In this document: piece after piece, positions 1 to 64,000 of the stretch
Layout: every line of letters starts with the position of its first letter
Numbering within the stretch: position 1 is the first letter of the stretch
Virus record (IMG/VR): IMGVR_UViG_3300014205_000002
Coordinates: 128,001-192,000 of that record
Source: a virus
Taxonomy: Duplodnaviria; Caudoviricetes
Reading direction: 5' to 3' (one strand)
DNA: 64,000 bases
The notes under the pieces: model-generated
Databases searched by the model: none
Told to the model about the DNA's origin: nothing
What the model saw: only the letters and a program-made list of their open reading frames with translations
Made by a program: the position numbers and the translations under genes

Positions 1-40
1 CAGCGGCGAGATCGTCGAGTACAAGCCAAGGGAAACCAGG

Positions 41-1033
41 ATGGCGTGGCGGTTCAAGGCGGTCAAAAGAGACGTCTTTGAGGCGCTCTGCGATCCGCGA
101 TTCAACCTGTCTAACCAGGAGTACCTGATCGTCCTCAACGTCTACCGATCCCAGCGGGAGGTCACGTTGGAGAACGGACGGACGGATCTGGGCGCGGGCG
201 TCTCCGCCTACGCCATCGCCAAGCTCGTCAAGCGCGACTACAGCAACGTGAAGCTGGCGATCATCAGCCTGGTGGAGCGCGGCATCCTCATGCGCGACGG
301 CGACACACTTCGCGTCAACGCGGAGTGCGATCAATGGCGCGCCGGCGAGACGGGTTCGAAAAAGCGTTCAGGCGGAAAACCAAAGCCCCCCATGGGGGTT
401 TCTGGTACCCCTATGGGGGTTTCCGAGACCCCCCTTAAACAGGGGTTCACTGAACCCCCAGGGGGTTTGAGGAACCCCCAAAACAGGGGTGCGACAAACC
501 CCTATGTGGGGGTTTCCCACACCCCTGTCGGCGACGGGAATCCAGCGCCAGACGAGGAACACAGCCCCCCTATAGATCATGAGATTAGAACCATGAGATC
601 CATAAATAAAGAGAATACTGATCTCTCTGAGGAGGTTTCGGGCGAGGGTTGTCCGCCGGATACGCGAGAGGCGGCAGTCAATGACGCCGTGGCGGCCTTC
701 GCCGCCGGCGGCTACCAGATCGCGGGCGTGGCGACGTTGGCCTTCCGGGGTCAGGTCGAGAAGCTGCTCGCCAAGAATGTGACTGACTACGGCGACCCTG
801 AGTACCTGCGCCGCTTCGTTATCCCGGCGATCGAGGGGATCCCTGGCAACTACCGCGCGGCGTACCCGGACTGGATCGACCAGCTCCACTTTTGCCTGTC
901 CAAGAGCCGCGGAGCCGGATTCTACGTCGACATCTGGACCAAGAAGAAGCCAGGAATGTCTGCGGTTAGCGAGTTCGACGGTTTTGAGGGCTCTCGGGTC
1001 GTCGACCTGGCAGCTCTGATGGATGCCGACTGA
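41..1033 (+). CDS. Phage replication initiator (lambda O-like; N-terminal HTH, low-complexity linker carrying iterons)
   Basis: HTH-like N-terminus (SAYAIAKLVKRDYSNVKLAIISLVERG), internal repeat array, TGATG-coupled to a DnaC-like ATPase. Confidence 0.75.
   Translation: MAWRFKAVKRDVFEALCDPRFNLSNQEYLIVLNVYRSQREVTLENGRTDLGAGVSAYAIAKLVKRDYSNVKLAIISLVERGILMRDGDTLRVNAECDQWRAGETGSKKRSGGKPKPPMGVSGTPMGVSETPLKQGFTEPPGGLRNPQNRGATNPYVGVSHTPVGDGNPAPDEEHSPPIDHEIRTMRSINKENTDLSEEVSGEGCPPDTREAAVNDAVAAFAAGGYQIAGVATLAFRGQVEKLLAKNVTDYGDPEYLRRFVIPAIEGIPGNYRAAYPDWIDQLHFCLSKSRGAGFYVDIWTKKKPGMSAVSEFDGFEGSRVVDLAALMDAD
395..525. repeat. Six iteron-like inverted repeats GGGGT-N7-ACCCC (probable replication origin)
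   Basis: Copies start at 395, 416, 442, 462, 486 and 509, followed by an AT-rich tract at about 570-625. Confidence 0.8.
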
Positions 1034-1914
1034 TGGACGAAGCCGATCTTCCCCGAACAGCCCGTTCAATGGGGCATTCAAGCGATCTTTTGAAGCTCGG
1101 GAAGCTAATCCCGGCGCTCCAGTCCAGAGGAGAGATCCCCGGCCAGGATCCGCGAGCCTGGCGCTACCACGCCTTCAAGGCATTGATGGACGCCTGTAAG
1201 GCCGGTTGCGAGTCTTGTGGGCCCAGGCTCGACGGATGGCTCGTGCTGGAGAGCCGGGATCGGATGCCCTGTGAGCGCAAGTCTATCCAGTGCCCCGTTG
1301 GTCGTCGGGACTACGTGCGAAACTGCCACAAGTTCCTGGAGACGCTGGGCTTCGGCGGGGATCAGGCGATGGCGTGCTTCCTGCGCGAGAACGCCGACGC
1401 CGACGGCTACGTGCTGGGGGATCCGCTCACGCACTTCGGCTTCGTGCTCGACGAGTGCTCGGGGCCAGCCAAGACCTACGCCTTTGAGGACTTCACGAAG
1501 AAGCGCAACCTGATCCTGGCTGGCTCGACGGGTCCTGGTAAGACCTACTCGGCGCTCGCGGTGATGGCCCACTTGAAGGTTGAGCTGGGTATTGAGAACC
1601 AGATGTTCGTGAAGGCCGAGCAGCTGCTCGACGATTACATGACCGACAAAATGCGCGAGACGTTCGGGCAGGCGATGCGCACACGCTTCTTGGTGCTCGA
1701 CGATCTCGGCACGGAGTTGCCGAGCCCGCGAAACGAAAAGAACCTGTACTCGCTGATCGACGCGAGGTTGAGCGCGAACCTGCCGACGCTCGCCACGCTC
1801 AACATGTCCGCCGTTGACTTCGTGAAGCGCTACACGGACAAGCGGCTCCAGGATCGCTTCAAGCTCTACAAGTTCGTTGAGACGTCCCTGAAAAGCAAGA
1901 GGCGGGCACGGTGA
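1033..1914 (+). CDS. DnaC/IstB-like AAA+ helicase loader
   Basis: Walker A GSTGPGKT, Walker B LVLDDLG, LIDARL..LPTLATLN motif; Cys-rich N-terminus. Confidence 0.85.
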   Translation: MDEADLPRTARSMGHSSDLLKLGKLIPALQSRGEIPGQDPRAWRYHAFKALMDACKAGCESCGPRLDGWLVLESRDRMPCERKSIQCPVGRRDYVRNCHKFLETLGFGGDQAMACFLRENADADGYVLGDPLTHFGFVLDECSGPAKTYAFEDFTKKRNLILAGSTGPGKTYSALAVMAHLKVELGIENQMFVKAEQLLDDYMTDKMRETFGQAMRTRFLVLDDLGTELPSPRNEKNLYSLIDARLSANLPTLATLNMSAVDFVKRYTDKRLQDRFKLYKFVETSLKSKRRAR

Positions 1915-2627
1915 CGCTTGCTCTGACGGTTGCGTTGTCTGTCGCGATCGTCTATGGGATGATGCTGCGGTTGCTCGCAGTGTCCGACGGTCTGAGCCGG
2001 ACGACACCGAGACCCATATCGCGAGTCAGCGCGGATCCAAGAGGCACCCCAGTGGGATTGCATATCACGGCGATCGTCGGCCCGATGTTCAGCGCGAAGA
2101 CGACCACGCTGGCGCGCATCATCAGCGCCTGTGGCGACCCGTCGAGGGCGGTATTCAAGCACCGGAAGGATGGTCGGACCAGTGGGTCGCTGAGCAGCCA
2201 TGACGCGACCCTCAGTGATACCATCCAGGCGACACCGATCCGCAGCCTGCATGAGGTGGCGGAGTACGTCGACGCCCAGCGCACGCAGTGGGTCTACATC
2301 GACGAAATTCAATGGTTCGAGCGGGACGACGCGGCCTCGGCGATCGCGCGCATGGCCTGCTATGCCAGACCTCGCAACCTGGTGGTCGCGGGGCTCGATC
2401 TCGACTTCCGCGGCGAGGAGTTTCCGACCACCCGCCTGTTCATGCAGCGCGCGAACGATCGCATCTGCCTGCTGGCGGTGTGCGCATGCTGCGGGGCTCC
2501 CGCGCCCATGAGCTACCTGCGCGCGGTGGTCACGGGCACAGAGGGCCCCGTGGGGGGAGCCGACCAGTACGAGCCGCGCTGCGTGGAGTGCCATGCCGCC
2601 GGAGTCACCCAGAAGGAAAATTCATGA
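1911..2627 (+). CDS. tdk: Thymidine kinase (type II)
   Basis: GPMFSAKTT, IDEIQWF, GLDLDFRGEEF, C-x2-C...YEPRC-x2-C; hydrophobic N-terminal extension makes the start uncertain. Confidence 0.92.
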   Translation: MTLALTVALSVAIVYGMMLRLLAVSDGLSRTTPRPISRVSADPRGTPVGLHITAIVGPMFSAKTTTLARIISACGDPSRAVFKHRKDGRTSGSLSSHDATLSDTIQATPIRSLHEVAEYVDAQRTQWVYIDEIQWFERDDAASAIARMACYARPRNLVVAGLDLDFRGEEFPTTRLFMQRANDRICLLAVCACCGAPAPMSYLRAVVTGTEGPVGGADQYEPRCVECHAAGVTQKENS

Positions 2628-3169
2628 TCACGATCGACCAAGACGCCGTACGCCGGGCGGTGAGGCAGCTGCTCGGTACGCCCGAGGAGCCGGGTCCGAC
2701 CTCGGCGGCGGAGCTGGTGGAAGCCACCGGCGGCACCATTGCCGACATCGAGGCGGGTCTACTAGGCGCACCTTTCCGGGCGGAGTTAGTGGGTGGCCTG
2801 ATCGGCGCGCTCGGCAGCTCGCCGACAGCGTTCGTGCGGGCGGCCGACGGCTACGCGATCCTGCCAGACGCGACCATCGATCGGTTCGGCGAGTCCCAGG
2901 CACAGCTGAGCGAGGCGCGCGCGGCGAACGCGCAGCTGATGTCCGAAGTGGGTAAGCACGTCTTGGAGGCCGAGGCGCAAGCACGCGAGATCGCCGCCCT
3001 CCAGACGCAGCTCAAGCTAGAGCAGGCCCAGCGCGCGGCCTACGAGAGCCAAAACCGCCTCCTGGAAGGCTTCATCAAGGAGGATCAGAAGCTCAAGGCG
3101 GAATGGCTGGAACGCAGCGAGGCGCGTGCGCGGGCCCCCTGGTACCAGCGCATCTGGTGGGCACTCTGA
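2624..3169 (+). CDS. Coiled-coil hypothetical protein ending in an amphipathic PWYQRIW tail
   Basis: ATGA overlap with tdk; heptad pattern. Confidence 0.65.
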   Translation: MITIDQDAVRRAVRQLLGTPEEPGPTSAAELVEATGGTIADIEAGLLGAPFRAELVGGLIGALGSSPTAFVRAADGYAILPDATIDRFGESQAQLSEARAANAQLMSEVGKHVLEAEAQAREIAALQTQLKLEQAQRAAYESQNRLLEGFIKEDQKLKAEWLERSEARARAPWYQRIWWAL

Positions 3170-3325
3170 TGCGGGACTGCCAGACCTGCCCGAGGCGGGC
3201 GTGTTGCGATCTTCTGGTGTGCCTGATCGACACACGGATGCCGCCCCCGCGCTATGAGCCGACCGTATTGGTCGGACCAACAGGCACTACTCCCGTTTCG
3301 GCGTAAGCCTCACGGCGACTCACAC

Positions 3326-3354
3326 AGGGGGCCCATGTGGCCCCCTTTTCGTTT
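3326..3354 (+). terminator. Rho-independent terminator
   Basis: AGGGGGCC-catgt-GGCCCCCT stem followed by TTTCGTTT. Confidence 0.7.
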
Positions 3355-3381
3355 GACCCCCAGGCGCAGGGCTGGTACAAC
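3353..3381 (+). promoter_or_regulatory. Sigma70-type promoter
   Basis: TTGACC-17 bp-TACAAC with TGn extension. Confidence 0.6.
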
Positions 3382-3667
3382 CGAAGCGTGGGGTTCCAAG
3401 ACTAAAGGAGCCCCGTGGGGCTCCTTCGATCCGGTGGCGCTCTGAACCCTGGTACCTGGGTGGAGCACCCCCCAAAAGGAGGCTCCTCCTAGAATTCCAG
3501 TCTCACATGGAGGCTGGTGGAGCCGGCCCTTGGCTCGCAGCGAGGACGATTCCCTGGACATTCCCAACCGCTTGACCGGAGTCCTGCGGTCGTTCCTGTC
3601 GCCGGGTGACCGGGCTCGGGAGCGAGGTTGCCTTGCGGCAAGGTCAGTATAGCAGAGGAGGATTACG

Positions 3668-4432
3668 ATGTCGTCAGCCACGACAAGCCAGGATCCCCAG
3701 CCGGAGCTGGGGACGAAGATCTGTACGAAGTGCAACACGCCGAAGTCGGTCGACTCGTTCAACTTCCGCAACAAAAAGAAGCGACTGCGCCAGAGTTGGT
3801 GCCGGATCTGTCAGCACAGCTCCAAGGGGTTGGTTCCGATCCATCCCAGCGATCACCAGATCCAGGACCAGTTTGCGCGGTTCGGCGATATCCAGATGCC
3901 GTCACCCAGCGATCTGATCGCCACACTAGCGGCCAATGCCGCCGAACAGGTAGCCGGCCCAGGGCCGCGTGTAGCGCCGCAGCCGGCAGTCGTTCATGCC
4001 GCTCCGCCGGCGGCCGTCATCACAGCGCCTGAGCCGTCCGAATCAAGCGAACCGCCGGTAATGGAGCGCGAGAGCGCGCTGCTGATGCTCGCGGACAAGC
4101 TCGTTGCGGCAACGGAGCGCGCCGCCCGGGCGGAGGCCCAGCTGGATGCCGCATTCAAACAGGTCGAGGTCTACCGCGCTCAGCTGGCGAGTGCCCAAAG
4201 AGCGGCAGAACTTGAGGCTCGCATCGTGAAGCTCGGTGAAGACGTGGGAACCTGGCAGCAGCTGGCCGAGGGTCATGATCTCGACATGCAGAAGCTGCGC
4301 GACGAGAATGTCCGACTCCAGAAAGAACTCACCGAGGCGAAGAAGCCCCCAACCCAGGTGGCGATCGTGCGTACGTACAGCGACGAGGAAAAGAGGCGGC
4401 TCGGCCCTCTCGGCGTCCCGGTCGGGAGTTGA
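3668..4432 (+). CDS. Zn-ribbon plus coiled-coil protein
   Basis: KICTKC...SWCRIC; SD GAGGAG. Confidence 0.75.
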   Translation: MSSATTSQDPQPELGTKICTKCNTPKSVDSFNFRNKKKRLRQSWCRICQHSSKGLVPIHPSDHQIQDQFARFGDIQMPSPSDLIATLAANAAEQVAGPGPRVAPQPAVVHAAPPAAVITAPEPSESSEPPVMERESALLMLADKLVAATERAARAEAQLDAAFKQVEVYRAQLASAQRAAELEARIVKLGEDVGTWQQLAEGHDLDMQKLRDENVRLQKELTEAKKPPTQVAIVRTYSDEEKRRLGPLGVPVGS

Positions 4433-4508
4433 CGCGCCGAACCCGACCGGGTCTGTCCTCACGGCCATTGTCCCCAAAAACGACGCTCTGGCGGAGTTCT
4501 TCATCCAC

Positions 4509-4898
4509 ATGGAGAAGGCCAAGACGGAGAACAAGCATGCGCGCACCTACACCAAGCTGATCCGGGCTGAGGTGGTCGGAAAGCTCGACCATAGCGCGCT
4601 CGATCCGAAGGCCGTGGCGCACTGGCGGCGCGCGTTCGACCTGGTGGTTGAGCATGTCCGCGACAGCACCTACGTGCGCCGCATGTTCTGGAAGCTCGTG
4701 TCGATCATGGAGAGTCCAGACACGATGGGCCAGCCCTATGGGGCCGGCAGCTACGGTTTTGACACGGGCACCCGCAAGGTGGTCGTCGGCAAGATGCGCG
4801 TGATCTTCCTGTACCGCGCAGGCGATCTCGACTTCAAGCACATCGACTTCCACGACGAGGCATACGAGCAGGCCGACAAGGCCAGAGGGGCAAAGTGA
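4509..4898 (+). CDS. RelE/ParE-like fold protein (putative)
   Basis: C-terminal GQP...RKVVVGKMRVIF...HIDFHDEAY pattern; start uncertain. Confidence 0.45.
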   Translation: MEKAKTENKHARTYTKLIRAEVVGKLDHSALDPKAVAHWRRAFDLVVEHVRDSTYVRRMFWKLVSIMESPDTMGQPYGAGSYGFDTGTRKVVVGKMRVIFLYRAGDLDFKHIDFHDEAYEQADKARGAK

Positions 4899-4993
4899 TC
4901 GGCCTCATGGGCGGCGCGGCGCTCGTCAGCCTCGCCGTGTATGCCCTCGTGATGATGCTTCCATCCCCAGAGGAGAAACCAGATGACCGATAA
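4895..4993 (+). CDS. 32-aa single-TM peptide
   Basis: GTGA overlap; translates to VIGLMGGAALVSLAVYALVMMLPSPEEKPDDR. Confidence 0.5.
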   Translation: MIGLMGGAALVSLAVYALVMMLPSPEEKPDDR

Positions 4994-5603
4994 GACAAAG
5001 CCAGACGACGCGTTGATCCTCAGCTTCGACGTCACGACCGTGTTCAGTATGGAGATGCCGATCGCGAACCCCGAGGGTCTGGAGAAAGAGGCGGTGCGCA
5101 AGCTCGCCGAGGATCATGTGCGGGGGCTCTTGCAGGGCCTCGGTGCCTACGTCCAGAGCATGCAGCGCCGCAGTGAGGACAAACCCACCGAGCAGCTGGT
5201 TATTACCTTGACCGGCACGCGCCTCCAGCACGCGCGCCAGCTCTGGTTCTCGTTCGACGAGCCCGAGACACCCGAGGATTACTATATCGGCTGGTCCTAC
5301 GATCGGCGTTGGAACGGCTGGGGCTCGCCCCTCTTTGAGAAGGCCGAGGCCGACCGCATGATGCTGCGCTTCAACGCGGAACTCCAGCGGAAGGACGCCA
5401 CTTACGACCCCGTCACCGAGACCTACTTCTTCCCCAGCTTCAACGACACCGAGTACCCCGAGGAGCCGCCGCACCCCGGCTACCCGAAGGAAACCCTCGC
5501 GCTGCCGGACGGCTCGACCCGGGAGGTCTACGCCATCGGCTCGGGGGAATGGTGCTGGAACGTCGACTATAAAGACCCGACCAAGGGGCCGGTGACACCG
5601 TGA
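4983..5603 (+). CDS. Hypothetical phage protein
   Basis: SD GAGGAG, operon packing. Confidence 0.7.
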   Translation: MTDKTKPDDALILSFDVTTVFSMEMPIANPEGLEKEAVRKLAEDHVRGLLQGLGAYVQSMQRRSEDKPTEQLVITLTGTRLQHARQLWFSFDEPETPEDYYIGWSYDRRWNGWGSPLFEKAEADRMMLRFNAELQRKDATYDPVTETYFFPSFNDTEYPEEPPHPGYPKETLALPDGSTREVYAIGSGEWCWNVDYKDPTKGPVTP

Positions 5604-5794
5604 TCGAGCGCGTAACCTTCGTGGTCTGCGACGCCCCCAACTGCCAGGAGCGGCTGGAGACCAGCGAGCAGGCGGGGGCTGCGCGGGCCGAGGCTCACAA
5701 GGAGGGCTGGACGCGCCGCCGTGGCATAGTCGGCCAGGCGATGTACGATTACTGTCCGCGCTGTGGGTTGGCGAACCCGACTGAGACAAAGTGA
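5600..5794 (+). CDS. Small Zn-finger protein
   Basis: C-x4-C...GW...DYCPRC; 4-bp overlaps. Confidence 0.65.
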   Translation: MIERVTFVVCDAPNCQERLETSEQAGAARAEAHKEGWTRRRGIVGQAMYDYCPRCGLANPTETK

Positions 5795-6093
5795 GCAAGC
5801 ACATGAACTACGAGATCGATCGCCTCAAGAAGAAGGCTCGCGCGGGCGAGACGCTCACGGCCCTAGAGGGGCTGTGGCTGGTCGAGAAGGTCAACCAGCT
5901 GCGCCATGCGCTGGCGCTGAACCAAGGCAGCTTGAAGAACGAGCACCCGCTCGTCGCCAAGATGGCGATCGAGGAGGCGTTGAAGGCGCAGCTTGAGGCC
6001 AGCGTAGCGGTGGGCGCGACCATTTACCCGCGCGGCAGTCAGAACTGGGCCGAGTGGGGACTGAACCCGCCGCTTCATGTGGAATCGACGTGA
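5791..6093 (+). CDS. Hypothetical protein
   Basis: GTGA overlaps at both ends. Confidence 0.65.
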   Translation: MSKHMNYEIDRLKKKARAGETLTALEGLWLVEKVNQLRHALALNQGSLKNEHPLVAKMAIEEALKAQLEASVAVGATIYPRGSQNWAEWGLNPPLHVEST

Positions 6094-6392
6094 ACGCGCA
6101 CCAACGTCGCCTGGCGCGCCGCACCGCTTTGCGCTGGCACAGAGAGGCGGAGCGCTGCTATCAGGCTATGCGCAAGATGCGGGCCACCTTCTCCGCGAGG
6201 GCCCTAATGGCTGGTCAGCTGAGTCTGTCGCAGGCCGAGGTGGATCGCCTCCGGGACGTGTTTGAGGGCGGGCCGGTGAGGAGCGTCGACTTCGGTACGG
6301 ACGCCGGCTTCTGTGAGCTCGGGGTGCGGGCCCAGCCGGGCGGCGGCTATGTGGTCGTCTCGGAGAAGCGCACCCCGCCGGAGGGCCCATGA
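6090..6392 (+). CDS. Hypothetical protein
   Basis: GTGA/ATGA overlaps. Confidence 0.6.
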   Translation: MNAHQRRLARRTALRWHREAERCYQAMRKMRATFSARALMAGQLSLSQAEVDRLRDVFEGGPVRSVDFGTDAGFCELGVRAQPGGGYVVVSEKRTPPEGP

Positions 6393-6625
6393 CCGAAGCC
6401 ACGAAGCCGCCGGCGGGCTATTACTTCCTGATCGCCTCGGGCAGTCGAACGGCGCACCTCGGTCCCCGCACCCATGACGACAGCCTGTGGGTGCCGATCT
6501 GCGAGGCGGATCTGCCCAGCAGGGCGGCCCGACGCGGCGAGGACTGGTGTACGCTGGACGAGATCTGGAGTCGCCCGCCATGCCAGCGCTGCGCGAAGAT
6601 TGCAGCCAAGAAGGAGAGCCCATGA
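6389..6625 (+). CDS. Small Zn-binding protein
   Basis: H...C...CQRC; ATGA overlaps. Confidence 0.6.
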   Translation: MTEATKPPAGYYFLIASGSRTAHLGPRTHDDSLWVPICEADLPSRAARRGEDWCTLDEIWSRPPCQRCAKIAAKKESP

Positions 6626-7770
6626 CCAAGAGTTGGCTCACCGATCCCTTACCACCGCAGCAGGAGCGCATGCGGCTCTTTTACGCGGGGGCCAAGCCCT
6701 GCTACGCCAACCACCTCGCAGGCCACGACACGCTCGTGAGCTACTTTGAGGAACAGCAGCTCCGCATCGTCGACGACATGATCGCCGGCGCGGCCAACCC
6801 GCCCGGCGCGGTGATCATCGACTGCGGGGCTTACTCCGCCTGGAAGCAGGCCTACAAGCCCGAGGTCAAGCCGATCGATCTGGATGCCTACATCCCCTAC
6901 TGCCTGCGGGCGGTAGAGGGCCTCGGGCGCGGGCTCGTGGCGGTAGTGGCGCTCGACGTGATCCCCGGCCGCTGGGTCGACAAGGGCACGTTCATCCCCC
7001 CATCGCCCGAGGAGGCGCACCGGGCGGTATGGGACACCATCCACAACACCATGGCGATGGTACGGGCGGGTGTACCCAAGCACAAGCTGATGCCGGTCTT
7101 CCACTTCGGCGATCCGCCCTGGGTGCTGGAGTTCTATGAGCGGGTCGGATTTGAACTGATCGGCCTGTCTGGCGCGAGTATCCAGGGCAAGCCGGAGATG
7201 GAGGAGTGGGTTGACGAGATGTTGGCGTGCTATCCCGAACAGCGCTTTCACTTGCTGGGGGTGACCGCGAAGTGGGCCTTCACCAAGCACGCCTGGAGCC
7301 TCGACTCGACGAGCTGGTTCAACTTCCAGCGCTTCGGTTTCAAGAAGAACCGGCACCTGCTCTACGGCCTGCGCGACAAGTTCTTCGCCCGCTGGCCGCG
7401 TACGAAGGAGATCCTCGACGACATCAGCGACGAGGGCCGCGACCTCAACGCCGGCCTCTGCCGGGAGATTGGCAAGGACTCGCTCGCGGACAGGCTGGGG
7501 GCGAGCAACCAGGATCGCTTTCACGAGGCTTTCCAGGTAGGCTGGCCAGAGCTGTCACGGGCGCTCGGCAGTTACGTCGACTTCGGCATGTTCGAGGGCG
7601 ACGACGAGGCCGATATGAAGGCCGCCTGGCAGCTCGCTCAGAACTACCTCGCGGACAAGTATCACAACGGCGAATGGGTTGAGCCCAGGTGGCTGGTGAT
7701 GCTGGACATCATTGAGATCGAAGATGTCCCCGCTTATCTCCAGCGATGGAACATGGAGGATGCCGCATGA
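6622..7770 (+). CDS. tRNA/DNA-guanine transglycosylase-like (TGT/DpdA-like) protein
   Basis: IIDCGAYSAW, ALDVIPG, MPVFH, FHLLGVT and SLDSTSW motifs of the TGT barrel; SD AAGGAG. Confidence 0.75.
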   Translation: MTKSWLTDPLPPQQERMRLFYAGAKPCYANHLAGHDTLVSYFEEQQLRIVDDMIAGAANPPGAVIIDCGAYSAWKQAYKPEVKPIDLDAYIPYCLRAVEGLGRGLVAVVALDVIPGRWVDKGTFIPPSPEEAHRAVWDTIHNTMAMVRAGVPKHKLMPVFHFGDPPWVLEFYERVGFELIGLSGASIQGKPEMEEWVDEMLACYPEQRFHLLGVTAKWAFTKHAWSLDSTSWFNFQRFGFKKNRHLLYGLRDKFFARWPRTKEILDDISDEGRDLNAGLCREIGKDSLADRLGASNQDRFHEAFQVGWPELSRALGSYVDFGMFEGDDEADMKAAWQLAQNYLADKYHNGEWVEPRWLVMLDIIEIEDVPAYLQRWNMEDAA

Positions 7771-8195
7771 CGCGCGGAATTGACCGACTGACAGCGATCG
7801 AGAATCGCCTCGCCAAGATCACGAGGTGGCCCTGGCGCACCCAGATCTTCTCCTGGCTCAACGCCCGGGTGCTCTGTTACTTCGATCGGAACAACTCCGG
7901 CGACCCCGTGGCCTGGCTCGATAACGACAAGGGCTACAAGCAGGTTGGCGGCTTCATCCGCTTCGGGGCCAACTGCTCAAATGCCGCGAACGATGCGACC
8001 TTCGTCGCGCATGCGCCCGCCGACATCTCGGACCTCTTGAAGGTTGCGAAGGCCGCCCGCGGCCTCATGGCGACGGTGGGCGAGTTCCCCGAGGACCCCA
8101 GCATCTGGGGCGAGGCGCTGGAGGCGCTCGATGTCACGCTCGAACGTCTGGATCCACCCCCGCCCAAGGAGAGCGTCTACCATGCTGATACCTGA
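7767..8195 (+). CDS. Ead/Ea22-like accessory protein
   Basis: LTAIENRLAKIT.WPW...NDATFVAHAPADISDLL pattern. Confidence 0.55.
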   Translation: MTRGIDRLTAIENRLAKITRWPWRTQIFSWLNARVLCYFDRNNSGDPVAWLDNDKGYKQVGGFIRFGANCSNAANDATFVAHAPADISDLLKVAKAARGLMATVGEFPEDPSIWGEALEALDVTLERLDPPPPKESVYHADT

Positions 8196-8997
8196 TGCCA
8201 TTCCCGGCCTCATTGCGCGCGGGGCTCTGTTCGTGGTCAACCACAGCGGCGGAAAGGACAGTCAGGCCATGTTCGCCCTGCTTAAGCAGGTCGTACCGAA
8301 GGACCAGCTCCTTGTGCTCCATGCGATCCTGCCGGGTGTCGAGTGGGATGGCGTGATCGAGCACATTGAGGCGACGATCGGGGACGCGCCTTTGATCTTC
8401 GCCCAGTCGATCAAGACCTTCTGGCAGATGGTCGAGCACCGCCAGATGTTCCCCAGTCCCTCGAACCGCCAATGCACGAGCGACCTCAAGCGGGGCCCGA
8501 TCGAAAAGCAGATCCGGCATTACCTCTGGGAGAACCCGCGCTACGGCGGGCTGATCGTCAACTGCATGGGCATGCGCGCCGAGGAGAGTCCTGGGCGCAA
8601 GAAGCTCGTGCCGTTCGCCTTCGATCCCGGTAATTCCATGGCCGCGAGCGCCAAGGGCACCCGGCCTTCGCGCGAGTGGTACGAGTGGTTGCCGATCCAC
8701 GCGCTCTCGACCTGGGAGGTCTGGTGCGCGATCGCCGAGGCTGGACAGAAGCCACACTGGGCGTACTCGAAGGGGATGACCCGCCTCAGCTGCCAATTCT
8801 GTATCATGGCCTCCGACGGCGATCTCAAGACCGCCGCGACCCTGGCCCCCGACATGTACCAGCGGTACGCTCACGCCGAGCGCCGCATGGGCTTCACCCT
8901 GCGGATGTCGCGGGAGACGCTCGTCCAGGTGACGGGCATCCCCATCGACGAGTCCTATGTGCCTCCAAAGGAGCCTGACTATGTGCCTTCCCGGTAG
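8182..8997 (+). CDS. PAPS-reductase/DndC-like PP-loop protein
   Basis: SGGKDS PP-loop, RQCTSDLK, GMRAEES, RLSCQFC. Confidence 0.85.
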   Translation: MLIPDAIPGLIARGALFVVNHSGGKDSQAMFALLKQVVPKDQLLVLHAILPGVEWDGVIEHIEATIGDAPLIFAQSIKTFWQMVEHRQMFPSPSNRQCTSDLKRGPIEKQIRHYLWENPRYGGLIVNCMGMRAEESPGRKKLVPFAFDPGNSMAASAKGTRPSREWYEWLPIHALSTWEVWCAIAEAGQKPHWAYSKGMTRLSCQFCIMASDGDLKTAATLAPDMYQRYAHAERRMGFTLRMSRETLVQVTGIPIDESYVPPKEPDYVPSR

Positions 8998-9364
8998 CGT
9001 CCTCGGTGTTGAGGGCGACGTCTTCAAGAGCTTTGCGGTCAACGAGGCGATCGACGTCACGTTCATCGAGGCGGCCATCACCCTGCCCGAAGGGTGCCTC
9101 CAGAACAACATGATCGTCGCTGGCGAAGACGGCCAGCTCTACCACATCTCGGTCGGCATCCGCATTGAGGAGATCGATCCCGCGCAGGCTCCGGACCTCG
9201 TCGTGGGCATCCAGCTCGATGCTTGCAAGGCCTGCCAGGAGATGGTGGTGCGGGCGGATGGCGCGGGCGTTGAGCGCTTGCGCGAGCACCTCCTGGAGCA
9301 CGACAAGCGGGCGGCGGCGTTCACCGAGCGCCATGTGCTCGCTCAATTCGAGGAGCGGGCATGA
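8981..9364 (+). CDS. Hypothetical protein
   Basis: SD AAGGAG, operon packing. Confidence 0.6.
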   Translation: MCLPGSVLGVEGDVFKSFAVNEAIDVTFIEAAITLPEGCLQNNMIVAGEDGQLYHISVGIRIEEIDPAQAPDLVVGIQLDACKACQEMVVRADGAGVERLREHLLEHDKRAAAFTERHVLAQFEERA

Positions 9365-9771
9365 AGACCACACCCCCACGCAGCGCCATGATCGATCTGT
9401 TTTACGGGACCTTCGGGCTGCACCTTTCCGCGTGCTCGCCCTCTTTCAACCTCAAGCCCGTCAAGGCGGAGACGGTGAACGGCATGGAGGGCACGGAGAA
9501 CGAGGCGATCCGCGCCTACGCCATCCCCGCGACCACCGGGTTCCCCTTTGAGGTGCATCTGTCGTTCTACAAGGGCGGCGGCGTCGACGTCTATGTCGGG
9601 GTCGGCGACGAGCTCACCGACCCTGCGCTTGAGGCGCGGGCCCAGGAGGCGCTGCAAGGGGTTCATGACTCCCGAGATGGCGTCGCGTTCATCTGCGACA
9701 TCAATGAGCCCACACAGGCCTTCGAGCGCAGCGTGCTGCCCCTGTGGCAGGTCTGGGCAGGGCCGGCCTGA
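9361..9771 (+). CDS. Hypothetical protein
   Basis: SD GAGGAG, ATGA overlap. Confidence 0.65.
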   Translation: MKTTPPRSAMIDLFYGTFGLHLSACSPSFNLKPVKAETVNGMEGTENEAIRAYAIPATTGFPFEVHLSFYKGGGVDVYVGVGDELTDPALEARAQEALQGVHDSRDGVAFICDINEPTQAFERSVLPLWQVWAGPA

Positions 9772-10766
9772 TGTCACGCTTCATTCTCGCGGTGCGGGTG
9801 GCCGTCGAGATCCCCGAGGATCCCCGGCCGACCAGTGAGGGCATCCGCACCGACCAGGCCGAGGCCAACCGGATCCTTCTGGGCATGACGAGTTGGGCCA
9901 GTTCCGGCGAGATTCTGGGCGCGGTGGCGATCGACACCGAGTCTGGGCTCCATGATCGCGAGACCGAGGATCTCCGAGATGACCATGACCGCTTCATCAT
10001 CAAGGACCTCCAGGAGCGCCTGGACAAGCGCGAGAAGGATCTCGGCCGGATTATCGGCCAGCGCGACGACCTCAAGGAGGCGCTGGCGGAGGCGACGCTC
10101 GCGAAGATGCGCGCCATCTGGAGCCAGCAACACACCCGCGACTGGTGGTCGACGCGCATGCATGCATTGCGGGACCTCGCGAAGGCGACGGGCATCTGGG
10201 ACAAGGTGGCCTGTATCATCGCGAACGGCCAGCCGACCATCCAGGCAGACACGCCGAACTACACGCGCGATCTGGTCGGATTGAAGTACCGGCTGGAGCT
10301 TGCGGAGAAGGAGCGCGACCAGGCGATCGCCGAGCTGCTGAAATGTCGCGAGAGCGTCATCCCCGCGCTGGAAGGCTTCCACGGCCACCGCAGCCGGCCC
10401 GTCGAGGATCTGCCCTGGTGGGAGGACGCTGGCAAGGCGATCAAGTTCCTGCGGATCTGCCATGAGACCCTCATGAACACGAGCAGCCGGCCGCCTCGCA
10501 GCATCGCTATCGACCTCTACGCCATCGAGAAGCGGCTCAAGAAGATGCCTTCGCGCAGCTGGGTCTCTGCGGAGGTACCGCCGCGCCAAGGCAAACATCG
10601 GGTCGGCTTCGCGGTGAAGTCGCCAGACGGGCAGCCCATTGCGAACGTGCTGTCGACCACGAACCTCTCGGACGAGATCAAGGAGGCGATCGCCGAGTTC
10701 ATTGCCCACACCCCCACGGACACCCGCGCCATGATCGACGAGATCAGGCGCTTGTCCCGCAACTGA
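9771..10766 (+). CDS. Mosaic coiled-coil protein with C-terminal Ead/Ea22-like domain
   Basis: TGATG coupling; AEFIAHTPTDTRAMIDEIRRL. Confidence 0.6.
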   Translation: MSRFILAVRVAVEIPEDPRPTSEGIRTDQAEANRILLGMTSWASSGEILGAVAIDTESGLHDRETEDLRDDHDRFIIKDLQERLDKREKDLGRIIGQRDDLKEALAEATLAKMRAIWSQQHTRDWWSTRMHALRDLAKATGIWDKVACIIANGQPTIQADTPNYTRDLVGLKYRLELAEKERDQAIAELLKCRESVIPALEGFHGHRSRPVEDLPWWEDAGKAIKFLRICHETLMNTSSRPPRSIAIDLYAIEKRLKKMPSRSWVSAEVPPRQGKHRVGFAVKSPDGQPIANVLSTTNLSDEIKEAIAEFIAHTPTDTRAMIDEIRRLSRN

Positions 10767-10828
10767 AAAGGATGTTCCGATGCAACACACGGGTGACACA
10801 TTTCTCTCAGCTAGTGAGAAGTCGTCCA

Positions 10829-11296
10829 ATGGAAACTGAGCCTCGCAACGCCATCGTTCTGGTCGCCTGCGCCGCGGAGAAGCAGACCCAGCGCGCGCGG
10901 GCGAAGGAGCTCTACACCTCGGACTTGTTCAAGAAGTCGCGCGCCTACGCCGAGTACCTGGTCGAGAGCGGCCAGGCAAAAGCCTGGTACATCCTCTCGG
11001 CCAAGCACGGCTTCCTTGACCCCGACAAGGAGATCGATCCCTACGACGAGTGCCTCGACAGCCGCACCGCCGAGGGGCGGCGCGCCTGGTCGGCGGGCGT
11101 CTGGTTCGACATGGCGAAGCGCTTGAAGCCGCAGCCGGCCGCGCTTATCTTCCTCGCCGGCGAGAACTACCGCAAGACGCTGGCCGTGGTCGCGGAGAAG
11201 GTCTATATGGCGGTAGAGGTGCCGATGAAGGGCCTGGGGATTGGCGAGCAAAAGGCCTGGCTCAAGGCCGCCCTGATCAAGGCCCCGAGCGCATGA
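10829..11296 (+). CDS. DUF6884-like protein
   Basis: LVACAAEK, AKELYTSDLF, WYILSAKHG, PYD and GLGIGEQ motifs. Confidence 0.75.
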   Translation: METEPRNAIVLVACAAEKQTQRARAKELYTSDLFKKSRAYAEYLVESGQAKAWYILSAKHGFLDPDKEIDPYDECLDSRTAEGRRAWSAGVWFDMAKRLKPQPAALIFLAGENYRKTLAVVAEKVYMAVEVPMKGLGIGEQKAWLKAALIKAPSA

Positions 11297-12006
11297 AGAC
11301 CATCACCGTTATAGACATCGACAAGATCCGCAAAGAGATCCCAGGCCAGATTCCATTTGATTATCGGATCTCCTTTTACGACGCGGACGGGGAACTGATT
11401 GGGGTGATCGAACCCTGGGTGCGTAAACATGGTGAGCGCTCTAGTCGGACATCTGATGCCAACCATCGTCTAATGGACGAGTGGGCTGCCAGTCATCCTT
11501 GTGTCGCATCGGCCGTTCTTAAAGATAATGGTTTCAGCTTCAAGGACGGCACATCAATCTGGGTTGGCCTTGTGGATAAGCCTTATGAGTCAGTGAATAC
11601 AGAAAAACCAAAACCAGATTACAAGTCATGGCTTTTGATGCTCAAGCCAAGGGACAATGTTGTCGTTCGTTACAAGGGCCTACTTGAATATAGACACTAT
11701 GTCGGGAACGTCAAGCACATCACGCCAAAAGGTTTCATTGTATTGACAAATGGCGCGCGCTTTGATGCCAGCGGTATCCAGTTCGGCTTATCCAAGTCAG
11801 ACCATATACCGCCAGAACTCCTTCAACCAGACAAGAAGCTACTGGACAGAGGATACCGTGAATCCGCCCTCGACTGGATCTACGGAGCGCCGGAATGGAA
11901 GAACCCAGAAGCGTTTGATACCCATACGCTGAAACAATTTGAGTATTTATTGCGCCATTTTAGAGCGCGACAGGAAGTCGAGGCGGCCGCCGATGTCAAA
12001 GGCTAA
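11293..12006 (+). CDS. Hypothetical protein, low GC
   Basis: ATGA overlap; visibly AT-richer codons than neighbours. Confidence 0.7.
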   Translation: MKTITVIDIDKIRKEIPGQIPFDYRISFYDADGELIGVIEPWVRKHGERSSRTSDANHRLMDEWAASHPCVASAVLKDNGFSFKDGTSIWVGLVDKPYESVNTEKPKPDYKSWLLMLKPRDNVVVRYKGLLEYRHYVGNVKHITPKGFIVLTNGARFDASGIQFGLSKSDHIPPELLQPDKKLLDRGYRESALDWIYGAPEWKNPEAFDTHTLKQFEYLLRHFRARQEVEAAADVKG

Positions 12007-12478
12007 GCTCAAGGTCTGCCCGGTCTGCGGCCACCACGTGGAGCCCCAGGAGATGGTGGTCGAGCCGACGCGCCAGGTCGCCTGCACGTACTGCCACGAG
12101 AATGTGCTCAACCAGAACATGGAGGTCCTATCGGCGGACACGGTGGCGATCGCGCGGGCGATCCGGGCCTTCCGTCGGCCGGACGTACCCAAGGACACCG
12201 TGTGGCAGGAAGTGGTCGAGGGCTGGGAACCCTTGGGTCACGCGATCCTTGACCACTGGTACGCGAGGCCGCGGGGCCTCAAGGCGGGTGTCCGACACAA
12301 CTCGCTGGGATGGGAGTTGTCTTCGGCGCTCGCCGACACCTACGAGACGTTCGGCTACCCGTTCTCGCCGCGGATCTGCATGAGTCTCGCGCTGCTGTTC
12401 GAGGCGCAGATCGAGCTATTCTTGGAGGATTGCCCCTTGGAGAAGATCGATGAATCTTCCGTTTCACCGCCTCGGTAG
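11993..12478 (+). CDS. Zn-ribbon hypothetical protein
   Basis: CPVC...CTYC. Confidence 0.65.
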   Translation: MSKAKLKVCPVCGHHVEPQEMVVEPTRQVACTYCHENVLNQNMEVLSADTVAIARAIRAFRRPDVPKDTVWQEVVEGWEPLGHAILDHWYARPRGLKAGVRHNSLGWELSSALADTYETFGYPFSPRICMSLALLFEAQIELFLEDCPLEKIDESSVSPPR

Positions 12479-12839
12479 CATCGGTCAGGACGGTGCCTTT
12501 GGGCTCTACGCCGCTCCGCGGAGGCGGCGCGATCCCCTGTACCGCAAGCTGATGGAACTCATGCGCGAGCTGAGCCTGGCGACCCCTGAGGAGGAGGCCC
12601 GGGCCAGCGACCATGTACAATGGTTGAAGCTGGAACGCAGTGATCGCATCCTGACCTTCCGGTATCTCAAGTGCTACGAGCGGTACTTCGTGATGGATGA
12701 TGGCGCGCTGCTGCTGGACAGCAGCATGTTCGGCACCTTCCCCCGTCACGTCCGTTCGATCGTGGATCAGACGATTATTGCGTACGCGTCGCGTTTCAAA
12801 CGCGCCCGCGGTGGACCCGAAGGAGATAGGCCGCCATGA
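12450..12839 (+). CDS. Hypothetical protein
   Basis: SD GGAG, operon packing. Confidence 0.6.
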   Translation: MNLPFHRLGSIGQDGAFGLYAAPRRRRDPLYRKLMELMRELSLATPEEEARASDHVQWLKLERSDRILTFRYLKCYERYFVMDDGALLLDSSMFGTFPRHVRSIVDQTIIAYASRFKRARGGPEGDRPP

Positions 12840-13051
12840 CACCCGAATGGCTTACGAGCGAGGTGGATAAACTGGAGTCGACGATGCGGTGCCGGCATGT
12901 CGAACCCATGGAACTGCCCTTGCGCCCGATGTATCTGTGTATCTTGGAGAACGCGCTCAAGCGCGGCTACAGCCTGATCGAGTTTCACGCGGTGATGGCG
13001 GCGTTCCATCAGCGCCAGCTCCAACGCTTGGAGGAGGCTAAAACCCGATGA
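12836..13051 (+). CDS. Hypothetical protein
   Basis: SD AAGGAG, ATGA overlaps. Confidence 0.6.
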   Translation: MTPEWLTSEVDKLESTMRCRHVEPMELPLRPMYLCILENALKRGYSLIEFHAVMAAFHQRQLQRLEEAKTR

Positions 13052-13737
13052 ACGAGACTATATTCGACCCCGCCTGGTACCCGGGCCGGACGCTCTACAA
13101 GGGCGGCGAGTTCGCGGTGACGGACGTCGGCTGGGGGCTTGGCGTGGAGATGACGGCGTCGCCGTTGATTGCCCGGGCCTGCTCAGAGGCCAATGACAGG
13201 CGGTATACGGCGCAGTCTCCGCGGGTGGCCCCGTGGGCGCGCATCCTCGGTGCCACCGGCAGCGACGAGCGCAGCGACTACCAGTCGATGCCGCTCGCCG
13301 AGTGGCAGAAACTGCTGGCGCTCGCGCGCGAGTACGGGCTGACCAATCTCGGCGATTATATGAGCTACGGCCAGGCCCATGAGGACGAACCCTGGCCATG
13401 GGAGACCGTGATCGATCACCGCGGATGCGAAAGCAGCCTGCCGCTGGAGTTCCTCGTTCACGCAATCCGCACCCTCGGCTACGACGGCTTCCTGACCGCA
13501 GTGCCGACATATCTGTTCACGCAGCATCCCGGCTATGGCGACAACCCCCGACTCTGGGAGCCGCAACTCGTGCAGGCGTTCGCGCCCTACGACCTCTTTC
13601 CGGTGCTGGTGGTCTTAAACGACCAGGCCTATATGGAGGTGGACGAGCCGATGCCAGCGGTGGACATCGCGAACCCATTCGGCCTGTTGCACCCGCCGTC
13701 ACCGCCGGACTCGCTGGCTCCCGCCCTCGCGACGTGA
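13048..13737 (+). CDS. Hypothetical protein
   Basis: SD GGAGG, ATGA overlap. Confidence 0.65.
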   Translation: MNETIFDPAWYPGRTLYKGGEFAVTDVGWGLGVEMTASPLIARACSEANDRRYTAQSPRVAPWARILGATGSDERSDYQSMPLAEWQKLLALAREYGLTNLGDYMSYGQAHEDEPWPWETVIDHRGCESSLPLEFLVHAIRTLGYDGFLTAVPTYLFTQHPGYGDNPRLWEPQLVQAFAPYDLFPVLVVLNDQAYMEVDEPMPAVDIANPFGLLHPPSPPDSLAPALAT

Positions 13738-13937
13738 CGCGCAAGACGAAGCCGCCGTGCGGCAAGAAGGGCTGCTCGGCCTCCAGCGGGGTGTGCGGCC
13801 GACTGACCTTCGGCCGCGGCAAGCTCGACCGCCACGGCTACTGGTCGCACCCCTGCCACGCCTGCGCCCGCGCCTACGAGCGTCTGTCGCCCGGCGAGCA
13901 GGCCTGGCCGCTCCCCCCATCCCCACGCGCCCTGTAG
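13734..13937 (+). CDS. Small Cys-rich protein
   Basis: GTGA overlap; CGKKGC...C...PCHAC. Confidence 0.5.
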   Translation: MTRKTKPPCGKKGCSASSGVCGRLTFGRGKLDRHGYWSHPCHACARAYERLSPGEQAWPLPPSPRAL

Positions 13938-13955
13938 GGCCAGCAGGAGGACTCC

Positions 13956-14189
13956 ATGGACATCCCCGATCCCTCACCGTACGACGGATTCCCCCGCCCG
14001 ATCCGCAACCCCGAAGCCCTGCACCGCCAGATCGTCTGGCCGATCAAGCCCTCGCCGTGCTCCACGGCTTACTGGAACGACGAGGACTGGCTCAAGTATG
14101 TGCGCAGCTTCCGACCCAAGGACTACGCCGGCGGCGAGACCGACCAGGAGGCCTGGGCGGCCCACCTCAAATCCAAGGAGACGCCATGA
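13956..14189 (+). CDS. Hypothetical protein
   Basis: SD AGGAGG. Confidence 0.6.
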   Translation: MDIPDPSPYDGFPRPIRNPEALHRQIVWPIKPSPCSTAYWNDEDWLKYVRSFRPKDYAGGETDQEAWAAHLKSKETP

Positions 14190-15433
14190 TCCGCGTCCTT
14201 CACACCGCAGACTGGCACCTCGGGGTTACCGGCTACGGCCAGATGAACCCCGTGTCCGGCCAGCACCAACGGCTGGAAGACTACTTGGCTACTATCGACC
14301 AGATGGTCGCCTACGCCCTGGCGAACCTGATCGACGTGTTCCTGGTCTCTGGCGACATCTACCACACCAAGACGCCGGACAGCACGCAGCAGCGCGAGTT
14401 CGCCAAGCGCGTGCATGTGCTCGTGCAGGCGGGCATCCTGGTCGTGCTGCTGGTCGGCAACCACGACGCGATCGGACGCGAAAACGCCGCGAACCCGCTC
14501 GATCTCTACACAGCGCTCGACATCCCTGGCGTTTACGTCCTGCGTGAGCCCGCGGTGACCACGATCGAGACCCGCAGCGGGCCGGTTCAAGTGGCTTCAT
14601 TGCCGCACATGTCTCGGTCGATCATCGAGGCGCGCCGCACGGAGATGGCGGAGGACATGAACGCGAGCGAACATGAGATGGAGGCCATCCTCGGCGGCAT
14701 CGTCACGGAGCTGGCGGGTCGGATCGACCCGACGATTCCCTCCGTGCTCGCCGCTCACTGGGCGATCGACGTGGCCCTGGCGGGAAGCGAGGGGCAGATG
14801 ATGCTCGGCCGCGGGCTCACCCTGTCGCTCGCGGCGCTCCAGCAGCCGGAATTCGACTATGTGGCGATGGGGCATATCCACAAGCCCCAGAGTTGGCTCG
14901 GAGAGGGCCCGCTGGTGGCTTACCCAGGCTCGCCCGACCGCGTGGACTTCGGTGAGGAAGACGACGAGAAGGGCTTCCTCGTGGTCGAGCTGGAAGCCGG
15001 CAGCGCCACGTCGGTGCGAGTGCCGCTCCAGGTGCGCCCCTTCGTGACGATCCGCCCGAACCTGACGGACGCCGAGTACCCGACCGATGCGCTGGTGGCA
15101 GCGATCGGCCAGGTCGAGGTGGCCGGCGCGGTCGTGCGGCTGGCCTACACGCTCAAGTCGGATCGGGTCAAGCAGATCGACGAGGCGCGCGTGCGGGAGG
15201 CGCTCGCGTCGGCCTTCTATGTCGCCTGGCGGCCGAACATCTTGCCCGCCGAGGCACGCATGCGAAACCCCAGCCTCGCGGCCAGCTGCGCCGGCGATCC
15301 GCTGACGTCACTCGGATCCTATATCGACGCCATGCCTGAACTGGCCGATCGACGCGAGGTGCTGCTTGCAGCTGGCGCGGCGCTGTGCGCCAGTCTTTCG
15401 GGCGACCCCATTGGAGAGGTAGCCCGCGCATGA
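14186..15433 (+). CDS. sbcD: SbcD/Mre11-like nuclease
   Basis: HTADWHLG, GDIYH, GNHD, GHIH and YPGSP metallophosphoesterase motifs. Confidence 0.93.
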   Translation: MIRVLHTADWHLGVTGYGQMNPVSGQHQRLEDYLATIDQMVAYALANLIDVFLVSGDIYHTKTPDSTQQREFAKRVHVLVQAGILVVLLVGNHDAIGRENAANPLDLYTALDIPGVYVLREPAVTTIETRSGPVQVASLPHMSRSIIEARRTEMAEDMNASEHEMEAILGGIVTELAGRIDPTIPSVLAAHWAIDVALAGSEGQMMLGRGLTLSLAALQQPEFDYVAMGHIHKPQSWLGEGPLVAYPGSPDRVDFGEEDDEKGFLVVELEAGSATSVRVPLQVRPFVTIRPNLTDAEYPTDALVAAIGQVEVAGAVVRLAYTLKSDRVKQIDEARVREALASAFYVAWRPNILPAEARMRNPSLAASCAGDPLTSLGSYIDAMPELADRREVLLAAGAALCASLSGDPIGEVARA

Positions 15434-18051
15434 TCCCGAACCGTATTCGCCTGCGCAACTTCATGTCGCACGAGAACATGGATCTCGACCTCACGGCGAT
15501 CCACGCCGCCGTGCTCACCGGCTCAAACGGGGCCGGCAAGTCGGCGATCCTTGAAAGCATCATCTGGGCCCTCTGGGGCAAGTGCCGCTCGGACAATGAC
15601 GAGGTGATCCGGATCGGCCAGGCCGAGTGTCAGGTCGAGCTGACTTTCGAGTGCGAGGGCGCGCTCTACCGTGTCACCCGCCGGCGCAGCACCAAGAAGG
15701 GGGTCGCGACCCAGTTGGAACTCTGCTACATCCCCGACTCCGTGGACACCGACAAGAACATCCCCATGACCGGAGCCGGGGTCAAGGAGACGCAGCTGCG
15801 CATCAACGATCTGCTCAAGATCGACTATGAGACGTTCACCGCCTCGGTCTTCTTGGGCCAGGGCAAGAGCGACACCTTCACGGTGGCGAAGCCCACCGAA
15901 CGGAAAGCCTTGCTAGGCGAGATTCTGGGGCTCTCGCAATACGATATCCTGGCCCAGGGAGCGCGCGATCGCGGGCGCATCGCGAGCGTGGCCGTGGACA
16001 GCCTGGAGGGCACGATCGCACGCCTGCGGGCGCGGGCGATGGAGGCCGGCGATCTCGATGGAGCGCTGGTGGCGTCCAAACTCGCGAGCGACCAGGCGGC
16101 GGCGGCACGGCAGGCGCTCGACGAATTACTGGCGAAGCTCCAGGCTGAGGCGTTGCTCACCGCGGCGGCCGCGGCCGAGGCTTTGCGCCATGAGCAAGCG
16201 CGGCTCGCGGCGGTGGCGATCCTTGCGCGCATCGACGGCGAGATTCTGGGTCTGCGCGGTCAGGCCGTCATTCCTGCCACGCGTGCGGACGTTGAGCAGG
16301 CCCACACGGTATGGCAGCAGCTGACGGCGGCCGAGGCCACGGCGCGCACCCGCGCGGACGCCTGGCAGGCCTTGCAGCAGCGCATCGGCCAGGAGGAGGC
16401 GCAGGGCCGGGATGGCCTGCACCGGATCGACCTCGCGATCGCCGGACGCGAGGAGAATGGGCGGGCCGCCCGGCGGGACTTGGAGCGCCGGCTGGAGGAG
16501 GCGCGGACCACCGCCGCCGGTCACGCCGCCCTCGTGACCGAGCATGCGAAGGTTCAGGCCGAGCTCGCGGCGGTCGAGGCGTTGCTGCCGCAGCTGGAGG
16601 CTGTGCAGCTGAACGGCATCGAGCTTCGCGCGGCGTACGACCTCCTCAAGGCCGATGGCGTGAGGATCGTGGAGCGCTGCGAGGCGACGGCGGCGAAGAT
16701 CACGCGGATGGACGCCGAACTCGGTCATGACGGCTGTGAGGCGACCTGTCCGCTGTGCGCGAGCTCACTGAGCGGCGAGCGGCTCGCGAACCTGCGCACC
16801 CAGCTAATCCAAGAGATGCAGACCGACGCCGAAAAGCGCTGTGAGGTCGCGGAGGCACTGGCACAGGCGGAGCCGAAGCTGGAGGCGTCCCGCGCGGCCT
16901 ATGTGGATTTGCGGGATCGCATCAAGGGCCAGGCCGATATCCAGCGCCGCGAGGTCGCACTGGCCGGCCAGGTGAGCCAGGCGGCCGATGCCGTGAGCCT
17001 GGTCGTCTGGCTGGAGTCGGCGGCCTCGGTCCAGGAGGTGCCGGATACCGAGTTGGTCGCGCTGCAATCTGAGCGTGCGGCCCTGGTGGCCGCGAACCTC
17101 GCTGTCAGCCAGGCATCGCTCGCCGAGCAGCAGGCGGTCGGACATGATGCCGCGGGCTACGCGGTGTTGCGCGGGCAGCTCGCGGAGGTTGCCGAGGCTC
17201 CGGCGCGCTGGGCCGAACTCCAGCAGGCGTTGTTGGCGGTCGAGCAGGCGCAGAGCGCTATTGCCCGCCTGGAGGGCGAGCGAGAGGGGCATGTGCGCTC
17301 GGCTAGCGAGGCCGCCATCGCGGCGAACGAGGCCCGTATCCGGGCGACCAGGCACGGGGACTGCGAGCGCGAACTGGCGGCCACCCAGTCGGAGGTGATC
17401 GCCCAGCGCAACGTGGAGCGTCTGGCTCAGCAAGAGGTCGCGCGCATCGAGGCGGCGATCACCCGGGCCCAGGAGGACGCTGCGGAGCTGGTGATTCGCG
17501 AGGTGGAATGGAACCGCGCCACCGAGGATGTGCGCACGTTCAAGACGCTCGACAAGGCCTTCGGCAAGGGCGGCATCCAGGCTCATGCGATCGAGGCCGC
17601 CATTCCCGAGATCGAAGAAGAGGCCAACAGGATCCTCGGGGGCATCTGCGAAAACCAGATGCGCATCACCCTCGTGACCCAACGCGACACCAAGGCGGGA
17701 ACGGTGGTGGAGACGCTCGACGTGCGGATCGAGGACGATGCTGGCGCGCGTCCCTACGAATCCTACTCGGGAGGCGAGGCTTTCCGTATCAACTTCGCCA
17801 TCCGGCTTGCGCTCTCGCGCCTGTTGGCGCGGCGTGCGGGGGCCAGGCTGGAGACGCTGGTGATCGACGAGGGCTTCGGTTCCCAAGACGATCAGGGGCG
17901 GGCGCGGTTGGTCGAAGCGATCAACGCCGTGTCTGGTGAATTCCGGCGTATCCTGGTCGTGACCCACATCCGCGAGTTGCGCGAGCTGTTCAACACGCAG
18001 ATCGACGTCACAAAGGTGCGTGGCGTCTCCCATGTGCGCGTGGCGGGTTAG
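15430..18051 (+). CDS. sbcC: SbcC/Rad50-like SMC ATPase
   Basis: GSNGAGKS, CPLC zinc hook, SGGE signature, IDEGFGSQD, VVTH. Confidence 0.95.
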   Translation: MIPNRIRLRNFMSHENMDLDLTAIHAAVLTGSNGAGKSAILESIIWALWGKCRSDNDEVIRIGQAECQVELTFECEGALYRVTRRRSTKKGVATQLELCYIPDSVDTDKNIPMTGAGVKETQLRINDLLKIDYETFTASVFLGQGKSDTFTVAKPTERKALLGEILGLSQYDILAQGARDRGRIASVAVDSLEGTIARLRARAMEAGDLDGALVASKLASDQAAAARQALDELLAKLQAEALLTAAAAAEALRHEQARLAAVAILARIDGEILGLRGQAVIPATRADVEQAHTVWQQLTAAEATARTRADAWQALQQRIGQEEAQGRDGLHRIDLAIAGREENGRAARRDLERRLEEARTTAAGHAALVTEHAKVQAELAAVEALLPQLEAVQLNGIELRAAYDLLKADGVRIVERCEATAAKITRMDAELGHDGCEATCPLCASSLSGERLANLRTQLIQEMQTDAEKRCEVAEALAQAEPKLEASRAAYVDLRDRIKGQADIQRREVALAGQVSQAADAVSLVVWLESAASVQEVPDTELVALQSERAALVAANLAVSQASLAEQQAVGHDAAGYAVLRGQLAEVAEAPARWAELQQALLAVEQAQSAIARLEGEREGHVRSASEAAIAANEARIRATRHGDCERELAATQSEVIAQRNVERLAQQEVARIEAAITRAQEDAAELVIREVEWNRATEDVRTFKTLDKAFGKGGIQAHAIEAAIPEIEEEANRILGGICENQMRITLVTQRDTKAGTVVETLDVRIEDDAGARPYESYSGGEAFRINFAIRLALSRLLARRAGARLETLVIDEGFGSQDDQGRARLVEAINAVSGEFRRILVVTHIRELRELFNTQIDVTKVRGVSHVRVAG

Positions 18052-18377
18052 ACGTCAGGGAGGTCGCCCCGCTCGGCGTAAGCGGCGCGCACCTCCTTGA
18101 CGTAGCGGCGGCACGGATAGAAGTGCGGAACCGCCCGGGGCGGGAGGAGTTCCTCCTCCTTGGTCTTCGGGCGGACGAACCGCTGGGCCTTGTGGATCGT
18201 GACTCCGAAAATGCCAAAATTCCGAAACGTGACGGAAAGCCCGTCCCGCATGGCCTTGGCGAGCACGTCCAAGAAGGCGTCCAGGACAGTCTCTACGTCC
18301 TCCTGAGAGATCTGGGCGCGGTGAGAAACAGCCTGTATCAGGCGTCTTCGTGATAACGAGGGGCCATGCTTGTTCAT
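18048..18377 (-). CDS. HU/IHF family DNA-binding protein
   Basis: VTFRNFGIF...RPKTKE...PHF pattern; ATG 6 nt after a -10 box. Confidence 0.85.
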   Translation of the reverse strand: MNKHGPSLSRRRLIQAVSHRAQISQEDVETVLDAFLDVLAKAMRDGLSVTFRNFGIFGVTIHKAQRFVRPKTKEEELLPPRAVPHFYPCRRYVKEVRAAYAERGDLPDV

Positions 18378-18383
18378 GGAACC

Positions 18384-18412
18384 ATTATCCGCGCGGGTCG
18401 GACCAAGGTCAA
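18384..18412 (-). promoter_or_regulatory. Sigma70 promoter of the HU gene (probably leaderless mRNA)
   Basis: TTGACC-17-GATAAT on the minus strand. Confidence 0.7.
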
Positions 18413-18458
18413 GAACCGCTCGAAGTGAGACGGTGACTCGACCCTGCGGACTGACTGA

Positions 18459-18501
18459 ACTCTGATTACATGTTGCATTTGTAATCAGAGTGCGGTAATG
18501 T
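18459..18501 (+). promoter_or_regulatory. Promoter TTGCAT-17-TAATGT overlapped by a 12-bp-arm inverted repeat (operator)
   Basis: ACTCTGATTACA-N9-TGTAATCAGAGT at 18459-18491. Confidence 0.6.
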
Positions 18502-18546
18502 GCAAGAGTACATATAACGACGTGGTCGGCAAAAAAGGAGTGAACC

Positions 18547-18903
18547 ATGAGTCAAGCGGCAGCGCCCAAGATCGTCTGCATCTACGACTGCCAGGTGGTG
18601 AAGAACGGTCGGTCCTTGTCGGTGACGCTCCGGAACCATGTCTCAAAGGCCATGGGGCTAAAGCCTGGTGACCCCGTGCGAATCGCGGTCCGCGATGACG
18701 GGGTGCATGTGCTGGTCTTCATGGAGACAGAGATGACCAGCAACGGCGGCTCGACGACCATGCCGCGGCCGATTCATCTGGCGATGGAGGATCCGACCAA
18801 GCCGCTCCTGGTCATTCCCGAAGGCCGGCGCGTGCGGGCGAAGACGTCCTTCATTCGTAGCCTGAACGCGCGCGATCAGCGCCAGTTCAAGTTCGCCCAG
18901 TAG
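18547..18903 (+). CDS. AbrB/MazE-like DNA-binding protein
   Basis: KNGRSLSVTL...AMGLKPGDPV swapped-hairpin motif; SD AAGGAG. Confidence 0.75.
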   Translation: MSQAAAPKIVCIYDCQVVKNGRSLSVTLRNHVSKAMGLKPGDPVRIAVRDDGVHVLVFMETEMTSNGGSTTMPRPIHLAMEDPTKPLLVIPEGRRVRAKTSFIRSLNARDQRQFKFAQ

Positions 18904-18904
18904 G

Positions 18905-19681
18905 TCAGATGATCTCGGGACCGCCGTCGCCCTCGCGCGGCTTGTCCGCGATCAGGCTCTGGGGGGTCTGAACCTGGAGCCTGAGGGCGAACTCTTCCAT
19001 CCACTTGTCCTTGTCCTTGTCGAGCTCATACTTGAAGCTCTGCTCGGAGAACTTGTTGACCATGCCGCCGCAGGCGATCGCCTTGTCGAACAGTTCGTTG
19101 AAGTGGGCGCGCTGCTGGGCGGGCTGATCCTCATTGATGATCGCCTCAAGCTGCGGCTTGATGTAGAGCTTCATCATGTTGTGGAAGAGGTGCAGGGCCT
19201 CGCCGACCGCGGTCTTGGCGTCGACCTTCGTGTCCGACTGCTGGTTTGAGAGGAACAGCAGCTGGCCCGTGTCGAACGCCATCGCGTTGCGCATGAGCAT
19301 GGCGGCTTGAGGCCGGATGTTCTGGAGCTTGTCGAGGTAGAGCGCGCGCTCGACTTCCGTGGGGAAGACCGAGACGTCGAAGAAGCAGTCCGCGTAAACC
19401 TGGACGTCGTCGATGCTGTCCTTGAGGATCTTGGCGGTGTCGGCCACGGAGCGTGTGGCGAACAGGATCACCTCGTACATCGTCCGGGTGGACTCCGAGC
19501 GGTAGATCTCCAGGGCGCGGTTGTAGGCGCGCACCTTGAGCTTGCCCTCAACGACCTGGCGCAGGGTCTGGGCGATCTTGTCGGCCTTGCTCATGACGAG
19601 CAGGCCGTCGCGCTGGGGTTCCTCTCCTGTGGCGAGCGCGACGCAGTTCCAGCGATGCCTGGGCGAGTGCATGTGGCTCAT
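18905..19681 (-). CDS. Hypothetical protein
   Basis: Long ORF with typical codon usage. Confidence 0.7.
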   Translation of the reverse strand: MSHMHSPRHRWNCVALATGEEPQRDGLLVMSKADKIAQTLRQVVEGKLKVRAYNRALEIYRSESTRTMYEVILFATRSVADTAKILKDSIDDVQVYADCFFDVSVFPTEVERALYLDKLQNIRPQAAMLMRNAMAFDTGQLLFLSNQQSDTKVDAKTAVGEALHLFHNMMKLYIKPQLEAIINEDQPAQQRAHFNELFDKAIACGGMVNKFSEQSFKYELDKDKDKWMEEFALRLQVQTPQSLIADKPREGDGGPEII

Positions 19682-19684
19682 GCG

Positions 19685-20380
19685 CTACCCTTTCGGCTTC
19701 GGCTTGCTGATCCCTTTGCTCGCGGGCTTCCCCTTGGCCTTGGCGGCCGGGGGTTTGGTCGCTTCCTTTTTTTTAGCTGGCGGCGGAGCTGGCTCTGGCT
19801 GAGGCTTTGGTCTGGGGCCGACGGATACGCCCTTGACGCCGTTGCGATCGCGCTTGACTGCGGTGATGTTGTCGGCGTCGCCGGCGATGTTCAGCATGAA
19901 ATCGGGGACGCCGTCGAGATCGACGCCGTGGGCGTTCACCTTACCAGCTCCCTTGCGTTTGCCGGGGACGTCGTTCTTGCTGGCTGGTTTCTTCGCGCCC
20001 TTGCGCGCAGGCTCGGGCACTCTGATCTCGACATCTTCGGGGCCGAGGGAGCCCTCGGGGTTGGACTTGAGCTTGACCTTGACGCCGTTGAAGTCGCGAT
20101 CGCGCAAGGGCCCCACGATCGACGAGCCCGCGATGATTGGGCAACCCTCGGTGCGCTCGTACAGGACGAAGACGTAGAAGCTATCGGGAACGACGACGTC
20201 GTCTTCTTCCTCGCGAAAGGCGTGCTTGATGCTGCCCTTCGCCATCTGTTCCTTCTGTACCAGGATCCGCAGGGTATGACCATCTTCGGCGAGGATCTCA
20301 TTGAGGATTCGCTCGCCTTTGGGGGTCATGATGTCGAGGAGTTGGCACTCCTTGCGGAGCCTGGCGCGCAGCAGGAACAT
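19685..20380 (-). CDS. Hypothetical protein with Lys/Pro-rich tail
   Basis: Operon packing. Confidence 0.65.
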   Translation of the reverse strand: MFLLRARLRKECQLLDIMTPKGERILNEILAEDGHTLRILVQKEQMAKGSIKHAFREEEDDVVVPDSFYVFVLYERTEGCPIIAGSSIVGPLRDRDFNGVKVKLKSNPEGSLGPEDVEIRVPEPARKGAKKPASKNDVPGKRKGAGKVNAHGVDLDGVPDFMLNIAGDADNITAVKRDRNGVKGVSVGPRPKPQPEPAPPPAKKKEATKPPAAKAKGKPASKGISKPKPKG

Positions 20381-20383
20381 CGC

Positions 20384-22573
20384 CTATACGGCGGCGGCGT
20401 TCCGTCCGACCATCTGCGCGTTCACGAGATTCGCGCGGAACTTGTCGGACTCGTCGAGGATGCGCTTGCCCTCGTTCTCGGTGATGAAAGGAATCTTGCC
20501 CAGGCGCACCAGTAGCAGGATGCGGCCGGCGAGATCCTGGACGTCCTCCAGCTGGTTGCCCAGCGTGGAGTACATGGCCGCCATCTCGTCGGGTCCAAGC
20601 AGGCCCATCGCCATGGAGGTGAGCTCGTCGGCAACCTCGGCAAAGAAGGGGATGTCGGGACCGATGCCTGCGCCGAAGTCAGCCCCAGGGGCTGCGGCAC
20701 CGGGAACCCCTGGCGCACCCGGTGCGCCGTTGGAGGCGTTCGGCATCCCCGGTGCGGCCCCGCGCTGACCGGGAGGTCCAGAGGGGGCCTGGCCGGCGGG
20801 TGCCTCCTGGACGGCGCGGTTGGCATCCGGCCCGCCTGGTCCGGACTCCTTGGGCGGCTCACTGGTCTTGCGGTTGGGTCCGCTCTTGTCGGGGCTGAGA
20901 TCCTTCTCCTCGCCTTCGGAGGCGGGGCGCTGGGCCGCAGACTTGACCACGCCGTAGAGCAGCAGCGCGAGGGCGAGCGGCTCACTGGCGAGCGAGGCCT
21001 CCTTGCGCAGAGGCTCCTCGGTGAGGATGGCCTTGAACGGCCGTGCCACATGGATGTCGACCTGGCGCAGGTGTTCGAGTGCGTGCTCGGGGCTGAACCC
21101 GTAGCGATTCATGAGCTGAGCGAGCAGGGGCCCGCGAGCCATGCCCTCGGAGACGGCGCGGCCAGCTTCCTGGATCGAGTACAGACCGCCGCCGCGGAGG
21201 ACACGCACCTCGGTCTTCTTTGGCTGGGCTTCGATATTGGGGCCTGGATACTGGCCGCGCATCGGGTTAAGATCGATCCGCTTCGGCTGGAGCCTGTAGA
21301 TCATGTAGCCCGTCTTCGGGAAGGCAATCTCGCTCTGGGACAGGCGGTAGGGGCGCTTGTTGTCGCCGAACCGCAGCGTCTCCGTAGCCTGGTAGCCGAG
21401 CGCGGGCGCGACCACCAGCGTGAAGCATCCGCCAGGCAGCTCGGTGAAGCCCCGGATCGTGAAGGGCACAGAGGCCTCGCCGGTCTGCTCACAGAGAATG
21501 AAGGCGACCTCGCCGGGCTTGAAGCTGGAGGGCTGGTAGAACTGATGCAACTCCTCGGAAGAGGTGCTGGGGCTCGGCGTGGCGTAGATCCACTGATCGA
21601 AGGCGTGACCGTCCTCCATTGCCGCAAGCATGTAGGAGCAAGGGCGGCCGTCCAAATAGGTCGTACGGAAGGCGCGCAGGCGGCCTTCGAGAGCGTCGCT
21701 GTGGACTGCGTACCAGCCGGGCTCATTGACGGACTGCGCGCAGGGCTCGTCCTTGGGGCGCGGATACATCTGCTCGTAGTCGCCGGCGATGCCGAAGGCG
21801 CTCTTGTCGCGGAAGTCGAGGATGATGGGCAACCCCTTCATGAGCGCGACCACATGGGCTGCGGGATCGTGACCACAGGAGGCCAGAAACTCGGCGGCGG
21901 CCTTGATTGAGATCCAATCACTGGTCTGGCCGTCGGCGGTGATGGTGGCGGTGTCTCGGTGCGAGGGATCGACAACCACTGCCGTCGCGAAGGGCTTGAG
22001 CGAGGCGGCCTTGCAGCGATCCATCAGCGCGACCATGTCGTCGAGGTGGCGCTCGACGAGGAACTCGTCGAGGCCCTCGCAGGCGGCCTTACCGAGAAGG
22101 GTCTCGACGGCCAGGCGTGCGCCATCGCCCAGGCGCTCGGTCGCGAGCTTGACCGGCTGGGTCATGTTCATGACGTCGGGGCGTCCGCGCCGGCGGCCCG
22201 CACCGAACATGCCCGAGTAGGGCGGCATCAGGCTCATGGCGAGGTCACCCTGGGCTCCGGGTGGCAACTTCTCGACGGGCTTGCCCAGACCGACGCCGCC
22301 TACGGCCATCGTCGCATTGACCTCGGTAAGGCGGCAGAAGCGGCTCTCGCCGTCCTCCATGCGCATCAGGAGGTCGATGGGCTTGAGGTCGAACGAGCGC
22401 ACCACGAAGGGTACGAAGGCACCGGTGAGCGCGACGACGCCGAACGCGTTACCCTCCTCGTCGTTCTCCAGGATGCGCACGAACTGCACATACGGCTCCA
22501 GGGCAGGGAACTGCTGGTTCAGCTGCTGAGCAATGACGACGCCCCATTGGGCGGGATCGAGGGGCAGACGCAT
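20384..22573 (-). CDS. Large hypothetical protein, possibly virion/head associated
   Basis: SD GGAGG before ATG at 22573; repeated KxA motifs and a Pro/Gly linker; function inferred only. Confidence 0.6.
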   Translation of the reverse strand: MRLPLDPAQWGVVIAQQLNQQFPALEPYVQFVRILENDEEGNAFGVVALTGAFVPFVVRSFDLKPIDLLMRMEDGESRFCRLTEVNATMAVGGVGLGKPVEKLPPGAQGDLAMSLMPPYSGMFGAGRRRGRPDVMNMTQPVKLATERLGDGARLAVETLLGKAACEGLDEFLVERHLDDMVALMDRCKAASLKPFATAVVVDPSHRDTATITADGQTSDWISIKAAAEFLASCGHDPAAHVVALMKGLPIILDFRDKSAFGIAGDYEQMYPRPKDEPCAQSVNEPGWYAVHSDALEGRLRAFRTTYLDGRPCSYMLAAMEDGHAFDQWIYATPSPSTSSEELHQFYQPSSFKPGEVAFILCEQTGEASVPFTIRGFTELPGGCFTLVVAPALGYQATETLRFGDNKRPYRLSQSEIAFPKTGYMIYRLQPKRIDLNPMRGQYPGPNIEAQPKKTEVRVLRGGGLYSIQEAGRAVSEGMARGPLLAQLMNRYGFSPEHALEHLRQVDIHVARPFKAILTEEPLRKEASLASEPLALALLLYGVVKSAAQRPASEGEEKDLSPDKSGPNRKTSEPPKESGPGGPDANRAVQEAPAGQAPSGPPGQRGAAPGMPNASNGAPGAPGVPGAAAPGADFGAGIGPDIPFFAEVADELTSMAMGLLGPDEMAAMYSTLGNQLEDVQDLAGRILLLVRLGKIPFITENEGKRILDESDKFRANLVNAQMVGRNAAAV

Positions 22574-22616
22574 CCGAGGGTCCTCCAGGCTATAGTTTAG
22601 CACGGCTTCTGAGGCT

Positions 22617-22662
22617 ATTATAGGGGGAGCGGCCGGATGGTCGGTCCACCGTGCCGTATAAT
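22617..22662. promoter_or_regulatory. Divergent -10 boxes (TATAAT on each strand) flanking a palindrome copy
   Basis: ATTATA 22617-22622, TATAAT 22657-22662, TGGTCGGTCCA 22638-22648. Confidence 0.55.
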
Positions 22663-22692
22663 ATGGGTAGGGCCAACGGTCCATGAGGTGAT

Positions 22693-24294
22693 ATGCGCGA
22701 CGGACGAGCTTACCTGGCGTTCATCAGCGACTTCTGGACGAGCATCTGGACCGACGCCAAGGTGCTGTCGGCGGTGATCGGCGCGCAGCACGAGATCCTT
22801 TACCGCCTGTACCTCCAGGCGGTGCGAGCGGCGGTGCCGGACTTCATCGACCAACTCCCCTTGTACCGCGAGGACTTCTGGCATCTGATCCTTGTCGCCG
22901 AGTCGAGCCGGGTGACAGCGGGGCAGCCGACCTTCTTACTCCAGAGCGACTACCACCGCATTCCCTTCCTCTACGATCGCATGTTCGACCCGCTCGTGAG
23001 CATGCGCGAGGCCACTGACTACACGCTTGCGACCGACAACGGCGAGACGACCGTGACCTTCGCGATCGATCCGTTCGCGCCAGGTGTTCCGCGCTTCCCC
23101 GTGCGCGATCTCGGCGACGACCGGCAGATCGTCATGTTCGCGCCCAAGGTCTACGTCGATCGCGACGATCTCTTCGAGGCTTTCGGTCACTTCACCCGCA
23201 TCGTCCAGCCGACGAGCGAGCAGTACCGCCAGCTGGTGAAGGGCGTATTGTTCATCTACGCCCATGGCCCCGTGCTCCAGCCGCTGAACGCCGGGCTGAA
23301 CCTGGCGGCCGGCTACCCGGTCAGCCGGGATCACGACAAGGTCACGAGCATCAGCGTCGATGCGGGCTCCTACGTGATCGGCACGGCCAAGGGCCACGTC
23401 TACCGAGTGCCGGACGTGGCGACCCTTTCGGTGGCGATTGGCACGATCCTCAGGCCCATGTCGACGTTCATCCTCGACATCCGCGTCTTCGACCACATCT
23501 CCGATCCCGAGTGGTGGTCGGGCGGACCAGGGAATGTCGACCCGGCCAAACGAGTGGTGAACTTTCTGCCCGTCGACCTGGTGCCGGAACTCTCCGAGCC
23601 CCTGCGCGACGATGCGGCCGTGATCGACTACATGATGGACACCTACCTCAAGTTCAACCTGCTCGGGCTCTCGGTAAACACGCTGGCGCTCACGACCTTC
23701 AACGCGATCGAGGACTTCTTTCGTGTGCTCTACGAGGTGAAGCCGCACTACACCTCGCCCTACACCAACGCCTTCTTCAAGGTCTCCGAGAGTTGGGCGC
23801 TGCCCCAGGAGGCGATCGAGATCGTGGCGGCGATCGATCTAACCACGGGCCTGGCGCTCGACGACGTCGGACCCGGTGGGGCCGAGTACTGGACCTTTCC
23901 TGCTGACCTCAAGCTGAACGCCCGGCTCAGACTCGGGCCGAGGCACCGCGACATGCTCAGCCTGGAGCACACCGCCCATGACAACCCCCAGCTTGAGGCG
24001 GGCTTCGACCTGTCGCCGCGCAATGCGATCATGGGTGGCCCCGTCACGCTGAACAGCCTGCGTGTATTGGGAAACTACCCCGACGGCGGTGTGCGCGAGC
24101 GCATCACGATCGGCGTCGAGTTCGACACCGACGACACGGTCACGCTCGGCGACGATCGCGTGCAGCTCGTCATGCAGGTCGAGAACCGGCTGGGCGACGA
24201 GAGCTTTTACCTGGGCGACTCCGATTACTTCCTTGGCGAGAATTACGGGCTCGGCGTCGATCCCGTCGTCTTCGGCGACGCACTGCTGCCATGA
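22693..24294 (+). CDS. Putative baseplate/structural protein
   Basis: Acidic beta-rich 533-aa protein next to lysins; resemblance to large-phage baseplate wedge proteins by eye only. Confidence 0.5.
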   Translation: MRDGRAYLAFISDFWTSIWTDAKVLSAVIGAQHEILYRLYLQAVRAAVPDFIDQLPLYREDFWHLILVAESSRVTAGQPTFLLQSDYHRIPFLYDRMFDPLVSMREATDYTLATDNGETTVTFAIDPFAPGVPRFPVRDLGDDRQIVMFAPKVYVDRDDLFEAFGHFTRIVQPTSEQYRQLVKGVLFIYAHGPVLQPLNAGLNLAAGYPVSRDHDKVTSISVDAGSYVIGTAKGHVYRVPDVATLSVAIGTILRPMSTFILDIRVFDHISDPEWWSGGPGNVDPAKRVVNFLPVDLVPELSEPLRDDAAVIDYMMDTYLKFNLLGLSVNTLALTTFNAIEDFFRVLYEVKPHYTSPYTNAFFKVSESWALPQEAIEIVAAIDLTTGLALDDVGPGGAEYWTFPADLKLNARLRLGPRHRDMLSLEHTAHDNPQLEAGFDLSPRNAIMGGPVTLNSLRVLGNYPDGGVRERITIGVEFDTDDTVTLGDDRVQLVMQVENRLGDESFYLGDSDYFLGENYGLGVDPVVFGDALLP

Positions 24295-25025
24295 GTGCGC
24301 GCCCGTTGCCACGGCTGGAAGCCTCGCTTGGTGTTTTCCTTGCCGACTGCGGGGCCACGCTCGCCACGGACAAGGTCGCCGAGAACCGCTTCCATGCGGT
24401 CACGACCTCGCAGCTGCATGCGGTCAGCGCCCAGTCCGTCGAGACCCAGGAGCGCAATGCGAAGCAGATTGCAGAGATGGTGGGCATGATGCTGGCTCCG
24501 CCCGAGGCCCTGGATACAGCGTCGGGCCCCTACGTCGGGACTTTCAATTACAACAACATCGACCCCAAGGACTTCACGGTCTTCGACGGCCGCAAGACCG
24601 TCCGTTTCAAGGGCAAGTACACCGTCGGCGGGGCGGAGATGCATGTCGGCCGGGCGATCGCGAGTCGCGTAAAGGCCCTGATCGAGTACGCCTGGACCCA
24701 GAATATCAACCTCAAGATCAACGAGGCCGAGCGCACCTACGACACCCAGTTGCTCTACTGGAAGCGTTACCAGAACACGCTGGCGGCACGCGCGGGCAGG
24801 ACTCGCCCGTACCCCGGTCTCGGCGATGGCCCGATTGCCGCCCGTCCAGAGACAGGCAATCACCGCAAGGGCCTGGCCGTCGACTTTAACCTGCTCGGCA
24901 ATGGCTCAAACTGGCAGAAGACCTACCAGTGGCTGCATAAGAACGCGCCCCGCTTCGGCCTCTACAACACCTTTGAGCAGCGCGGCTTGTTCGACGCGCC
25001 TCACTGGTCTGCGAACGGATCCTAG
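24291..25025 (+). CDS. M15-family (D-Ala-D-Ala/L-Ala-D-Glu) peptidase with N-terminal shared domain
   Basis: ERT..Q, GNHRKGLAVDF (SxHxxGxAxD-like), APRFG, PHW. Confidence 0.75.
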   Translation: MSARPLPRLEASLGVFLADCGATLATDKVAENRFHAVTTSQLHAVSAQSVETQERNAKQIAEMVGMMLAPPEALDTASGPYVGTFNYNNIDPKDFTVFDGRKTVRFKGKYTVGGAEMHVGRAIASRVKALIEYAWTQNINLKINEAERTYDTQLLYWKRYQNTLAARAGRTRPYPGLGDGPIAARPETGNHRKGLAVDFNLLGNGSNWQKTYQWLHKNAPRFGLYNTFEQRGLFDAPHWSANGS

Positions 25026-25027
25026 CG

Positions 25028-25771
25028 ATGCCCGTTCCGCCGCACCCTGGCCTGGACTTGTTCCTCAAAGACTGCGGCGCATCACTGCCCGTCGACAAGG
25101 TGGCGGAGAATCGCCTGCATGCGGCGAGCACCCATATGCTGCGCGACGTCGGCGATGCGACGCGGGCGATTCAGGAGCGCAACGCCAGCCAGATCGCGGA
25201 GATGCTCGGATTGTTCATCTCGCCGGAGTTCGGAGCGGTCGGAGCTGGCCCCGAGTCGGTCACCGCCGTGAGCTTGGCCGAGTTCAAGCGCCGGATCGGC
25301 GGACACCCGCGGGCCTTCGTGCTGTTCCTGCTGCCGGCCGCCAGGCACATGGAGAAGCAGTTCGACATCCCCGCCATCGTGGCGCTGGGCCAGGCGGCCT
25401 GGGAGACGGGCTGGGGGGCACCCGCCGGCGTCAAGACCTACAACCTCTGGAACCTGCGCGCGGACGCGGCCTGGGTGAAGGAGGGTCGGCGCTACTACGA
25501 CACCGGCACCAACGGCAAGTTCCGCGACTACTCGAACTTCGTCGAGGCGATCATGGACTACGCCCGCAACATGACCCGCGGCGTCAACAACCCGACCGAG
25601 AAGGGTTACTACGTCAAGGCCGTGAACGCCTACCGCCGGCACCGCTCGCCCGAGCAGTTCGTCCGCGATATCTCTGAGATCTACGCGCCCGTCTCCGACG
25701 GCAACAACAACTACGCCGGCGGCGTGCTCGGACGGATGAAAGAGATCAGGGAGATCGTGCCAGGCCTATGA
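25028..25771 (+). CDS. GH73/FlgJ-like glucosaminidase with N-terminal shared domain
   Basis: QAAWETGWG, YNLWNL, FRDY, YA motif. Confidence 0.8.
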   Translation: MPVPPHPGLDLFLKDCGASLPVDKVAENRLHAASTHMLRDVGDATRAIQERNASQIAEMLGLFISPEFGAVGAGPESVTAVSLAEFKRRIGGHPRAFVLFLLPAARHMEKQFDIPAIVALGQAAWETGWGAPAGVKTYNLWNLRADAAWVKEGRRYYDTGTNGKFRDYSNFVEAIMDYARNMTRGVNNPTEKGYYVKAVNAYRRHRSPEQFVRDISEIYAPVSDGNNNYAGGVLGRMKEIREIVPGL

Positions 25772-26214
25772 GAATCGTCATCCATGGCAAGCCGCCGTCC
25801 GTGAACAGCCTCTACCGGCGCGATCCCCGCGATGGTCACCTCTACATCAACAAGCGCGGCCGCAACTACAAGAAGGTCGTCTCGGACATGTTCAAGGAAC
25901 TCGCGGTCAAGCTCCCCGTACATCTGCGCGGCATCCCCTTGAAGATCACCTACGTGTTCTACTTCCGCCAACTCTGGGATGGCAAGAGCCCGGTTCAGCG
26001 CGACGCCGACGGGCCGGTGAAGTGCGTACAGGACGCGGTCACCGAGGCGCTCAAGGTCAATGACGCCTGGATCTTCCGCGGCATCTTCGAGAAGCGCCGC
26101 GGGGACGAGCGGGCGGTGATATTCATCGAGCCCTATGTGGACGAGGGCGACGAGTTCTACATGGAGTCCTCGCCGAACGCCTCCTCCTCCTCTTCGTCTT
26201 CGGACGGAGCCTGA
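25768..26214 (+). CDS. rusA: RusA-like Holliday junction resolvase
   Basis: PPSVNSLY, RDADGPVKCVQDA, NDAWI. Confidence 0.8.
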   Translation: MRIVIHGKPPSVNSLYRRDPRDGHLYINKRGRNYKKVVSDMFKELAVKLPVHLRGIPLKITYVFYFRQLWDGKSPVQRDADGPVKCVQDAVTEALKVNDAWIFRGIFEKRRGDERAVIFIEPYVDEGDEFYMESSPNASSSSSSSDGA

Positions 26215-26432
26215 CGCTTACGGCCTGGCCGGTTGGCCGTGATCTCATGGTAGAACGAGCTGTCGAGTCCGCAGACGATGCAGAACCGGAGCGGAAACTT
26301 CGGCACCCAGACGCCATCAGGCCCCTGGGTGCAGTCGCGAGCGTCGGCGGAACACAGGGTCTTGCAGCGCTCGCAGCGGTATTCGTAGACGAATTTAAGT
26401 CCCGGGGTTTGCCGGATCCTGCGGTTGCGCAT
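26157..26432 (-). CDS. Small Zn-ribbon protein with acidic tail
   Basis: YEYRCERC...FCIVC; SD GAGG. Confidence 0.6.
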   Translation of the reverse strand: MRNRRIRQTPGLKFVYEYRCERCKTLCSADARDCTQGPDGVWVPKFPLRFCIVCGLDSSFYHEITANRPGRKRQAPSEDEEEEEAFGEDSM

Positions 26433-26829
26433 CGCCCTCTTCTCGCCTCACGAAGTCCTTGCCGTTGAGCGCGAACCCGTCGATCCGCTGAACCTGCCGT
26501 AGAGCCGACGATGCGGCCGGCTTCGGTGCGGGTGCCGCGACGGGCGGCCGAGCCAGGCCCATCTGCTGCGCCACCTCCACCATGATCGCGAGACGCTCGG
26601 CGGTCTTCACGTCGGCGAGCGCGCAGGCCTCGTTGAGCTCGTCATGGCTGCGCATCATGAACTCGCCAGAGGTCAGATCGACCTGGATGTAGTAGAGGCT
26701 GTTGACCATCACCATACGCTGGCCGGGCAGCACATAGGTGTCGTAGCGCATGCCCGGCGTGAAGTGGTTGGGGCGGTGGTCGGCTACCTCAGACCCCACT
26801 GGTTCATCAATGGTTTCGGGTGACTGCAT
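26395..26829 (-). CDS. Hypothetical protein
   Basis: TGATG coupling. Confidence 0.6.
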   Translation of the reverse strand: MQSPETIDEPVGSEVADHRPNHFTPGMRYDTYVLPGQRMVMVNSLYYIQVDLTSGEFMMRSHDELNEACALADVKTAERLAIMVEVAQQMGLARPPVAAPAPKPAASSALRQVQRIDGFALNGKDFVRREEGDAQPQDPANPGT

Positions 26830-27392
26830 CAGGGGGCCTCGGGTGCTTCTAGCGCCCCAGGGACACTCTCTAGGTAGGGCGCGGTCACGGCGGCGATCTC
26901 CGCCAACAGGGAATGGCACGACTCGATCTGGGAGTGAGTGCGCGTGACCAGGCCTTCGTATTCGGCGATCGCCGCGTCCGTGCGACCGCGTAGTTCCCGC
27001 AGGGCAGCGCGCAACTCGCCGACCTGGGTGGCGTAGAGGACGATGCGTTCGATTTTGACGACCAGCAGTTCACTTTCACTGCTGTCGTCGCGGGCGTCCA
27101 GCAGCGCGGCTTCGGCCTCCATCATATTGCGCTCCAGTACCCGATGTTCCTCACAGAGTTTCCGGGCGCGCACGAGCGCATGGTGCTGGTGTGCGCTCAG
27201 TTCGTCCAGCACTTGCGTCTGGCTGGCTCCAGTGGTAGCGATCCGCATGACCTGCATGAGAAGCTTCGACATCATTCTTCTGACGCTAGCAGCCTCGGCG
27301 GGCTTCGGCAGAATGAAGACCATACCGTGCTCTTGGTGCTCGGAAATGGCGTTATCTGCTCGTTGGAAGGACGCGGGATCGGTGAGGGACAT
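26829..27392 (-). CDS. Coiled-coil hypothetical protein
   Basis: SD AAGGAGG. Confidence 0.65.
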   Translation of the reverse strand: MSLTDPASFQRADNAISEHQEHGMVFILPKPAEAASVRRMMSKLLMQVMRIATTGASQTQVLDELSAHQHHALVRARKLCEEHRVLERNMMEAEAALLDARDDSSESELLVVKIERIVLYATQVGELRAALRELRGRTDAAIAEYEGLVTRTHSQIESCHSLLAEIAAVTAPYLESVPGALEAPEAP

Positions 27393-27542
27393 CTACCTGA
27401 CCTCCTTTAAAGTGTCGCTGGGGTGAGGCCAACCTTTCACGCGCATTACGCGCTGCGGGGAGTAGGTTCCGTCCGTGAAACGCGTCGGCGACACGATGGC
27501 GTGTGGGCCGTACAGGCGAGCAGGATGAATGAATGGGGCCAT
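27393..27542 (-). CDS. 49-aa hypothetical protein (not in ORF track)
   Basis: MAPFIHPARLYG...TLKEVR fills the gap exactly, with TAG-ATG junctions on both sides. Confidence 0.5.
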   Translation of the reverse strand: MAPFIHPARLYGPHAIVSPTRFTDGTYSPQRVMRVKGWPHPSDTLKEVR

Positions 27543-29033
27543 CTATTTGATCTCCTTGATGCGCTTCATAGCATCGGCATCGTCGATCGGACACACGCGC
27601 ATCCGCTCGACGAGACGGGGCCACCGCTCGCCCACGGCCTGGGCCATAAGCGTGGCGGCGATGCGGTAGTTCAGATGCCCGCCGGGCTTCGTCCGCAACT
27701 CCACGAGGCTGTAGAGCTCACGGAGGTTGCAGGCGAGGATGGCGCGCTTGTTGTAGCACATGGGCACGCAGTACTGCGCCACGAGCCGGCCGCACTGGGC
27801 CTCGATGTTCTCATAGAGCGCCTGGACCCCGAGCATGGCGTTCGCCCAGCGCTCGGTCAGATCGTAGCGGCCAGCGGCTTCCGGTAGATGGAAGCCGAGG
27901 TAGGGGTCGAGCGGCTGCTCGACGTGTAGGCACATGCGGTGACGCTGGAGGTCTCGCCAGGTACCGAAGTCCAGCGTGAGGTCGAAGGTGTGGGGGTAGA
28001 GTTCCAGCGCACGCGGTGCGCCGTCGCGCTCGCCACGGCTCTCAAAGATGGCGTTCCAGATCGCCGAGAATTGCGTCTCATTCAGGCGGGCAATTGCGAA
28101 CAGGAGGCGATTGTGGTCGACATTGACGTAGGGGTAGAGCGCCTGAGCGACGATGCGCTGCTCCGGCGGCCAGGCCCCGAGCAGCTCGACAGCAGGGCTG
28201 TCGGCGTGCTGGACCTGGCGTTCAAACGCGATCACGGAGGCGGCGATCGCAGCCATGGTCTCGCGGTAGGCCACCGGGTAGGTCTTGGGTGCGACGTACT
28301 TCACTAGCGTCGGCAGCTGTGACTGAAAAGTGGTCTTGAGACCCAAGCCGAGCGCGCGGGCCTCAGCAAGGTCGTGGCTGAGCAGCTTACTCACGCTGTG
28401 CTCGACGGTGCGCGCGTTGGCGACGTAGCCGACCATCGTCGTCGCCGAGGCCGGCAAGATGCCGCGAGCGACATCGAGGGCCTTGGCGCGCAGGTTCGCC
28501 GCATAGAGTGCCTCGCTCATGTCGGGCGATCGCGTAGCTTCGCCAGCGAAGGCCGCCATCAGGTCGTCCAGGGTCTCCTGGTAGAGCGCAAACAGGCCCA
28601 TGCAGTGGTCAATGTAGGCCTCGCGCAGGCCATGGAGCGTGTCGTCCAGTTCGTCTGGCACGATGAAGCTCGTGGGCCCCCAGGGCTGGTAGCGGGTCGA
28701 GGCCTCAACGTAGGAGCCGAGCCGGCCGTCTTCAAGCGCCTTGGCACAGAGCATGGAAATGTTCTCGACGCAGGCGTGACCGGTCGCCAGCTCCGCGACC
28801 GAGGCGTGCCCGTACCCCAGCACGTACTTGTCGTGGAAGGTCGAGGCCTTCTCCTTGGTTAGCAGGCCCGCGTTCTGGCGGAAGGGCAGCGGCGATCGCG
28901 AGGTCTTGGCGAGCGCGACCGCGACCTCCTCGGGTGTGAGCAGGGTGTCGCGCCCAGGAACCTCATGGAAGAGGTGATAGGCTTCCTGGGGCTTACGGGC
29001 GACCCGGTAGGCTTCATAGAGGGTCTTGGACAA
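27543..29033 (-). CDS. thyX: FAD-dependent thymidylate synthase (tandem two-domain ThyX type)
   Basis: YGHASVAE, EASTRY, RDLQRHR, ELRTKPGGH. Confidence 0.88.
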   Translation of the reverse strand: MSKTLYEAYRVARKPQEAYHLFHEVPGRDTLLTPEEVAVALAKTSRSPLPFRQNAGLLTKEKASTFHDKYVLGYGHASVAELATGHACVENISMLCAKALEDGRLGSYVEASTRYQPWGPTSFIVPDELDDTLHGLREAYIDHCMGLFALYQETLDDLMAAFAGEATRSPDMSEALYAANLRAKALDVARGILPASATTMVGYVANARTVEHSVSKLLSHDLAEARALGLGLKTTFQSQLPTLVKYVAPKTYPVAYRETMAAIAASVIAFERQVQHADSPAVELLGAWPPEQRIVAQALYPYVNVDHNRLLFAIARLNETQFSAIWNAIFESRGERDGAPRALELYPHTFDLTLDFGTWRDLQRHRMCLHVEQPLDPYLGFHLPEAAGRYDLTERWANAMLGVQALYENIEAQCGRLVAQYCVPMCYNKRAILACNLRELYSLVELRTKPGGHLNYRIAATLMAQAVGERWPRLVERMRVCPIDDADAMKRIKEIK

Positions 29034-29763
29034 CCTGTTTCTCCTTGGGGGCCTTGGGCGGCCGGGGGGACTTTGGTGGCTGTTTCATCGCCGAGTAGCG
29101 GGTCACGACCGGCACCGGCGGCCGGTAGACGACGAGCACGTTGGGGAAGGGGGCCGAGTCCGGCGCACCGCCGAAGAACAGTCGGCCCTTGATTAGGCGG
29201 ACCTCGTCGGCCTTGCCGTCGACCCAATCGTGAAACCAGCAGGAATCGGTGCGGGCGGGCACGAGGCAAACTACCGTGCAGCCTTGCAGGCTCTCCTCGT
29301 AGGCCTTGCGCATCCAGTCGGCGATGCCGGGCACATAGAACTCGTTGTGGTGGTCGCTCTCGCCGAAGGCGGCCTCGTAGGCGGCCATGAGGCCAGGTAC
29401 TTGCGCCAGTAGCTCATAGGCCTTCTTGACGCCCGGCAGGTTGGTGATGCGCATGGCGAGCCGACCCAGGCACTTCTTCTTCTTGCAGTTCTTCACGCAG
29501 GGCTGCTCGGCGTCCCCATACGGCGGATTCATATAAAAGACCTTCGCGGGGCGTCCGCACAGCAGCTTGATCTTGTGCCAGATCTTCATCAAGCCGTTGG
29601 TTTCGCGGGTGAAGTAGACGGGGCATTTGTGGTTCAGGTCGTCGGCGCAGACGTCGACCTCGAAGCCGAACTCCTCATGGAGCGCGCCATAGAACGCGTC
29701 GGGCGTCGACCAGTTATCGGTGCTGGACGAGAACATCGCCGCCTTGTCGGTGGCGTGCGCCAT
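29014..29763 (-). CDS. Phage Dam-like DNA N6-adenine methyltransferase with Cys-rich insertion
   Basis: WSTP, DVCA, NPPY, VCLVPARTD, GRLFF, APFP. Confidence 0.88.
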   Translation of the reverse strand: MAHATDKAAMFSSSTDNWSTPDAFYGALHEEFGFEVDVCADDLNHKCPVYFTRETNGLMKIWHKIKLLCGRPAKVFYMNPPYGDAEQPCVKNCKKKKCLGRLAMRITNLPGVKKAYELLAQVPGLMAAYEAAFGESDHHNEFYVPGIADWMRKAYEESLQGCTVVCLVPARTDSCWFHDWVDGKADEVRLIKGRLFFGGAPDSAPFPNVLVVYRPPVPVVTRYSAMKQPPKSPRPPKAPKEKQVVQDPL

Positions 29764-30350
29764 CAGGCCCAGTCCTTCCCGTCGGCGGTGAGGTAGTTGC
29801 GGCGCGCCAGCTCCGTGATCACCTCGTGGGCGCGCGAGACGGGGTCATCGGCCTCAATGAAGATCGTCTGTTCATAGAGTCCGAAATGGTCGATCGCTTC
29901 ACACAGATGGTGATGGACCTCCTGAACGCCATGGAGGTGCCGGATACCGTTGTCCTCGGTGCCCTTGGAGTTGGGCGGCACCACGACGATCAGATCGTAC
30001 TTCTCGGCCTCGCGACGGGCGATCTTCGCGTAGTCCTCGTTCACCGAGGGGGCCTGGTACATGGCGTAGGCGAGGAAGTCGAGCACGCCGCGATCGGCGA
30101 TGAAGCGCTGGAGGTTCTGCTCGGCCTGAATCTGGGTGAACAGGGCATACCACTGAAAAGCCCCCATCTGCTCGGGCGGCACGGCGCTGGGCTTTTCATA
30201 GCCCATGGCCCGTGCGGCGGCACCCGGCCTCGACCAGGTGAGCAGATTGAGGTCGCCGTTGGCGGGCAGCCGGGCGTGCAGTTCTCGCGCGAGCGTGGTC
30301 TTGCCCCCGCCGGAGGAACCCGCGCATACGACGGATCGGAGTTTAGCCAA
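29763..30350 (-). CDS. AAA_28/NadR-like P-loop kinase
   Basis: GSSGGGKTT, IADRGVLD, EDNGIR. Confidence 0.75.
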   Translation of the reverse strand: MAKLRSVVCAGSSGGGKTTLARELHARLPANGDLNLLTWSRPGAAARAMGYEKPSAVPPEQMGAFQWYALFTQIQAEQNLQRFIADRGVLDFLAYAMYQAPSVNEDYAKIARREAEKYDLIVVVPPNSKGTEDNGIRHLHGVQEVHHHLCEAIDHFGLYEQTIFIEADDPVSRAHEVITELARRNYLTADGKDWA

Positions 30351-30870
30351 GGGGGGCCTCCTGTCTGGGGTGACTCGCGCCAGCGAGCAGAGCGGCGATG
30401 ATGGGCTCGGTCGCGAGCAGGCGTTCACGCAGGCCCGCGGGTGCGCGCCGGCGGATGCCGCGGTAGCGAACACAGGGGCCTTCGGGCCAGAGCGCGACGC
30501 CGCTCAGGCCGGCGTGCTGGATCGTGGCCTCTGACTCCTCGACTAGTTCGTGGAACCAGGTGCCGAGCCGGGCAACCTCTTCAATATAGAAGGCGTCACA
30601 GCCCGTCGGATGCGCGATAAAGACCTGTTGGTCGGACCGGAAGATGCAGTGCTGTTTCTCGACCATCTGGCGGGCCAGGTTGATCACGCGCTGGCGTGTC
30701 TCGTGCTCCAGGGGCGGCATACGCGAGCGCGACGAGACCTCAACTGCGGCGAACCCCTCTTCGAGCAGGTAGGCGCGGGTGGCCGAAGCCGCCGACGCGA
30801 GGGTGTGGTCGCTCTCGTTGAAGAAGCGCGAGAACTCGCCCATGTTCGTCTTGACGGCGACCTCAATCAC
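30343..30870 (-). CDS. Hypothetical protein
   Basis: Operon packing. Confidence 0.6.
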   Translation of the reverse strand: MIEVAVKTNMGEFSRFFNESDHTLASAASATRAYLLEEGFAAVEVSSRSRMPPLEHETRQRVINLARQMVEKQHCIFRSDQQVFIAHPTGCDAFYIEEVARLGTWFHELVEESEATIQHAGLSGVALWPEGPCVRYRGIRRRAPAGLRERLLATEPIIAALLAGASHPRQEAPLG

Positions 30871-31439
30871 CTCACGGCCTCGGGCGGCACGCCGAGCACG
30901 AAGTCCTGGCCCTCGACCAGGCCTGCCTGGGCGAGCTGGTCGCGGACGCTCACGCCGACGGGATCGATCCTGATCACCTCGCCGGCGGGGTCGTTACTGA
31001 CGCCGAAGGGCAGCACCAGCAGCAAGGGGCTGTCGGCGGGGAAGGTTTGCTCGATGTGGCTTGCGAGTCCCTCGACGAGAATGCGCACGCATGCGAGCTT
31101 GCCCGCGGTGTTGCGGACCATGTCCTGGGTGCGCACGTAGTTGTCGGCCTTCTCATAGGTCTCGAACACGAGGATCGCGAAGGCGTCCTTGTAGATGTCG
31201 GAGACATGGGAGAAGTCGAAGCCGAGCGGCATGCGAGACTCGGCGTCGAGCAGGATCCAGCCCTTGCCGAGTTCCTCGCGACTCATGCAACAGGCCTTGA
31301 ACTTCTTGCCGCTGCCGCAGCGGCAGGGCTTACGCAAGCCGAGGTCGACGGTCTTGCCTGACCACTCGGCGGCGATCGACGGCCGCTTTGCGTCGAGGAA
31401 CCAGGTGTTTTCGGGAGGTGCGGGGGGCGCGATCGTCAC
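30867..31439 (-). CDS. SEC-C motif protein
   Basis: RKPCRCGSGKKFKACC; SD AGGAG. Confidence 0.8.
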   Translation of the reverse strand: MTIAPPAPPENTWFLDAKRPSIAAEWSGKTVDLGLRKPCRCGSGKKFKACCMSREELGKGWILLDAESRMPLGFDFSHVSDIYKDAFAILVFETYEKADNYVRTQDMVRNTAGKLACVRILVEGLASHIEQTFPADSPLLLVLPFGVSNDPAGEVIRIDPVGVSVRDQLAQAGLVEGQDFVLGVPPEAVR

Positions 31440-31449
31440 GGGGGATCTC

Positions 31450-31824
31450 CTATAAGGCCTGGGAGCTGGCGAACATATCCAGCTGACCCTTGATGTGCTT
31501 GGTGCGTCGAACACGGGGCTTGCGCGTGACCGTGCCGCGTTTGATGAAGCGTGAGCAGCGAACCCTGGCGACGGTTTCAGTGGTGCCGAAGAGGGTGCTC
31601 TGCTCGCTGCTTTCGACCGATAGCTCTTTGGGTGGCGCGGGCTTGCATGAGCCGAGGGAGGAAAGGATCTTGCAGCGCCGGGTCCGGCTGCCGCCCCGCT
31701 GCGTGTCGGCGTAGGTGTAGGTGCGGTCGAAGTGACAGGCCTGACAGGGTCCACACTTCTCCATCTGGGTGACGAGCTGGTTGATCGAGCAGTTCAGGGC
31801 CTTGGCGATCGCCGCGTGCGTCAT
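31450..31824 (-). CDS. Cys-containing basic protein
   Basis: ATGA overlap; GQLDMF tail. Confidence 0.55.
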   Translation of the reverse strand: MTHAAIAKALNCSINQLVTQMEKCGPCQACHFDRTYTYADTQRGGSRTRRCKILSSLGSCKPAPPKELSVESSEQSTLFGTTETVARVRCSRFIKRGTVTRKPRVRRTKHIKGQLDMFASSQAL

Positions 31825-32678
31825 GTGCGATCGTTCCGCAGCGAGACCGTCGGTCGGGCCAGGCCGGGCGGCAGGGTCGGGAAGTCATTGAAGACGGCGG
31901 CGGAGATCTCGCGCGTGCCCGTCGAGATGTCGCCCGTCAGCCCCTTGGCCCGGTTGAACTCCTTGATCTTCTCGACCAGCTTGAGGTGATCCGACGTGAC
32001 GTGCTCGCGGATATAGACCGTGCCGTCCATGATCGCCTCCATCCGGAGCGTGCTCATGCCGCACTTATCGATCGCGCAGCGCCTGGCGTCGTCGGTCTTG
32101 GTGATAAAGATGCTCGGCTCCAAGTTACCAGGATCCGTCGAGTGGACGTCGAGGATGCCGTCCTTGTAGGCGTGGCCGAGACCCAGCTGTACGCAGGCTT
32201 GCAGGATCAGGGCATTGTTCGGAAGGCGGCAGTGGCACTGCGGCTCAAAGCTCGACTGCCCCTGCTTGCCGGACACGGTGAAGGTCTTGGTCTCCTTGGC
32301 GCGGTGCGGGCAGCTGAGGATCTTCGGCTCGGGCAGGCCCGCGAGCATGAGCAGCTGCTTGGTTTCGGCCACCACGATCTTGTAATCGTCGATATCGAAA
32401 CCGGGGTCGAGCCCCTGGCTTTTCAGTGCCGCACCGTCGGAAATATAGGGGGCCATATCGATCCCCACGGGGGTAGAACCGTAGGTCTCGCAGAGTGCGC
32501 GAATGTGGTTGACCACCGGCCAGATCAACTCCTGCATCCCCGTCCCGAAAGGGGCGGGCGGAATCAGGCCGGTCTTGGCGTGAATCTCCCTGGCGACGTC
32601 GGCCTTGAGGCGGCGCACCACGCCGTCGAGTTCGAAGAACACGGCCGTCTTCTTCTCGCCGAGATAGATCGCGGTCAT
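31821..32678 (-). CDS. GmhB/HisB-like HAD-fold protein with degenerate catalytic motifs
   Basis: AVFFELDGVV, SCPH, CHCRLP. Confidence 0.6.
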   Translation of the reverse strand: MTAIYLGEKKTAVFFELDGVVRRLKADVAREIHAKTGLIPPAPFGTGMQELIWPVVNHIRALCETYGSTPVGIDMAPYISDGAALKSQGLDPGFDIDDYKIVVAETKQLLMLAGLPEPKILSCPHRAKETKTFTVSGKQGQSSFEPQCHCRLPNNALILQACVQLGLGHAYKDGILDVHSTDPGNLEPSIFITKTDDARRCAIDKCGMSTLRMEAIMDGTVYIREHVTSDHLKLVEKIKEFNRAKGLTGDISTGTREISAAVFNDFPTLPPGLARPTVSLRNDRT

Positions 32679-32998
32679 ACATCCTCCTCGGGATGGTTCT
32701 TGGCTGGACCTCTGGTCCGACCAACCGAGCGTGAGAGCAGGAGCGTCGCCAGCCTCTGCCCAAACAGGCCGCTGGCCCCGTTCGCGTTGACCTCCTCGAT
32801 CAGGACGTCGAGCGCGAGCTGCATCAGCTGGCTCTTGTCGATCTCCTCGCGCATCTTAAGGGATAGCTGCATTTGTACGAGCCCGAAGTCTACGAGCTGC
32901 TGCTTGGAGAAGTAGAAGGTGCGGCGGATGTCGCACTTTTCATCGACTGGCCGGCGGTAGCTGGTGGCGTCGGGAAAGCCGTAAGGGGTAGTGGTCAA
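32675..32998 (-). CDS. Ribbon-helix-helix-like DNA-binding protein
   Basis: RRTFYF beta-strand plus DKSQLMQLALD helix; SD GGAGG before TTG. Confidence 0.55.
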   Translation of the reverse strand: MTTTPYGFPDATSYRRPVDEKCDIRRTFYFSKQQLVDFGLVQMQLSLKMREEIDKSQLMQLALDVLIEEVNANGASGLFGQRLATLLLSRSVGRTRGPAKNHPEEDV

Positions 32999-33014
32999 AG
33001 GAGCCTCCAACGGC

Positions 33015-33257
33015 TTAGGGGCGCGGGGCGAACATCTGCACGATGGTGGCATCCACACTGGGCAGAGCCTGTCGAATCTGGGTGGCTGCCGCGACCATGA
33101 GGTCGGCGAAGAGTAGGAACTCGGCCTCGCCATAGTAGGTTACCTGTCGACCAAACAGCACCCCAATGGCCTCGGCGTCGCTGTCATTAAAGACAGTCCC
33201 CCCCTCGTTATCAGCGATCACATCTCGGGCGGAGTCGAGCGTTTTCAGGCGGTTCAT
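33015..33257 (-). CDS. Hypothetical protein
   Basis: SD GGAGG. Confidence 0.6.
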   Translation of the reverse strand: MNRLKTLDSARDVIADNEGGTVFNDSDAEAIGVLFGRQVTYYGEAEFLLFADLMVAAATQIRQALPSVDATIVQMFAPRP

Positions 33258-33445
33258 CGGACCTCCGGGGAGAAAGAGGGAAAGGGGTGTCGAACATCAC
33301 AGACAGTGCGACGAAACTGATGTGTCACAGTATCATCTGATGCACGCTGTAATCAAGGTTCAGGCCGTAGCTAGGCTGTAACGTTTAATCAACGATGTTA
33401 AGTTAGGCTCACCAGGCTTGATGAAGTAATATTGCGGACGGACTG

Positions 33446-33847
33446 TCAAAGCCTTTGACAAGGACGCCCAAACGACGCCAAATGAAGACCTGCGCGATCT
33501 ATCGCCTGCGCGGTTGCCTCGTCATCAAGCGTGTCGAAATTGTTACGCTTAATGAATGATAGAATTACGTCTACGTCGTCCTCAAGTTTGCCAACCGAGG
33601 CGACATAGCCATCCCCAGGCGATTGTGCGTCGAGCGCGAGGGCCTTTTGCCGGGCATGCTCCTCGACGACGGCGAGCTTGTCGTAGAGAGAACAATCAAT
33701 TTCCCGATGGCAGGCCGAGCATGTTCCCAGATGTTCGGCAAGCTCATTCTGGGCGTCGAAGGCCAGTTTCATGTGGTGGCGGACACGCTCGACGCGGCGG
33801 CACCCCAGGCACACGACTGCTGGCACCGGGGGTATGGGCTCGGACAT
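33446..33847 (-). CDS. Cys-rich hypothetical protein
   Basis: SD GAGGAG. Confidence 0.55.
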   Translation of the reverse strand: MSEPIPPVPAVVCLGCRRVERVRHHMKLAFDAQNELAEHLGTCSACHREIDCSLYDKLAVVEEHARQKALALDAQSPGDGYVASVGKLEDDVDVILSFIKRNNFDTLDDEATAQAIDRAGLHLASFGRPCQRL

Positions 33848-34385
33848 AGCTCCTCCTCGCGTGGCGCATGATCGTGCGACTGTATCCACTGCGGTAGATG
33901 CCGCGACTGACCGCGCTTCCACCCATATTATAGGCAACCAAGGCCATCTCCAGCCGGGTGTCCGCAGTCGCGCGCAGGAAGCGTTTTTCGACCTGGCGCA
34001 ATTCAAAGGCGAGGATGCGGCAGGAGAGGTGGGCGTTCAGCTCGGGATCCTGCCAGCGTGAGCGCGGGAAACCCTTGCGCGCGTCCCACCAGAAGGGCAT
34101 GACCTGACCGAGGCCGAGTGCGCCCGCCCCGCTGACGGCGCGCGGGTTGTAGTTGGACTCCGTCCAGAAGAGGGCGGCCGCGACCATCGGGTCCAGGCGA
34201 TGCCTGGCGGCGGCGCGCCGTACGATGGGTGCGTAGTAGTCGGCCTTCTCGCGAGCCAGAGCCTTGCCGTACTCAGGCAGGCACTGCGCGTAAATGTAGG
34301 CCTGGACATTGTCGGCGGCCTCGGCGGCCGCTGCCGGCATCAGTGCGAGGGCGAGGGCGAGCGCGAGGCGCTGCAAGAATTTCAT
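33744..34385 (-). CDS. Exported lytic transglycosylase (SLT domain)
   Basis: Signal peptide, TESNYNP, SGAGALGLGQVMP, AYNMG. Confidence 0.9.
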   Translation of the reverse strand: MKFLQRLALALALALMPAAAAEAADNVQAYIYAQCLPEYGKALAREKADYYAPIVRRAAARHRLDPMVAAALFWTESNYNPRAVSGAGALGLGQVMPFWWDARKGFPRSRWQDPELNAHLSCRILAFELRQVEKRFLRATADTRLEMALVAYNMGGSAVSRGIYRSGYSRTIMRHARRSYVRAHTPGASSRVPGVPPRRACPPPHETGLRRPE

Positions 34386-34450
34386 GGGGTCCTCCAGTGG
34401 TTAAGGTTCGCTTGGTTTCACATTGTACCGCGCCCTGCACCCGAGAGGCG

Positions 34451-34477
34451 GGGTCTGACCAAACATTGGTCAGACCC
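34451..34477. repeat. Hairpin formed by two inverted copies of the dispersed palindrome
   Basis: GGGTCTGACCAA-aca-TTGGTCAGACCC. Confidence 0.8.
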
Positions 34478-34487
34478 CGGGAGGCAT

Positions 34488-35123
34488 TCAGCGCACGCCA
34501 GAGGTGCCCCAGCCACCCACCCGGTTGGACGGCGGCAGTGCGTCGACGGGCGTCCAGTCGCCCTCGACGTAGGCCTCGACACAGATCTGGGCGATGCGAT
34601 CACCGCCGGTGACCCGGAACGGCCTGTCGGAGTGGTTGTAGAGCACCACGCCGATCTGCTCGCGGTAGTTGTTGTCGATCAATCCCGCACCGACCTCGAT
34701 GCCCTCGTTTGAGGAGAGGCCCGAGCGACTCTCGACCACGATCTTGTAGCCGGGTGGCAGCGCGACCTTGATGCCGATGCCGAAAGTCTTGCGGCCGCCT
34801 GCGGGAATGACGATACTGTCGGCGTTGCCCATGCGCAGAAACTCATAGCCGTCGTCGCCATTGCGGTACTTGAGGCTGTAGGCGAAGACGTCCGAGGCCA
34901 CGTCGCCCGGCTGCATGGTCTTGGGCGCAGTGGCCCCTTTCATGACCACCGTGGGAATGCTCAGCTTGGGGGCGAGGCCCGCGAGTGCGACGATGGCGCG
35001 AGCCAGCTCCGGCGTGATGGCGATCGCGTCGGTGTTCAGGCTGCTGGAACCAGCCATGACCGGCAGGCGCTGGAGCGGCAACACGAGCTCGCCCTGGGCG
35101 TTGGTGTAGTGACTAGCGGGCAT
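34488..35123 (-). CDS. dut: Trimeric dUTPase with N-terminal extension
   Basis: SRSGL, GLIDNNYRE, GDRIAQ, RVGGWGTSG. Confidence 0.93.
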   Translation of the reverse strand: MPASHYTNAQGELVLPLQRLPVMAGSSSLNTDAIAITPELARAIVALAGLAPKLSIPTVVMKGATAPKTMQPGDVASDVFAYSLKYRNGDDGYEFLRMGNADSIVIPAGGRKTFGIGIKVALPPGYKIVVESRSGLSSNEGIEVGAGLIDNNYREQIGVVLYNHSDRPFRVTGGDRIAQICVEAYVEGDWTPVDALPPSNRVGGWGTSGVR

Positions 35124-36996
35124 GGGGCAGCTCCTTGGTTACAGCGAGTCCTGCGCGCTTGACGAAGGGAAGGAACTCGGGGACGGGGTGGAGGATGCGC
35201 TCGCCGAGCGCGATCCTGATCTGGTTACCCAGATGCCAGCCGAATAGCGGGGGTACCGCATTGCCGACCTGCCTGTATTGGGCCGAGCGGGGGCCCTGGA
35301 AGACCCAGTCGTCGGGGAAACTCTGGAGCCTCGCGGCTTCGCGCACGGTCAGCCGGCGCAGCCTGCGTGGCGGCGGAGCTGGTACGATGTGGGTGTGGTT
35401 GGCCCCGCCCGAGGCGACGATCGTCTGCGCGGGCTGGTCCATGTCCTGGACGCGACCACGGCCGTTGAAGATGGTCTCGGCGGGGTTTCCGGGCCGGGCC
35501 ATCAACTCCTTCGCGCGCTCCGAAGCGGGCACGATGGCGATCGCGTTGTCCTCGTGGTTGGGCACGGGCAGCAGGTTGGCATTGCCGCAGTCCTGCTCGG
35601 CGATGATGGTCTTCGCTGGTGCGTCCCAGCTCATGGCCGGATTACTCAGCTTACCCGCGAGGGCGCTGGGCCTAGGCGGCGAGGCCGGCTCGTGGTTGGG
35701 GACGTCACCCATGATGAAGTCGACGTTACCCGAGGTGTTGATCGTGCGGCCTGGCGCATCGGGATCGAGCAGCTTCATGCCCTGACCGACGTGCCCTGCG
35801 AGGATGGCCTCTTCATGCGTGCCCGTGTAGACGCTGGCCTCGTGGTTGGCGGGGATGGCCTGCTGGTGGTGGGCTCGTACGGTGTTGGCAGGCTTGTCCC
35901 AGGCGTGCAGGCCGTTGGGGCCGGCCCCGCGATCGGCGGCGTGCTCGATGTGCCTGATCTCACCGGGCGTGAGCGGGTGATTCACGTGGTTCTCGACCGG
36001 TAGCAGGTTCACGTTCCCCGAGCGCTGGTGGGCGATGATGCACGACGCGGGCTCGTCGAGCGCCATCGGAGCCTTCATCGACCAGTCGCTCTCGCCGGTG
36101 AGCGCGGAGGGTACCGGCGGGGGCGCGGCCTCATGGTTCTCGACGGGGATCAGGTTGTTGGTGCCGGACTCCTGCTTGGCGATGATCGTACGCGCGACCT
36201 GGTCGAGTTCCATCGGTGGGTGTTTCTGAGCCCAGGAGCTGTCGGCGATCGCCGCACATGGTGGCGGCGGAGGAGCTGGCTCATGGTTGGCGGCGGGGGC
36301 GAACGCGGGACCGTAAGGGGCCGGCAGATCGCTGATGGCCTGACGGACCGTGACCCATCTGCGCAGCGTACCGAAGAAGCCCGGAGTGGGAGTGTCCGCA
36401 TGCGTCGGCTTCGGCCAGGGGAAGAAGCTCTCGTCGCGTCGGCCGAAGAAGATCACGCGGATGCGCTTCTGGGGAACGCCGTAGTCGGCCATGTTGATCA
36501 TGCGGTACTCGACGCTGTAGCCGATGTCCCTGAAAGCCTGGAGGATCACGTCCTTGACCAGAGTCTGGTCGTCGTCGGTCTTCATCGTGAGTAGCCCCTT
36601 GACGTTCTCCATGACGAAACCCCACGGCTTGGCCTCGTCGACGACCCGTACAAACTGCCAGAACAGCTTGTTGCGCGGATCGTCCGCCTCGCGCTTGCCA
36701 GCGGTAGAGAACCCCTGGCAAGGTGGCCCGCCCACCACGAGGCGGGCCTGACCGGAAACCAGTCCTGCCGCCTCAAGGATGACCTCGGTGGGAATGGCGC
36801 AGATATCGCCCTTGAGCACGGGGATCCCCTGGCGGTTGTGGCGCAGCGTGTCGACGGCGTGCCCGTCGAGTTCGACCGCAACGCGCACGTCGAACCCCGC
36901 GGACTCCAGCCCGATATCCAGGCCCCCGGCCCCCGAGAACAGTGAGATGATCGGCATCGGCCGGTTGGTCGGACCGTGCATGGGGACGATGGTCAC
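35113..36996 (-). CDS. DNA (cytosine-5) methyltransferase with six tandem TRD-like modules
   Basis: SLFSGAGG, GGPPCQGFS, ENVKG, QKRIR, TVREAARLQSFP, QVGNAVPP. Confidence 0.95.
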   Translation of the reverse strand: MTIVPMHGPTNRPMPIISLFSGAGGLDIGLESAGFDVRVAVELDGHAVDTLRHNRQGIPVLKGDICAIPTEVILEAAGLVSGQARLVVGGPPCQGFSTAGKREADDPRNKLFWQFVRVVDEAKPWGFVMENVKGLLTMKTDDDQTLVKDVILQAFRDIGYSVEYRMINMADYGVPQKRIRVIFFGRRDESFFPWPKPTHADTPTPGFFGTLRRWVTVRQAISDLPAPYGPAFAPAANHEPAPPPPPCAAIADSSWAQKHPPMELDQVARTIIAKQESGTNNLIPVENHEAAPPPVPSALTGESDWSMKAPMALDEPASCIIAHQRSGNVNLLPVENHVNHPLTPGEIRHIEHAADRGAGPNGLHAWDKPANTVRAHHQQAIPANHEASVYTGTHEEAILAGHVGQGMKLLDPDAPGRTINTSGNVDFIMGDVPNHEPASPPRPSALAGKLSNPAMSWDAPAKTIIAEQDCGNANLLPVPNHEDNAIAIVPASERAKELMARPGNPAETIFNGRGRVQDMDQPAQTIVASGGANHTHIVPAPPPRRLRRLTVREAARLQSFPDDWVFQGPRSAQYRQVGNAVPPLFGWHLGNQIRIALGERILHPVPEFLPFVKRAGLAVTKELPHAR

Positions 36997-37049
36997 GTAA
37001 CTCTCCTCGGGAAGCCCAGTTTAGCAGAAAAGCGAGCCCTACGGAACCC

Positions 37050-37832
37050 TCAGGATCCGCTCGCGGCGATGGACAGCGCCATCATGCGTACGGCCTGAAT
37101 GTGGGCCGGAATTGGTCGGTCCAGCCTTGCGGCCTCTTGCTCCTGGCGGCGCTTCTTGCGATCAGCGTAGCCGAACTCGTCCAGTGAACGGGCATCTATG
37201 CGCCAGTTGTGGCCGAACTTCCAGCCCTTCATCTGGCCCTTCTGGAGGGCAGTGAGTACATAGGCGCGCGGCCTGTCGAGCTTCTTCGCGGCTTCGGCAC
37301 AACCGACCCATGCGCTGGTGTGCTGGGGGTAGATCGTTTTGAGGATTGCCAGGGCTTCCTGCGTGACGAAGGCGAACGCCCCCTCGCCATAGGCTGGCAT
37401 GTTGAGCTTCGCGAGTTGGACGCGGATGCTATTGGGTGAGATGCCCAGTTCCCGTGCGACCATGGTGATATTTGGGTCTCCCTGGGCCTCTAGGGGGTTG
37501 AGTCGATCCTTGCGGATCTTCCAGGCCACCTGGCCGCCGGTAAACTTGGTGCCGAGTCGCGTGTTGATGTAGCGGGCAATCTTATGGGGCGGATACTTGC
37601 CGAGGAAGGTGTGTAGCAACTCCAGCGCGGCGGGGCGCTTCGCCCAGACGTCCTCATAGGGAGTGACTGGTACATACTTTTGCAGCGCCGACTGGCCGAA
37701 GGTGGCGTCATAGCGCTGGTTGAAGAGGGCGATTGTCTCAGCCCAGGTATGCCTGGTCCTGAGGTCGCACAGGTCGGCGATGATCGCGGGCGTCCACCGG
37801 AAGATCGCGTCACCTTTACGGGTGTGCATCAT
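37050..37832 (-). CDS. Multi-HTH DNA-binding protein (C-terminal excisionase-like HTH)
   Basis: VARELGISPNSIR; EAAKKLDR...GQMKGWKFGHNWRI. Confidence 0.7.
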   Translation of the reverse strand: MMHTRKGDAIFRWTPAIIADLCDLRTRHTWAETIALFNQRYDATFGQSALQKYVPVTPYEDVWAKRPAALELLHTFLGKYPPHKIARYINTRLGTKFTGGQVAWKIRKDRLNPLEAQGDPNITMVARELGISPNSIRVQLAKLNMPAYGEGAFAFVTQEALAILKTIYPQHTSAWVGCAEAAKKLDRPRAYVLTALQKGQMKGWKFGHNWRIDARSLDEFGYADRKKRRQEQEAARLDRPIPAHIQAVRMMALSIAASGS

Positions 37833-38653
37833 GGGGTTTGGTCTCCTGTTCTGGGGGACAGTGCCGGGGCAATGCCGCCGGAGGCGGCCAGGTGTTGGAG
37901 GTGCTTCCAGACGGCGTAGGCGACGACGCCGATCCGATCCTGATCGCCGGGCTTGACCTGGCCGTTTTCCAGGAGGTTGACCGTGACGCCGTTCATCGCC
38001 AACGCCTGGACGAGCTCGGGGTAGGTGGCGATCGCCGAGTATGGAATACAGGCGAAGGCGCTGTGGCCTGGGCTCGCGTACCATTCGTGGCTACACCAGC
38101 AGATCGAGCACCCCATCGAGGCCCCGCCTTTGCCGCAACGCGAACAGCTGTAGAGTGGATTGCCGCCACCGGTCATCCCTGCACCCGCGACGCTCCGGAG
38201 GACGCGCCCTTGGCAGTGGCGGCACATATGCGGCTCAACCACCCATGTAACGCGCCCCTGTGTGTCGTCGGGTATCGGAAACCCCGCGGCCATGGCCCGC
38301 TCAAAGTCGCGCCGGAGTACGATGCCGATCCGCGAGCCCTTGAGGCCGTCGTTCCAGTCGCACCCGCAGCTGCCGAAGGCTGGCCGCAGGATCGCCTTGG
38401 CCGCCTCGGGTACCGTTGGCGCATACATCGCGTTCATGTCGACACAGCGGTAGCCGTTGTCGCCCGAGCTGTAGCCGCACCAGCAGAGCTTGGTCAACTC
38501 GTCGCTCTTGCCGCACTCTGGACAAAAGAACATGCCCTCGCCGCCCAGCCACGAGAGTAGCCGTCCGCCGCAGCGGCACAGGTGAGTCGATAGCCGGTAG
38601 CGCTCAGGAGAGCGCGTCTTGCCCGGCCACATGATTGTGCGAGCGCGCACCAT
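37829..38653 (-). CDS. Protein with a duplicated Cys-rich Zn-binding domain
   Basis: Two repeats of H.C..C/GR.L...C..CG...CWC. Confidence 0.65.
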   Translation of the reverse strand: MVRARTIMWPGKTRSPERYRLSTHLCRCGGRLLSWLGGEGMFFCPECGKSDELTKLCWCGYSSGDNGYRCVDMNAMYAPTVPEAAKAILRPAFGSCGCDWNDGLKGSRIGIVLRRDFERAMAAGFPIPDDTQGRVTWVVEPHMCRHCQGRVLRSVAGAGMTGGGNPLYSCSRCGKGGASMGCSICWCSHEWYASPGHSAFACIPYSAIATYPELVQALAMNGVTVNLLENGQVKPGDQDRIGVVAYAVWKHLQHLAASGGIAPALSPRTGDQTP

Positions 38654-38739
38654 CGTGCCTCCCGCCATCTCTGGCTTGTTGGTCGGACCGGGAAGTGCAA
38701 TCTCTTGCGCCTCCCGGTCCTGGTGGTTTCAATGAGTTG

Positions 38740-38768
38740 AGTTTACCCTAAAGCAAGCAGGCGGTAAA
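38740..38768 (-). promoter_or_regulatory. Sigma70-like promoter TTTACC-17-TAAACT (near-symmetric)
   Basis: Read from the minus strand; the plus strand reads TTTACC-17-TAAACC. Confidence 0.5.
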
Positions 38769-38771
38769 CCT

Positions 38772-41285
38772 TTACTTGCAGCGCGAGTAGCCGCAGGTCG
38801 GGTTGATGCACTTGGCACAGCCCTCGCCGTGGTCGAGACGGCTGCCGCAGTCGGGGCATTCGGGGGTTTCGCCCTGATCGAGGGCGTGCAGGTTGGCGGC
38901 GTGCTGGGCGTTCGGTGCTGGCGGCAGCGGAAGCGGCAGCGCGAGGCCCAGGGCGAAGGTCACGGCCTCGCGGGGCGCGAGATCGATCGGACCACCGGAC
39001 CAGGTGAGCGGCGCACGCCGGATCGCCTTGCCGATCGCATCTGGCACCGAGAGCACCTGGTTGTCGCCGAACCCCGAGGGGTCGGCCCCGCGGATGCCCA
39101 CCAGGGCATGCGAAATGTCCTCGACGGGCACGCGGTGCTGGAGTGCCAGGCTGATCAGCTTGCCGATGGCCTCGCCGAACGAGTTCAGTGTGCCGCCGGA
39201 GCGCCCGATGTTCGTCACGACCTCGCGCAAGCCCTCCTCGTCGTAGTTGAGGGTGGTGTAGAGCTTGCCCTCGCCGACCTGCTTGGTCATGGTGAAGCCC
39301 GTCAGGACCTCGGGCCTGATCCGTTTGCCCGCCCGCATCTCTGCCATCAGGCTATCGAGACGCGCCTGGAGTTCGGCGAGTTGGGGCGGCGGGGCGATCG
39401 CCGCGGGGGCGGTCACCTGGGTGAGCGAGAGCGGCTGTGCCTCGCGGGAGTTGTTGCGGTACACGGTGATGCCCTTGCAGCCCGTCTCGTAGGCCAGGTG
39501 GTAGGCTTCCTCGACGTCCGCCTCGGTCGCGCTCTCAGGGAAGTTGATCGTCTTGGAGATGGCCGAGTCGTTGAAGCGCTGGAAGGCGGCCTGGGTGTGA
39601 ACGTGCTGGGCCGGGCTGATGTCGTGGGTGGTGACGAAGATGCGCGCGAGGTTGAAGAGGATCTTCATCTCGCCCGTCGTGAAGAACAGGGCCCTATCAA
39701 AGGGGTTGTCCGCCACCAACTCGTTGAGCGAGCCGTGGTAGTGAGTGTCCAGCGCTTCGAAGACATAGGCGATGCGTGCGTCGTCGAAGCCCTTGGCCCG
39801 GAGCGCGTCTGCGAACACGCGATCGGCGTCGAACATGTGGGTATCGGCCTGGAAGCGCTTGAAGGCCAGCGCGAAGACGGGCTCGCAGCCGCCCGAGGTA
39901 TCGGCGATCATGGAGAGGGTGCCCGTGGGCGCGCAGGTCGTGGTGTTGGAGTTGCGCAGGCCGTGGATGTCGACTTCGTCGGCGAGCCAGTCGTAGCGGC
40001 AATCCTTGTGCTTGCCGGGGCGCGCGTGACGCTCCATCAGCATCTTGCGGAAGATGGCGTTGGACTCGGCTTCGTGGCCGATGCGCGCGGGGAAGACGCC
40101 ACGGGCCTTGCCTAACTCCAGGCTCTTGACCTTCGATTCGTAGTCGATGAAGCTCATGACCTCTTCGGCGAAGGCCAGGCCCTCGGGGCTACCGTAGGGG
40201 ATCTGGAGCTTGAACAGCGCCCGGGCGAAGCCCATTACGCCGAGGCCCGTCTTGCGGGTGGCGTTCGAGACCTCGGCGATCTCAGGGATCGGGTACTTGT
40301 TCGCGCTGATCACGTTGTCGAGCATGTGCGCCGAGGTGTGAACGACGCCGCGCAGACGCTCCCAGTCGAAGAATGTGCAGTCGGGGCCGCCCTGCGGCAT
40401 GTCCATGACGAACTGCTCCAGGTTGATCGAGCCGAGATTGCAGGATTCATAGGGGATTAGGGGCTGTTCGCCACAAGGATTGGTGGCCTCATACTTGCCC
40501 AACCAGGGCACGGGGCAATACTCGTTCATGCGGTCGATGAACACGATGCCCGGCTCACCCGTGGTCCAGGCGCGCTTGACGATCTCCTTGAAGACGGGCC
40601 GCGCGCGGATTCTGTCGGTATCCTGGCCTGTGCGCGGGTTGATCAGGTCGTAGTTGTTATCATGAACGACGGCGTCCATAAACCTGTCGGTGATCGCCAC
40701 GGAGATGTTGAAGTTCGTGAGTTTGGAGAGGTCTTCCTTGTGGCTGATGAAGCTCAGGATGTCCGGATGATTGACGCGGAGGATGCCCATGTTCGCGCCA
40801 CGGCGCATGCCGCCCTGCTTGATGCTCTCGGTGGCCGCGTTGAACACGTCCATGAACGAGATCGGACCCGAGCTCTCGCCCTTGGTGGACTGGACCATAT
40901 CCTTGGCCGGCCGCAGGCGCGAGAAGGCGAAGCCGGTGCCGCCGCCGGTCTGGTGGATCAGGGCGGCGTTCTTGATGGTTTCAAAGATGCCCGCGAGGTC
41001 GTCGGGTACAGGCAGGACGAAGCAGGCCGAGAGCTGGCCCGTGCGGGTGCCGGCGTTCGCCAGCGTGGGTGAGTTCGGCAGGAAGTCGCCGTCCCAGAGG
41101 AGTTGGAAGAACGCCTCCTCGACGAGCGCCGTCTGCTCGGGCGTCTGGCCATGTTGCAGTTCGACGGCTGCCAGTGTGCGCGCGACGCGCCGCATCATCT
41201 CGATGGGCAGTTCGATCAGGTTGCCTTGGGCATCCTTTTCAAGGTAGCGCTTCTCCAGTACGGTGATGCCGTTCTTGCTCAGCAT
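38772..41285 (-). CDS. nrdJ: Class II (adenosylcobalamin-dependent) ribonucleotide reductase
   Basis: PNSPTL, QLSACFV, TNPCGEQPL, CNLGSINL, APTGT; C-terminal extra domain and Cys tail; no beta subunit nearby. Confidence 0.92.
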   Translation of the reverse strand: MLSKNGITVLEKRYLEKDAQGNLIELPIEMMRRVARTLAAVELQHGQTPEQTALVEEAFFQLLWDGDFLPNSPTLANAGTRTGQLSACFVLPVPDDLAGIFETIKNAALIHQTGGGTGFAFSRLRPAKDMVQSTKGESSGPISFMDVFNAATESIKQGGMRRGANMGILRVNHPDILSFISHKEDLSKLTNFNISVAITDRFMDAVVHDNNYDLINPRTGQDTDRIRARPVFKEIVKRAWTTGEPGIVFIDRMNEYCPVPWLGKYEATNPCGEQPLIPYESCNLGSINLEQFVMDMPQGGPDCTFFDWERLRGVVHTSAHMLDNVISANKYPIPEIAEVSNATRKTGLGVMGFARALFKLQIPYGSPEGLAFAEEVMSFIDYESKVKSLELGKARGVFPARIGHEAESNAIFRKMLMERHARPGKHKDCRYDWLADEVDIHGLRNSNTTTCAPTGTLSMIADTSGGCEPVFALAFKRFQADTHMFDADRVFADALRAKGFDDARIAYVFEALDTHYHGSLNELVADNPFDRALFFTTGEMKILFNLARIFVTTHDISPAQHVHTQAAFQRFNDSAISKTINFPESATEADVEEAYHLAYETGCKGITVYRNNSREAQPLSLTQVTAPAAIAPPPQLAELQARLDSLMAEMRAGKRIRPEVLTGFTMTKQVGEGKLYTTLNYDEEGLREVVTNIGRSGGTLNSFGEAIGKLISLALQHRVPVEDISHALVGIRGADPSGFGDNQVLSVPDAIGKAIRRAPLTWSGGPIDLAPREAVTFALGLALPLPLPPAPNAQHAANLHALDQGETPECPDCGSRLDHGEGCAKCINPTCGYSRCK

Positions 41286-42247
41286 GCGTTGCCTTTCTGT
41301 ATCACGGCATCAGCGGCCGCGTATGCGTCGTCGAGGGTCTCCCAGCGCGTGCGTGTCTGGAAGCCAGCCGGCTCTCTCGACGGGTTGTGTTCGCGCTCCC
41401 ACTGTTCATCGTGGTTCAGTACGTAGCCGTCGCGGAGCACAACCCAGCCTTTGGCCTCGTGTTGGCCCCTTAAGGTTATGATATAGCCGTCGCCGAGGTC
41501 GATCGAATGGCGCTCTTTGAGCGGGTCTACCGGCTTTTCGCTGCTGATGCCCAGGCCGCGCCACTCGTCGGCGATCGGCAACTTGAGCAACTCCATTAGC
41601 CTGCTCGCGTCGTCGGGTTGAATGTCCACGCCAGCGGGGCTGAACAGGCGATCGAGCACCTTGATCAAGTGGCCGATGTAGTCGTCCGTTCGCGCGTAGT
41701 GGTCGATCAGCTGGATGCCGGGCATCGCTGAGACGCAGTCGATCCAGCTGGTGGTCTGCTCTAGGGTGGCGAGCAGATCGCCGGGATCGTTGCCGCGGAA
41801 GCTCTCCTCGGCCTTGGCGATCGCCGCACGCAGGCGCATGATCAGCGCACGTTGGGCGGCGGCCACGGTGTTCACGAGATTGCGCTTCTCCAGCGTTGCC
41901 CAGCCGACGTTGGCCTCCGTCAGGTAGCCGCGGCTCAACTCCGTCTGGCGCACGACGGCCTCCCAGCTGGGTACGCCAGCGGGCACGAGCCCGTAGATCG
42001 AGAAGGTGCTGACGGCATTCACGAGGCCCGCGAACTGGGTGCGCAACTCCGCGACCTCCTCGGCCACGGCCCTGCCAGGGTGACGTTCATCCTGGGTTAG
42101 CGACATGCGGGGCGTGCCGCCGAGGGCGACCACCTGGGCGGCGAGCAGGTCGACCAGGCCGTGGGCGCTCATGAGGTCGAGCTCAAGTATGTCGACATAG
42201 GCTGACTGCTCAATGCCGCCTTGCAGCAGGATGTCGTTGTCGGTCAT
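41279..42247 (-). CDS. Hypothetical protein
   Basis: ATGA overlap. Confidence 0.65.
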   Translation of the reverse strand: MTDNDILLQGGIEQSAYVDILELDLMSAHGLVDLLAAQVVALGGTPRMSLTQDERHPGRAVAEEVAELRTQFAGLVNAVSTFSIYGLVPAGVPSWEAVVRQTELSRGYLTEANVGWATLEKRNLVNTVAAAQRALIMRLRAAIAKAEESFRGNDPGDLLATLEQTTSWIDCVSAMPGIQLIDHYARTDDYIGHLIKVLDRLFSPAGVDIQPDDASRLMELLKLPIADEWRGLGISSEKPVDPLKERHSIDLGDGYIITLRGQHEAKGWVVLRDGYVLNHDEQWEREHNPSREPAGFQTRTRWETLDDAYAAADAVIQKGNAC

Positions 42248-43398
42248 GCCGGCACCTGGGCGAAATGGGCCTCGATCGCGTCCGGTAGCATCAATGGGTC
42301 AAGCACACCCAGATACTGCATGATCAGCGCGGTGGACGAGCTGAGGGCGATCGCCTGCTCCAGCTGGCGTTGATTGACGAAGCCCTGGCTCCAGGCGACC
42401 ATGGCCCGGGCGCTGGCCTGCGGCCCGGTGTAGGGATTGGCCTCCTGGGTCAGGCCTGCCACGGCGGCCTCCGCACCCTGGCGGTGAGCCTGTTCAACGC
42501 CCACGACCTGCCGGAGATCCTCGCTGCTCGTGAACAGGCGCTCGCGCACCTTGGCGTAGAGCACCCGGTAGCGCGAGAGGCAGCGCATGATTCGCTCGAA
42601 GTTGGTGCCGGCCTGTTCAGTCTCGGGCTCTCCCCGCAGCGCGTCGGCGATCAGGGCGTCGCGATACGACAAGGCATCCTTCGCCATGCCGGCCTCGGAC
42701 ACGGCGGCGGCCTCGCGGCTGCGGGCGATTGCAAGTTCACCGGTACTCGCGAGGGCCTCAGCGCGCACCAGCTCCGTGCTGGCCTTGAGCGTCTCGATCG
42801 CCTTGGTTAGCTGTTCGCTCTCGGCCAGTAGCTCGCAGACGCGCTGCTCGGCAGACTCCGCGCGCTCCTCTTGGGTGCGGATCTGGTCGATATACTGCGC
42901 CTCAATGGGCGTGGCTCCGCCGGTGCCGTAGGCCAGGAAGTTGTCGAGGAAAGCGTTGTAGCCATCGCAGCTGCGGCCATTGAGTGCTTCTTCGACCATT
43001 TCCTGGCGGTCAAGTGGGAGGAGTGCTCCGTTGTAGAGGCCGTTGAGCAGGCATTCATAGTGGAGCTTGCGCAGCACGGGCTTGAGGATGGCGCTGCCCG
43101 ATAGCTCGGCGCGCAGGAGCTGGTTCTCCTTGGCGAGTTGGCCGTAGCTGAGTTCGTAGTTGCGTATCGTGTCGAGCGCGCCAGCGAGGTAGCGACCAGC
43201 CTCTTCGGAACCGGCCGCGAGCTGCTTAATCAGCGCCGTGAGGTCCTGGCGGGTGAGGTGTTTGAGGTTCTCTCCCTGGTTCGTGTGGCGCTGCACCAAC
43301 TCGGGGATGCCGGCGATCGCCGCCTGGACCACCATGAGCGGGCTGGTGAAGTGGCCGTTGGTCACAACGACGGGGATGTCGGGGGTAGATTCACTCAT
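42244..43398 (-). CDS. Coiled-coil hypothetical protein
   Basis: SD AAGGAG, ATGA overlaps. Confidence 0.7.
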   Translation of the reverse strand: MSESTPDIPVVVTNGHFTSPLMVVQAAIAGIPELVQRHTNQGENLKHLTRQDLTALIKQLAAGSEEAGRYLAGALDTIRNYELSYGQLAKENQLLRAELSGSAILKPVLRKLHYECLLNGLYNGALLPLDRQEMVEEALNGRSCDGYNAFLDNFLAYGTGGATPIEAQYIDQIRTQEERAESAEQRVCELLAESEQLTKAIETLKASTELVRAEALASTGELAIARSREAAAVSEAGMAKDALSYRDALIADALRGEPETEQAGTNFERIMRCLSRYRVLYAKVRERLFTSSEDLRQVVGVEQAHRQGAEAAVAGLTQEANPYTGPQASARAMVAWSQGFVNQRQLEQAIALSSSTALIMQYLGVLDPLMLPDAIEAHFAQVPA

Positions 43399-44261
43399 GA
43401 GGCTTGTAGCTCCTTGCGTTGCTTGCGCAGCATGGACTGGTAGGTGAGCACGGAACTGACGTCCGCAAAGCCCAGCTGCTGCTTGATGTCGTGGGGGTCC
43501 TGATTGGCTTCGAGGAGTTCGATGATGCGGCTCGCGCGCATCACCTGGGGGGTCAACTGGGGCGTCTGTGCGCCCGCGGCGTTGCGTACGATCAGCCAGA
43601 CGACATGCCGGCTGATCATGCCGCCCTTCATACCGTAGAACATGAGGTCCTTGCGCGAGGCCGACTTCGGGACGGCGCGCACCTGGGCGTAGGCTACATA
43701 GGCCTCTTGGGCGATCGCGTCCAGCACCAGGAGGTCGTCGCGCTCCGCACTGACGAACAGCAAGGAGCCGGACCGAAAGAGGCTCTCGCCGTCGCCGGCG
43801 GCGTTGAAGCGCATGGCCTGAATTTCACCGGGCCGTATGCCCAGCCGGAACAACTCCATGATGAAGCGCCGCGAGGTGCCGAGGTGGTAGCGCGCGCAGG
43901 CCTCGGTGATCGCATCAGGGGGGTAGAAGGCGCTGTCCTTGCCGTCTGGACTCGGCCACTCCACGTCATGCAGCAGCGCCGTGTCCAGTTGGCCCCGCTC
44001 GATGTGGTGGCGCAGGAAGCCGCGCAGGGCGGCCCCCTTGCGTGTGGCGGTGTTCGGCCTGGCCCGGCGGCGGGTGTGGGTCATGTAAGCCGCCAGAATC
44101 TGGCTGGAGAGGTCGCCGAGATCCCGTGCGTCCGGGCAGTGCTCTGCGAGGTACTGAGTGAAGTCGGCGAGGTCCCCGCTGTAGGCGCTCGTGGTCGCGA
44201 CCGCCTTGTTCTGCTCGATCAGCTCGTTGACGTAGGCCTGGGTGGACTGAACGATGTTCAC
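43395..44261 (-). CDS. XerC/D-like tyrosine recombinase, catalytically degenerate
   Basis: TTSAYSGDL, ALRGFLR, GIRPGEI, TPQVMRAS, LGFADVSSVLTY. Confidence 0.8.
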   Translation of the reverse strand: MNIVQSTQAYVNELIEQNKAVATTSAYSGDLADFTQYLAEHCPDARDLGDLSSQILAAYMTHTRRRARPNTATRKGAALRGFLRHHIERGQLDTALLHDVEWPSPDGKDSAFYPPDAITEACARYHLGTSRRFIMELFRLGIRPGEIQAMRFNAAGDGESLFRSGSLLFVSAERDDLLVLDAIAQEAYVAYAQVRAVPKSASRKDLMFYGMKGGMISRHVVWLIVRNAAGAQTPQLTPQVMRASRIIELLEANQDPHDIKQQLGFADVSSVLTYQSMLRKQRKELQAS

Positions 44262-44611
44262 AGCTTTTTTCCTCGCTCCTGGCCGATCTTGACGAGCACG
44301 TCGAAGCGGCGGCAAGCGTCCTCGAACATGGGCCCGACGACGGCGCATTCGGTGTCCTGCATGTACAGGTTTGCGATCATGGCCTTCTGGCCCGTGGTGA
44401 CGCCGTCACCGACCCAGAGCGCCCATTCCTGGTTGAAGTTGTCCTTGGTCATGGCCCTGAGCGCGTCCTCGGAGAACGACTCGATGTCGCGATCCTCTTC
44501 GGTCTCGATCGCCGCCGGGATGTCCCAGATGGGGAAGGGAACAAGAGAGCCCTTCTTCTCCTTCTTCTCCGCCGGCGCTTTCGGCTTACTGGCGACGGAT
44601 CGTCTTGCCAT
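44258..44611 (-). CDS. Hypothetical protein
   Basis: Coupled starts and stops. Confidence 0.65.
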   Translation of the reverse strand: MARRSVASKPKAPAEKKEKKGSLVPFPIWDIPAAIETEEDRDIESFSEDALRAMTKDNFNQEWALWVGDGVTTGQKAMIANLYMQDTECAVVGPMFEDACRRFDVLVKIGQERGKKL

Positions 44612-44850
44612 CAGGATTGGCCCTTCTCAAAAGCGCGCTTACTGGAGCACATGCGACTGAACGCCAGCTCGATCGCGTTCTCTGGTGAGACGCTGCCCGC
44701 GCTGCCGCTGCGCCCGAGGTCATCGGCGATCATCACCATCACGCCACCCTTGGGCATGGTCGTGAGCGTGAACGCGACGATGGCGAAGGGGTAGTTGGCG
44801 GTCTTCTGAGCCAGGTGAGCGAAGTAGCGGTTGACCGACATCCACACCAC
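44611..44850 (-). CDS. Hypothetical protein
   Basis: TGATG coupling. Confidence 0.55.
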   Translation of the reverse strand: MVWMSVNRYFAHLAQKTANYPFAIVAFTLTTMPKGGVMVMIADDLGRSGSAGSVSPENAIELAFSRMCSSKRAFEKGQS

Positions 44851-44873
44851 CTTACGAAGATTAGTCGGGCCGC

Positions 44874-45098
44874 CTAGCGGCTACCCAGGACCCGCAGGAC
44901 TCGACGCTCGGTTTGGCGATCCAGCGTTCCCGCAAAGAGCCGCCGCATCTCGTCTTCCATTCGCGCCGCTGTGGATTGTTGGTCCGACCAACGGGGGGAT
45001 TCAAGTATCCCATCTACGGGGGAGAAAGGCAACGTTACGTCTACCGAAACATTGGTCGGACCATCGTCAGAGCCGACGAAAAACGCATCACCTTTCAC
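44874..45098 (-). CDS. Small hypothetical protein
   Basis: SD GGAGG, GTGA overlap. Confidence 0.5.
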   Translation of the reverse strand: MKGDAFFVGSDDGPTNVSVDVTLPFSPVDGILESPRWSDQQSTAARMEDEMRRLFAGTLDRQTERRVLRVLGSR

Positions 45099-45373
45099 TG
45101 AAACTCCTCCGTAAGATCGGGCTGGTCAAAGCTCTCGGCGGGGCGATCGCTGGGGGTGTCCGCGAGTATGACGTAGAGCGGGTCCTGGGCCCAGTTGTTT
45201 ATCTCGGCTTCGGTGAAGTCATTGAGGACATCAGGCCTGTGTCCGGTAGTGAAGAGGATCGTAGCGGGCTCGACCTTGATCACTGGTGGGTTGACCACCG
45301 CCATCTCCGCAGGATTGAGGACGGTCTTGTTCGGGCCCTGCCTGCCCATGAGTTGGCGCATGAAGTCAGTCAT
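45095..45373 (-). CDS. Small protein with C-terminal SDRPAESFDQPDLTEEF motif
   Basis: Translation. Confidence 0.6.
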   Translation of the reverse strand: MTDFMRQLMGRQGPNKTVLNPAEMAVVNPPVIKVEPATILFTTGHRPDVLNDFTEAEINNWAQDPLYVILADTPSDRPAESFDQPDLTEEFQ

Positions 45374-45587
45374 CGGCGAGATCCGGATAGGCGGCAACGA
45401 GATGGCGAACGTGCGGCCGCCGCGGCGGCTCGACCGCGGCCATGCGTACCGAGAGGTCTTGAACGGCCTCGACGACGTTTGTGCCGGCTGGGTAGTATCC
45501 GGTGCTGTCGTCGATCTGGAGCCTGTCGGGGTTCAAGGGGTTCTCCGTTACCCATACGGTCTCAGGGCGACCATTGTCCCCGAGCAT
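45366..45587 (-). CDS. Small hypothetical protein
   Basis: TAATG coupling. Confidence 0.55.
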   Translation of the reverse strand: MLGDNGRPETVWVTENPLNPDRLQIDDSTGYYPAGTNVVEAVQDLSVRMAAVEPPRRPHVRHLVAAYPDLADD

Positions 45588-45763
45588 TACAGGAACGTCT
45601 CGGTCATGTCGGGGGCGGCGAAGCTGTCGGCGGGGCGATCGCTGGGCCCAGGTCCAACCACGAAGCGCTGGGAGATGCGGGTGACGGGCATGTCGAGATG
45701 CATATTGATGGTGACCTTCTCGACCTGGTCGTCCTGGGCGTCGGTCCAGCTGAATTCAGCCAC
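45587..45763 (-). CDS. 58-aa protein with C-terminal SDRPADSFAAPDMTETF motif (not in ORF track)
   Basis: SD GAGGAG plus GTG start; translated by hand. Confidence 0.6.
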   Translation of the reverse strand: MAEFSWTDAQDDQVEKVTINMHLDMPVTRISQRFVVGPGPSDRPADSFAAPDMTETFL

Positions 45764-45920
45764 AAGTCATCTCCTCGGTCAGGTCGGGGGTGGTGAAGCT
45801 CGCGGGCGGGCGCGGGCTTTTGGGAGGGAACAGCCGGTCCATCCCTTGCAGGTCATTCATCAAGTCTTCCGCGGCCTTGATCTGAGCGGACGTGACGGGG
45901 CGTTCGCGATTCGGGGTCAT
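45756..45920 (-). CDS. 54-aa protein with C-terminal SPRPPASFTTPDLTEEM motif
   Basis: SD AAGGAG, TGATG coupling. Confidence 0.6.
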   Translation of the reverse strand: MTPNRERPVTSAQIKAAEDLMNDLQGMDRLFPPKSPRPPASFTTPDLTEEMTCG

Positions 45921-46462
45921 CAACGGGGCGCTCCTTGAGGCTGAGGGGCTTCTGAATCCGCGAAAGCTTGCGCCATGACCAGGCACCAGGGTACCTCCTG
46001 CATGTGGTCGGTGGCGGCCTTGATCAGCGCGGCACCGACGGCATGGTTCATGGCGTAGGGGCTGAACCCATTGATGACGGCACGCTTGCCGGCCAGGGTG
46101 AGCTTGGCATGACAGGTCGGCCCGCTCTGTGCGGTGTGGATGTCGGCGACCAGCTCCGCCATGCCCGCCTCGCGCACGACGTCCCAGAAGCCTTCGGAAC
46201 AGGCTGCGTCGTACTCGATGGCCGGCATCTGGGCCTTGCACCACTTGGCGATCGCGTCGACCCGTACATCATAGACGACTGACCAGCCTTCTGGCCGCTT
46301 GATCTCGTTGATGACGCGCCCATGCAGACCTTTCATCACCTCGGCGTGCATCAGGTCGCGGGCCCGCACCCGCTTCGAGCGGCCCGTCGCGACGAGCTGC
46401 ACGTAGCCGTGGGCCTTCACGCTCGCGACCACCGCCATCCGGAGGAGATCGGCGGGCGTCAT
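45920..46462 (-). CDS. Hypothetical protein
   Basis: ATGA overlap. Confidence 0.65.
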   Translation of the reverse strand: MTPADLLRMAVVASVKAHGYVQLVATGRSKRVRARDLMHAEVMKGLHGRVINEIKRPEGWSVVYDVRVDAIAKWCKAQMPAIEYDAACSEGFWDVVREAGMAELVADIHTAQSGPTCHAKLTLAGKRAVINGFSPYAMNHAVGAALIKAATDHMQEVPWCLVMAQAFADSEAPQPQGAPR

Positions 46463-46857
46463 ATCACCATCACCGTGAGGCCTGCCCAGGCGGGCGGGGG
46501 CTCGGCGCGGAAGCTCTCGGTCAGGTCGGGCACACTCTGGGCGATCGCCTGCGTGATCGACGCACCCTTGGCGGCCGGTTGGCCGATCTTCGCGCCCTGG
46601 GCGAGCAGCGTCTCGCCCGTCATCGGCGGCGTCGTGAAGGACACGGCATGGCCGAGATCCTTCCAGTCCACGTCCTTGCGCAGGATCAGGCCATTGGCGA
46701 AGACCATCAGGGGGGTGAACTCAGGCGGGAGCGCGAATACGGACGTCTTGTCGTCACCCTCGCCGAGCGGAACCGGGCCGAACTGATCCAGCTTCAAGCG
46801 ATTCAGTGGGATTGAGTCTTCGGCGATGCGCGTCCCCAGCACCATGGGCGTGATCAT
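46459..46857 (-). CDS. Stand-alone tail/baseplate-type beta-sandwich domain protein
   Basis: GEGDDKTSVFAL...VFANG...DW...VSFTTPP..GETL pattern. Confidence 0.5.
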   Translation of the reverse strand: MITPMVLGTRIAEDSIPLNRLKLDQFGPVPLGEGDDKTSVFALPPEFTPLMVFANGLILRKDVDWKDLGHAVSFTTPPMTGETLLAQGAKIGQPAAKGASITQAIAQSVPDLTESFRAEPPPAWAGLTVMVI

Positions 46858-47558
46858 ATCGCGAGCCCATGCTTGAGCGGGAACTGCTGGGCCACACCGA
46901 GACAGTGATAGCAGAGGTAGCTCGCCGGGTCCTCATAGCTGAGGACTTGTGCGAGGTGAGGCTTACAGAGGGCGTCGCCGGCCTTGAGCTGGCGCTTGCG
47001 GGCGTCGCCGACCCACCTTACATTCGTGTCGACCGTAAGGTGGCCGACGCCGACCCTGGTGACTGCGAGGCTTACGCCGACAGGCAGAGCCGGCACAAGG
47101 TCGCGCAGCTTCTCCTTGCCTGCGAAGTCTTTGAGGCGATTCATCATCGCCTGGGTGTGCAGGGTGACGGCCCGTTGGGTGTCGAGGTAGCGAATGTGGG
47201 CCTCGGCGTAGGCCAAAAGCGTGGGGTAAGGCTTGGGGGCGTCGGTGGTTTTTCCGTTCGCGTAGAAGTAGCTGTGGGGGTTCTTGACGGCATCGTGAAC
47301 GCCGAGCCAGTGTGCCTTCGCCTGGTCGTATGAGAGATTGTTCAGCATACTGCGAAAGCCGTTGGTCTTGGGTTTCGGCAGGCTATTAGCACGCTTGAGA
47401 TAGACACCAAGCGTCTTGCCGCTGGCGTCGCAGTGGCTAGCGCTCGCGTAGCCGGTCTGCACGAGGACCTCCCCAGGACCGAATGAGCGCTTGGGGATCG
47501 CTTCGACCCAGGTAGGCGAGCTTGAGGGCGCAGAGCTGGCGAGTGACGTGGTTGGCAT
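46854..47558 (-). CDS. Hypothetical protein with C-terminal Cys/His site
   Basis: SD GAGGAG. Confidence 0.6.
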   Translation of the reverse strand: MPTTSLASSAPSSSPTWVEAIPKRSFGPGEVLVQTGYASASHCDASGKTLGVYLKRANSLPKPKTNGFRSMLNNLSYDQAKAHWLGVHDAVKNPHSYFYANGKTTDAPKPYPTLLAYAEAHIRYLDTQRAVTLHTQAMMNRLKDFAGKEKLRDLVPALPVGVSLAVTRVGVGHLTVDTNVRWVGDARKRQLKAGDALCKPHLAQVLSYEDPASYLCYHCLGVAQQFPLKHGLAI

Positions 47559-47901
47559 GGCAGCGGCCCTCCTCGGACCAATTGATCAGACTGCGTTTCA
47601 CCCAAAGGTCAATGGCGTTGTGAAGCAGGTTGGACATAGCACGCAGCGTGTGGACCGCGACACTGTCGGCGATCGGGATGTCACCGCGCTTGAGGCCAGT
47701 TCGGATGGGTACGTCGGCCGGGCAGAACACGTCGTAGCTGATGGTGATCGACCGATCTTTGGCCGGCGGCTTATCTAGCGTGACGCTCCCGCTTTTGGGA
47801 TCGATCATGAGGAGATTGAAGTGGTAGCCATCCCAGGTGTGGGCCCAGTCGCCGGCGTACCACAGCAGCGTCTTGCCGTCGGGGGCGAGTCCGATGCTCA
47901 C
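47437..47901 (-). CDS. Hypothetical protein
   Basis: Starts right after the upstream stop codon. Confidence 0.5.
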   Translation of the reverse strand: MSIGLAPDGKTLLWYAGDWAHTWDGYHFNLLMIDPKSGSVTLDKPPAKDRSITISYDVFCPADVPIRTGLKRGDIPIADSVAVHTLRAMSNLLHNAIDLWVKRSLINWSEEGRCHANHVTRQLCALKLAYLGRSDPQALIRSWGGPRADRLRER

Positions 47902-48348
47902 CTAGCTGTCTCCATCGAGCAGGAAGTGGGCGTCGGGCTCGACGTAGCCGTTCCAGTCGAAGTAGCACAGGCCCGCAATCATCTGGTTCTGCTGCTGCTG
48001 GGTGATGGTCTCCTGGCCGTGGTGAGCCAGGAAGCGAAACATGTGGACCATTAAGGGGACGGGGATGCCGTGCGAGAGGGGGCCGTGATTGAGGCCGTCC
48101 TGGGGCTGCTGGGGCTTGAACGCCTGGGTCGGCTCCTCGGACGGGCCGGCTTTAATGGACATGGGTGGCTCCTTGGGGGTGAGGACCTGCTCAAGGCTAA
48201 GCTCGTTCGCGCGCTCGGCCCAGAGGCGGGAGATCCGGTTGTTGGGTTCGTCGAATGCGGCCTTGGCTGCAACCTGTTGATCCCGGCAGCCGTCGATCGC
48301 GTCCATCGTGGCCTGGGGGACGCCGAGCGCGATGCGCCGGCGCTTCAT
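47902..48348 (-). CDS. Hypothetical protein (possible internal start near 48162)
   Basis: ATGA overlap; internal SD AAGGAG. Confidence 0.5.
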   Translation of the reverse strand: MKRRRIALGVPQATMDAIDGCRDQQVAAKAAFDEPNNRISRLWAERANELSLEQVLTPKEPPMSIKAGPSEEPTQAFKPQQPQDGLNHGPLSHGIPVPLMVHMFRFLAHHGQETITQQQQNQMIAGLCYFDWNGYVEPDAHFLLDGDS

Positions 48349-48523
48349 GCGAAGCGACCGAAGACTGCTCGCCGCTGGTATTCAAGGGTGGCGGCGCTGG
48401 AGAACACGGCCCCGCCCTCGTTGATCAGTATCTCGGCGGGGATACTGGCCGCCTGCAACACCCGGCGATTCACGGCCTCGATCTCGCCTTCCATACCGCC
48501 CTGGCTTTCACTCATGAACAGCA

Positions 48524-48853
48524 TCAGGCCTTGGGCTCCGCGTTCTTGAGTTTGTCGATCTTCCGTTGGGTCGCCTGCGTCTGGCGCACGAGAGCGTCGC
48601 GCCGGCCGGCCAGATGCAGCAGCAGCTCGCTCTTGGCGCGCTCGAACGTCGAGAAGCACTCGGCGACGTGAATCTCGTTGCCGCGGCCGGTCTCGGCCCT
48701 GACCCACTGTGTTCCGCTGCCGAGCATGCCGCGCCAGGGCTTCACGCCCGTGACGGGAACGACGCCGGTGCGGCCCTTGTTCCAGGCGAAGCAGCTGACA
48801 GGGACCTGGTTTGACTGCTGATATTCGGGGTTCCAGTTGTGCTGGGTATTCAT
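48524..48853 (-). CDS. Hypothetical protein
   Basis: ATGA overlap. Confidence 0.6.
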   Translation of the reverse strand: MNTQHNWNPEYQQSNQVPVSCFAWNKGRTGVVPVTGVKPWRGMLGSGTQWVRAETGRGNEIHVAECFSTFERAKSELLLHLAGRRDALVRQTQATQRKIDKLKNAEPKA

Positions 48854-49215
48854 TTCAATCCAAGCCTCCGATTGATGACGCTCGCGAGCGGCAGGTAGTA
48901 GTCGATGTGTTCGGTGGGCTCGCCTGTGCCCTTGCGCAGGCGCGGGACCGCCACGAGGTAGCGCGGCGTGGCTGACCGCAGCAGTCCCTTGATCTTACTC
49001 GCGGGCACGCATGCCGATCTGGCGTGCTCGCCATGGGGGTCGTAGACGGGTTTGCCCGCGTGTTTGGCGATCGCCTCCTGGGCGCTGGCGTGGCTGGGGA
49101 TGAACGCGAGGATGGTTCCGCTTTTTGAACGCGTACAGCCGCCCGCCTGGCTCGACCACAGGGCCGCAACTCCAGGTGTAGCCCTGTTGTACTTGGCGTC
49201 GTTGTCGATTCTCAT
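48850..49215 (-). CDS. Hypothetical protein
   Basis: SD GAGGAGG. Confidence 0.65.
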   Translation of the reverse strand: MRIDNDAKYNRATPGVAALWSSQAGGCTRSKSGTILAFIPSHASAQEAIAKHAGKPVYDPHGEHARSACVPASKIKGLLRSATPRYLVAVPRLRKGTGEPTEHIDYYLPLASVINRRLGLK

Positions 49216-49234
49216 TGACAGAATCCTCCTCGGG

Positions 49235-49486
49235 TTAATTGGTCAGCTTCTCGACACAGGCGATGACGTCGTCGACGCTGTTGATCTTCTCGGCTTCATC
49301 ATCGGACATCTCAATGTCGAATTCGTCTTCGATCGCCATCACCAGTTCCACTTGATCCAATGAGTCCGCCCCGAGATCTTCGTCGAACTTGGCCTCGCGG
49401 GTCACGACGTCCTCATGGACACCGAGTCGCTCTGTGACAATAAACCGGATGCGGTTGAAGGTGGCGGTCTGGTTGATGGCGTCCAT
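49235..49486 (-). CDS. acpP: Acyl carrier protein
   Basis: [23 protein letters not shown] phosphopantetheine-site motif. Confidence 0.95.
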
Positions 49487-49495
49487 GGGGTCCTC

Positions 49496-49660
49496 TTAGA
49501 TGGTGGGTGGCTTGTGGAGCTTGACGAGGGCCAGTGAGAAGTAGAGCCAGCCAAGCGTCCAGGTGGTGACGTTCTTCCGCTTGGAGCGAGAGAACCCAGG
49601 CAGAACCCAGAACTGACCGCCGACACCAGGGGCGATCGCCCAAGTATGAAACTCCCTCAC
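49496..49660 (-). CDS. Small hypothetical protein
   Basis: GTGA overlap. Confidence 0.45.
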   Translation of the reverse strand: MREFHTWAIAPGVGGQFWVLPGFSRSKRKNVTTWTLGWLYFSLALVKLHKPPTI

Positions 49661-49824
49661 GGCGAGACCGCCTTGTCGACGGCGAGCGTAACCTTGCCCT
49701 TGACGTTTTTGACCTTCATCGGATCCTTCCCGCAGGCTGAGATCTGGGCCCAACTGGCGATAAGGGCGATGCAGGCCTCGCGGGAGTTGCCTGTAACCTC
49801 CAGGGTCATCTTGTGGTCAGGCAT
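49657..49824 (-). CDS. 55-aa hypothetical protein (not in ORF track)
   Basis: MPDHKMTLEVTG...VDKAVSP fills the gap. Confidence 0.5.
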   Translation of the reverse strand: MPDHKMTLEVTGNSREACIALIASWAQISACGKDPMKVKNVKGKVTLAVDKAVSP

Positions 49825-50641
49825 TGGTCACCCAGGGGTTCTCGCCATTGGGCCCTGCGGGCAGGGAGAGATTGGCGGGGAGGCCGACGGTGTGGAATTC
49901 GTGCGGCCGCCATTCGTGGCCGCAGCCCTTGACGTGGTGCGGGCTGTGCGGGCTGCTCTGATCCTTGTCGAAGTAGGTGTAGTCCACGCAGCGGTGGGTT
50001 TTGTGCGGTATGCAGGCCCATTCTCCGGTGTCGACGTGGCGCATCCCGCAGCCGGGGCAGAACAGATGGTCGGCGATCGGCCTTGCGTGGCTGACCAACT
50101 CCCGCCAGTTGGCGGGGATGATTGGCACCTCGTCGTCGCACCACCAGGCCCCGACGCGGAAGACCGCGAGCACGCTGTTGATGTCGTCCGCGAGGTCGCG
50201 CACCCACTTCGGCAGGTCGACCTCGGTCCAGCCCTCGGTGCAGATGTCGGGCATGTTTTCCGTCATCTCCGCGGTGATGTGCTTGAGCAGGGGCTTGAGG
50301 TAGTCCCCGTCGAGGCGATCGCGATCGTCGTCGGGCAACTCCTGCTCGATCATGCCCAGCAGTCCCTCGGAGTTGAAGGGCAATTCGGAGTCGGCGGGGA
50401 CGCCTTCCTCAAAGGGGATGAAATCCTGAATGGTGTCACCGAGGTGGCTCGCGGTCACCGAGGCGGCGCGGAAGCGGGCGATCCACGGCTCCTGGCTGTC
50501 TGGCTCAATCTCGGCGATCGCGCAACTTTCCAGGAAGGTCTGGAGGTCGCTGGAGAACTCACTGCCGCGCCGGAGGGCGATCATCTCGCCCTCTTTCCAC
50601 GCGACGCGGGGGGCCTCAGCCCAGGTCGGCTCGTCCGACAC
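49817..50641 (-). CDS. Hypothetical protein with C-terminal Zn-binding motif
   Basis: CPGCGMRHVD...HKTHRC...CGHEWRP. Confidence 0.65.
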   Translation of the reverse strand: MSDEPTWAEAPRVAWKEGEMIALRRGSEFSSDLQTFLESCAIAEIEPDSQEPWIARFRAASVTASHLGDTIQDFIPFEEGVPADSELPFNSEGLLGMIEQELPDDDRDRLDGDYLKPLLKHITAEMTENMPDICTEGWTEVDLPKWVRDLADDINSVLAVFRVGAWWCDDEVPIIPANWRELVSHARPIADHLFCPGCGMRHVDTGEWACIPHKTHRCVDYTYFDKDQSSPHSPHHVKGCGHEWRPHEFHTVGLPANLSLPAGPNGENPWVTNA

Positions 50642-51345
50642 TAGACCAGCTCCGCGTCGAGTTCGCACGCGGCCGGAAGCGGAGCAGCGGTCAGGCGACC
50701 AGGTGCCCATGAGCCAGCGGCGATCGCCTCACGATCGGCGAGAGTGGGCAGCTGCACCTGGCACTCGGGGACCAGGCGCAGGATCTCTTCGCGGGTGGTC
50801 GCCGTATTGATGACGGTGCGCTTTTCGGTCATCTCCAGGTTGTAGGCGTCTGTGGCTGCCTTCTCCGCAGCCTCGAACTGGCGGTTATAGGCCTTGATTG
50901 GCTGGTTGCGATCGCGCTTGACGTGGTTGACGACGTCTTCGGAGGCGGCAGTGCCGTCGCTGCCGCTGTGGTTGATCATCAGGGTGCCCGAGCTGTGGAC
51001 AGCCATCGGTGCGGCCTGGTAGCCATAGGTCTTGGCGACGGACTGAGCGAGTGCGAGGACAGCATCGAGGGCAATCTTGTACTCGGGCGTCAACGCAATC
51101 TCCGCCTGGATGTCCTTGAGAACCTCCGAGGTCTGGAGCAACTTCTGGCACTGGGAGACCGGCTCTGGGCGCTTACGCAACCGGAACAACTCCATCATCT
51201 GGGCGCGCTGGGCCTGGGTCAGCCGGCCCTCCTTCATGAGCTTGAGCTCGGCCTTACGCAGGTCGATCTCAGCCAGGCGAATGCGGGTCTCGTCGCTGGG
51301 CTGGGCGACGGCGAGGGCGGTGGAGGTCTTCTTCGGGGTGGCCAT
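50641..51345 (-). CDS. Hypothetical protein
   Basis: SD GAGG. Confidence 0.65.
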   Translation of the reverse strand: MATPKKTSTALAVAQPSDETRIRLAEIDLRKAELKLMKEGRLTQAQRAQMMELFRLRKRPEPVSQCQKLLQTSEVLKDIQAEIALTPEYKIALDAVLALAQSVAKTYGYQAAPMAVHSSGTLMINHSGSDGTAASEDVVNHVKRDRNQPIKAYNRQFEAAEKAATDAYNLEMTEKRTVINTATTREEILRLVPECQVQLPTLADREAIAAGSWAPGRLTAAPLPAACELDAELV

Positions 51346-51370
51346 CGGGTACCTCTGCGGCGGGTGCCGC

Positions 51371-51402
51371 TGACAGAATGAGGGGGAGCGTGTGGCGATC
51401 GC
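51371..51402 (-). promoter_or_regulatory. Bipartite intergenic element copy 1 (GCGATCGCC-N13-CATTCTGTCA)
   Basis: Identical boxes in three intergenic gaps. Confidence 0.7.
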
Positions 51403-51610
51403 GGGTTAGGTGCCGGGGATGCGCAGTTGCTGACCGGCAACCGTGACAACAATGGGGGTGCGGGACTGCAAGTTCGCGAACAGGGCCTCGAACTCGGGAG
51501 TTCCTCGCCTGGCCTGGATGTCGATGGAGAACTCCATCACCTCGTCGGGCAGTGGTCTGTCGTCGCGATCGCTCCATGAGGCGCGAAAGACGAGAGGAGC
51601 CTGGGCGTCC

Positions 51611-52111
51611 TCAGGCCATCACCATGCGGGCCGAGGTGTACTTCTTATAGAGCGGGTGGTTGGGCTGGCCGGTCTTGGAGAGCCCATCAAGCGAGTGCAG
51701 GAGGTGCTCGCTCAGGAGTTTGCGCACGGCCTTGTCACGATTGAGGAGCTTGCCGTGGTTGCCCCAGGCAGCGATCAGGAGCTGACTGTCGTTGGCGGCC
51801 TTGAGGATGGCGGCGTTGTTGCGGGGGCCAACGCAGTCGATCTCGTAGGCATTGTCTTTGAGGACGGCGGGGCTTGTCTCGCGGTAGGCGAAGAGGTTCG
51901 CGACGGTGATGCCGCCGTAGCCCCATTTGTCCGCGAAACCCATGCACTTGCGAATGGTGGCGTCGTCGACCTCGGCGTCAGCGGTCGATGGGTTGAGCAT
52001 AATGAAGCCGACGAGACCGGCTTCCGGCTTCCAGATACGAGTCAGGGCGTAGCGATACAACCCAGACTCGCAGAGGTCGGCGGTCTTTGTGATGACGGTG
52101 TCCTTTTCCAA
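51611..52111 (-). CDS. DUF1643 family protein
   Basis: YRYALTRIW, IMLNPSTAD, NLFAYR, AAWG, GQPNHPLY. Confidence 0.85.
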   Translation of the reverse strand: MEKDTVITKTADLCESGLYRYALTRIWKPEAGLVGFIMLNPSTADAEVDDATIRKCMGFADKWGYGGITVANLFAYRETSPAVLKDNAYEIDCVGPRNNAAILKAANDSQLLIAAWGNHGKLLNRDKAVRKLLSEHLLHSLDGLSKTGQPNHPLYKKYTSARMVMA

Positions 52112-52116
52112 GGTGG

Positions 52117-52758
52117 CTAGTACCTTTCTCTCTCGGCTGTGAAGCCGCCGTTCCCGCAGTTAAAGCAGAGCGTGCCTTCGACCTGGACCTTGCAGTAGTG
52201 CATGACGTTGCACTCTGAGCAGCGTCGCCATTCGGTCCCAGGCTTTGGCCCAGGCTCTCCAGGCAGGCGATCGCGGATGGGCTTCATCGGGTAGGTGGGC
52301 GGGAACGGCGGTGCTACAGGAAAAACGTAGGGGACCTTCTCCACCACGAACTCTTCGGGGGCAAGGAGCGCGGGGCGATCACCCCGAGCGTTGCGCCAGA
52401 TTAGCTCATGGAGGACTGCGTCCACATCGTCGGGCATGCGCGCCTCCATGTGCTTGAACACGACGTCAGCTACGGCCACCTTTCCGGCGATATCAGTGGG
52501 CAAGATCGGCTGAGGTGGCGGTATCTGGGGTGGTGGAGGTGCTTGGCGCTGGGTGAGCAGAGCCCGCATCTCGTCGACGGTGACACCCAGGCCCAGTACG
52601 GTCTTGGCGGTCTTGGCGTGAGCGACCTGCTCGCGCCGCAGGGCTTCGGTGAGCGTGGCGATCGCCAACTCGGCCGTGGCTACGTCCCCAGCGAGTTGGG
52701 CTGCACGGCGCTGCGACTGGACCGCACGCCGATCCCATTGCACGCTGAGTGTAGACAT
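52117..52758 (-). CDS. Hypothetical protein with C-terminal Zn ribbon
   Basis: CSEC...CFNC. Confidence 0.6.
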   Translation of the reverse strand: MSTLSVQWDRRAVQSQRRAAQLAGDVATAELAIATLTEALRREQVAHAKTAKTVLGLGVTVDEMRALLTQRQAPPPPQIPPPQPILPTDIAGKVAVADVVFKHMEARMPDDVDAVLHELIWRNARGDRPALLAPEEFVVEKVPYVFPVAPPFPPTYPMKPIRDRLPGEPGPKPGTEWRRCSECNVMHYCKVQVEGTLCFNCGNGGFTAERERY

Positions 52759-53018
52759 TACGCTTTGACCTCCGACGCGCTGAACTCGATGAAGTTCTCG
52801 ACGAACTCCGGCCCCATTACGATGGCCTTGTTCGCCAGGGCGGAGACGATGTCCAGTTGGAGCAAGGCGGCATCGCGGTAGTGACCGATGGGTGTGCTCT
52901 CGACGATGGTGTCGTAGAGCTTCTTGACCTGGGCGCGAACCGCGGTGATCGCAGCGACATCAGCTTGCGTCGGCGCTTGGTAGTCATGAGGGTGGCGGCC
53001 GGCGTAGGATTGGGTCAT
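52758..53018 (-). CDS. Acb2/Tad1-like helical hairpin protein (putative)
   Basis: DYQAP...AVR...I...TP...AL.QL....LANKAI pattern; SD GAGGAG. Confidence 0.5.
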   Translation of the reverse strand: MTQSYAGRHPHDYQAPTQADVAAITAVRAQVKKLYDTIVESTPIGHYRDAALLQLDIVSALANKAIVMGPEFVENFIEFSASEVKA

Positions 53019-53032
53019 ATGGTGCTCCTCGT

Positions 53033-53064
53033 TGACAGAATGTGATCGACTCTATGGCGATCGC
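53033..53064 (-). promoter_or_regulatory. Bipartite intergenic element copy 2 (N13)
   Basis: Same boxes as copy 1. Confidence 0.7.
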
Positions 53065-53066
53065 TT

Positions 53067-53426
53067 TCAGGGGGTGATGGGGTTTCCGTTGGCGTCCCGC
53101 AGGAAGAAGTAGAGCTTGCTCTTATCGGTGTCGCTGATCGACACGCAGATGGCACCCAGGCCTTGGAGTGGGCCCTCGTCGAAGATGCCGAACAGGCCGT
53201 TGAGGACACCGAGCAGGCCCACCACATAGCAGTGCTCGTCCTGCTGGGTAGCAACATTGACGACGGTGCTGCTCTTTGCGACCTGGACTGTTGGGTGATC
53301 CGCCAACTCCAGGGTATTGACGCGGGTGCGGATCTCGACCAGGTTGTGGATCGCTCCTGGATCCAGGCTGGCGAGCTCATTCAAGAAGCGCACTAACTCG
53401 GCGAGCGTGACGGAGGGCTTGATCAT
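53067..53426 (-). CDS. Hypothetical phage protein
   Basis: Operon packing. Confidence 0.65.
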   Translation of the reverse strand: MIKPSVTLAELVRFLNELASLDPGAIHNLVEIRTRVNTLELADHPTVQVAKSSTVVNVATQQDEHCYVVGLLGVLNGLFGIFDEGPLQGLGAICVSISDTDKSKLYFFLRDANGNPITP

Positions 53427-53429
53427 GGC

Positions 53430-54569
53430 CTAGTAGCCTTCGTGTTCGTGGATGGTGTAGTACTTCGTCGCGAGCATGGCCGGACCAGGCTCAAGGACCA
53501 CGTCTTCATCGGGGTCGTCCTTGAGGATTGAGTCCCGCTCAAGCTCGGCTGAGGCCTTGCTTGGGCAGGTCATTGGCGAACTCTGCCGAGGGCCCACTTT
53601 GTAGGTTTGGAGCGTGGTGTTGCCGCATTCGCTGTGGAGCGCGCCGCCCGCGCCGACGCCCGTCCGAACGACCCAGCAGCCGGTGCGAATTGGCACCATT
53701 AGATTGCAGTGGAGGCAGCGGATTCCCTCCAAGCGCCCATGGCCGAAGACCGAGTAGCCAACACCCTCGTCGGTCTCGGCCGCACGACTGAGCGCCTTGC
53801 TATGAAGGTTGGCAGCAGCGGCATCGAGCCCGTACTGCTCGTGTGGCACGGGTGCCTCGACGCTGTATGAGTCGCCCTTGGCATAGTCGATACCGATCAC
53901 GCTCTCGGCGTTGAGGGCGATCGCGTCGATCTTCTCGGCACCAGGCAGGACGAAGCAGGCTGACAGCTGTCCAGTGGGCTTGCGCCTGGGCAGGAGGCGA
54001 TCGTCCACGCCGTAGAGGGTGAGCAATGCGAGGTCGCCGCCGGCGTGGTAGGTGACCTCGACCTGGGGGCCGCCCTCGACCTCGTGCTCGGCGTCGAGTA
54101 TCTCGATGCCCTGGGTCTTCATGAGGGTGACCAGACGCTTGGCCTGTCGAACCATTCCCGCAGGGTCGATGCCGATGTGAATGAAGCTCTCACTGGAACG
54201 CGCGCCCGCTTCAATCTCAACGGGGACGAAGCCAGCTCCGGTGAGCAGCTGCCAAGTTCTGAGGATATTGGCAGGCACTTCGTCGTGGGTGATGGGCTCC
54301 GCGAGAACGATGGCGCAGTCTTCCTCGTCGGTGCCCTCGAAGTCGAGCGCGTAGCACTCGTCGGCGATCGCGATGACCGCCTCCGCGCGCGAGTTGATCT
54401 TGCTGATGCGATCGTTGGTGATGTGGCAGTAGACCTTGCCCACTTCCTGAATGGCCGTGTGGTAGTCGAACAGCTCGCGCATCACCTTGTCGGGGTCGAG
54501 TCGGCCCGTCGCCGGGTCTTCCACGAGGGGCTTCCAGAAGCTGGCGTAATTCTTCTCGTAGTCTTGCAA
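53430..54569 (-). CDS. Mosaic hypothetical protein containing an RNR-derived peptide
   Basis: SD AAGGAG plus TTG; contains TGQLSACFVLP. Confidence 0.7.
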   Translation of the reverse strand: MQDYEKNYASFWKPLVEDPATGRLDPDKVMRELFDYHTAIQEVGKVYCHITNDRISKINSRAEAVIAIADECYALDFEGTDEEDCAIVLAEPITHDEVPANILRTWQLLTGAGFVPVEIEAGARSSESFIHIGIDPAGMVRQAKRLVTLMKTQGIEILDAEHEVEGGPQVEVTYHAGGDLALLTLYGVDDRLLPRRKPTGQLSACFVLPGAEKIDAIALNAESVIGIDYAKGDSYSVEAPVPHEQYGLDAAAANLHSKALSRAAETDEGVGYSVFGHGRLEGIRCLHCNLMVPIRTGCWVVRTGVGAGGALHSECGNTTLQTYKVGPRQSSPMTCPSKASAELERDSILKDDPDEDVVLEPGPAMLATKYYTIHEHEGY

Positions 54570-54594
54570 TCCGGGCTCCTTTGGCTCTTGCTGC

Positions 54595-54625
54595 TGACAG
54601 AATGTGGCAGGTGCGAGGCGATCGC
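54595..54625 (-). promoter_or_regulatory. Bipartite intergenic element copy 3 (N12)
   Basis: Same boxes as copy 1. Confidence 0.7.
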
Positions 54626-54632
54626 GCTCCCC

Positions 54633-55139
54633 TTACTCGCCGGTCTCGGGAAGTTTGGTCGTGCCGTCCTTCGGCAGGCGCTCCACGATGCGCCTGAACA
54701 CGCGCTCCAGTCGATCCGACTGTTCAATTAGACGAGCCGCCTCGATGGCGTGGTGGCGCGCTTCCGGGCTGGCGTTCTCCGAGATGACGGCGAAGGGAGC
54801 CATGTCCGTCGAGTAGACCTCGCAGAGCGTGACGGCGAACTCCGCCTCGTCTCGCGTCAGCATGGCATACCCCAGCGTGTTGCCGTTTGCGCGGCCTGAC
54901 GACTCAGCTACGTCCTGCTTGCTCATTGTCTGAATGGTCCAGTGGTACACATCGGCCGGTAGTCCGAACGAGTGGTCTTTTCCCTTGAAGATGACCATCC
55001 CTGGTACGACCGACAGGCCAATGTGGCTTGGATGCGGGTCCGACGGAAAGATTTCCGTGATGTCCTTGTAGTCCGTTTTCAGGGCCTTGCAGACGACTTT
55101 TACGGGCATATCCAGGGTTCCTTTCGGTCGCTTAATCAC
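54633..55139 (-). CDS. Hypothetical protein (first gene of the leftward arm; start uncertain)
   Basis: ORF downstream of a leftward promoter. Confidence 0.6.
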   Translation of the reverse strand: MIKRPKGTLDMPVKVVCKALKTDYKDITEIFPSDPHPSHIGLSVVPGMVIFKGKDHSFGLPADVYHWTIQTMSKQDVAESSGRANGNTLGYAMLTRDEAEFAVTLCEVYSTDMAPFAVISENASPEARHHAIEAARLIEQSDRLERVFRRIVERLPKDGTTKLPETGE

Positions 55140-55162
55140 CGGTCGACCGGGGGCGCTTAGGG

Positions 55163-55206
55163 ATTATACGCCTATGTGCGACAGGAAGCAAGCAAGGTGG
55201 TATAAT
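55163..55206. promoter_or_regulatory. Overlapping divergent sigma70 promoters
   Basis: Minus strand TTGCTT-17-TATAAT (55191 to 55163); plus strand GCGACA-17-TATAAT with TGn (55178-55206). Confidence 0.75.
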
Positions 55207-55306
55207 CCGGGCGTATTCACCGGCAGACCCGTGCGGACCGTTGGTCATACCACGCGCACAATCAATGGATCAGTGTAACTCTGACGACAGAGAGGATGTG
55301 ATTGCG

Positions 55307-56572
55307 ATGGATCATCGCGTACAGCTCCGGACCATGGTCGTAACCGAGGGCGAGGCCCTGCTCGACCTCAAGGATCGCCTGGTCTCTCCGACCGCGCGGT
55401 TCCACACTCTGGGTGCTCAAGCAGGCGACCTTGTGGATCTGATTGGGCCAAGCGGGCAGCACGCTGCTGGTCGGATTCTACGGGTGGTGAGCGAGACCAC
55501 GCTCGTGATCGAGGGCCAGCCCGAGATGGGCTTCGGCGCGCTGTTCGGCGGCGACCCACGGGAAGACGGAGTTGGCGATGAGATTGTCGTTCAATGCACG
55601 GTGGTACGGTTGGTTGCCGAGCCCTGCCGCCACTGCGAGGAACAGGGCGTTCCCGCCGAGTCGGACCATCGCCACTGTTTGTCCTGCCGGGAGCGCATCC
55701 CGCTCGCTCGCGACACCCGCTACGCCAACTGTGACGTGTGCATCCGGGGTATGCGCGCGCGTCTGGTCGCGGGCAACGCGATCGACCAGGAGTACGCGAT
55801 GTTCAACGGCAAGTTGAAGGTCAAGGTCCACGCCCGAACGGCGGAGGAGGGCGACTTCGTCCAGGAGTGGCAGGACCACTTCCAGCGCGAGCTGGGTGGG
55901 CGCACGACTGCCTACTTCCTCGACGAGGTCGCGAAGGCCTGCCTGGCTGTGGTGCTCGACGACGATGGCAACGGCAACCGGCCGATGGCCGTGGTCGAGG
56001 ATCCCGATCTCGACGCGAAGATCGCGGTGGCGCTCGCGATGAAGTTCTTCAAGGATCAGCGCGAGAGCCGCTACAAGCTCACGCTCTCTTGCATGAGCCG
56101 TCTCGACAAGCTGGTCGAGGAGGCCTGCTTCTACCGCATCGTCGAGAAGGACACCAAACAACAGGTCGAGGCCCTGGCCGAGCAACTCTGCACAAGCACG
56201 GGGCCAGTGACCGGTGAGGTTGAGCTCTGGGATGGGATGGAACGCGTGACCTTCTGGGATCCCACCAAGGAGCTCAGCGACGAAGCCGACGGCTACGCCG
56301 AGACCATGATCGCCGCCTACCTCGCCAGCTCCCGCGGTGTGCTTCATATGTCGGACGCCCGCAAGACGTTCACCAAGACGGTCTGTCGCTTGGCCTGCCG
56401 CTTCGTGGGTGATTCCAAGGTGAGCTACCAGCCGACCGGCGACTTCAAGCAGCGGCTGGGTTACCTGCTGTCGCTGCCGCTACCGCTCTACTATCTCTAC
56501 ATGACTGCGGCGAACGTATGGGATCGCCGGGTGCTGCGCGCAGGGAGCCCCGAAGTCGTGGGAAACTCCTAA
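55307..56572 (+). CDS. Putative tail assembly chaperone (with N-terminal Zn-finger extension)
   Basis: Ends ...VVGNS over the slippery site GGGAAAC. Confidence 0.55.
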   Translation: MDHRVQLRTMVVTEGEALLDLKDRLVSPTARFHTLGAQAGDLVDLIGPSGQHAAGRILRVVSETTLVIEGQPEMGFGALFGGDPREDGVGDEIVVQCTVVRLVAEPCRHCEEQGVPAESDHRHCLSCRERIPLARDTRYANCDVCIRGMRARLVAGNAIDQEYAMFNGKLKVKVHARTAEEGDFVQEWQDHFQRELGGRTTAYFLDEVAKACLAVVLDDDGNGNRPMAVVEDPDLDAKIAVALAMKFFKDQRESRYKLTLSCMSRLDKLVEEACFYRIVEKDTKQQVEALAEQLCTSTGPVTGEVELWDGMERVTFWDPTKELSDEADGYAETMIAAYLASSRGVLHMSDARKTFTKTVCRLACRFVGDSKVSYQPTGDFKQRLGYLLSLPLPLYYLYMTAANVWDRRVLRAGSPEVVGNS

Positions 56573-57015
56573 AGACGTCGGCGGGATACCTGCGGGCGCA
56601 GGCGTTCAAGCGGGGGATTGCGCTGCCCCCGCGCGGAAGCGCCGGCGACGTCTATATTCAGTTCCTCATGCGCTCTGAGCTCGATCGCGAGGCAGCCCTG
56701 GCCCAAGCCATGATCTATAAGAGCTGGGCCCTAGCCGGAGGGGAAGGCGGCAAGCAGATGGCGGACAATGCGGGTAAGGCCTACGAGTCCTACCTGGGTC
56801 TGACTTACCCCTGGCAGGCCAACGTCAAGCAGAACAAGGAGAAGCAGCAGCTCAAGGTCCTGGAGAAGTTCATGCGAGCCTTCGGCGTGGGCCAGGTGGT
56901 CGACGAGGCTCAGACTCGCGCGTCAGACGTAACGCCAGAAAATCCGCGCAGCAAGGGCTCCATGGCCGCGCAGAAGCTCAAGGACATGTTCACCCCAAAG
57001 AAGAAGGAGACATAA
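56560..57015 (+). CDS. -1 frameshift extension of the upstream gene (G/GT-like)
   Basis: G GGA AAC at 56560-56566; -1 frame open to 57015 with no SD-led start near its 5' end. Confidence 0.6.
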   Translation, partial: GKLLKTSAGYLRAQAFKRGIALPPRGSAGDVYIQFLMRSELDREAALAQAMIYKSWALAGGEGGKQMADNAGKAYESYLGLTYPWQANVKQNKEKQQLKVLEKFMRAFGVGQVVDEAQTRASDVTPENPRSKGSMAAQKLKDMFTPKKKET

Positions 57016-57287
57016 TGCAGGCGATCGCCATCTTCACCGACCAGGAGCACCTCGCTTATTTCAAGGGCTACGAGGATCGGTTCAGTGTGTTCAGCGGTGC
57101 GCGCGAGGGCTGGGTGCGCGCGAACTTTACCAAGGCCGAGGCGGAGGCGGTCCTGCTTAAAAGCGGGTTGGTAATCGCGGGAGGGGCATTCGACCTCGGG
57201 CTGACTACAGACATCCACACCAGGGCCGGTGAGCTTATTGGGACGGCACTTCCATTTATTGGTCAGGATGCCCAGCAAGCCTGCTAG
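57015..57287 (+). CDS. Hypothetical protein
   Basis: SD AAGGAG, TAATG coupling. Confidence 0.65.
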   Translation: MQAIAIFTDQEHLAYFKGYEDRFSVFSGAREGWVRANFTKAEAEAVLLKSGLVIAGGAFDLGLTTDIHTRAGELIGTALPFIGQDAQQAC

Positions 57288-57353
57288 ACATACAACCACT
57301 GGTTAGGGTAGAGTAAAACAACCAATGGTCTGACCATTGCCTCGGAGGTTCGG

Positions 57354-57611
57354 ATGCGCCCCATCGCCACAATTGTCGCCATTCTCCTGTACTTGCTCGT
57401 CAGCCAGGTCGCTGCGATTGCCTGGCTCGCGCTCGTGGGGGGATGGCTCCTGTGGCGCTACGCGCGATCGCAGGGTGGTAACTGCTCATGCTGCGGTGGC
57501 GACTACGTGGTCGAGTACGGCCCCGTCTTGAAACACAAGGGCGAGCACTACCGTCTGCGCTGCACCATCTGTTCCTCGCGAACCTGGCTGGGTGTTGGTA
57601 TGTCGACATGA
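57354..57611 (+). CDS. Membrane protein with Zn ribbon
   Basis: Hydrophobic N-terminus; CSCC...CTIC; SD GGAGG. Confidence 0.65.
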   Translation: MRPIATIVAILLYLLVSQVAAIAWLALVGGWLLWRYARSQGGNCSCCGGDYVVEYGPVLKHKGEHYRLRCTICSSRTWLGVGMST

Positions 57612-57847
57612 GCGAACCTGGGCCCTGCTGTTCGATCTGCAAGGACCTTGGCAGCGTGGTCGAAAAGGTTCACGGCCAGATCGTGCCAATCGAGCGCGAG
57701 AGCGTTGGTTGGCCGTACACGGCGATTGTGAAGCGCTGCCCGGTGTGCAGCCGTTGGTATCAGCGCCTCGCCAGGGCGTTCGCCCAACGGCTGTGTCGCT
57801 GGGCGAACGACTGCACAATCAGACAGTTCCACGCTTTCAGGCGATAG
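57608..57847 (+). CDS. Zn-ribbon protein
   Basis: CSIC...CPVC; ATGA overlap. Confidence 0.55.
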   Translation: MSEPGPCCSICKDLGSVVEKVHGQIVPIERESVGWPYTAIVKRCPVCSRWYQRLARAFAQRLCRWANDCTIRQFHAFRR

Positions 57848-57997
57848 ACACGTTGGTCGGACCAGGTGGGCGGATGCGCACTTTCGTTAGGAAGTCACGG
57901 CAGCATGTCTCAACGCAGTCAGTGGACTCTCGGGATCGACGGATCGTCTCAAGCCGGAGCGAGACCGCACTTAGGCGGCGAACGGAGCGTCGCAGCG

Positions 57998-58294
57998 ATG
58001 TCAAAGCATGTCATATTTACCGCGTGTGTCGTCGCGGCCCTCGCAAGCGGGGCGATCGCATTCCAATACCTGCGAGAGCGCAAGCCTTCGACGCTCAAGC
58101 GGGAGGTCGATGACCTGGCGCTGACGCGGGCCTTTGCGCGCGAGTTGCTACACCGCTGCCCTCGCTGTACTCACCGAATGACGATGGCCCGGCTGGCCCA
58201 TGTGACGACCGAAGGGGTCAAGCGGATGGTCTGGTGCGAGGCCTGTGGATACCAGTCCGCCATGCCCGAGCGCTTCTACGGAGCCAAGCCATGA
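57998..58294 (+). CDS. Membrane protein with Zn ribbon
   Basis: TM segment; CPRC...CEAC. Confidence 0.6.
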   Translation: MSKHVIFTACVVAALASGAIAFQYLRERKPSTLKREVDDLALTRAFARELLHRCPRCTHRMTMARLAHVTTEGVKRMVWCEACGYQSAMPERFYGAKP

Positions 58295-58599
58295 ACATCT
58301 ATATCTTCATCTTCCTGGTGACGGGCTACGCCCTGAGCTACGGAACTCTGATCGCCTGCGACATCCTTGGTTACGGAACGTCAAAGGAGGCCGTTTACGC
58401 CTTCTGCGCCTATTGGGTGTTCAGTTCGACCATCATGGTCTGGGGCTTCTGGGCCTGTTTCATCCGTGACCGCAAGAACACGCGATACCGCTGCCCGAAC
58501 GACGGGCTACCCCTCTCGAAAGTCACCCAGTTCGCCCCTGAGGAGTGGATCATCCGCTGCCCGAAGTGCGACTACACCGAGCGGCGCTTGCTGCCATAG
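58291..58599 (+). CDS. Two-TM protein with Zn ribbon
   Basis: CPND...CPKC. Confidence 0.65.
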   Translation: MNIYIFIFLVTGYALSYGTLIACDILGYGTSKEAVYAFCAYWVFSSTIMVWGFWACFIRDRKNTRYRCPNDGLPLSKVTQFAPEEWIIRCPKCDYTERRLLP

Positions 58600-58609
58600 A
58601 AAGGACCTC

Positions 58610-58987
58610 ATGAGTTCACAGGTTTTGTGGATGGGCAACCTCAAGCCCGGCCAGAAGCGCGAGGGCCCTGCCTTCGGCATGGGTACCCTCGTATCCGGCA
58701 GCGGCAGTACCACGGCGAGCGCGATGCTCGACTTCTACGCCGAGATGTCCCAAGTCGAGCCAGACGTCCCGAACCACAAGCCGATCTGCGCGCAGTCGCT
58801 CACGCCCGTCGAGTTGGAGTTGATCGACGTTCAGTGGCCCGAGGGGCACTGTGGTGGCCGGGTGTCGATCGCCAATACCTCTGGCGAGGAGATCGAATTC
58901 AACGTCGCGTTCACCGTCTTCTCGCGCGAGGAGGTCGTGGCGCAAACGCTTGCGGCTATCGCTCGCCACAAAGGTGAAGGCCTGTGA
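58610..58987 (+). CDS. Hypothetical protein
   Basis: SD AAGGA. Confidence 0.6.
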   Translation: MSSQVLWMGNLKPGQKREGPAFGMGTLVSGSGSTTASAMLDFYAEMSQVEPDVPNHKPICAQSLTPVELELIDVQWPEGHCGGRVSIANTSGEEIEFNVAFTVFSREEVVAQTLAAIARHKGEGL

Positions 58988-59988
58988 CCAACAATATGAT
59001 CATCATCGGTGGAGGCCCTGCCGGCTACACCGCGGCCATCTATGCTGCGCGCGCAGGCCTGGAGCCTCTCGTCATCGAGGGGCCTCGTCCAGGCGGCCAG
59101 CTGACCATCACTACAGACGTGGAGAACTATCCAGGCTTTCTGGAGATCACAGGGCCGGAGCTGGTGCAGCGGATGCGTGAGCAAGCGGCGCACAACGGCG
59201 CGCGCTTCATGACCGACACCGTCCAGCGAGTCGAGTTCGGCAGCCACACCCACAAGGTCGAGACGGTCAGCGAGCAACTCGCCGCTCATTCGATCATCAT
59301 CGCCACAGGGGCCAATGCGAAGTGGTTGGGCATCCCCGGCGAGCAAGAGTACATGGGTAAGGGTGTGTCCGCCTGTGCGACCTGTGACGGGCCCATGCTC
59401 TCGCGGATGCTCGGCCCTGACGCCAGGATCGCAGTGATCGGCGGGGGTGATACCGCGTGCGAAGAGGCGCTCTACCTTGCGGGCTTACCTGGCTTCGGCC
59501 TCGTCTATCTGGTGGTACGCAGGGGTGAGATGCGCGCTTCGCGGATCATGCAGCAGCGCGTAATGAACCACCCGAAGATCCACATGATCTGGAATCGCGT
59601 GCCCCTGCGCTTTGAGGGCCACGAGACCCTGGAGTACCTAGCGATCACGGTACCCGACTGCCCGGGCGGACCTGGCCTCGGCGAGAGGCTCCATATCAAG
59701 GCAGCCTTCGTGGCGATCGGCCATGAGCCTGCCACGGCCTTCCTCAGGGACCAGGTCATCCTTGAAAACGGCTACATCATAACTGGTCATCACGGCCAGG
59801 TGGCCAGACACCAAGGGACGTTCAGCAATCCCGACGGCCCCTTCATTCCTGGCGTGTTCGCCGCCGGCGATTGCGTCGATCATGAGTTCCGCCAGGCGGT
59901 CACGGCGGCGGGGATGGGGTGCAAGGCAGCTATGCTCGCCGAGCGCTACCTCTCAGCGATGGACCCCTTCCCCCTCACCACAACCTAG
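58984..59988 (+). CDS. trxB: Thioredoxin reductase
   Basis: GGGPAG, GGQL, VENYPG, CATCDG, GGGDTA.EEA, FAAGD. Confidence 0.95.
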   Translation: MTNNMIIIGGGPAGYTAAIYAARAGLEPLVIEGPRPGGQLTITTDVENYPGFLEITGPELVQRMREQAAHNGARFMTDTVQRVEFGSHTHKVETVSEQLAAHSIIIATGANAKWLGIPGEQEYMGKGVSACATCDGPMLSRMLGPDARIAVIGGGDTACEEALYLAGLPGFGLVYLVVRRGEMRASRIMQQRVMNHPKIHMIWNRVPLRFEGHETLEYLAITVPDCPGGPGLGERLHIKAAFVAIGHEPATAFLRDQVILENGYIITGHHGQVARHQGTFSNPDGPFIPGVFAAGDCVDHEFRQAVTAAGMGCKAAMLAERYLSAMDPFPLTTT

Positions 59989-60001
59989 GAGGATTAATCC
60001 A

Positions 60002-60664
60002 GTGGAAACAACCAAGAGTGGTCTACCTATTCACACCGGCACGGGAACGCCCGAGGCCTACCTCGTGGGCGACATCTACGCCCACGCACTTGGCAACGCA
60101 GTGCGCCAGCTCCTGTTCATCATGGATGGCAGCACGCCCGGGGAAGAAGCGGTCGCAGCCGAAGTCATGGAGCGCCTCAAACTGGCGGGCGATGACATCG
60201 TCCGGTCGACCACGACGGACAATGGCGAGGTGCAGTCGAGCCGCGCCAACGTCGACTACACCGACGCCTGGGGCGGCATCACGCTCGCCGACGGTCGCTC
60301 CGTTTGCCCTGACGGGAAAGGCAGCGTGGAGATCCGCACCCCCGAACCGAAGGCAGACATTCACTACATCAACCCCCTGTGTGAGCGGGGCCCGGTGGCC
60401 TGCGAGGTGGTTGGCCTGACCCCCTCATACGATGAACTCAAGGAGGAGCGGGACACCGCTCGCCATCTGTTCAAGATACAGAACGACCAGGTTGGCAAAT
60501 TGGGTGACTACATCAACCTCGCCCTGACCTGCACGGACCCGACGGACGTCCAGGCGCTTCTCGCCGAGGCGATGGCTCCTGAGCCAACGGAGCCCGTTCG
60601 GCGTGATCGCCATGACGCCAGCATCTACTCAAAGATCAAGAACAGCAACCGCGGTTACGCCTGA
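60002..60664 (+). CDS. Hypothetical protein
   Basis: SD AGGAGG plus GTG. Confidence 0.65.
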   Translation: METTKSGLPIHTGTGTPEAYLVGDIYAHALGNAVRQLLFIMDGSTPGEEAVAAEVMERLKLAGDDIVRSTTTDNGEVQSSRANVDYTDAWGGITLADGRSVCPDGKGSVEIRTPEPKADIHYINPLCERGPVACEVVGLTPSYDELKEERDTARHLFKIQNDQVGKLGDYINLALTCTDPTDVQALLAEAMAPEPTEPVRRDRHDASIYSKIKNSNRGYA

Positions 60665-61332
60665 TGTACTACTGCCTGACATGCGGGACAAGCCTTTCCC
60701 GTATGGAGCTTCATTCCAACATGCAGTTCACGCCCTGTACCACCGATGGCTGCGGCGGTGAGTTGCTGTTCCTGGATGACATGGTGGCCGAAGCCGTCGT
60801 CCTGCTTAACGGCAAGGGCTATGCGACCGGCGATTCGTGTGGCGGCCACTTCGGTCGAGACGTGATCTCGTTCTACGTGAGCTTCGCGGAGGGTAGCACC
60901 CCTCCGCTGGCCGCGCTGCCCGATGACTTCGTGGTTGTGTCGCGCGATAGGGACAGTATCCACACCCGCCACAAGGATTGGGCTGATGGCCCACAGACGC
61001 CGCAGGTCATGCGTGTCAGTCAGACGTTCCTGGCGTGGGTCATCACCCTGCCAAAAGCCAACGAGCAGGGGGAGGTTGGCGTCATACCTGAGGCGTTCTG
61101 GCGTGTAGTCGAGGGCGTTCATCAGACTTACTGCGCCCGTCAGGTCGCGCTGCGCGGCCCGTTCCCATCGGTCCAAGATGCTGCCGCAGACGCTACGGCG
61201 CAAGGCTATAAGTTCGGCGAAGTCGAGTTCATAGACGGCCAGTCGCGCGAGGTGGTCGACGTGCCGATCCTACCAACCCCCCAAATGAGCTTCATTCCCC
61301 CCATTCCCTTGGAGGTTCAGCCCCTTGCGTAA
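60664..61332 (+). CDS. Hypothetical protein with N-terminal Cys cluster
   Basis: TGATG coupling. Confidence 0.65.
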   Translation: MYYCLTCGTSLSRMELHSNMQFTPCTTDGCGGELLFLDDMVAEAVVLLNGKGYATGDSCGGHFGRDVISFYVSFAEGSTPPLAALPDDFVVVSRDRDSIHTRHKDWADGPQTPQVMRVSQTFLAWVITLPKANEQGEVGVIPEAFWRVVEGVHQTYCARQVALRGPFPSVQDAAADATAQGYKFGEVEFIDGQSREVVDVPILPTPQMSFIPPIPLEVQPLA

Positions 61333-61573
61333 CTCCTTCTCGCACCAGGCCTCCCTCGCCATAGCTGTAGGCCTCTCCGCGATTGCCAGCATGGTTGCAC
61401 CACCACCGCCGCAGAGTTTCCGTGAGACCCAGGGCTATAGCCGCCCAAGCTATGGTCGCGGGCACAGCGGATCCAAGAAGGGCATCAACGTCGAGTGGCG
61501 TCGCCATAAGAATCGCCTCGCCAGGGCCGCCCGCAAGATCAATCGTCGCATCAAGCGCGGGATGCGGGCCTAG
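61325..61573 (+). CDS. Small Arg-rich protein
   Basis: SD GGAGG plus TTG. Confidence 0.55.
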   Translation: MRNSFSHQASLAIAVGLSAIASMVAPPPPQSFRETQGYSRPSYGRGHSGSKKGINVEWRRHKNRLARAARKINRRIKRGMRA

Positions 61574-61801
61574 ATGAAGAAGGGCCCCCAGAGCCTCTGC
61601 GACCTTGGCCCCTGGTTGGCAAAGGCGCTGACGTTCAAGCGGGGGCCTGGCTTCAAGTCGATCGGATTCGGCTGGTCGGTCGAGCGAGGAGCTTGGAAAT
61701 GCCGTATCATCTACGGACAGCAAGCGTATGAGGCTGAGGATGTCAAGCTCACCTCTGCGCTGACCAAGGCCCTGGACGCCTTATTGAAACGACCTCTGTA
61801 A
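61574..61801 (+). CDS. Hypothetical protein
   Basis: Abuts the upstream stop codon. Confidence 0.55.
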   Translation: MKKGPQSLCDLGPWLAKALTFKRGPGFKSIGFGWSVERGAWKCRIIYGQQAYEAEDVKLTSALTKALDALLKRPL

Positions 61802-61827
61802 CCCCCTGAGTATGAAAGGAATTCATC

Positions 61828-62223
61828 ATGCCCGATCCTGAAAACGCCCCCGCGCCCGATGTCGAAACCAAGTCGTTGGGCGACACCCTGACCGAAGCTG
61901 GTGAGGCGATCGTCGAAGCGATCGTCGAGGCGGTCGAGGCGGTCACCGATGCTGTAGACGAAGCCTTCGGCAGTGGCAGCACGACGCAGCCAGCGCCCAT
62001 CAAGGAGGGCGACCTCGTCAACTACTCGCTCGACTTGGACAGCCCCTACGCCGGCCAGGTGCGCGGCGCGATCGTGGTCAAGGTCTGGAATGCGACCTGC
62101 CTGAACCTGCGGGTATTCGCCGACGGCACCAACGACTATCCGCCCAATGTGTCCGACTGGAAGACGTCGATCGTCGAGGGTGCACCTGGTGCTCCGCGGA
62201 CCTGGCACCGCAAGGGCGTATAG
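61828..62223 (+). CDS. Hypothetical phage protein, acidic N-terminus
   Basis: SD AAGGA. Confidence 0.65.
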   Translation: MPDPENAPAPDVETKSLGDTLTEAGEAIVEAIVEAVEAVTDAVDEAFGSGSTTQPAPIKEGDLVNYSLDLDSPYAGQVRGAIVVKVWNATCLNLRVFADGTNDYPPNVSDWKTSIVEGAPGAPRTWHRKGV

Positions 62224-62226
62224 GTT

Positions 62227-62493
62227 ATGCCCAAGAAGCCTGGCCCCGAGAAGGGCGATCCACGCATGGTTGAGGCTGGGAAAAAGGGCGGCGCGATCAT
62301 GCGCGAGCGTGGCCCTGAGTTCTTCCGCGAGATCGGCAAGAAAGGCGGCCAGGCGACAAAGGACAAGCATGGGCCGGACTTCTTCTCCAAGATTGGCAAG
62401 AAGGGCGGACAGTCCATGAAGGCGGCTCGCGGCTCAGAGTTCTTTGCGGACATCGGCCGCAAGGGCGGGGCCACCGAGCGCAAGAAGTCGTGA
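62227..62493 (+). CDS. KGG-repeat (YciG/GsiB-like) stress protein
   Basis: Four G[KR]KGG repeats, with (H)GPEFF..IG-type units. Confidence 0.9.
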   Translation: MPKKPGPEKGDPRMVEAGKKGGAIMRERGPEFFREIGKKGGQATKDKHGPDFFSKIGKKGGQSMKAARGSEFFADIGRKGGATERKKS

Positions 62494-62870
62494 GCGCCGA
62501 ACCTGGACAGATGACCGTCAGCCGCTGGCTCCGCCTGGAGCTGGCGGCCCAGGTCAGCACCCAGGTGGACGCCTGCGTCCTGTTAGAGGCGATCGCCCGA
62601 CAGATACGCGTGACTTCAAACTGCTCACTCCGGTCCGACCAACCGCCCACGGAGGAGCAGGTCTCCTATCACCTCAACATGACGGGGCCCACGTTTCACG
62701 CCAAGTCCATGTTGCGGCTCGACATCATAGGCGTGGGCGATCGCGCAGCCATCGACGACCAGATTAACACCATGCTGGGGCGGCTTATCAAGGCGGTCGA
62801 CCAGGCGTACAGCGGGCACACAGGGCTGGCGCTCAGCGTCAAGGCCCTGCGCCACCCCGAGGAGGAATAA
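62490..62870 (+). CDS. Hypothetical protein
   Basis: GTGA overlap. Confidence 0.6.
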   Translation: MSAEPGQMTVSRWLRLELAAQVSTQVDACVLLEAIARQIRVTSNCSLRSDQPPTEEQVSYHLNMTGPTFHAKSMLRLDIIGVGDRAAIDDQINTMLGRLIKAVDQAYSGHTGLALSVKALRHPEEE

Positions 62871-62871
62871 G

Positions 62872-63549
62872 ATGCCATGTGAACGCTGTGGCGGTCGCGA
62901 AACAAATGCGCTCGCCGTTCCGCTTTGCGGTTTCCGCAGGCTGTGCGAGGTCTGCGTCTTCGCGCTGGATCATGGCGAAGCCCCCAGCCTCGCAGAGGCG
63001 GTGGCTGAATGCGAAGAGGAGCATGACGGCGAGGAGATCGAGCTGATCACGCTCACCTTCGACGACGGCACGCACCAGGACTACATCCTGCTCCAGCAGG
63101 AGGTGGTCGACGGCGAGACCTATTGCGCCATGCTCGCGACGCGCCCTGAGGACGACGCTTCACCCGAGATTGAGGAGATCGTGGTCGTCAAGGTTCTCAA
63201 CCCTGGCGAGGAAAACGAGCAGTTCGTCAATCTCACCGAGGTCGAGCTACTCAAGGCACTCGACGCGATCGGTGTCGGCACCACGGCGACCAACCAGCGC
63301 GCGACGATCACGCTCGGGCCTGAGGCCACCTGGCTCGCGCTCGACAACCCGATCTGCGAGTACATGATGCTGCTGCCGCGGATCGAGTGGCCCAATTCTC
63401 TGCCGGGGCATCACTTCGCGAAGTCGCGCTCGGAAGGCACGATCTACGAGTTCTGGGCCGGCCGGGGCGAGCAGGGTCAGCCGGGCTATATGGTGCGCGT
63501 CGAGGATATGGGAAACGCCTTCACCTCGCCCGAGGAGATGGGCCTGTGA
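62872..63549 (+). CDS. DUF1292-like domain protein
   Basis: LITLTFDDG...VDGETYCAM...FVNLTEVE; SD GAGGAGG. Confidence 0.55.
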   Translation: MPCERCGGRETNALAVPLCGFRRLCEVCVFALDHGEAPSLAEAVAECEEEHDGEEIELITLTFDDGTHQDYILLQQEVVDGETYCAMLATRPEDDASPEIEEIVVVKVLNPGEENEQFVNLTEVELLKALDAIGVGTTATNQRATITLGPEATWLALDNPICEYMMLLPRIEWPNSLPGHHFAKSRSEGTIYEFWAGRGEQGQPGYMVRVEDMGNAFTSPEEMGL

Positions 63550-63842
63550 CCTTCAAGAAGTCGTTCATCGACGCCCTCGTATGCACCCTGGTGATTGGCC
63601 TCGCGCTGTGGTACTGCCGTGCGAGCGATCGCCTCGACCCCGAGACGATGCAGGCCATCTACCTCGCGATCAGTATTACCTGGGGTGTATTCGCGATGCG
63701 CTGGAGTCTGCTTCCGCGCTGTGCTCAGTGCGGCTCGGCGCGCATCACCATCTATGGGGGCGGACTCAACCCCCAAAGCCCGATAAAGGCCTGGTACCAC
63801 TGCGACGTCTGCAATCACCGGGGCAGCGCCCCGAGCAGCTAA
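63546..63842 (+). CDS. Two-TM protein with Zn ribbon
   Basis: CAQC...CDVC. Confidence 0.6.
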   Translation: MTFKKSFIDALVCTLVIGLALWYCRASDRLDPETMQAIYLAISITWGVFAMRWSLLPRCAQCGSARITIYGGGLNPQSPIKAWYHCDVCNHRGSAPSS

Positions 63843-63853
63843 AGGAGAGCTTC

Positions 63854-64000
63854 ATGTTTAACAAGGTGTTCGGCCGAAAGAAGAAGATCGACGCACCAAC
63901 GGTGAGTGTCTACGAGACGTTCATGCTGCTGCCCAACCAGAGCATCGCCCGCGAGGTCGCCATCCCCAAGGAGCTTCAAGGCAAGCGCCTCAAGGGCTTT
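63854..64000 (+). CDS. Partial CDS running off the window end
   Basis: SD AAGGAG, MFNKVFG... Confidence 0.55.
   Translation, partial: MFNKVFGRKKKIDAPTVSVYETFMLLPNQSIAREVAIPKELQGKRLKGF

Follow-up and report, generated by a model that had tools for sequence, protein, structure and literature searches.

Stoperators of Cluster A mycobacteriophages are genome-dispersed sites for the immunity repressor. They are asymmetric, oriented with transcription and serve lysogenic immunity. The ribbon-helix-helix (RHH) class includes global regulators, among them omega of pSM19035 and the GANTC-reading TraM; these small dimers bind many promoters, where they recognize either very short repeats or a palindrome of odd length whose dyad falls on a base pair. 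Phages also carry sites for host factors, including LexA boxes, NtcA sites in cyanophages and CtrA sites in alphaproteobacterial phages, and the phage-plasmid N15 has a dispersed centromere with sopC-like sites and SopAB. FadR-type operators have, to our knowledge, previously been seen only in bacteria.

Here we describe an 11-base palindrome dispersed in about two dozen copies over the complete 208-kb genome of an uncultured jumbo phage. Like the stoperators, it is one short site in two to three dozen copies, many of them in short gaps within operons, and it plausibly blocks elongating polymerase as well as promoters. Unlike stoperators the phage site is palindromic and clusters in one third of the genome, and there is no indication of lysogeny.

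Copy number of the palindrome

The motif TGGTCNGACCA has a 5-1-5 architecture with ten fixed bases and a free central base. In the window (the whole 64-kb stretch analysed) it occurs exactly seven times versus 0.05 expected from dinucleotide shuffles (shuffle maximum 1). All seven copies were where an earlier note on this DNA had placed them, and its estimate that chance would give less than one exact copy in the window held. Allowing up to one mismatch gave 18 sites versus 2.08 expected; the ten one-mismatch copies previously picked out by eye were all recovered and an eleventh was added at 53477. Across the whole genome a 5th-order Markov model did not account for the counts either, with 9 exact copies versus 0.39 expected and 34 copies with up to one mismatch versus 9.3 expected, so that about 9 of these 34 are expected by chance. 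The extension to TTGGTC...GACCAA described earlier proved to be a tendency only, with T at -1 in 43% of half-sites versus 18% in the background. The sites in the window and the features they touch were as follows.

2171-2181: exact site TGGTCGGACCA, within the thymidine kinase ORF (2052-2627, plus strand); position outside the contig of the relative used for comparison
3269-3279: exact site with full extension TTGGTCGGACCAA, intergenic, 100 nt past gene 2624-3169
18384-18412, minus strand: HU promoter of sigma-70 type, TTGACC-N17-GATAAT, 10/12 consensus matches, conserved across the phage group
18395-18405: one-mismatch site filling the 17-nt spacer of the HU promoter
22638-22648: one-mismatch site between divergent TATAAT boxes, over the -35/spacer of the rightward promoter
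30629-30639: one-mismatch site within a 175-aa ORF, reading R-S-D-Q with the rare codon CAA
32675-32998, minus strand: RHH protein, 107 aa, best phage-encoded candidate binder
32713-32723: exact site in the 3' end of the RHH gene, with the start of the next gene 35 nt on
34451-34477: two one-mismatch sites at 16-nt spacing within the dut-SLT gap, jointly a 13-3-13 inverted repeat
36966-36976: one-mismatch site covering the initial codons of the C5 DNA methyltransferase ORF
37113-37123: one-mismatch site in the 3' part of the multi-HTH (HTH_17) ORF, possibly a chance match
38680-38690: one-mismatch site in the gap past a ribonucleotide reductase (RNR) gene, 27 nt 5' of the start of a 274-aa gene
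44980-44990: exact site TTGGTCCGACCAA, the proximal one of a pair spaced by 73 nt
45053-45063: exact site TTGGTCGGACCAT, distal member of that pair
53477-53487: one-mismatch site TGGCCGGACCA late in a 379-aa ORF, 51 nt 5' of the next gene, possibly a chance match; absent from the earlier list
55242-55252: one-mismatch site in a divergent control region, 36 nt past a rightward TATAAT (55201-55206)
57326-57336: exact site at the centre of the perfect 17-bp palindrome CAATGGTCTGACCATTG
57854-57864: exact site 134 nt upstream of gene 57998
62631-62641: one-mismatch site within a 119-aa ORF, reading R-S-D-Q with CAA

Placement relative to genes and promoters

The non-coding 9.3% of the genome, as defined by our own codon-usage gene calls, holds 7/9 exact sites (p = 2e-6) and 19/34 sites with up to one mismatch (p = 1e-11), bearing out the proposed enrichment between genes and at promoters. 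A position within 150 nt upstream of a start codon was found for 21/34 sites versus 18% background (p = 2e-8), and a 66-kb replication/nucleotide block contains 20 of the 34 (p = 0.001). Sites occupy a promoter spacer, -35 regions, positions downstream of -10 boxes and positions just 5' of ribosome-binding sites, at genes including HU, SSB, RNR, the methylase and the initiator, with promoters assigned by consensus matches only.

Most of the individual placements in the earlier note were confirmed. The HU promoter runs from 18412 to 18384 with the site inside; GATAAT is 6 nt from the ATG and the transcript is apparently leaderless. The divergent -10 boxes at 22.6 kb are TATAAT at 22617 (minus strand) and 22657 (plus strand). 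The 55242 site lies downstream of its promoter in a roadblock position, and the probable promoter at 57.3 kb corresponds to a weak promoter-like match at 57285-57314, with the site 12 nt downstream and 17 nt 5' of a small ORF (57354). The dut-SLT pair and the copy in the RHH gene were likewise present as described. A further promoter had been placed at 38.7 kb; a search there found no consensus promoter. The 44980/45053 pair is upstream of a gene run encoding a 79-aa protein, a 117-aa protein, an Xer-like protein and RNR.

No second conserved box was found at a fixed distance from the motif, which argues that it is not half of a bipartite promoter. This also bears on an alternative reading in which the bound protein is not a repressor but works at middle promoters, either as an activator or by bringing in the phage's own RNA polymerase or sigma factor. 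Both at 22657 and at genome position 4020, a TATAAT lacking a -35 box is preceded by the variant TGGTCGGTCCA at a distance of 8-9 nt, and the phage genome has Sigma70_r2/r3 matches. However, spacing varies widely relative to start codons and to -10 boxes (within the spacer, 8-21 nt upstream or 36 nt downstream, with other sites inside ORFs), there is no fixed partner element, and most TATAATA-class promoters have no site, making activation or recruitment quite unlikely in our judgement.

Conservation in related phages

The main comparison was with one diverged relative (60.7 kb; proteins 40-80% identical), which carries 4 exact copies versus 0.11 expected and 14 with up to one mismatch versus 3.2 expected. 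Seven orthologous positions keep the motif. Across these the ten fixed bases agree at 64/70 positions (91%) and the flanks at 160/350 (46%; Fisher p = 9e-14), and in 5/7 pairs the two phages have different bases at the free centre. The HU spacer site is kept with the same mismatch, the 55242 site is at the same position and the 45053 site is at the orthologous place; two further relatives keep the HU promoter without the spacer site. At the methyltransferase site (36966) the ten fixed bases are kept while the central-base change turns Pro to Leu. Within coding sequence, the relative has an exact copy of the motif at the codons of the 30629 site (proteins 53% identical) and the 62631 site in identical form (47%); the two unrelated ORFs use CAA, a Gln codon that is rare here (11.6% usage), in 4/4 cases. 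A third phage contig (L064) has an exact copy where the 32713 site lies, and the main relative has a degenerate one with 2 mismatches there. In the gaps holding the 22638 and 38680 sites the relative has its site elsewhere in the same gap (an exact one in the latter), which points to turnover rather than loss. The dut-SLT pair and the 37113 site have no counterpart in this relative. These alignments show selection on the DNA of the sites themselves.

The palindrome could also be no operator but a by-product of methylation or repair bias, as with HIP1, or of coding or RNA-structure constraints. The genome is indeed rich in HIP1 (120 GCGATCGC versus 20-34 expected) and encodes C5 and Dam methylases, the dut-SLT pair is predicted to fold as a strong RNA hairpin (-27.3 kcal/mol, z -4.25), and the two coding copies share the peptide RSDQ. 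HIP1, however, is evenly spread (14/120 non-coding) whereas the motif is 56-78% non-coding, and a lone 5-1-5 palindrome cannot fold. Constancy of the fixed bases beside a freely varying central base, and turnover that preserves a site's presence in a gap and not its position, also argue against a by-product, which we consider highly improbable.

Candidate binding proteins

The earlier note named three candidate binders in the window, and the RHH protein emerged as the best single phage candidate, a putative DNA binder. Its homologues align with a beta-strand/helix/helix pattern, 2/8 of them match Pfam RHH_3 (best E = 7.5e-5), and its structural neighbours are mostly RHH proteins at weak Z of 3-5.3, including the TraM entry PDB 3on0. 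A homodimer model scored 0.69 versus 0.00 for the best control; the score mark was reached by 20/30 proteins solved as pairs of one chain and 1/23 solved as single chains, and since RHH dimers are among solved structures the pass may reflect likeness only. The runs agreed in at least 94% of contacts, partner pLDDT was 79 or higher, and residues 27:27 and 62:62 make symmetric contacts. At the level of modelling an RHH dimer protein was confirmed.

A close RHH orthologue (55-56% identical) occurs in three phages, all of which have the motif (3/3), and diverged orthologues (~30% identity) occupy the same position in relatives without it, so that RHH-motif co-occurrence is confounded with relatedness. 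A search down to two mismatches found no site upstream of the RHH operon, which is unusual for a self-regulated repressor. In keeping with omega and TraM, the phage half-site centres, ~7 bp apart, would fit two adjacent dimers. In contrast to those regulators, the phage RHH protein is a putative DNA binder whose own promoter lacks the site, and its family match is remote, with only homologues reaching RHH_3.

The multi-HTH protein is also encoded by a relative without the motif. Xer-type recombinase sites have 11-13-bp arms flanking a 6-8-bp spacer, which a 5-1-5 palindrome does not offer.

The earlier note had left the choice between an operator/roadblock regulon and an N15-like centromere. 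Promoter-proximal placement, conservation and in-gap turnover favour the operator. If the sites were a dispersed centromere, or a lattice on which a partition or nucleoid protein loads or compacts the DNA, the phage would share with N15 the dispersed inverted repeats; in addition, a language-model feature search with the RHH protein listed a cluster with the centromere-binding family CB_ParB_C in 11% of members, and its weak structural neighbours include the centromere-binding ParB of pCXC100 (Z 3.5) and McdB. Unlike N15, this phage gave no match to ParB_N or ParA (AAA_31) in its complete genome, and its sites are many more, follow promoters and gene starts and are clustered in one functional block. 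Nothing points to plasmid-like maintenance, and we regard a centromere as very unlikely.

Similarity to bacterial FadR-type operators

The motif matches the operator of the FadR/LldR/PdhR regulators (GntR family) letter for letter. An LldR box AAnTGGTCnGACCAnTT (PMC10272880) and the C. glutamicum LldR site TGGTCTGACCA (PMC2602784) are identical to it, it matches the FadR site aaCTGGTCnGACC(T/A)Gtt (PMC9329746) and fits the PdhR site AATTGGTnnnACCAATT (PMC7660256), and it conforms to the GT-M-N-K-AC rule of the subfamily, in which GT and AC are separated by 3 nt (PMC4494728). Beyond the shared TGGTC-N-GACCA, both are compact palindromes found at promoters and sometimes paired (PMC10272880, PMC2602784, PMC9329746, PMC7660256, PMC4494728). 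The earlier note did not mention this subfamily. The phage targets are replication and nucleotide genes, in contrast to catabolic operons, and the flanks of the phage sites are not A/T-rich.

The sites could accordingly be operators for a metabolite-sensing host regulator of this subfamily (LldR/PdhR/FadR-like), placed by the phage on its replication genes such that host metabolic state gates phage DNA metabolism. The motif sequence fits a GntR winged helix best, and its confinement to a sub-branch of the phage group may track the host. A Pfam search of the complete phage genome detected no GntR or FCD domain, in keeping with a host regulator, but such negatives are weak evidence because the RHH protein itself is invisible to its own Pfam model. 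The abundance of HIP1 makes the host probably cyanobacterial (PMC5861425). Only 22/234 cyanobacteria have a GntR regulator besides PlmA (PMC5083789), and PlmA, which is universal there, binds a different element, GTTG-N13/14-CAAC (PMC6191309). The rarity of FadR-type regulators in the probable host group and the dissimilar PlmA element count against the host regulator, as do related phages that are also HIP1-rich and lack the motif. Overall we consider a host FadR-type regulator unlikely.

Discussion

A conserved host-type operator at phage promoters would tie development to host state, as LexA, NtcA and CtrA sites do; there the host factor is identified, whereas here the host is predicted from HIP1 alone. 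A phage-encoded binder seems more likely than a host-encoded one. The palindrome is very probably the operator of one two-fold symmetric, sequence-specific repressor, and on balance we lean towards a phage-encoded one. The best candidate is the RHH protein, whose own gene has a conserved site at its 3' end. A site in a promoter spacer or over a -35 box would let the bound protein block RNA polymerase binding, and a site past a -10 box, or just 5' of a ribosome-binding site within an operon, would act as a roadblock. In this way a single dimer-symmetric protein would repress a regulon of roughly 25 sites concentrated on DNA replication and nucleotide metabolism, with HU, SSB, the replication initiator, the RNR run, the C5 methylase, dUTPase/SLT and thymidine kinase as its targets.

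Abundance and distribution of the palindrome

The window covers bases 128001-192000 of the virus record, which is complete (208,264 bp with a 123-bp terminal overlap, 64% G+C) and in which no tRNA genes were found. Genes were called with a codon-usage score and a greedy choice of non-overlapping ORFs, giving 258 genes and 9.3% non-coding DNA. The 11-base palindrome TGGTC-N-GACCA (ten fixed bases and a free central base; also TTGGTCGGACCAA and TGGTCNGACCA) was counted in the window and in the whole genome. Every one of the seven exact and ten one-mismatch copies that an earlier note had listed from the sequence was recovered in place, and an eleventh one-mismatch copy was detected at 53477. Dinucleotide shuffling of the window predicted 0.05 exact copies, or 2.1 when one mismatch was allowed. 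The excess persisted under the 5th-order Markov model that the earlier note had proposed as a check, with 9 exact copies in the whole genome against 0.39 expected and 34 copies with at most one mismatch against 9.3 expected. At the two-mismatch level no excess was left genome-wide (109 observed, 117 expected).

The sites were also enriched between genes, as the earlier note had proposed. Non-coding DNA held 7 of the 9 exact sites (p = 2e-6) and 19 of the 34 sites with at most one mismatch (p = 1e-11), with the coding or intergenic assignment of every site depending on the codon-usage gene calls. The 710-nt "gap" at 57288-57997 probably contains small ORFs. A start codon followed within 150 nt for 21 of the 34 sites (background 18%), and 20 of the 34 fell within the 66 kb at 128-194 kb of the genome (p = 0.001). 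The extended form with flanking T/A, reported earlier as frequent, held up as a tendency only. The longest symmetric version in the genome is a perfect 17-bp palindrome, CAATGGTCTGACCATTG, at 57323-57339, centred on the exact site at 57326.

Genome-wide, the strongest palindrome was GGCGATCGCC, not the operator motif (43 copies against 1.4-3.7 expected). Its core GCGATCGC, which is the cyanobacterial HIP1 element, numbered 120 copies where 20-34 were expected, distributed evenly across coding DNA. A reading of the motif as a HIP-like by-product was rejected, as the spread of the two is opposite (motif 56-78% non-coding, HIP1 12% non-coding). HIP1 richness was shared by rel1, a syntenic relative, and by the intermediate relatives L060-L063 but not by the distant relative L002. 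As a compositional signal, this richness points to a cyanobacterial host lineage of 60-67% G+C. Searching for the host with the KGG stress protein returned scattered Chloroflexota and archaeal matches and gave no useful lead.

Conservation of the sites in related phages

Megablast and two tblastn searches found no close relative among 50,697 deposited phages, and scans of IMG/VR and JGI metagenomes with the 533-aa and 729-aa proteins gave no match. Relatives were obtained only by exact-protein look-ups in Logan, ENA and JGI assemblies. One of these, rel1, is an 80-kb Logan contig of which 60.7 kb was walked and which is syntenic with the window at a protein identity of only 40-80%. Exact copies numbered 4 in rel1 (0.11 expected), rising to 14 when one mismatch was allowed (3.2 expected). 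Seven sites occupied orthologous positions in the window and rel1:

HU promoter (18377-18412, minus strand), site in the spacer
C5 methylase gene, site in the first codons
55-kb divergent region
79-aa gene, distal of the sites before it
SSB gene, site in the gap ahead of it
30629-30639, ORF-internal site
62631-62641, ORF-internal site

Across the seven pairs 64 of 70 fixed bases were identical as compared to 160 of 350 positions in the ±25-nt flanks (Fisher p = 9e-14), and the unconstrained central base differed in 5 of the 7. A central-base change in the C5 methylase site results in a Pro-to-Leu replacement with all ten fixed bases retained. The two ORF-internal sites lie in unrelated proteins, which share 47-53% identity with their rel1 counterparts, and both keep the Gln codon CAA, which accounts for 11.6% of the Gln codons of this genome. 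In each phage both sites are translated in one and the same frame, giving the peptide (R/W)-S-D-Q. Judged from these alignments, selection acts on the DNA word itself. The divergent gap between the 729-aa and 533-aa genes and the gap after the ribonucleotide reductase gene each carry a site in each phage at different spots, a classic case of binding-site turnover.

A third phage fragment with the motif (L064, 1.7 kb) carried an exact copy in its gene for a predicted ribbon-helix-helix (RHH) protein, at the place equivalent to window 32713. The more distant relatives L060, L061, L062+L063 and L002 (88 kb in total) showed no excess, with 3 one-mismatch copies where 3.0 were expected. Scanning for the DNA pattern of the HU promoter with its site matched 33 viral contigs; the sole jumbo contig among them (231 kb) was not enriched, as its 13 sites were fewer than the 21 obtained with the reversed control pattern.

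Position of the sites relative to promoters and genes

Four of the promoter positions described in the earlier note were borne out. At the HU gene the site occupies the spacer of a near-consensus promoter, TTGACC-N17-GATAAT; at 22.6 kb it is flanked by divergent TATAAT boxes and covers the -35/spacer region of the rightward promoter; at 55.2 kb it is 36 nt downstream of the -10 box; and at 57.3 kb it is 12 nt past a weak promoter-like match. The variant at 22.6 kb recurs with the same spacing ahead of a TATAAT box at genome position 4020. The HU ATG begins exactly 6 nt after GATAAT and the HU mRNA therefore looks leaderless. This promoter layout was retained in four diverged phages (this genome, rel1 in its part L001, L060 and L062) with varying spacer sequence, and the motif-free distant relatives have the same promoter and leaderless ATG with different spacer sequences. 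Many of the remaining sites precede a start codon by 28-60 nt within co-directional gene runs, at these genes:

Replication initiator gene
SSB gene
Gene after the RHH gene
274-aa gene

The flanks showed no second conserved element, none of their columns exceeding 0.5 bit, so the palindrome stands alone and is not a promoter part. A bipartite promoter was ruled out, the conserved partner box being absent. As the sites vary in position with respect to the core promoters, repression by occlusion and roadblock is a better fit than activation, and we infer that the sites act in repression. The earlier note had likened them to stoperators, and the 34 sites resemble these in that 19 are non-coding and many lie in short gaps before starts. 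However, stoperators are asymmetric with an orientation that follows transcription, whereas the phage site is a perfect palindrome. Stoperators are also the targets of a temperate phage's immunity repressor, and the one integrase-family protein seen here is Xer-like. In the dut-SLT gap the paired sites form a 13-3-13 inverted repeat with a predicted strong RNA hairpin (-27.3 kcal/mol, z -4.25). This pair was missing from rel1 and may thus be an RNA element instead of, or besides, an operator pair.

Non-coding DNA contained 17 of the 25 TATAAT hexamers (genome 15997-99210; window 22617, 22657, 55163, 55201). Most of these share the context ccTATAATAacctcgg, have no -35 box and stand ahead of structural-region genes, and the group looks like a putative phage-specific promoter class.

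The alternative of a dispersed centromere of the N15 type found no support. N15-type systems encode a partition ATPase and a centromere-binding ParB/SopB, and the complete genome gave no match to ParB_N (PF02195) or to a ParA-type ATPase (PF13614) at E up to 1. The Xer-like recombinase, the only integrase-family protein of the phage and a binder suggested earlier, was also dismissed; strand exchange takes a spacer between the arms, and the 5-1-5 palindrome has none.

Resemblance to FadR-type operators

A full-text literature search with the literal motif word led to papers on the GntR/FadR family. One dimer of Corynebacterium glutamicum LldR binds TGGTCTGACCA (PMC2602784), the Escherichia coli LldR box is AAnTGGTCnGACCAnTT (PMC10272880), the FadR consensus is aaCTGGTCnGACC(T/A)Gtt (PMC9329746) and the PdhR box is AATTGGTnnnACCAATT (PMC7660256). 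The operator rule of the FadR subfamily is GT-M-N(0-1)-K-AC, with GT to AC typically 3 nt apart (PMC4494728). The phage motif fits this rule exactly with its TKGT/ACMA boxes and is identical to published LldR/FadR boxes, making it a textbook FadR-subfamily operator. Regulators of this subfamily combine a GntR winged helix with an FCD effector domain and leave the site in response to a metabolite, but six-frame searches of the complete phage genome detected neither the GntR domain (PF00392, E up to 1) nor the FCD domain (PF07729, E up to 10), and control genomes gave matches. A diverged copy could escape such searches; the Pfam RHH_3 model also misses the phage RHH protein, so a negative profile search does not prove that a domain is absent. 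When 203 of the called proteins, none longer than 330 residues, were surveyed with Pfam, the DNA binders detected were an Xre-type HTH (86.5 kb, genome 86492-86830), a multi-HTH protein of the HTH_17 family, an AbrB/MazE-like protein, HU and sigma-factor domains.

The operator match raises the reading that a FadR-type regulator of the host binds the sites. We consider this rather unlikely because the HIP1-based clue suggests a cyanobacterial host, and few cyanobacteria have a GntR regulator besides PlmA. PlmA occurs in all cyanobacteria and any other GntR protein in only 22 of 234 (PMC5083789). PlmA was itself ruled out as the binder, as its known element, GTTG-N13/14-CAAC (PMC6191309), differs from the phage motif. 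In 94 kb of Cyanobacteriota-like contigs with RHH homologues, a sample too small for a host-regulon test, one one-mismatch copy of the motif was found. Less likely still, in our estimate, is the specific scenario of a GntR-less lytic jumbo phage carrying about 25 FadR/LldR/PdhR-type operators on its replication and nucleotide genes, with a metabolite-sensing host repressor timing phage DNA synthesis. Such timing would be a metabolic checkpoint borrowed from the host.

Candidate phage-encoded binders

We somewhat favour a phage protein as the binder, with the following one ranked first, and assign what is left beyond the host FadR-type regulator to other readings:

32675-32998, minus strand, 107-aa predicted RHH protein

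The motif was present in all three phages with a close RHH orthologue (this genome, rel1 and L064), and diverged orthologues of about 30% identity with a different beta-strand occupy the same position in the motif-free relatives. No motif site was found upstream of the RHH operon, and the link between protein and motif is weak.

Only nine relatives of the protein were found among 1.8 billion representative proteins, and their alignment shows R-(A/R)-T-(F/H)-Y-(F/Y)-(S/T) followed by a helix and then K-S-E-L-M-R-x-A-L. The protein itself had no Pfam match; 2 of 8 aligned homologues matched RHH_3 (best E = 7.5e-5), and searches of the phage genome with RHH_3 and LexA_DNA_bind were negative. Its AlphaFold model (pLDDT 70.6) has helices at 32-49 and 55-76 with the preceding strand segment 24-31 unstructured. 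Foldseek with this model against the PDB returned nothing at E <= 0.001 (the eight rows at E 5-9 belonged to unrelated folds), and a profile search of PDB sequences returned nothing relevant. An exhaustive structural aligner recovered mostly RHH proteins (TraM, NikR, PutA, ParD, TacA, AmrZ, pCXC100 ParB), at Z of only 3-5.3; PDB 3on0 was among the matches. The homodimer model scored 0.69 against 0.00 for the best control, a mark reached by 20 of 30 proteins solved as one-chain pairs and by 1 of 23 single chains. Contact agreement between runs was at least 94% and partner pLDDT at least 79. Symmetric contacts were 27:27, 27:26 and 62:62, the first and last of which match an RHH dimer. The predicted antiparallel beta-ribbon across the dyad is that of an RHH-family homodimer and may reflect likeness to solved RHH dimers; since such dimers are solved structures, the score shows likeness and not binding. 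Reading of an odd-length palindrome with its dyad on a base pair by an RHH protein has a precedent in TraM and GANTC.

Chromosomal homologues of the RHH protein adjoin dprA-topA in Cyanobacteriota and Sericytochromatia genomes and have other GC-rich palindromes upstream, GGTGACGNNCGTCACC and CCTGTCGACAGG. These are conserved about 159 nt (contigs L066/L076) or about 150-170 nt (L070, L071, L072, L074) ahead of the gene and take the form GGTGACG-NN-CGTCACC, in which the two central bases vary, or CCTGTCGACAGG. They are possible operators of an uncharacterised RHH family.

The AbrB-like protein was ranked low as a binder because it is also found in the motif-free L060 and because a different palindrome precedes its gene. 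An inverted repeat, CTGATTACA-N9-TGTAATCAG, covers the promoter region of this AbrB/MazE-like gene at 18463-18490, is partly conserved in a relative, and may serve a different regulator as its operator. An orthologue in a motif-free relative counted against the multi-HTH protein, which was ranked lower. In a 263-aa protein of a related phage (L063, 3150-3941), a LexA-type DNA-binding domain is joined to a guanylate kinase domain.

Implications for gene regulation in jumbo phages

Together these data show a real, selected and dispersed motif that is very probably an operator. There is good support for reading its target genes, which act in replication and nucleotide metabolism, as a regulon of one sub-branch within an uncultured jumbo-phage group. 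To our knowledge very little is known of gene regulation in uncultured jumbo phages, and the motif supplies a testable regulon of one 11-bp site, about 25 targets, a replication/nucleotide block and few candidate binders. If the phage RHH protein is the binder, it would serve the phage as a global regulator and recognise a sequence that until now has been known solely as a GntR operator, and two unrelated folds would have converged on one DNA word. If the binder is instead a host FadR-type sensor, phage DNA synthesis would be coupled to host metabolism, a coupling we know of no description of for large lytic phages. With either binder, the site may be used as a marker for this phage sub-branch and for its temporal gene classes.

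Follow-up and report, generated by a model that had tools for sequence, protein, structure and literature searches.

The cluster described here lies in the genome of an uncultured phage of 208,264 bp, which is represented in IMG/VR by a complete virus record with direct terminal repeats. The window, that is, the whole stretch of 64,000 nucleotides that was analysed, corresponds to bases 128,001-192,000 of this genome and has a GC content of 64%; positions below are counted from its first base. Among the sequencing runs searched, the cluster region is contained in only one, a landfill metagenome kept as contigs, and this run is probably the source of the phage DNA. No population variants were seen in this run, a single DNA run available as contigs.

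The cluster is part of a long series of minus-strand genes with little space between them, which also includes the nucleotide-metabolism genes of the phage. Read along the minus strand, the genes follow one another as G234, D132, X180, C54, B58, E73 and A92, with a doubtful ORF of 74 codons at the end, and the stops and starts within the cluster overlap or abut (ATGA, TAATG, GTG...TGA). Downstream of the cluster are genes for a tyrosine-recombinase-like protein (43395-44348), a class II ribonucleotide reductase (38772-41285), a C5 methyltransferase (35113-36996) and ThyX (27543-29033), while an acyl-carrier protein (49235-49486) and a DUF1643 protein (51611-52111) are encoded upstream. A search of the cluster and its surroundings revealed no sigma-70-like promoter. 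All six terminator-like sites are located on the non-coding plus strand, and the coding strand has none in the cluster. The same phage also carries a second pair of adjacent micro-ORFs, which have a different common tail, TGG[IV]ISNNGAS.

Three neighbouring tiny genes of the cluster, all on the minus strand, end in the same 17-residue peptide. A92 (45095-45373), an orphan of 92 aa, carries the full motif SDRPAESFDQPDLTEEF at 45101-45151, followed by Q and the stop codon. B58 (45587-45763), an orphan of 58 aa with a GTG start, carries SDRPADSFAAPDMTETF at 45593-45643, followed by L and the stop codon. In C54 (45756-45920), an orphan of 54 aa, SPRPPASFTTPDLTEEM occupies 45768-45818 and is followed by the residues TCG before the stop codon. 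The intact copies end 1-3 residues from the stop, and the C-terminal ends read PDLTEEFQ in A92, PDMTETFL in B58 and PDLTEEMTCG in C54. All peptides reported in the initial annotation were recovered at the positions given there, and they lie on the minus strand.

The motif is a module with two parts: the lead, S-x-R-P-x-x-S, is proline-rich, and the core, F-x-x-P-D-[LMI]-T-E-[ET]-[FLM], is acidic-hydrophobic. BLASTP and profile comparison by hhalign showed that the carriers are alike only within the motif. The proteins have 54, 58 and 92 aa, and their N-terminal parts have no detectable similarity, in agreement with the earlier description of the N-termini as unrelated. The motif carriers, B58, C54 and E73 included, are called genes in public collections, and the GC3 of 0.76-0.86 that all of them display (0.77 in A92 and 0.85 in B58) is typical of the genes of this phage. 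Pfam and PHROGs searches with all cluster ORFs and 20 neighbours assigned no family to the motif carriers. Moreover, when every protein of the cluster was compared with the complete phage genome by tblastn, the carrier bodies resembled no other phage protein, whole or in part; the idea that the carriers are decoy fragments of structural proteins therefore has no sequence support.

Other copies of the motif on the minus strand are decayed. D132 (46459-46857), a protein of 132 aa, contains two of them, the internal copy SFTTPPMTGETLL at 46603-46641 and a second copy, PDLTESF, at 46510-46530, which lies 16 residues ahead of the stop. E73 (45366-45587), with 73 aa, ends in YPDLADD. PDLTESF and YPDLADD had both been pointed out before, and both are present. 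YPDLADD is possibly a decayed copy of PDLTEE, to judge from a weak match that lies below detection by the motif HMM. The ATG of A92 falls inside the last codons of E73.

X180 (45920-46462, minus strand), a protein of 180 aa that does not carry the motif, lies between D132 and C54 and has no Pfam or PHROG assignment. Owing to the lack of homologues, AF2 models were of low confidence for X180 (pLDDT 53) and D132 (pLDDT 30); the X180 model had no fold match in the PDB with Foldseek, and the ESM Atlas yielded no usable structure for X180 or A92. In A92, GAGGAG is followed after 5 nt by the GTG start of the doubtful ORF at the end of the cluster (44874-45098, minus strand). This ORF is absent from the called genes, its GC3 is 0.60 versus 0.76-0.86 for its neighbours, and it may be a non-coding spacer.

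The motif is confined to this cluster. When all six frames of the complete genome (208,264 bp) were scanned, RP..SF..PD[LM]TE, the search pattern put forward in the initial annotation, occurred exactly three times, all in the cluster. The patterns RP..SF..PD and SF..PD[LMIV][TSA][ED] also occurred exactly three times each, at 45107-45145, 45599-45637 and 45774-45812. All three pattern copies lie within 700 bp, on the minus strand and in the coding frame, and RP..SF..PD[LM]TE ends 3-5 residues ahead of the stop in each of them. PD[LM]TE has a fourth occurrence, in D132 (46516-46530). A motif HMM built from the three copies gave these copies 40-47 bits (45.6 for A92, 46.9 for B58 and 40.2 for C54), versus at most 9 bits in the rest of the genome. 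The coding-frame matches in D132, with 7.6 bits for the internal copy and 6.7 bits for PDLTESF, were among the best of the weak ones. The genome scan and the HMM scores rule out chance as the origin of the three copies.

Large sequence collections were searched with a degenerate DNA pattern for RP..SF..PD[LMIF]TE, which has an information content of ~35 bits. There were no matches in IMG/VR (2.9 million viral contigs), 24 chance-like matches in 596 Gb of prokaryote genomes (185,579 species) and 16 chance-like matches in metagenome contigs (241 million records). Nearly all of the genome and metagenome matches were in stop-containing frames or in scattered taxa, and none combined terminal placement with a final hydrophobic residue. 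The match counts in the collections equal the chance expectation, and therefore three copies within 700 bp are not due to chance. With a relaxed core pattern, 11 loci from 6 sequence families were found in IMG/VR, which is about the estimated chance level. One of these families is a 161-aa HTH protein that ends in FDDPDITEEL-stop, with GAGGAG serving the next gene; it was judged to be a chance match aided by the ribosome-binding-site effect and was rejected as a relative.

The cluster region is a near-orphan, and we found only one relative. Among 1.84 billion representatives, X180 has a single homologue, a protein of 190 aa with 44% identity, which is encoded on L042, an ENA metagenome contig of 1,484 bp. 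The gene directly downstream of this homologue encodes a protein of 100 aa. It matches D132 over the N-terminal portion of the latter (BLASTP E 1e-4), and D132 is also its best tblastn match in the phage genome. This protein contains the core RFDAPDITEELL, aligned to the internal copy of D132. The lead S-x-R-P-x-x-S is common only to A92, B58 and C54 and is absent from L042. The core is present in the L042 relative as well, and it therefore predates the split of the two phages.

All other homology searches returned only proteins of this small set or nothing. X180 had no homologue in IMG/VR, either by single sequence or by alignment, and no blastn match in INPHARED. A92 matched only itself among 5.8 billion clusters, a profile search with D132 and the L042 protein recovered only those two proteins, and the motif profile, run against proteins of 78-2000 aa, recovered only A92 and the L042 protein. 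A neighbouring protein of 766 aa is likewise without a close relative in IMG/VR.

These results bear on one version of the interpretation offered in the initial annotation, in which the tail mimics a host peptide and titrates a host factor. What speaks for it is the general plausibility of acidic-hydrophobic tails in such a role, as exemplified by the SSB C-terminus. However, the motif had no above-chance occurrence in the 185,579 species genomes; the matches there and in the 241 million metagenome records were mostly in non-coding frames, the motif profile recovered just the two known carriers, and the motif is unlike QL[SD]LF or DDDIPF-COOH. The C-terminal tip of SSB is an acidic run that ends in I/L-P-F-COOH, and this tip is absent from the phage proteins, in which the aromatic residue is followed by 1-3 more residues and no Pro-Phe end is formed. 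The consensus for binding to the bacterial beta-clamp is QL[SD]LF or QLxLxL, and its glutamine-leucine core is found in none of the motif copies. With no above-chance match in the viral, prokaryotic and metagenome collections, host mimicry is unsupported, and we consider it extremely unlikely.

Constraint on the peptide was weighed against constraint on the DNA. Codon usage was taken from 77 long ORFs, and same-codon pairs were counted at residues that are identical between copies. For the 10-codon core, the pairwise counts were 2, 3, 4, 5, 4 and 4, against expected values of 3.6, 3.9, 4.2, 2.9, 3.2 and 3.6. The counts are at the codon-usage expectation, and therefore the synonymous sites are randomised. 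The synonymous differences listed in the initial annotation (GAT/GAC, CTT/CTG, ACG/ACC and TTT/TTC) are real. At the hydrophobic core positions the codons are CTT/ATG/CTG/ATC and TTT/TTC/ATG/TTG, which change in the first and third bases; the resulting swaps, L/M/I and F/M/L, are conservative as peptide but not as bases. This codon pattern appears to favour constraint on the peptide over DNA copying, in a weak test with four sequences. By codon position 1/2/3, the variable columns of the core number 5/3/7 (hand count, four copies), and these columns alone are no proof of peptide-level selection because only four copies are informative. All motif copies lie in the coding frame. The sole known relative retains the core, and selection therefore seems to act on the peptide. 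The earlier suggestion of peptide-level selection is thus supported by the synonymous sites of the core, by its retention in the relative and by the conservative nature of the hydrophobic changes.

The lead has a DNA-level component. Over its 7 codons, A92 and B58 use the same codon in 6/6 cases, compared with 2.2 expected, and they share a run of 20 identical bases. At the centre of this run is the HIP1 octamer, GCGATCGC, which encodes S-D-R in A92 (45143-45150) and in B58 (45635-45642). The octamer occurs 49 times in the window versus 5.5 expected, a 9-fold over-representation, and within ORFs it is mostly read as A-I-A and less often as x-D-R. It is absent from C54 and L042 and does not reach the core F..PD.TE. 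Given the octamer and the shared codons, part of what A92 and B58 have in common in the lead stems from the DNA level or from recent copying.

The whole motif could also be viewed as a repeat at the DNA level, either a 58-nt cassette-boundary or recombination element or the outcome of short-patch gene conversion aided by the octamer, with the peptide being incidental. A repeat search did reveal a three-copy direct repeat of 58 nt (76% and 60% identity), and the 20 identical bases of A92 and B58, with their excess of shared codons, point in the same direction. However, codon identity is at the random level outside the 20-nt stretch, and the octamer alone explains the S, D and R codons. Moreover, the core is kept in C54 and L042, which lack the octamer, and all copies are in the coding frame. 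The cassette boundary of T4, PeSL, is an intergenic repeat with a promoter and a stem-loop. Unlike PeSL, the phage repeat lies inside coding frames and has no sigma-70-like promoter, coding-strand terminator or stable fold; RNA folding of the four motif regions showed no significant structure (z-scores from -0.6 to +0.5). An origin of the motif as a DNA repeat is, in our assessment, very improbable.

The position of the motif relative to the next gene is also regular. In each of the four full copies, with L042 counted, the motif ends only 2-5 nt ahead of a start codon. The junctions run from C54 to B58 (GTG), from A92 to the GTG of the doubtful ORF, from B58 to E73 (ATG) and, on L042, from the motif to a GTG at 1301; neither of the decayed copies in D132 has an adjacent start codon. 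In three of the junctions (C54 to B58, A92 to the doubtful ORF, and L042), the TEE codons provide GAGGAG or GGAGGA 5-7 nt before the GTG; in C54, a distance of 7 nt separates the EE codons (GAGGAG) from the GTG at which B58 starts. The motif copy of B58 has lost the ribosome-binding site (GAGACG), but TAATG comes next. On L042, the frame that begins with the post-motif GTG is richer in GC3 (0.91 versus 0.67, hand count).

Part of this regularity is a property of the phage as a whole. EE is found within the last seven residues of 10 of the 241 confident ORFs, and nearly all of these EE pairs are encoded by GAGGAG or GAGGAA that serves the next start. Since EE near the C-terminus is general in this phage, EE needs no peptide explanation, and it is the other conserved residues that do. 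The initial annotation had stated that the EE codons double as a Shine-Dalgarno sequence and that this cannot explain the remainder of the motif. They do form the ribosome-binding site of the next gene, but the share of the nucleic acid in the motif was underrated, as GCGATCGC encodes S-D-R twice.

The main rival to the reading that we prefer builds on these junctions. Still inside the exit tunnel of the ribosome, the last ~17 residues of each mini-protein would slow termination, the TEE codons would serve as the ribosome-binding site, and the two would jointly govern how frequently translation re-initiates on the next, often GTG-started cistron; the mini-proteins themselves could be by-products. 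Consistent with this, a start lies just past the motif in all four full copies, GAGGAG or GGAGGA precedes three of these starts, the GTG frame of L042 is the more GC3-rich one, and the two D132 copies, which have no start next to them, are decayed. The motif is also about as long as the arrest motif of SecM, which has 17 residues. Arrest peptides (SecM, MifM, VemP and ApcA/ApdA/ApdP) are characterised by a C-terminal stretch that is conserved as peptide, close to the 3' end of small ORFs, while the N-termini are unrelated (Sakiyama et al. 2021, PMC7897499). As in the arrest peptides, only a C-terminal stretch of the phage proteins is conserved as amino acids, directly upstream of another cistron. 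Unlike the arrest peptides, the phage motif occurs in serial copies, and the downstream genes are unrelated orphans instead of one regulated target.

Several observations argue against such a function. Known arrest signatures are absent: there is no R-A-P-G/P at the stall end (neither RAPG nor RAPP of the Apc/Apd type is present, and the phage R-P lies 13-14 residues upstream of the motif end), and the N-termini contain no export signal. In B58, the rest of the motif is kept although the ribosome-binding site is lost, the ORF after A92 is doubtful, and the mRNA has no structure for a stalled ribosome to unfold. Additionally, we know of no precedent for three or four arrest elements in series in one operon. 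We regard a junction or nascent-peptide element as unlikely. Its extension, in which the 17-mer is a reusable junction device that pauses the ribosome, hands over to a weak GTG and has been copied between junctions, seems to us distinctly less credible.

The adjacency of the copies is also compatible with common descent of the entire genes. The carriers would then be old tandem duplicates of a D132-like gene that have diverged, and the tail would be the slowest-evolving piece of a fold or an oligomerisation surface, not a separable tag. The D132 family, including its L042 homologue, has the motif, and the lead shared by A92, B58 and C54 suggests more recent common descent of these three. The micro-ORF pair with the tail TGG[IV]ISNNGAS fits as well, in that local duplication of 3' ends seems common in this phage. 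However, the bodies are of unequal length and have no similarity even in profile comparison, and a tail rich in Pro, Asp, Glu and Ser at the very end of a protein is unlike a fold core. We think that a diverged paralogue family is improbable; nevertheless, it fits the data as well as the hypothetical portable tail added to variable cargo that the initial annotation had envisaged.

Of the readings considered, we tentatively prefer the one in which the tail is a lineage-specific acidic-hydrophobic docking peptide on orphan predicted proteins, while giving it somewhat less than an even chance of being correct. Pro, Ser, Asp and Glu occupy most motif positions other than the three hydrophobic residues, and this composition fits a putative flexible acidic tail that presents these residues. 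The three hydrophobic side chains, in their acidic context, would bind one common putative partner of either phage or host origin, and the differing bodies would bring different activities to this partner or compete for it. The copies would most likely have arisen through local duplication of gene 3' ends; the second tail pair suggests that such duplication is common here and is a likely source of the copies. As the ribosome-binding site for the following gene, the last two motif codons would be under an additional constraint. In D132, the internal copies are decayed, and the terminal copies of A92, B58 and C54 are intact. In D132 and on L042, 16-22 residues separate the motif from the stop, and a free C-terminus would thus not be strictly required for docking. 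The start codon after every full copy is not specific to docking, as a junction function would predict the same.

The logic of a docking tail would be that of the C-terminal tails of T4 gp43, gp33 and gp55. These are short hydrophobic-acidic C-termini of otherwise unrelated proteins (gp33 has 112 aa), which bind the gp45 clamp and are joined to the bodies through a divergent flexible linker (Geiduschek and Kassavetis 2010, PMC2988020). The T4 tails are interchangeable because all of them dock on one partner, the gp45 clamp (PMC2988020). The tails of T4 and of this phage are both hydrophobic and acidic and are both located at the extreme C-terminus, which is a likeness in kind and not a sequence comparison. 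The phage carriers differ in being adjacent orphans, and their tail sequence is unlike those of gp43, gp33 and gp55. Searches of the complete 208-kb genome for PF02916 (the N-terminal domain of gp45) and PF00712 (DnaN) returned no match, and a very divergent phage clamp is possible. Since no clamp gene was found, we do not claim membership in the T4 clamp-tail system.

Short portable peptides that direct diverse cargo to a protein shell are another point of comparison. They include the capsid-targeting sequence of T4, which is N-terminal and cut off, and the cargo-loading peptides of encapsulins, which are C-terminal and have a GSL-type consensus. The encapsulin GSL-type consensus is absent from the phage tail, and the cluster is located among nucleotide-metabolism genes, not head genes.

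In summary, the interpretation proposed in the initial annotation is partly supported. The case is small, comprising three full copies and one relative with an uncultured host, and the finding is a small isolated example of terminal tags shared by phage mini-proteins, not a new category. If the junction reading is true, the motif would be a repeated, peptide-encoded translational coupling element, of which we know no description. If the tail is a docking peptide, the orphan proteins would become clients of one hub and the 17-mer would be a concrete bait for it. Such a bait would serve a poorly known group of large phages.

A relaxed form of the core motif (F-x-x-P-D-[LMI]-T-E-[ET]-[FLM]) retrieved unrelated viral contigs from IMG/VR, with a GC content of 43-47%, that encode a 161-aa HTH-type protein with the exact C-terminal end PDFDDPDITEEL-stop (L043:4004-4489; also L044, L046, L048, L050 and L051). 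This end agrees at 9/10 positions with the core motif on L042, a 1,484-bp ENA metagenome contig carrying a homologue of D132, the 132-aa protein with two decayed motif copies. GAGGAG lies at the 3' end of the HTH gene, and the GTG/ATG start codon of the gene downstream comes directly after it. The match count, however, agrees with an estimate for chance combined with a ribosome-binding-site effect, and the core-like end of the HTH-type protein is judged a chance hit of this kind.

On L042, the D132 homologue and the next reading frame overlap by 66 nt (L042:1301-1367), and a hand count gave a higher GC3 in the overlap for the GTG frame than for the D132-homologue frame (0.91 versus 0.67). Either the overlap is genuine, or L042 no longer has a stop codon that once followed the motif, or this contig, with its low coverage (3.8x), contains an indel.

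Near the motif cluster, the ORF I117 (window 44258-44611) contains an internal EDRDIESFSEDAL at about residues 38-50, whose likeness to SDRPAESFDQPDL is loose (a BLASTP comparison within a set of 10 proteins gave E 0.29) and could reflect a further decayed motif copy or chance. Upstream of the cluster, its minus-strand block also includes genes for an acyl-carrier protein (window 49235-49486, minus strand; PP-binding, E 8e-12) and for a DUF1643 protein (window 51611-52111, minus strand; E 2e-42).

A second instance in this phage of adjacent genes with a common 3' end was found about 109 kb before the window, where two neighbouring micro-ORFs, each in its own frame, both terminate in the tail TGG[IV]ISNNGAS (genome about 18,400-18,640).

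The window contains 49 copies of the HIP1 octamer GCGATCGC, a sequence characteristic of cyanobacteria, where 5.5 would be expected; the 208-kb genome as a whole has 120. Within ORFs the octamer chiefly encodes A-I-A (68), with x-D-R (25) the less frequent reading. Although the sole sequencing run containing the phage DNA is a landfill metagenome, this excess hints at a cyanobacterial host.
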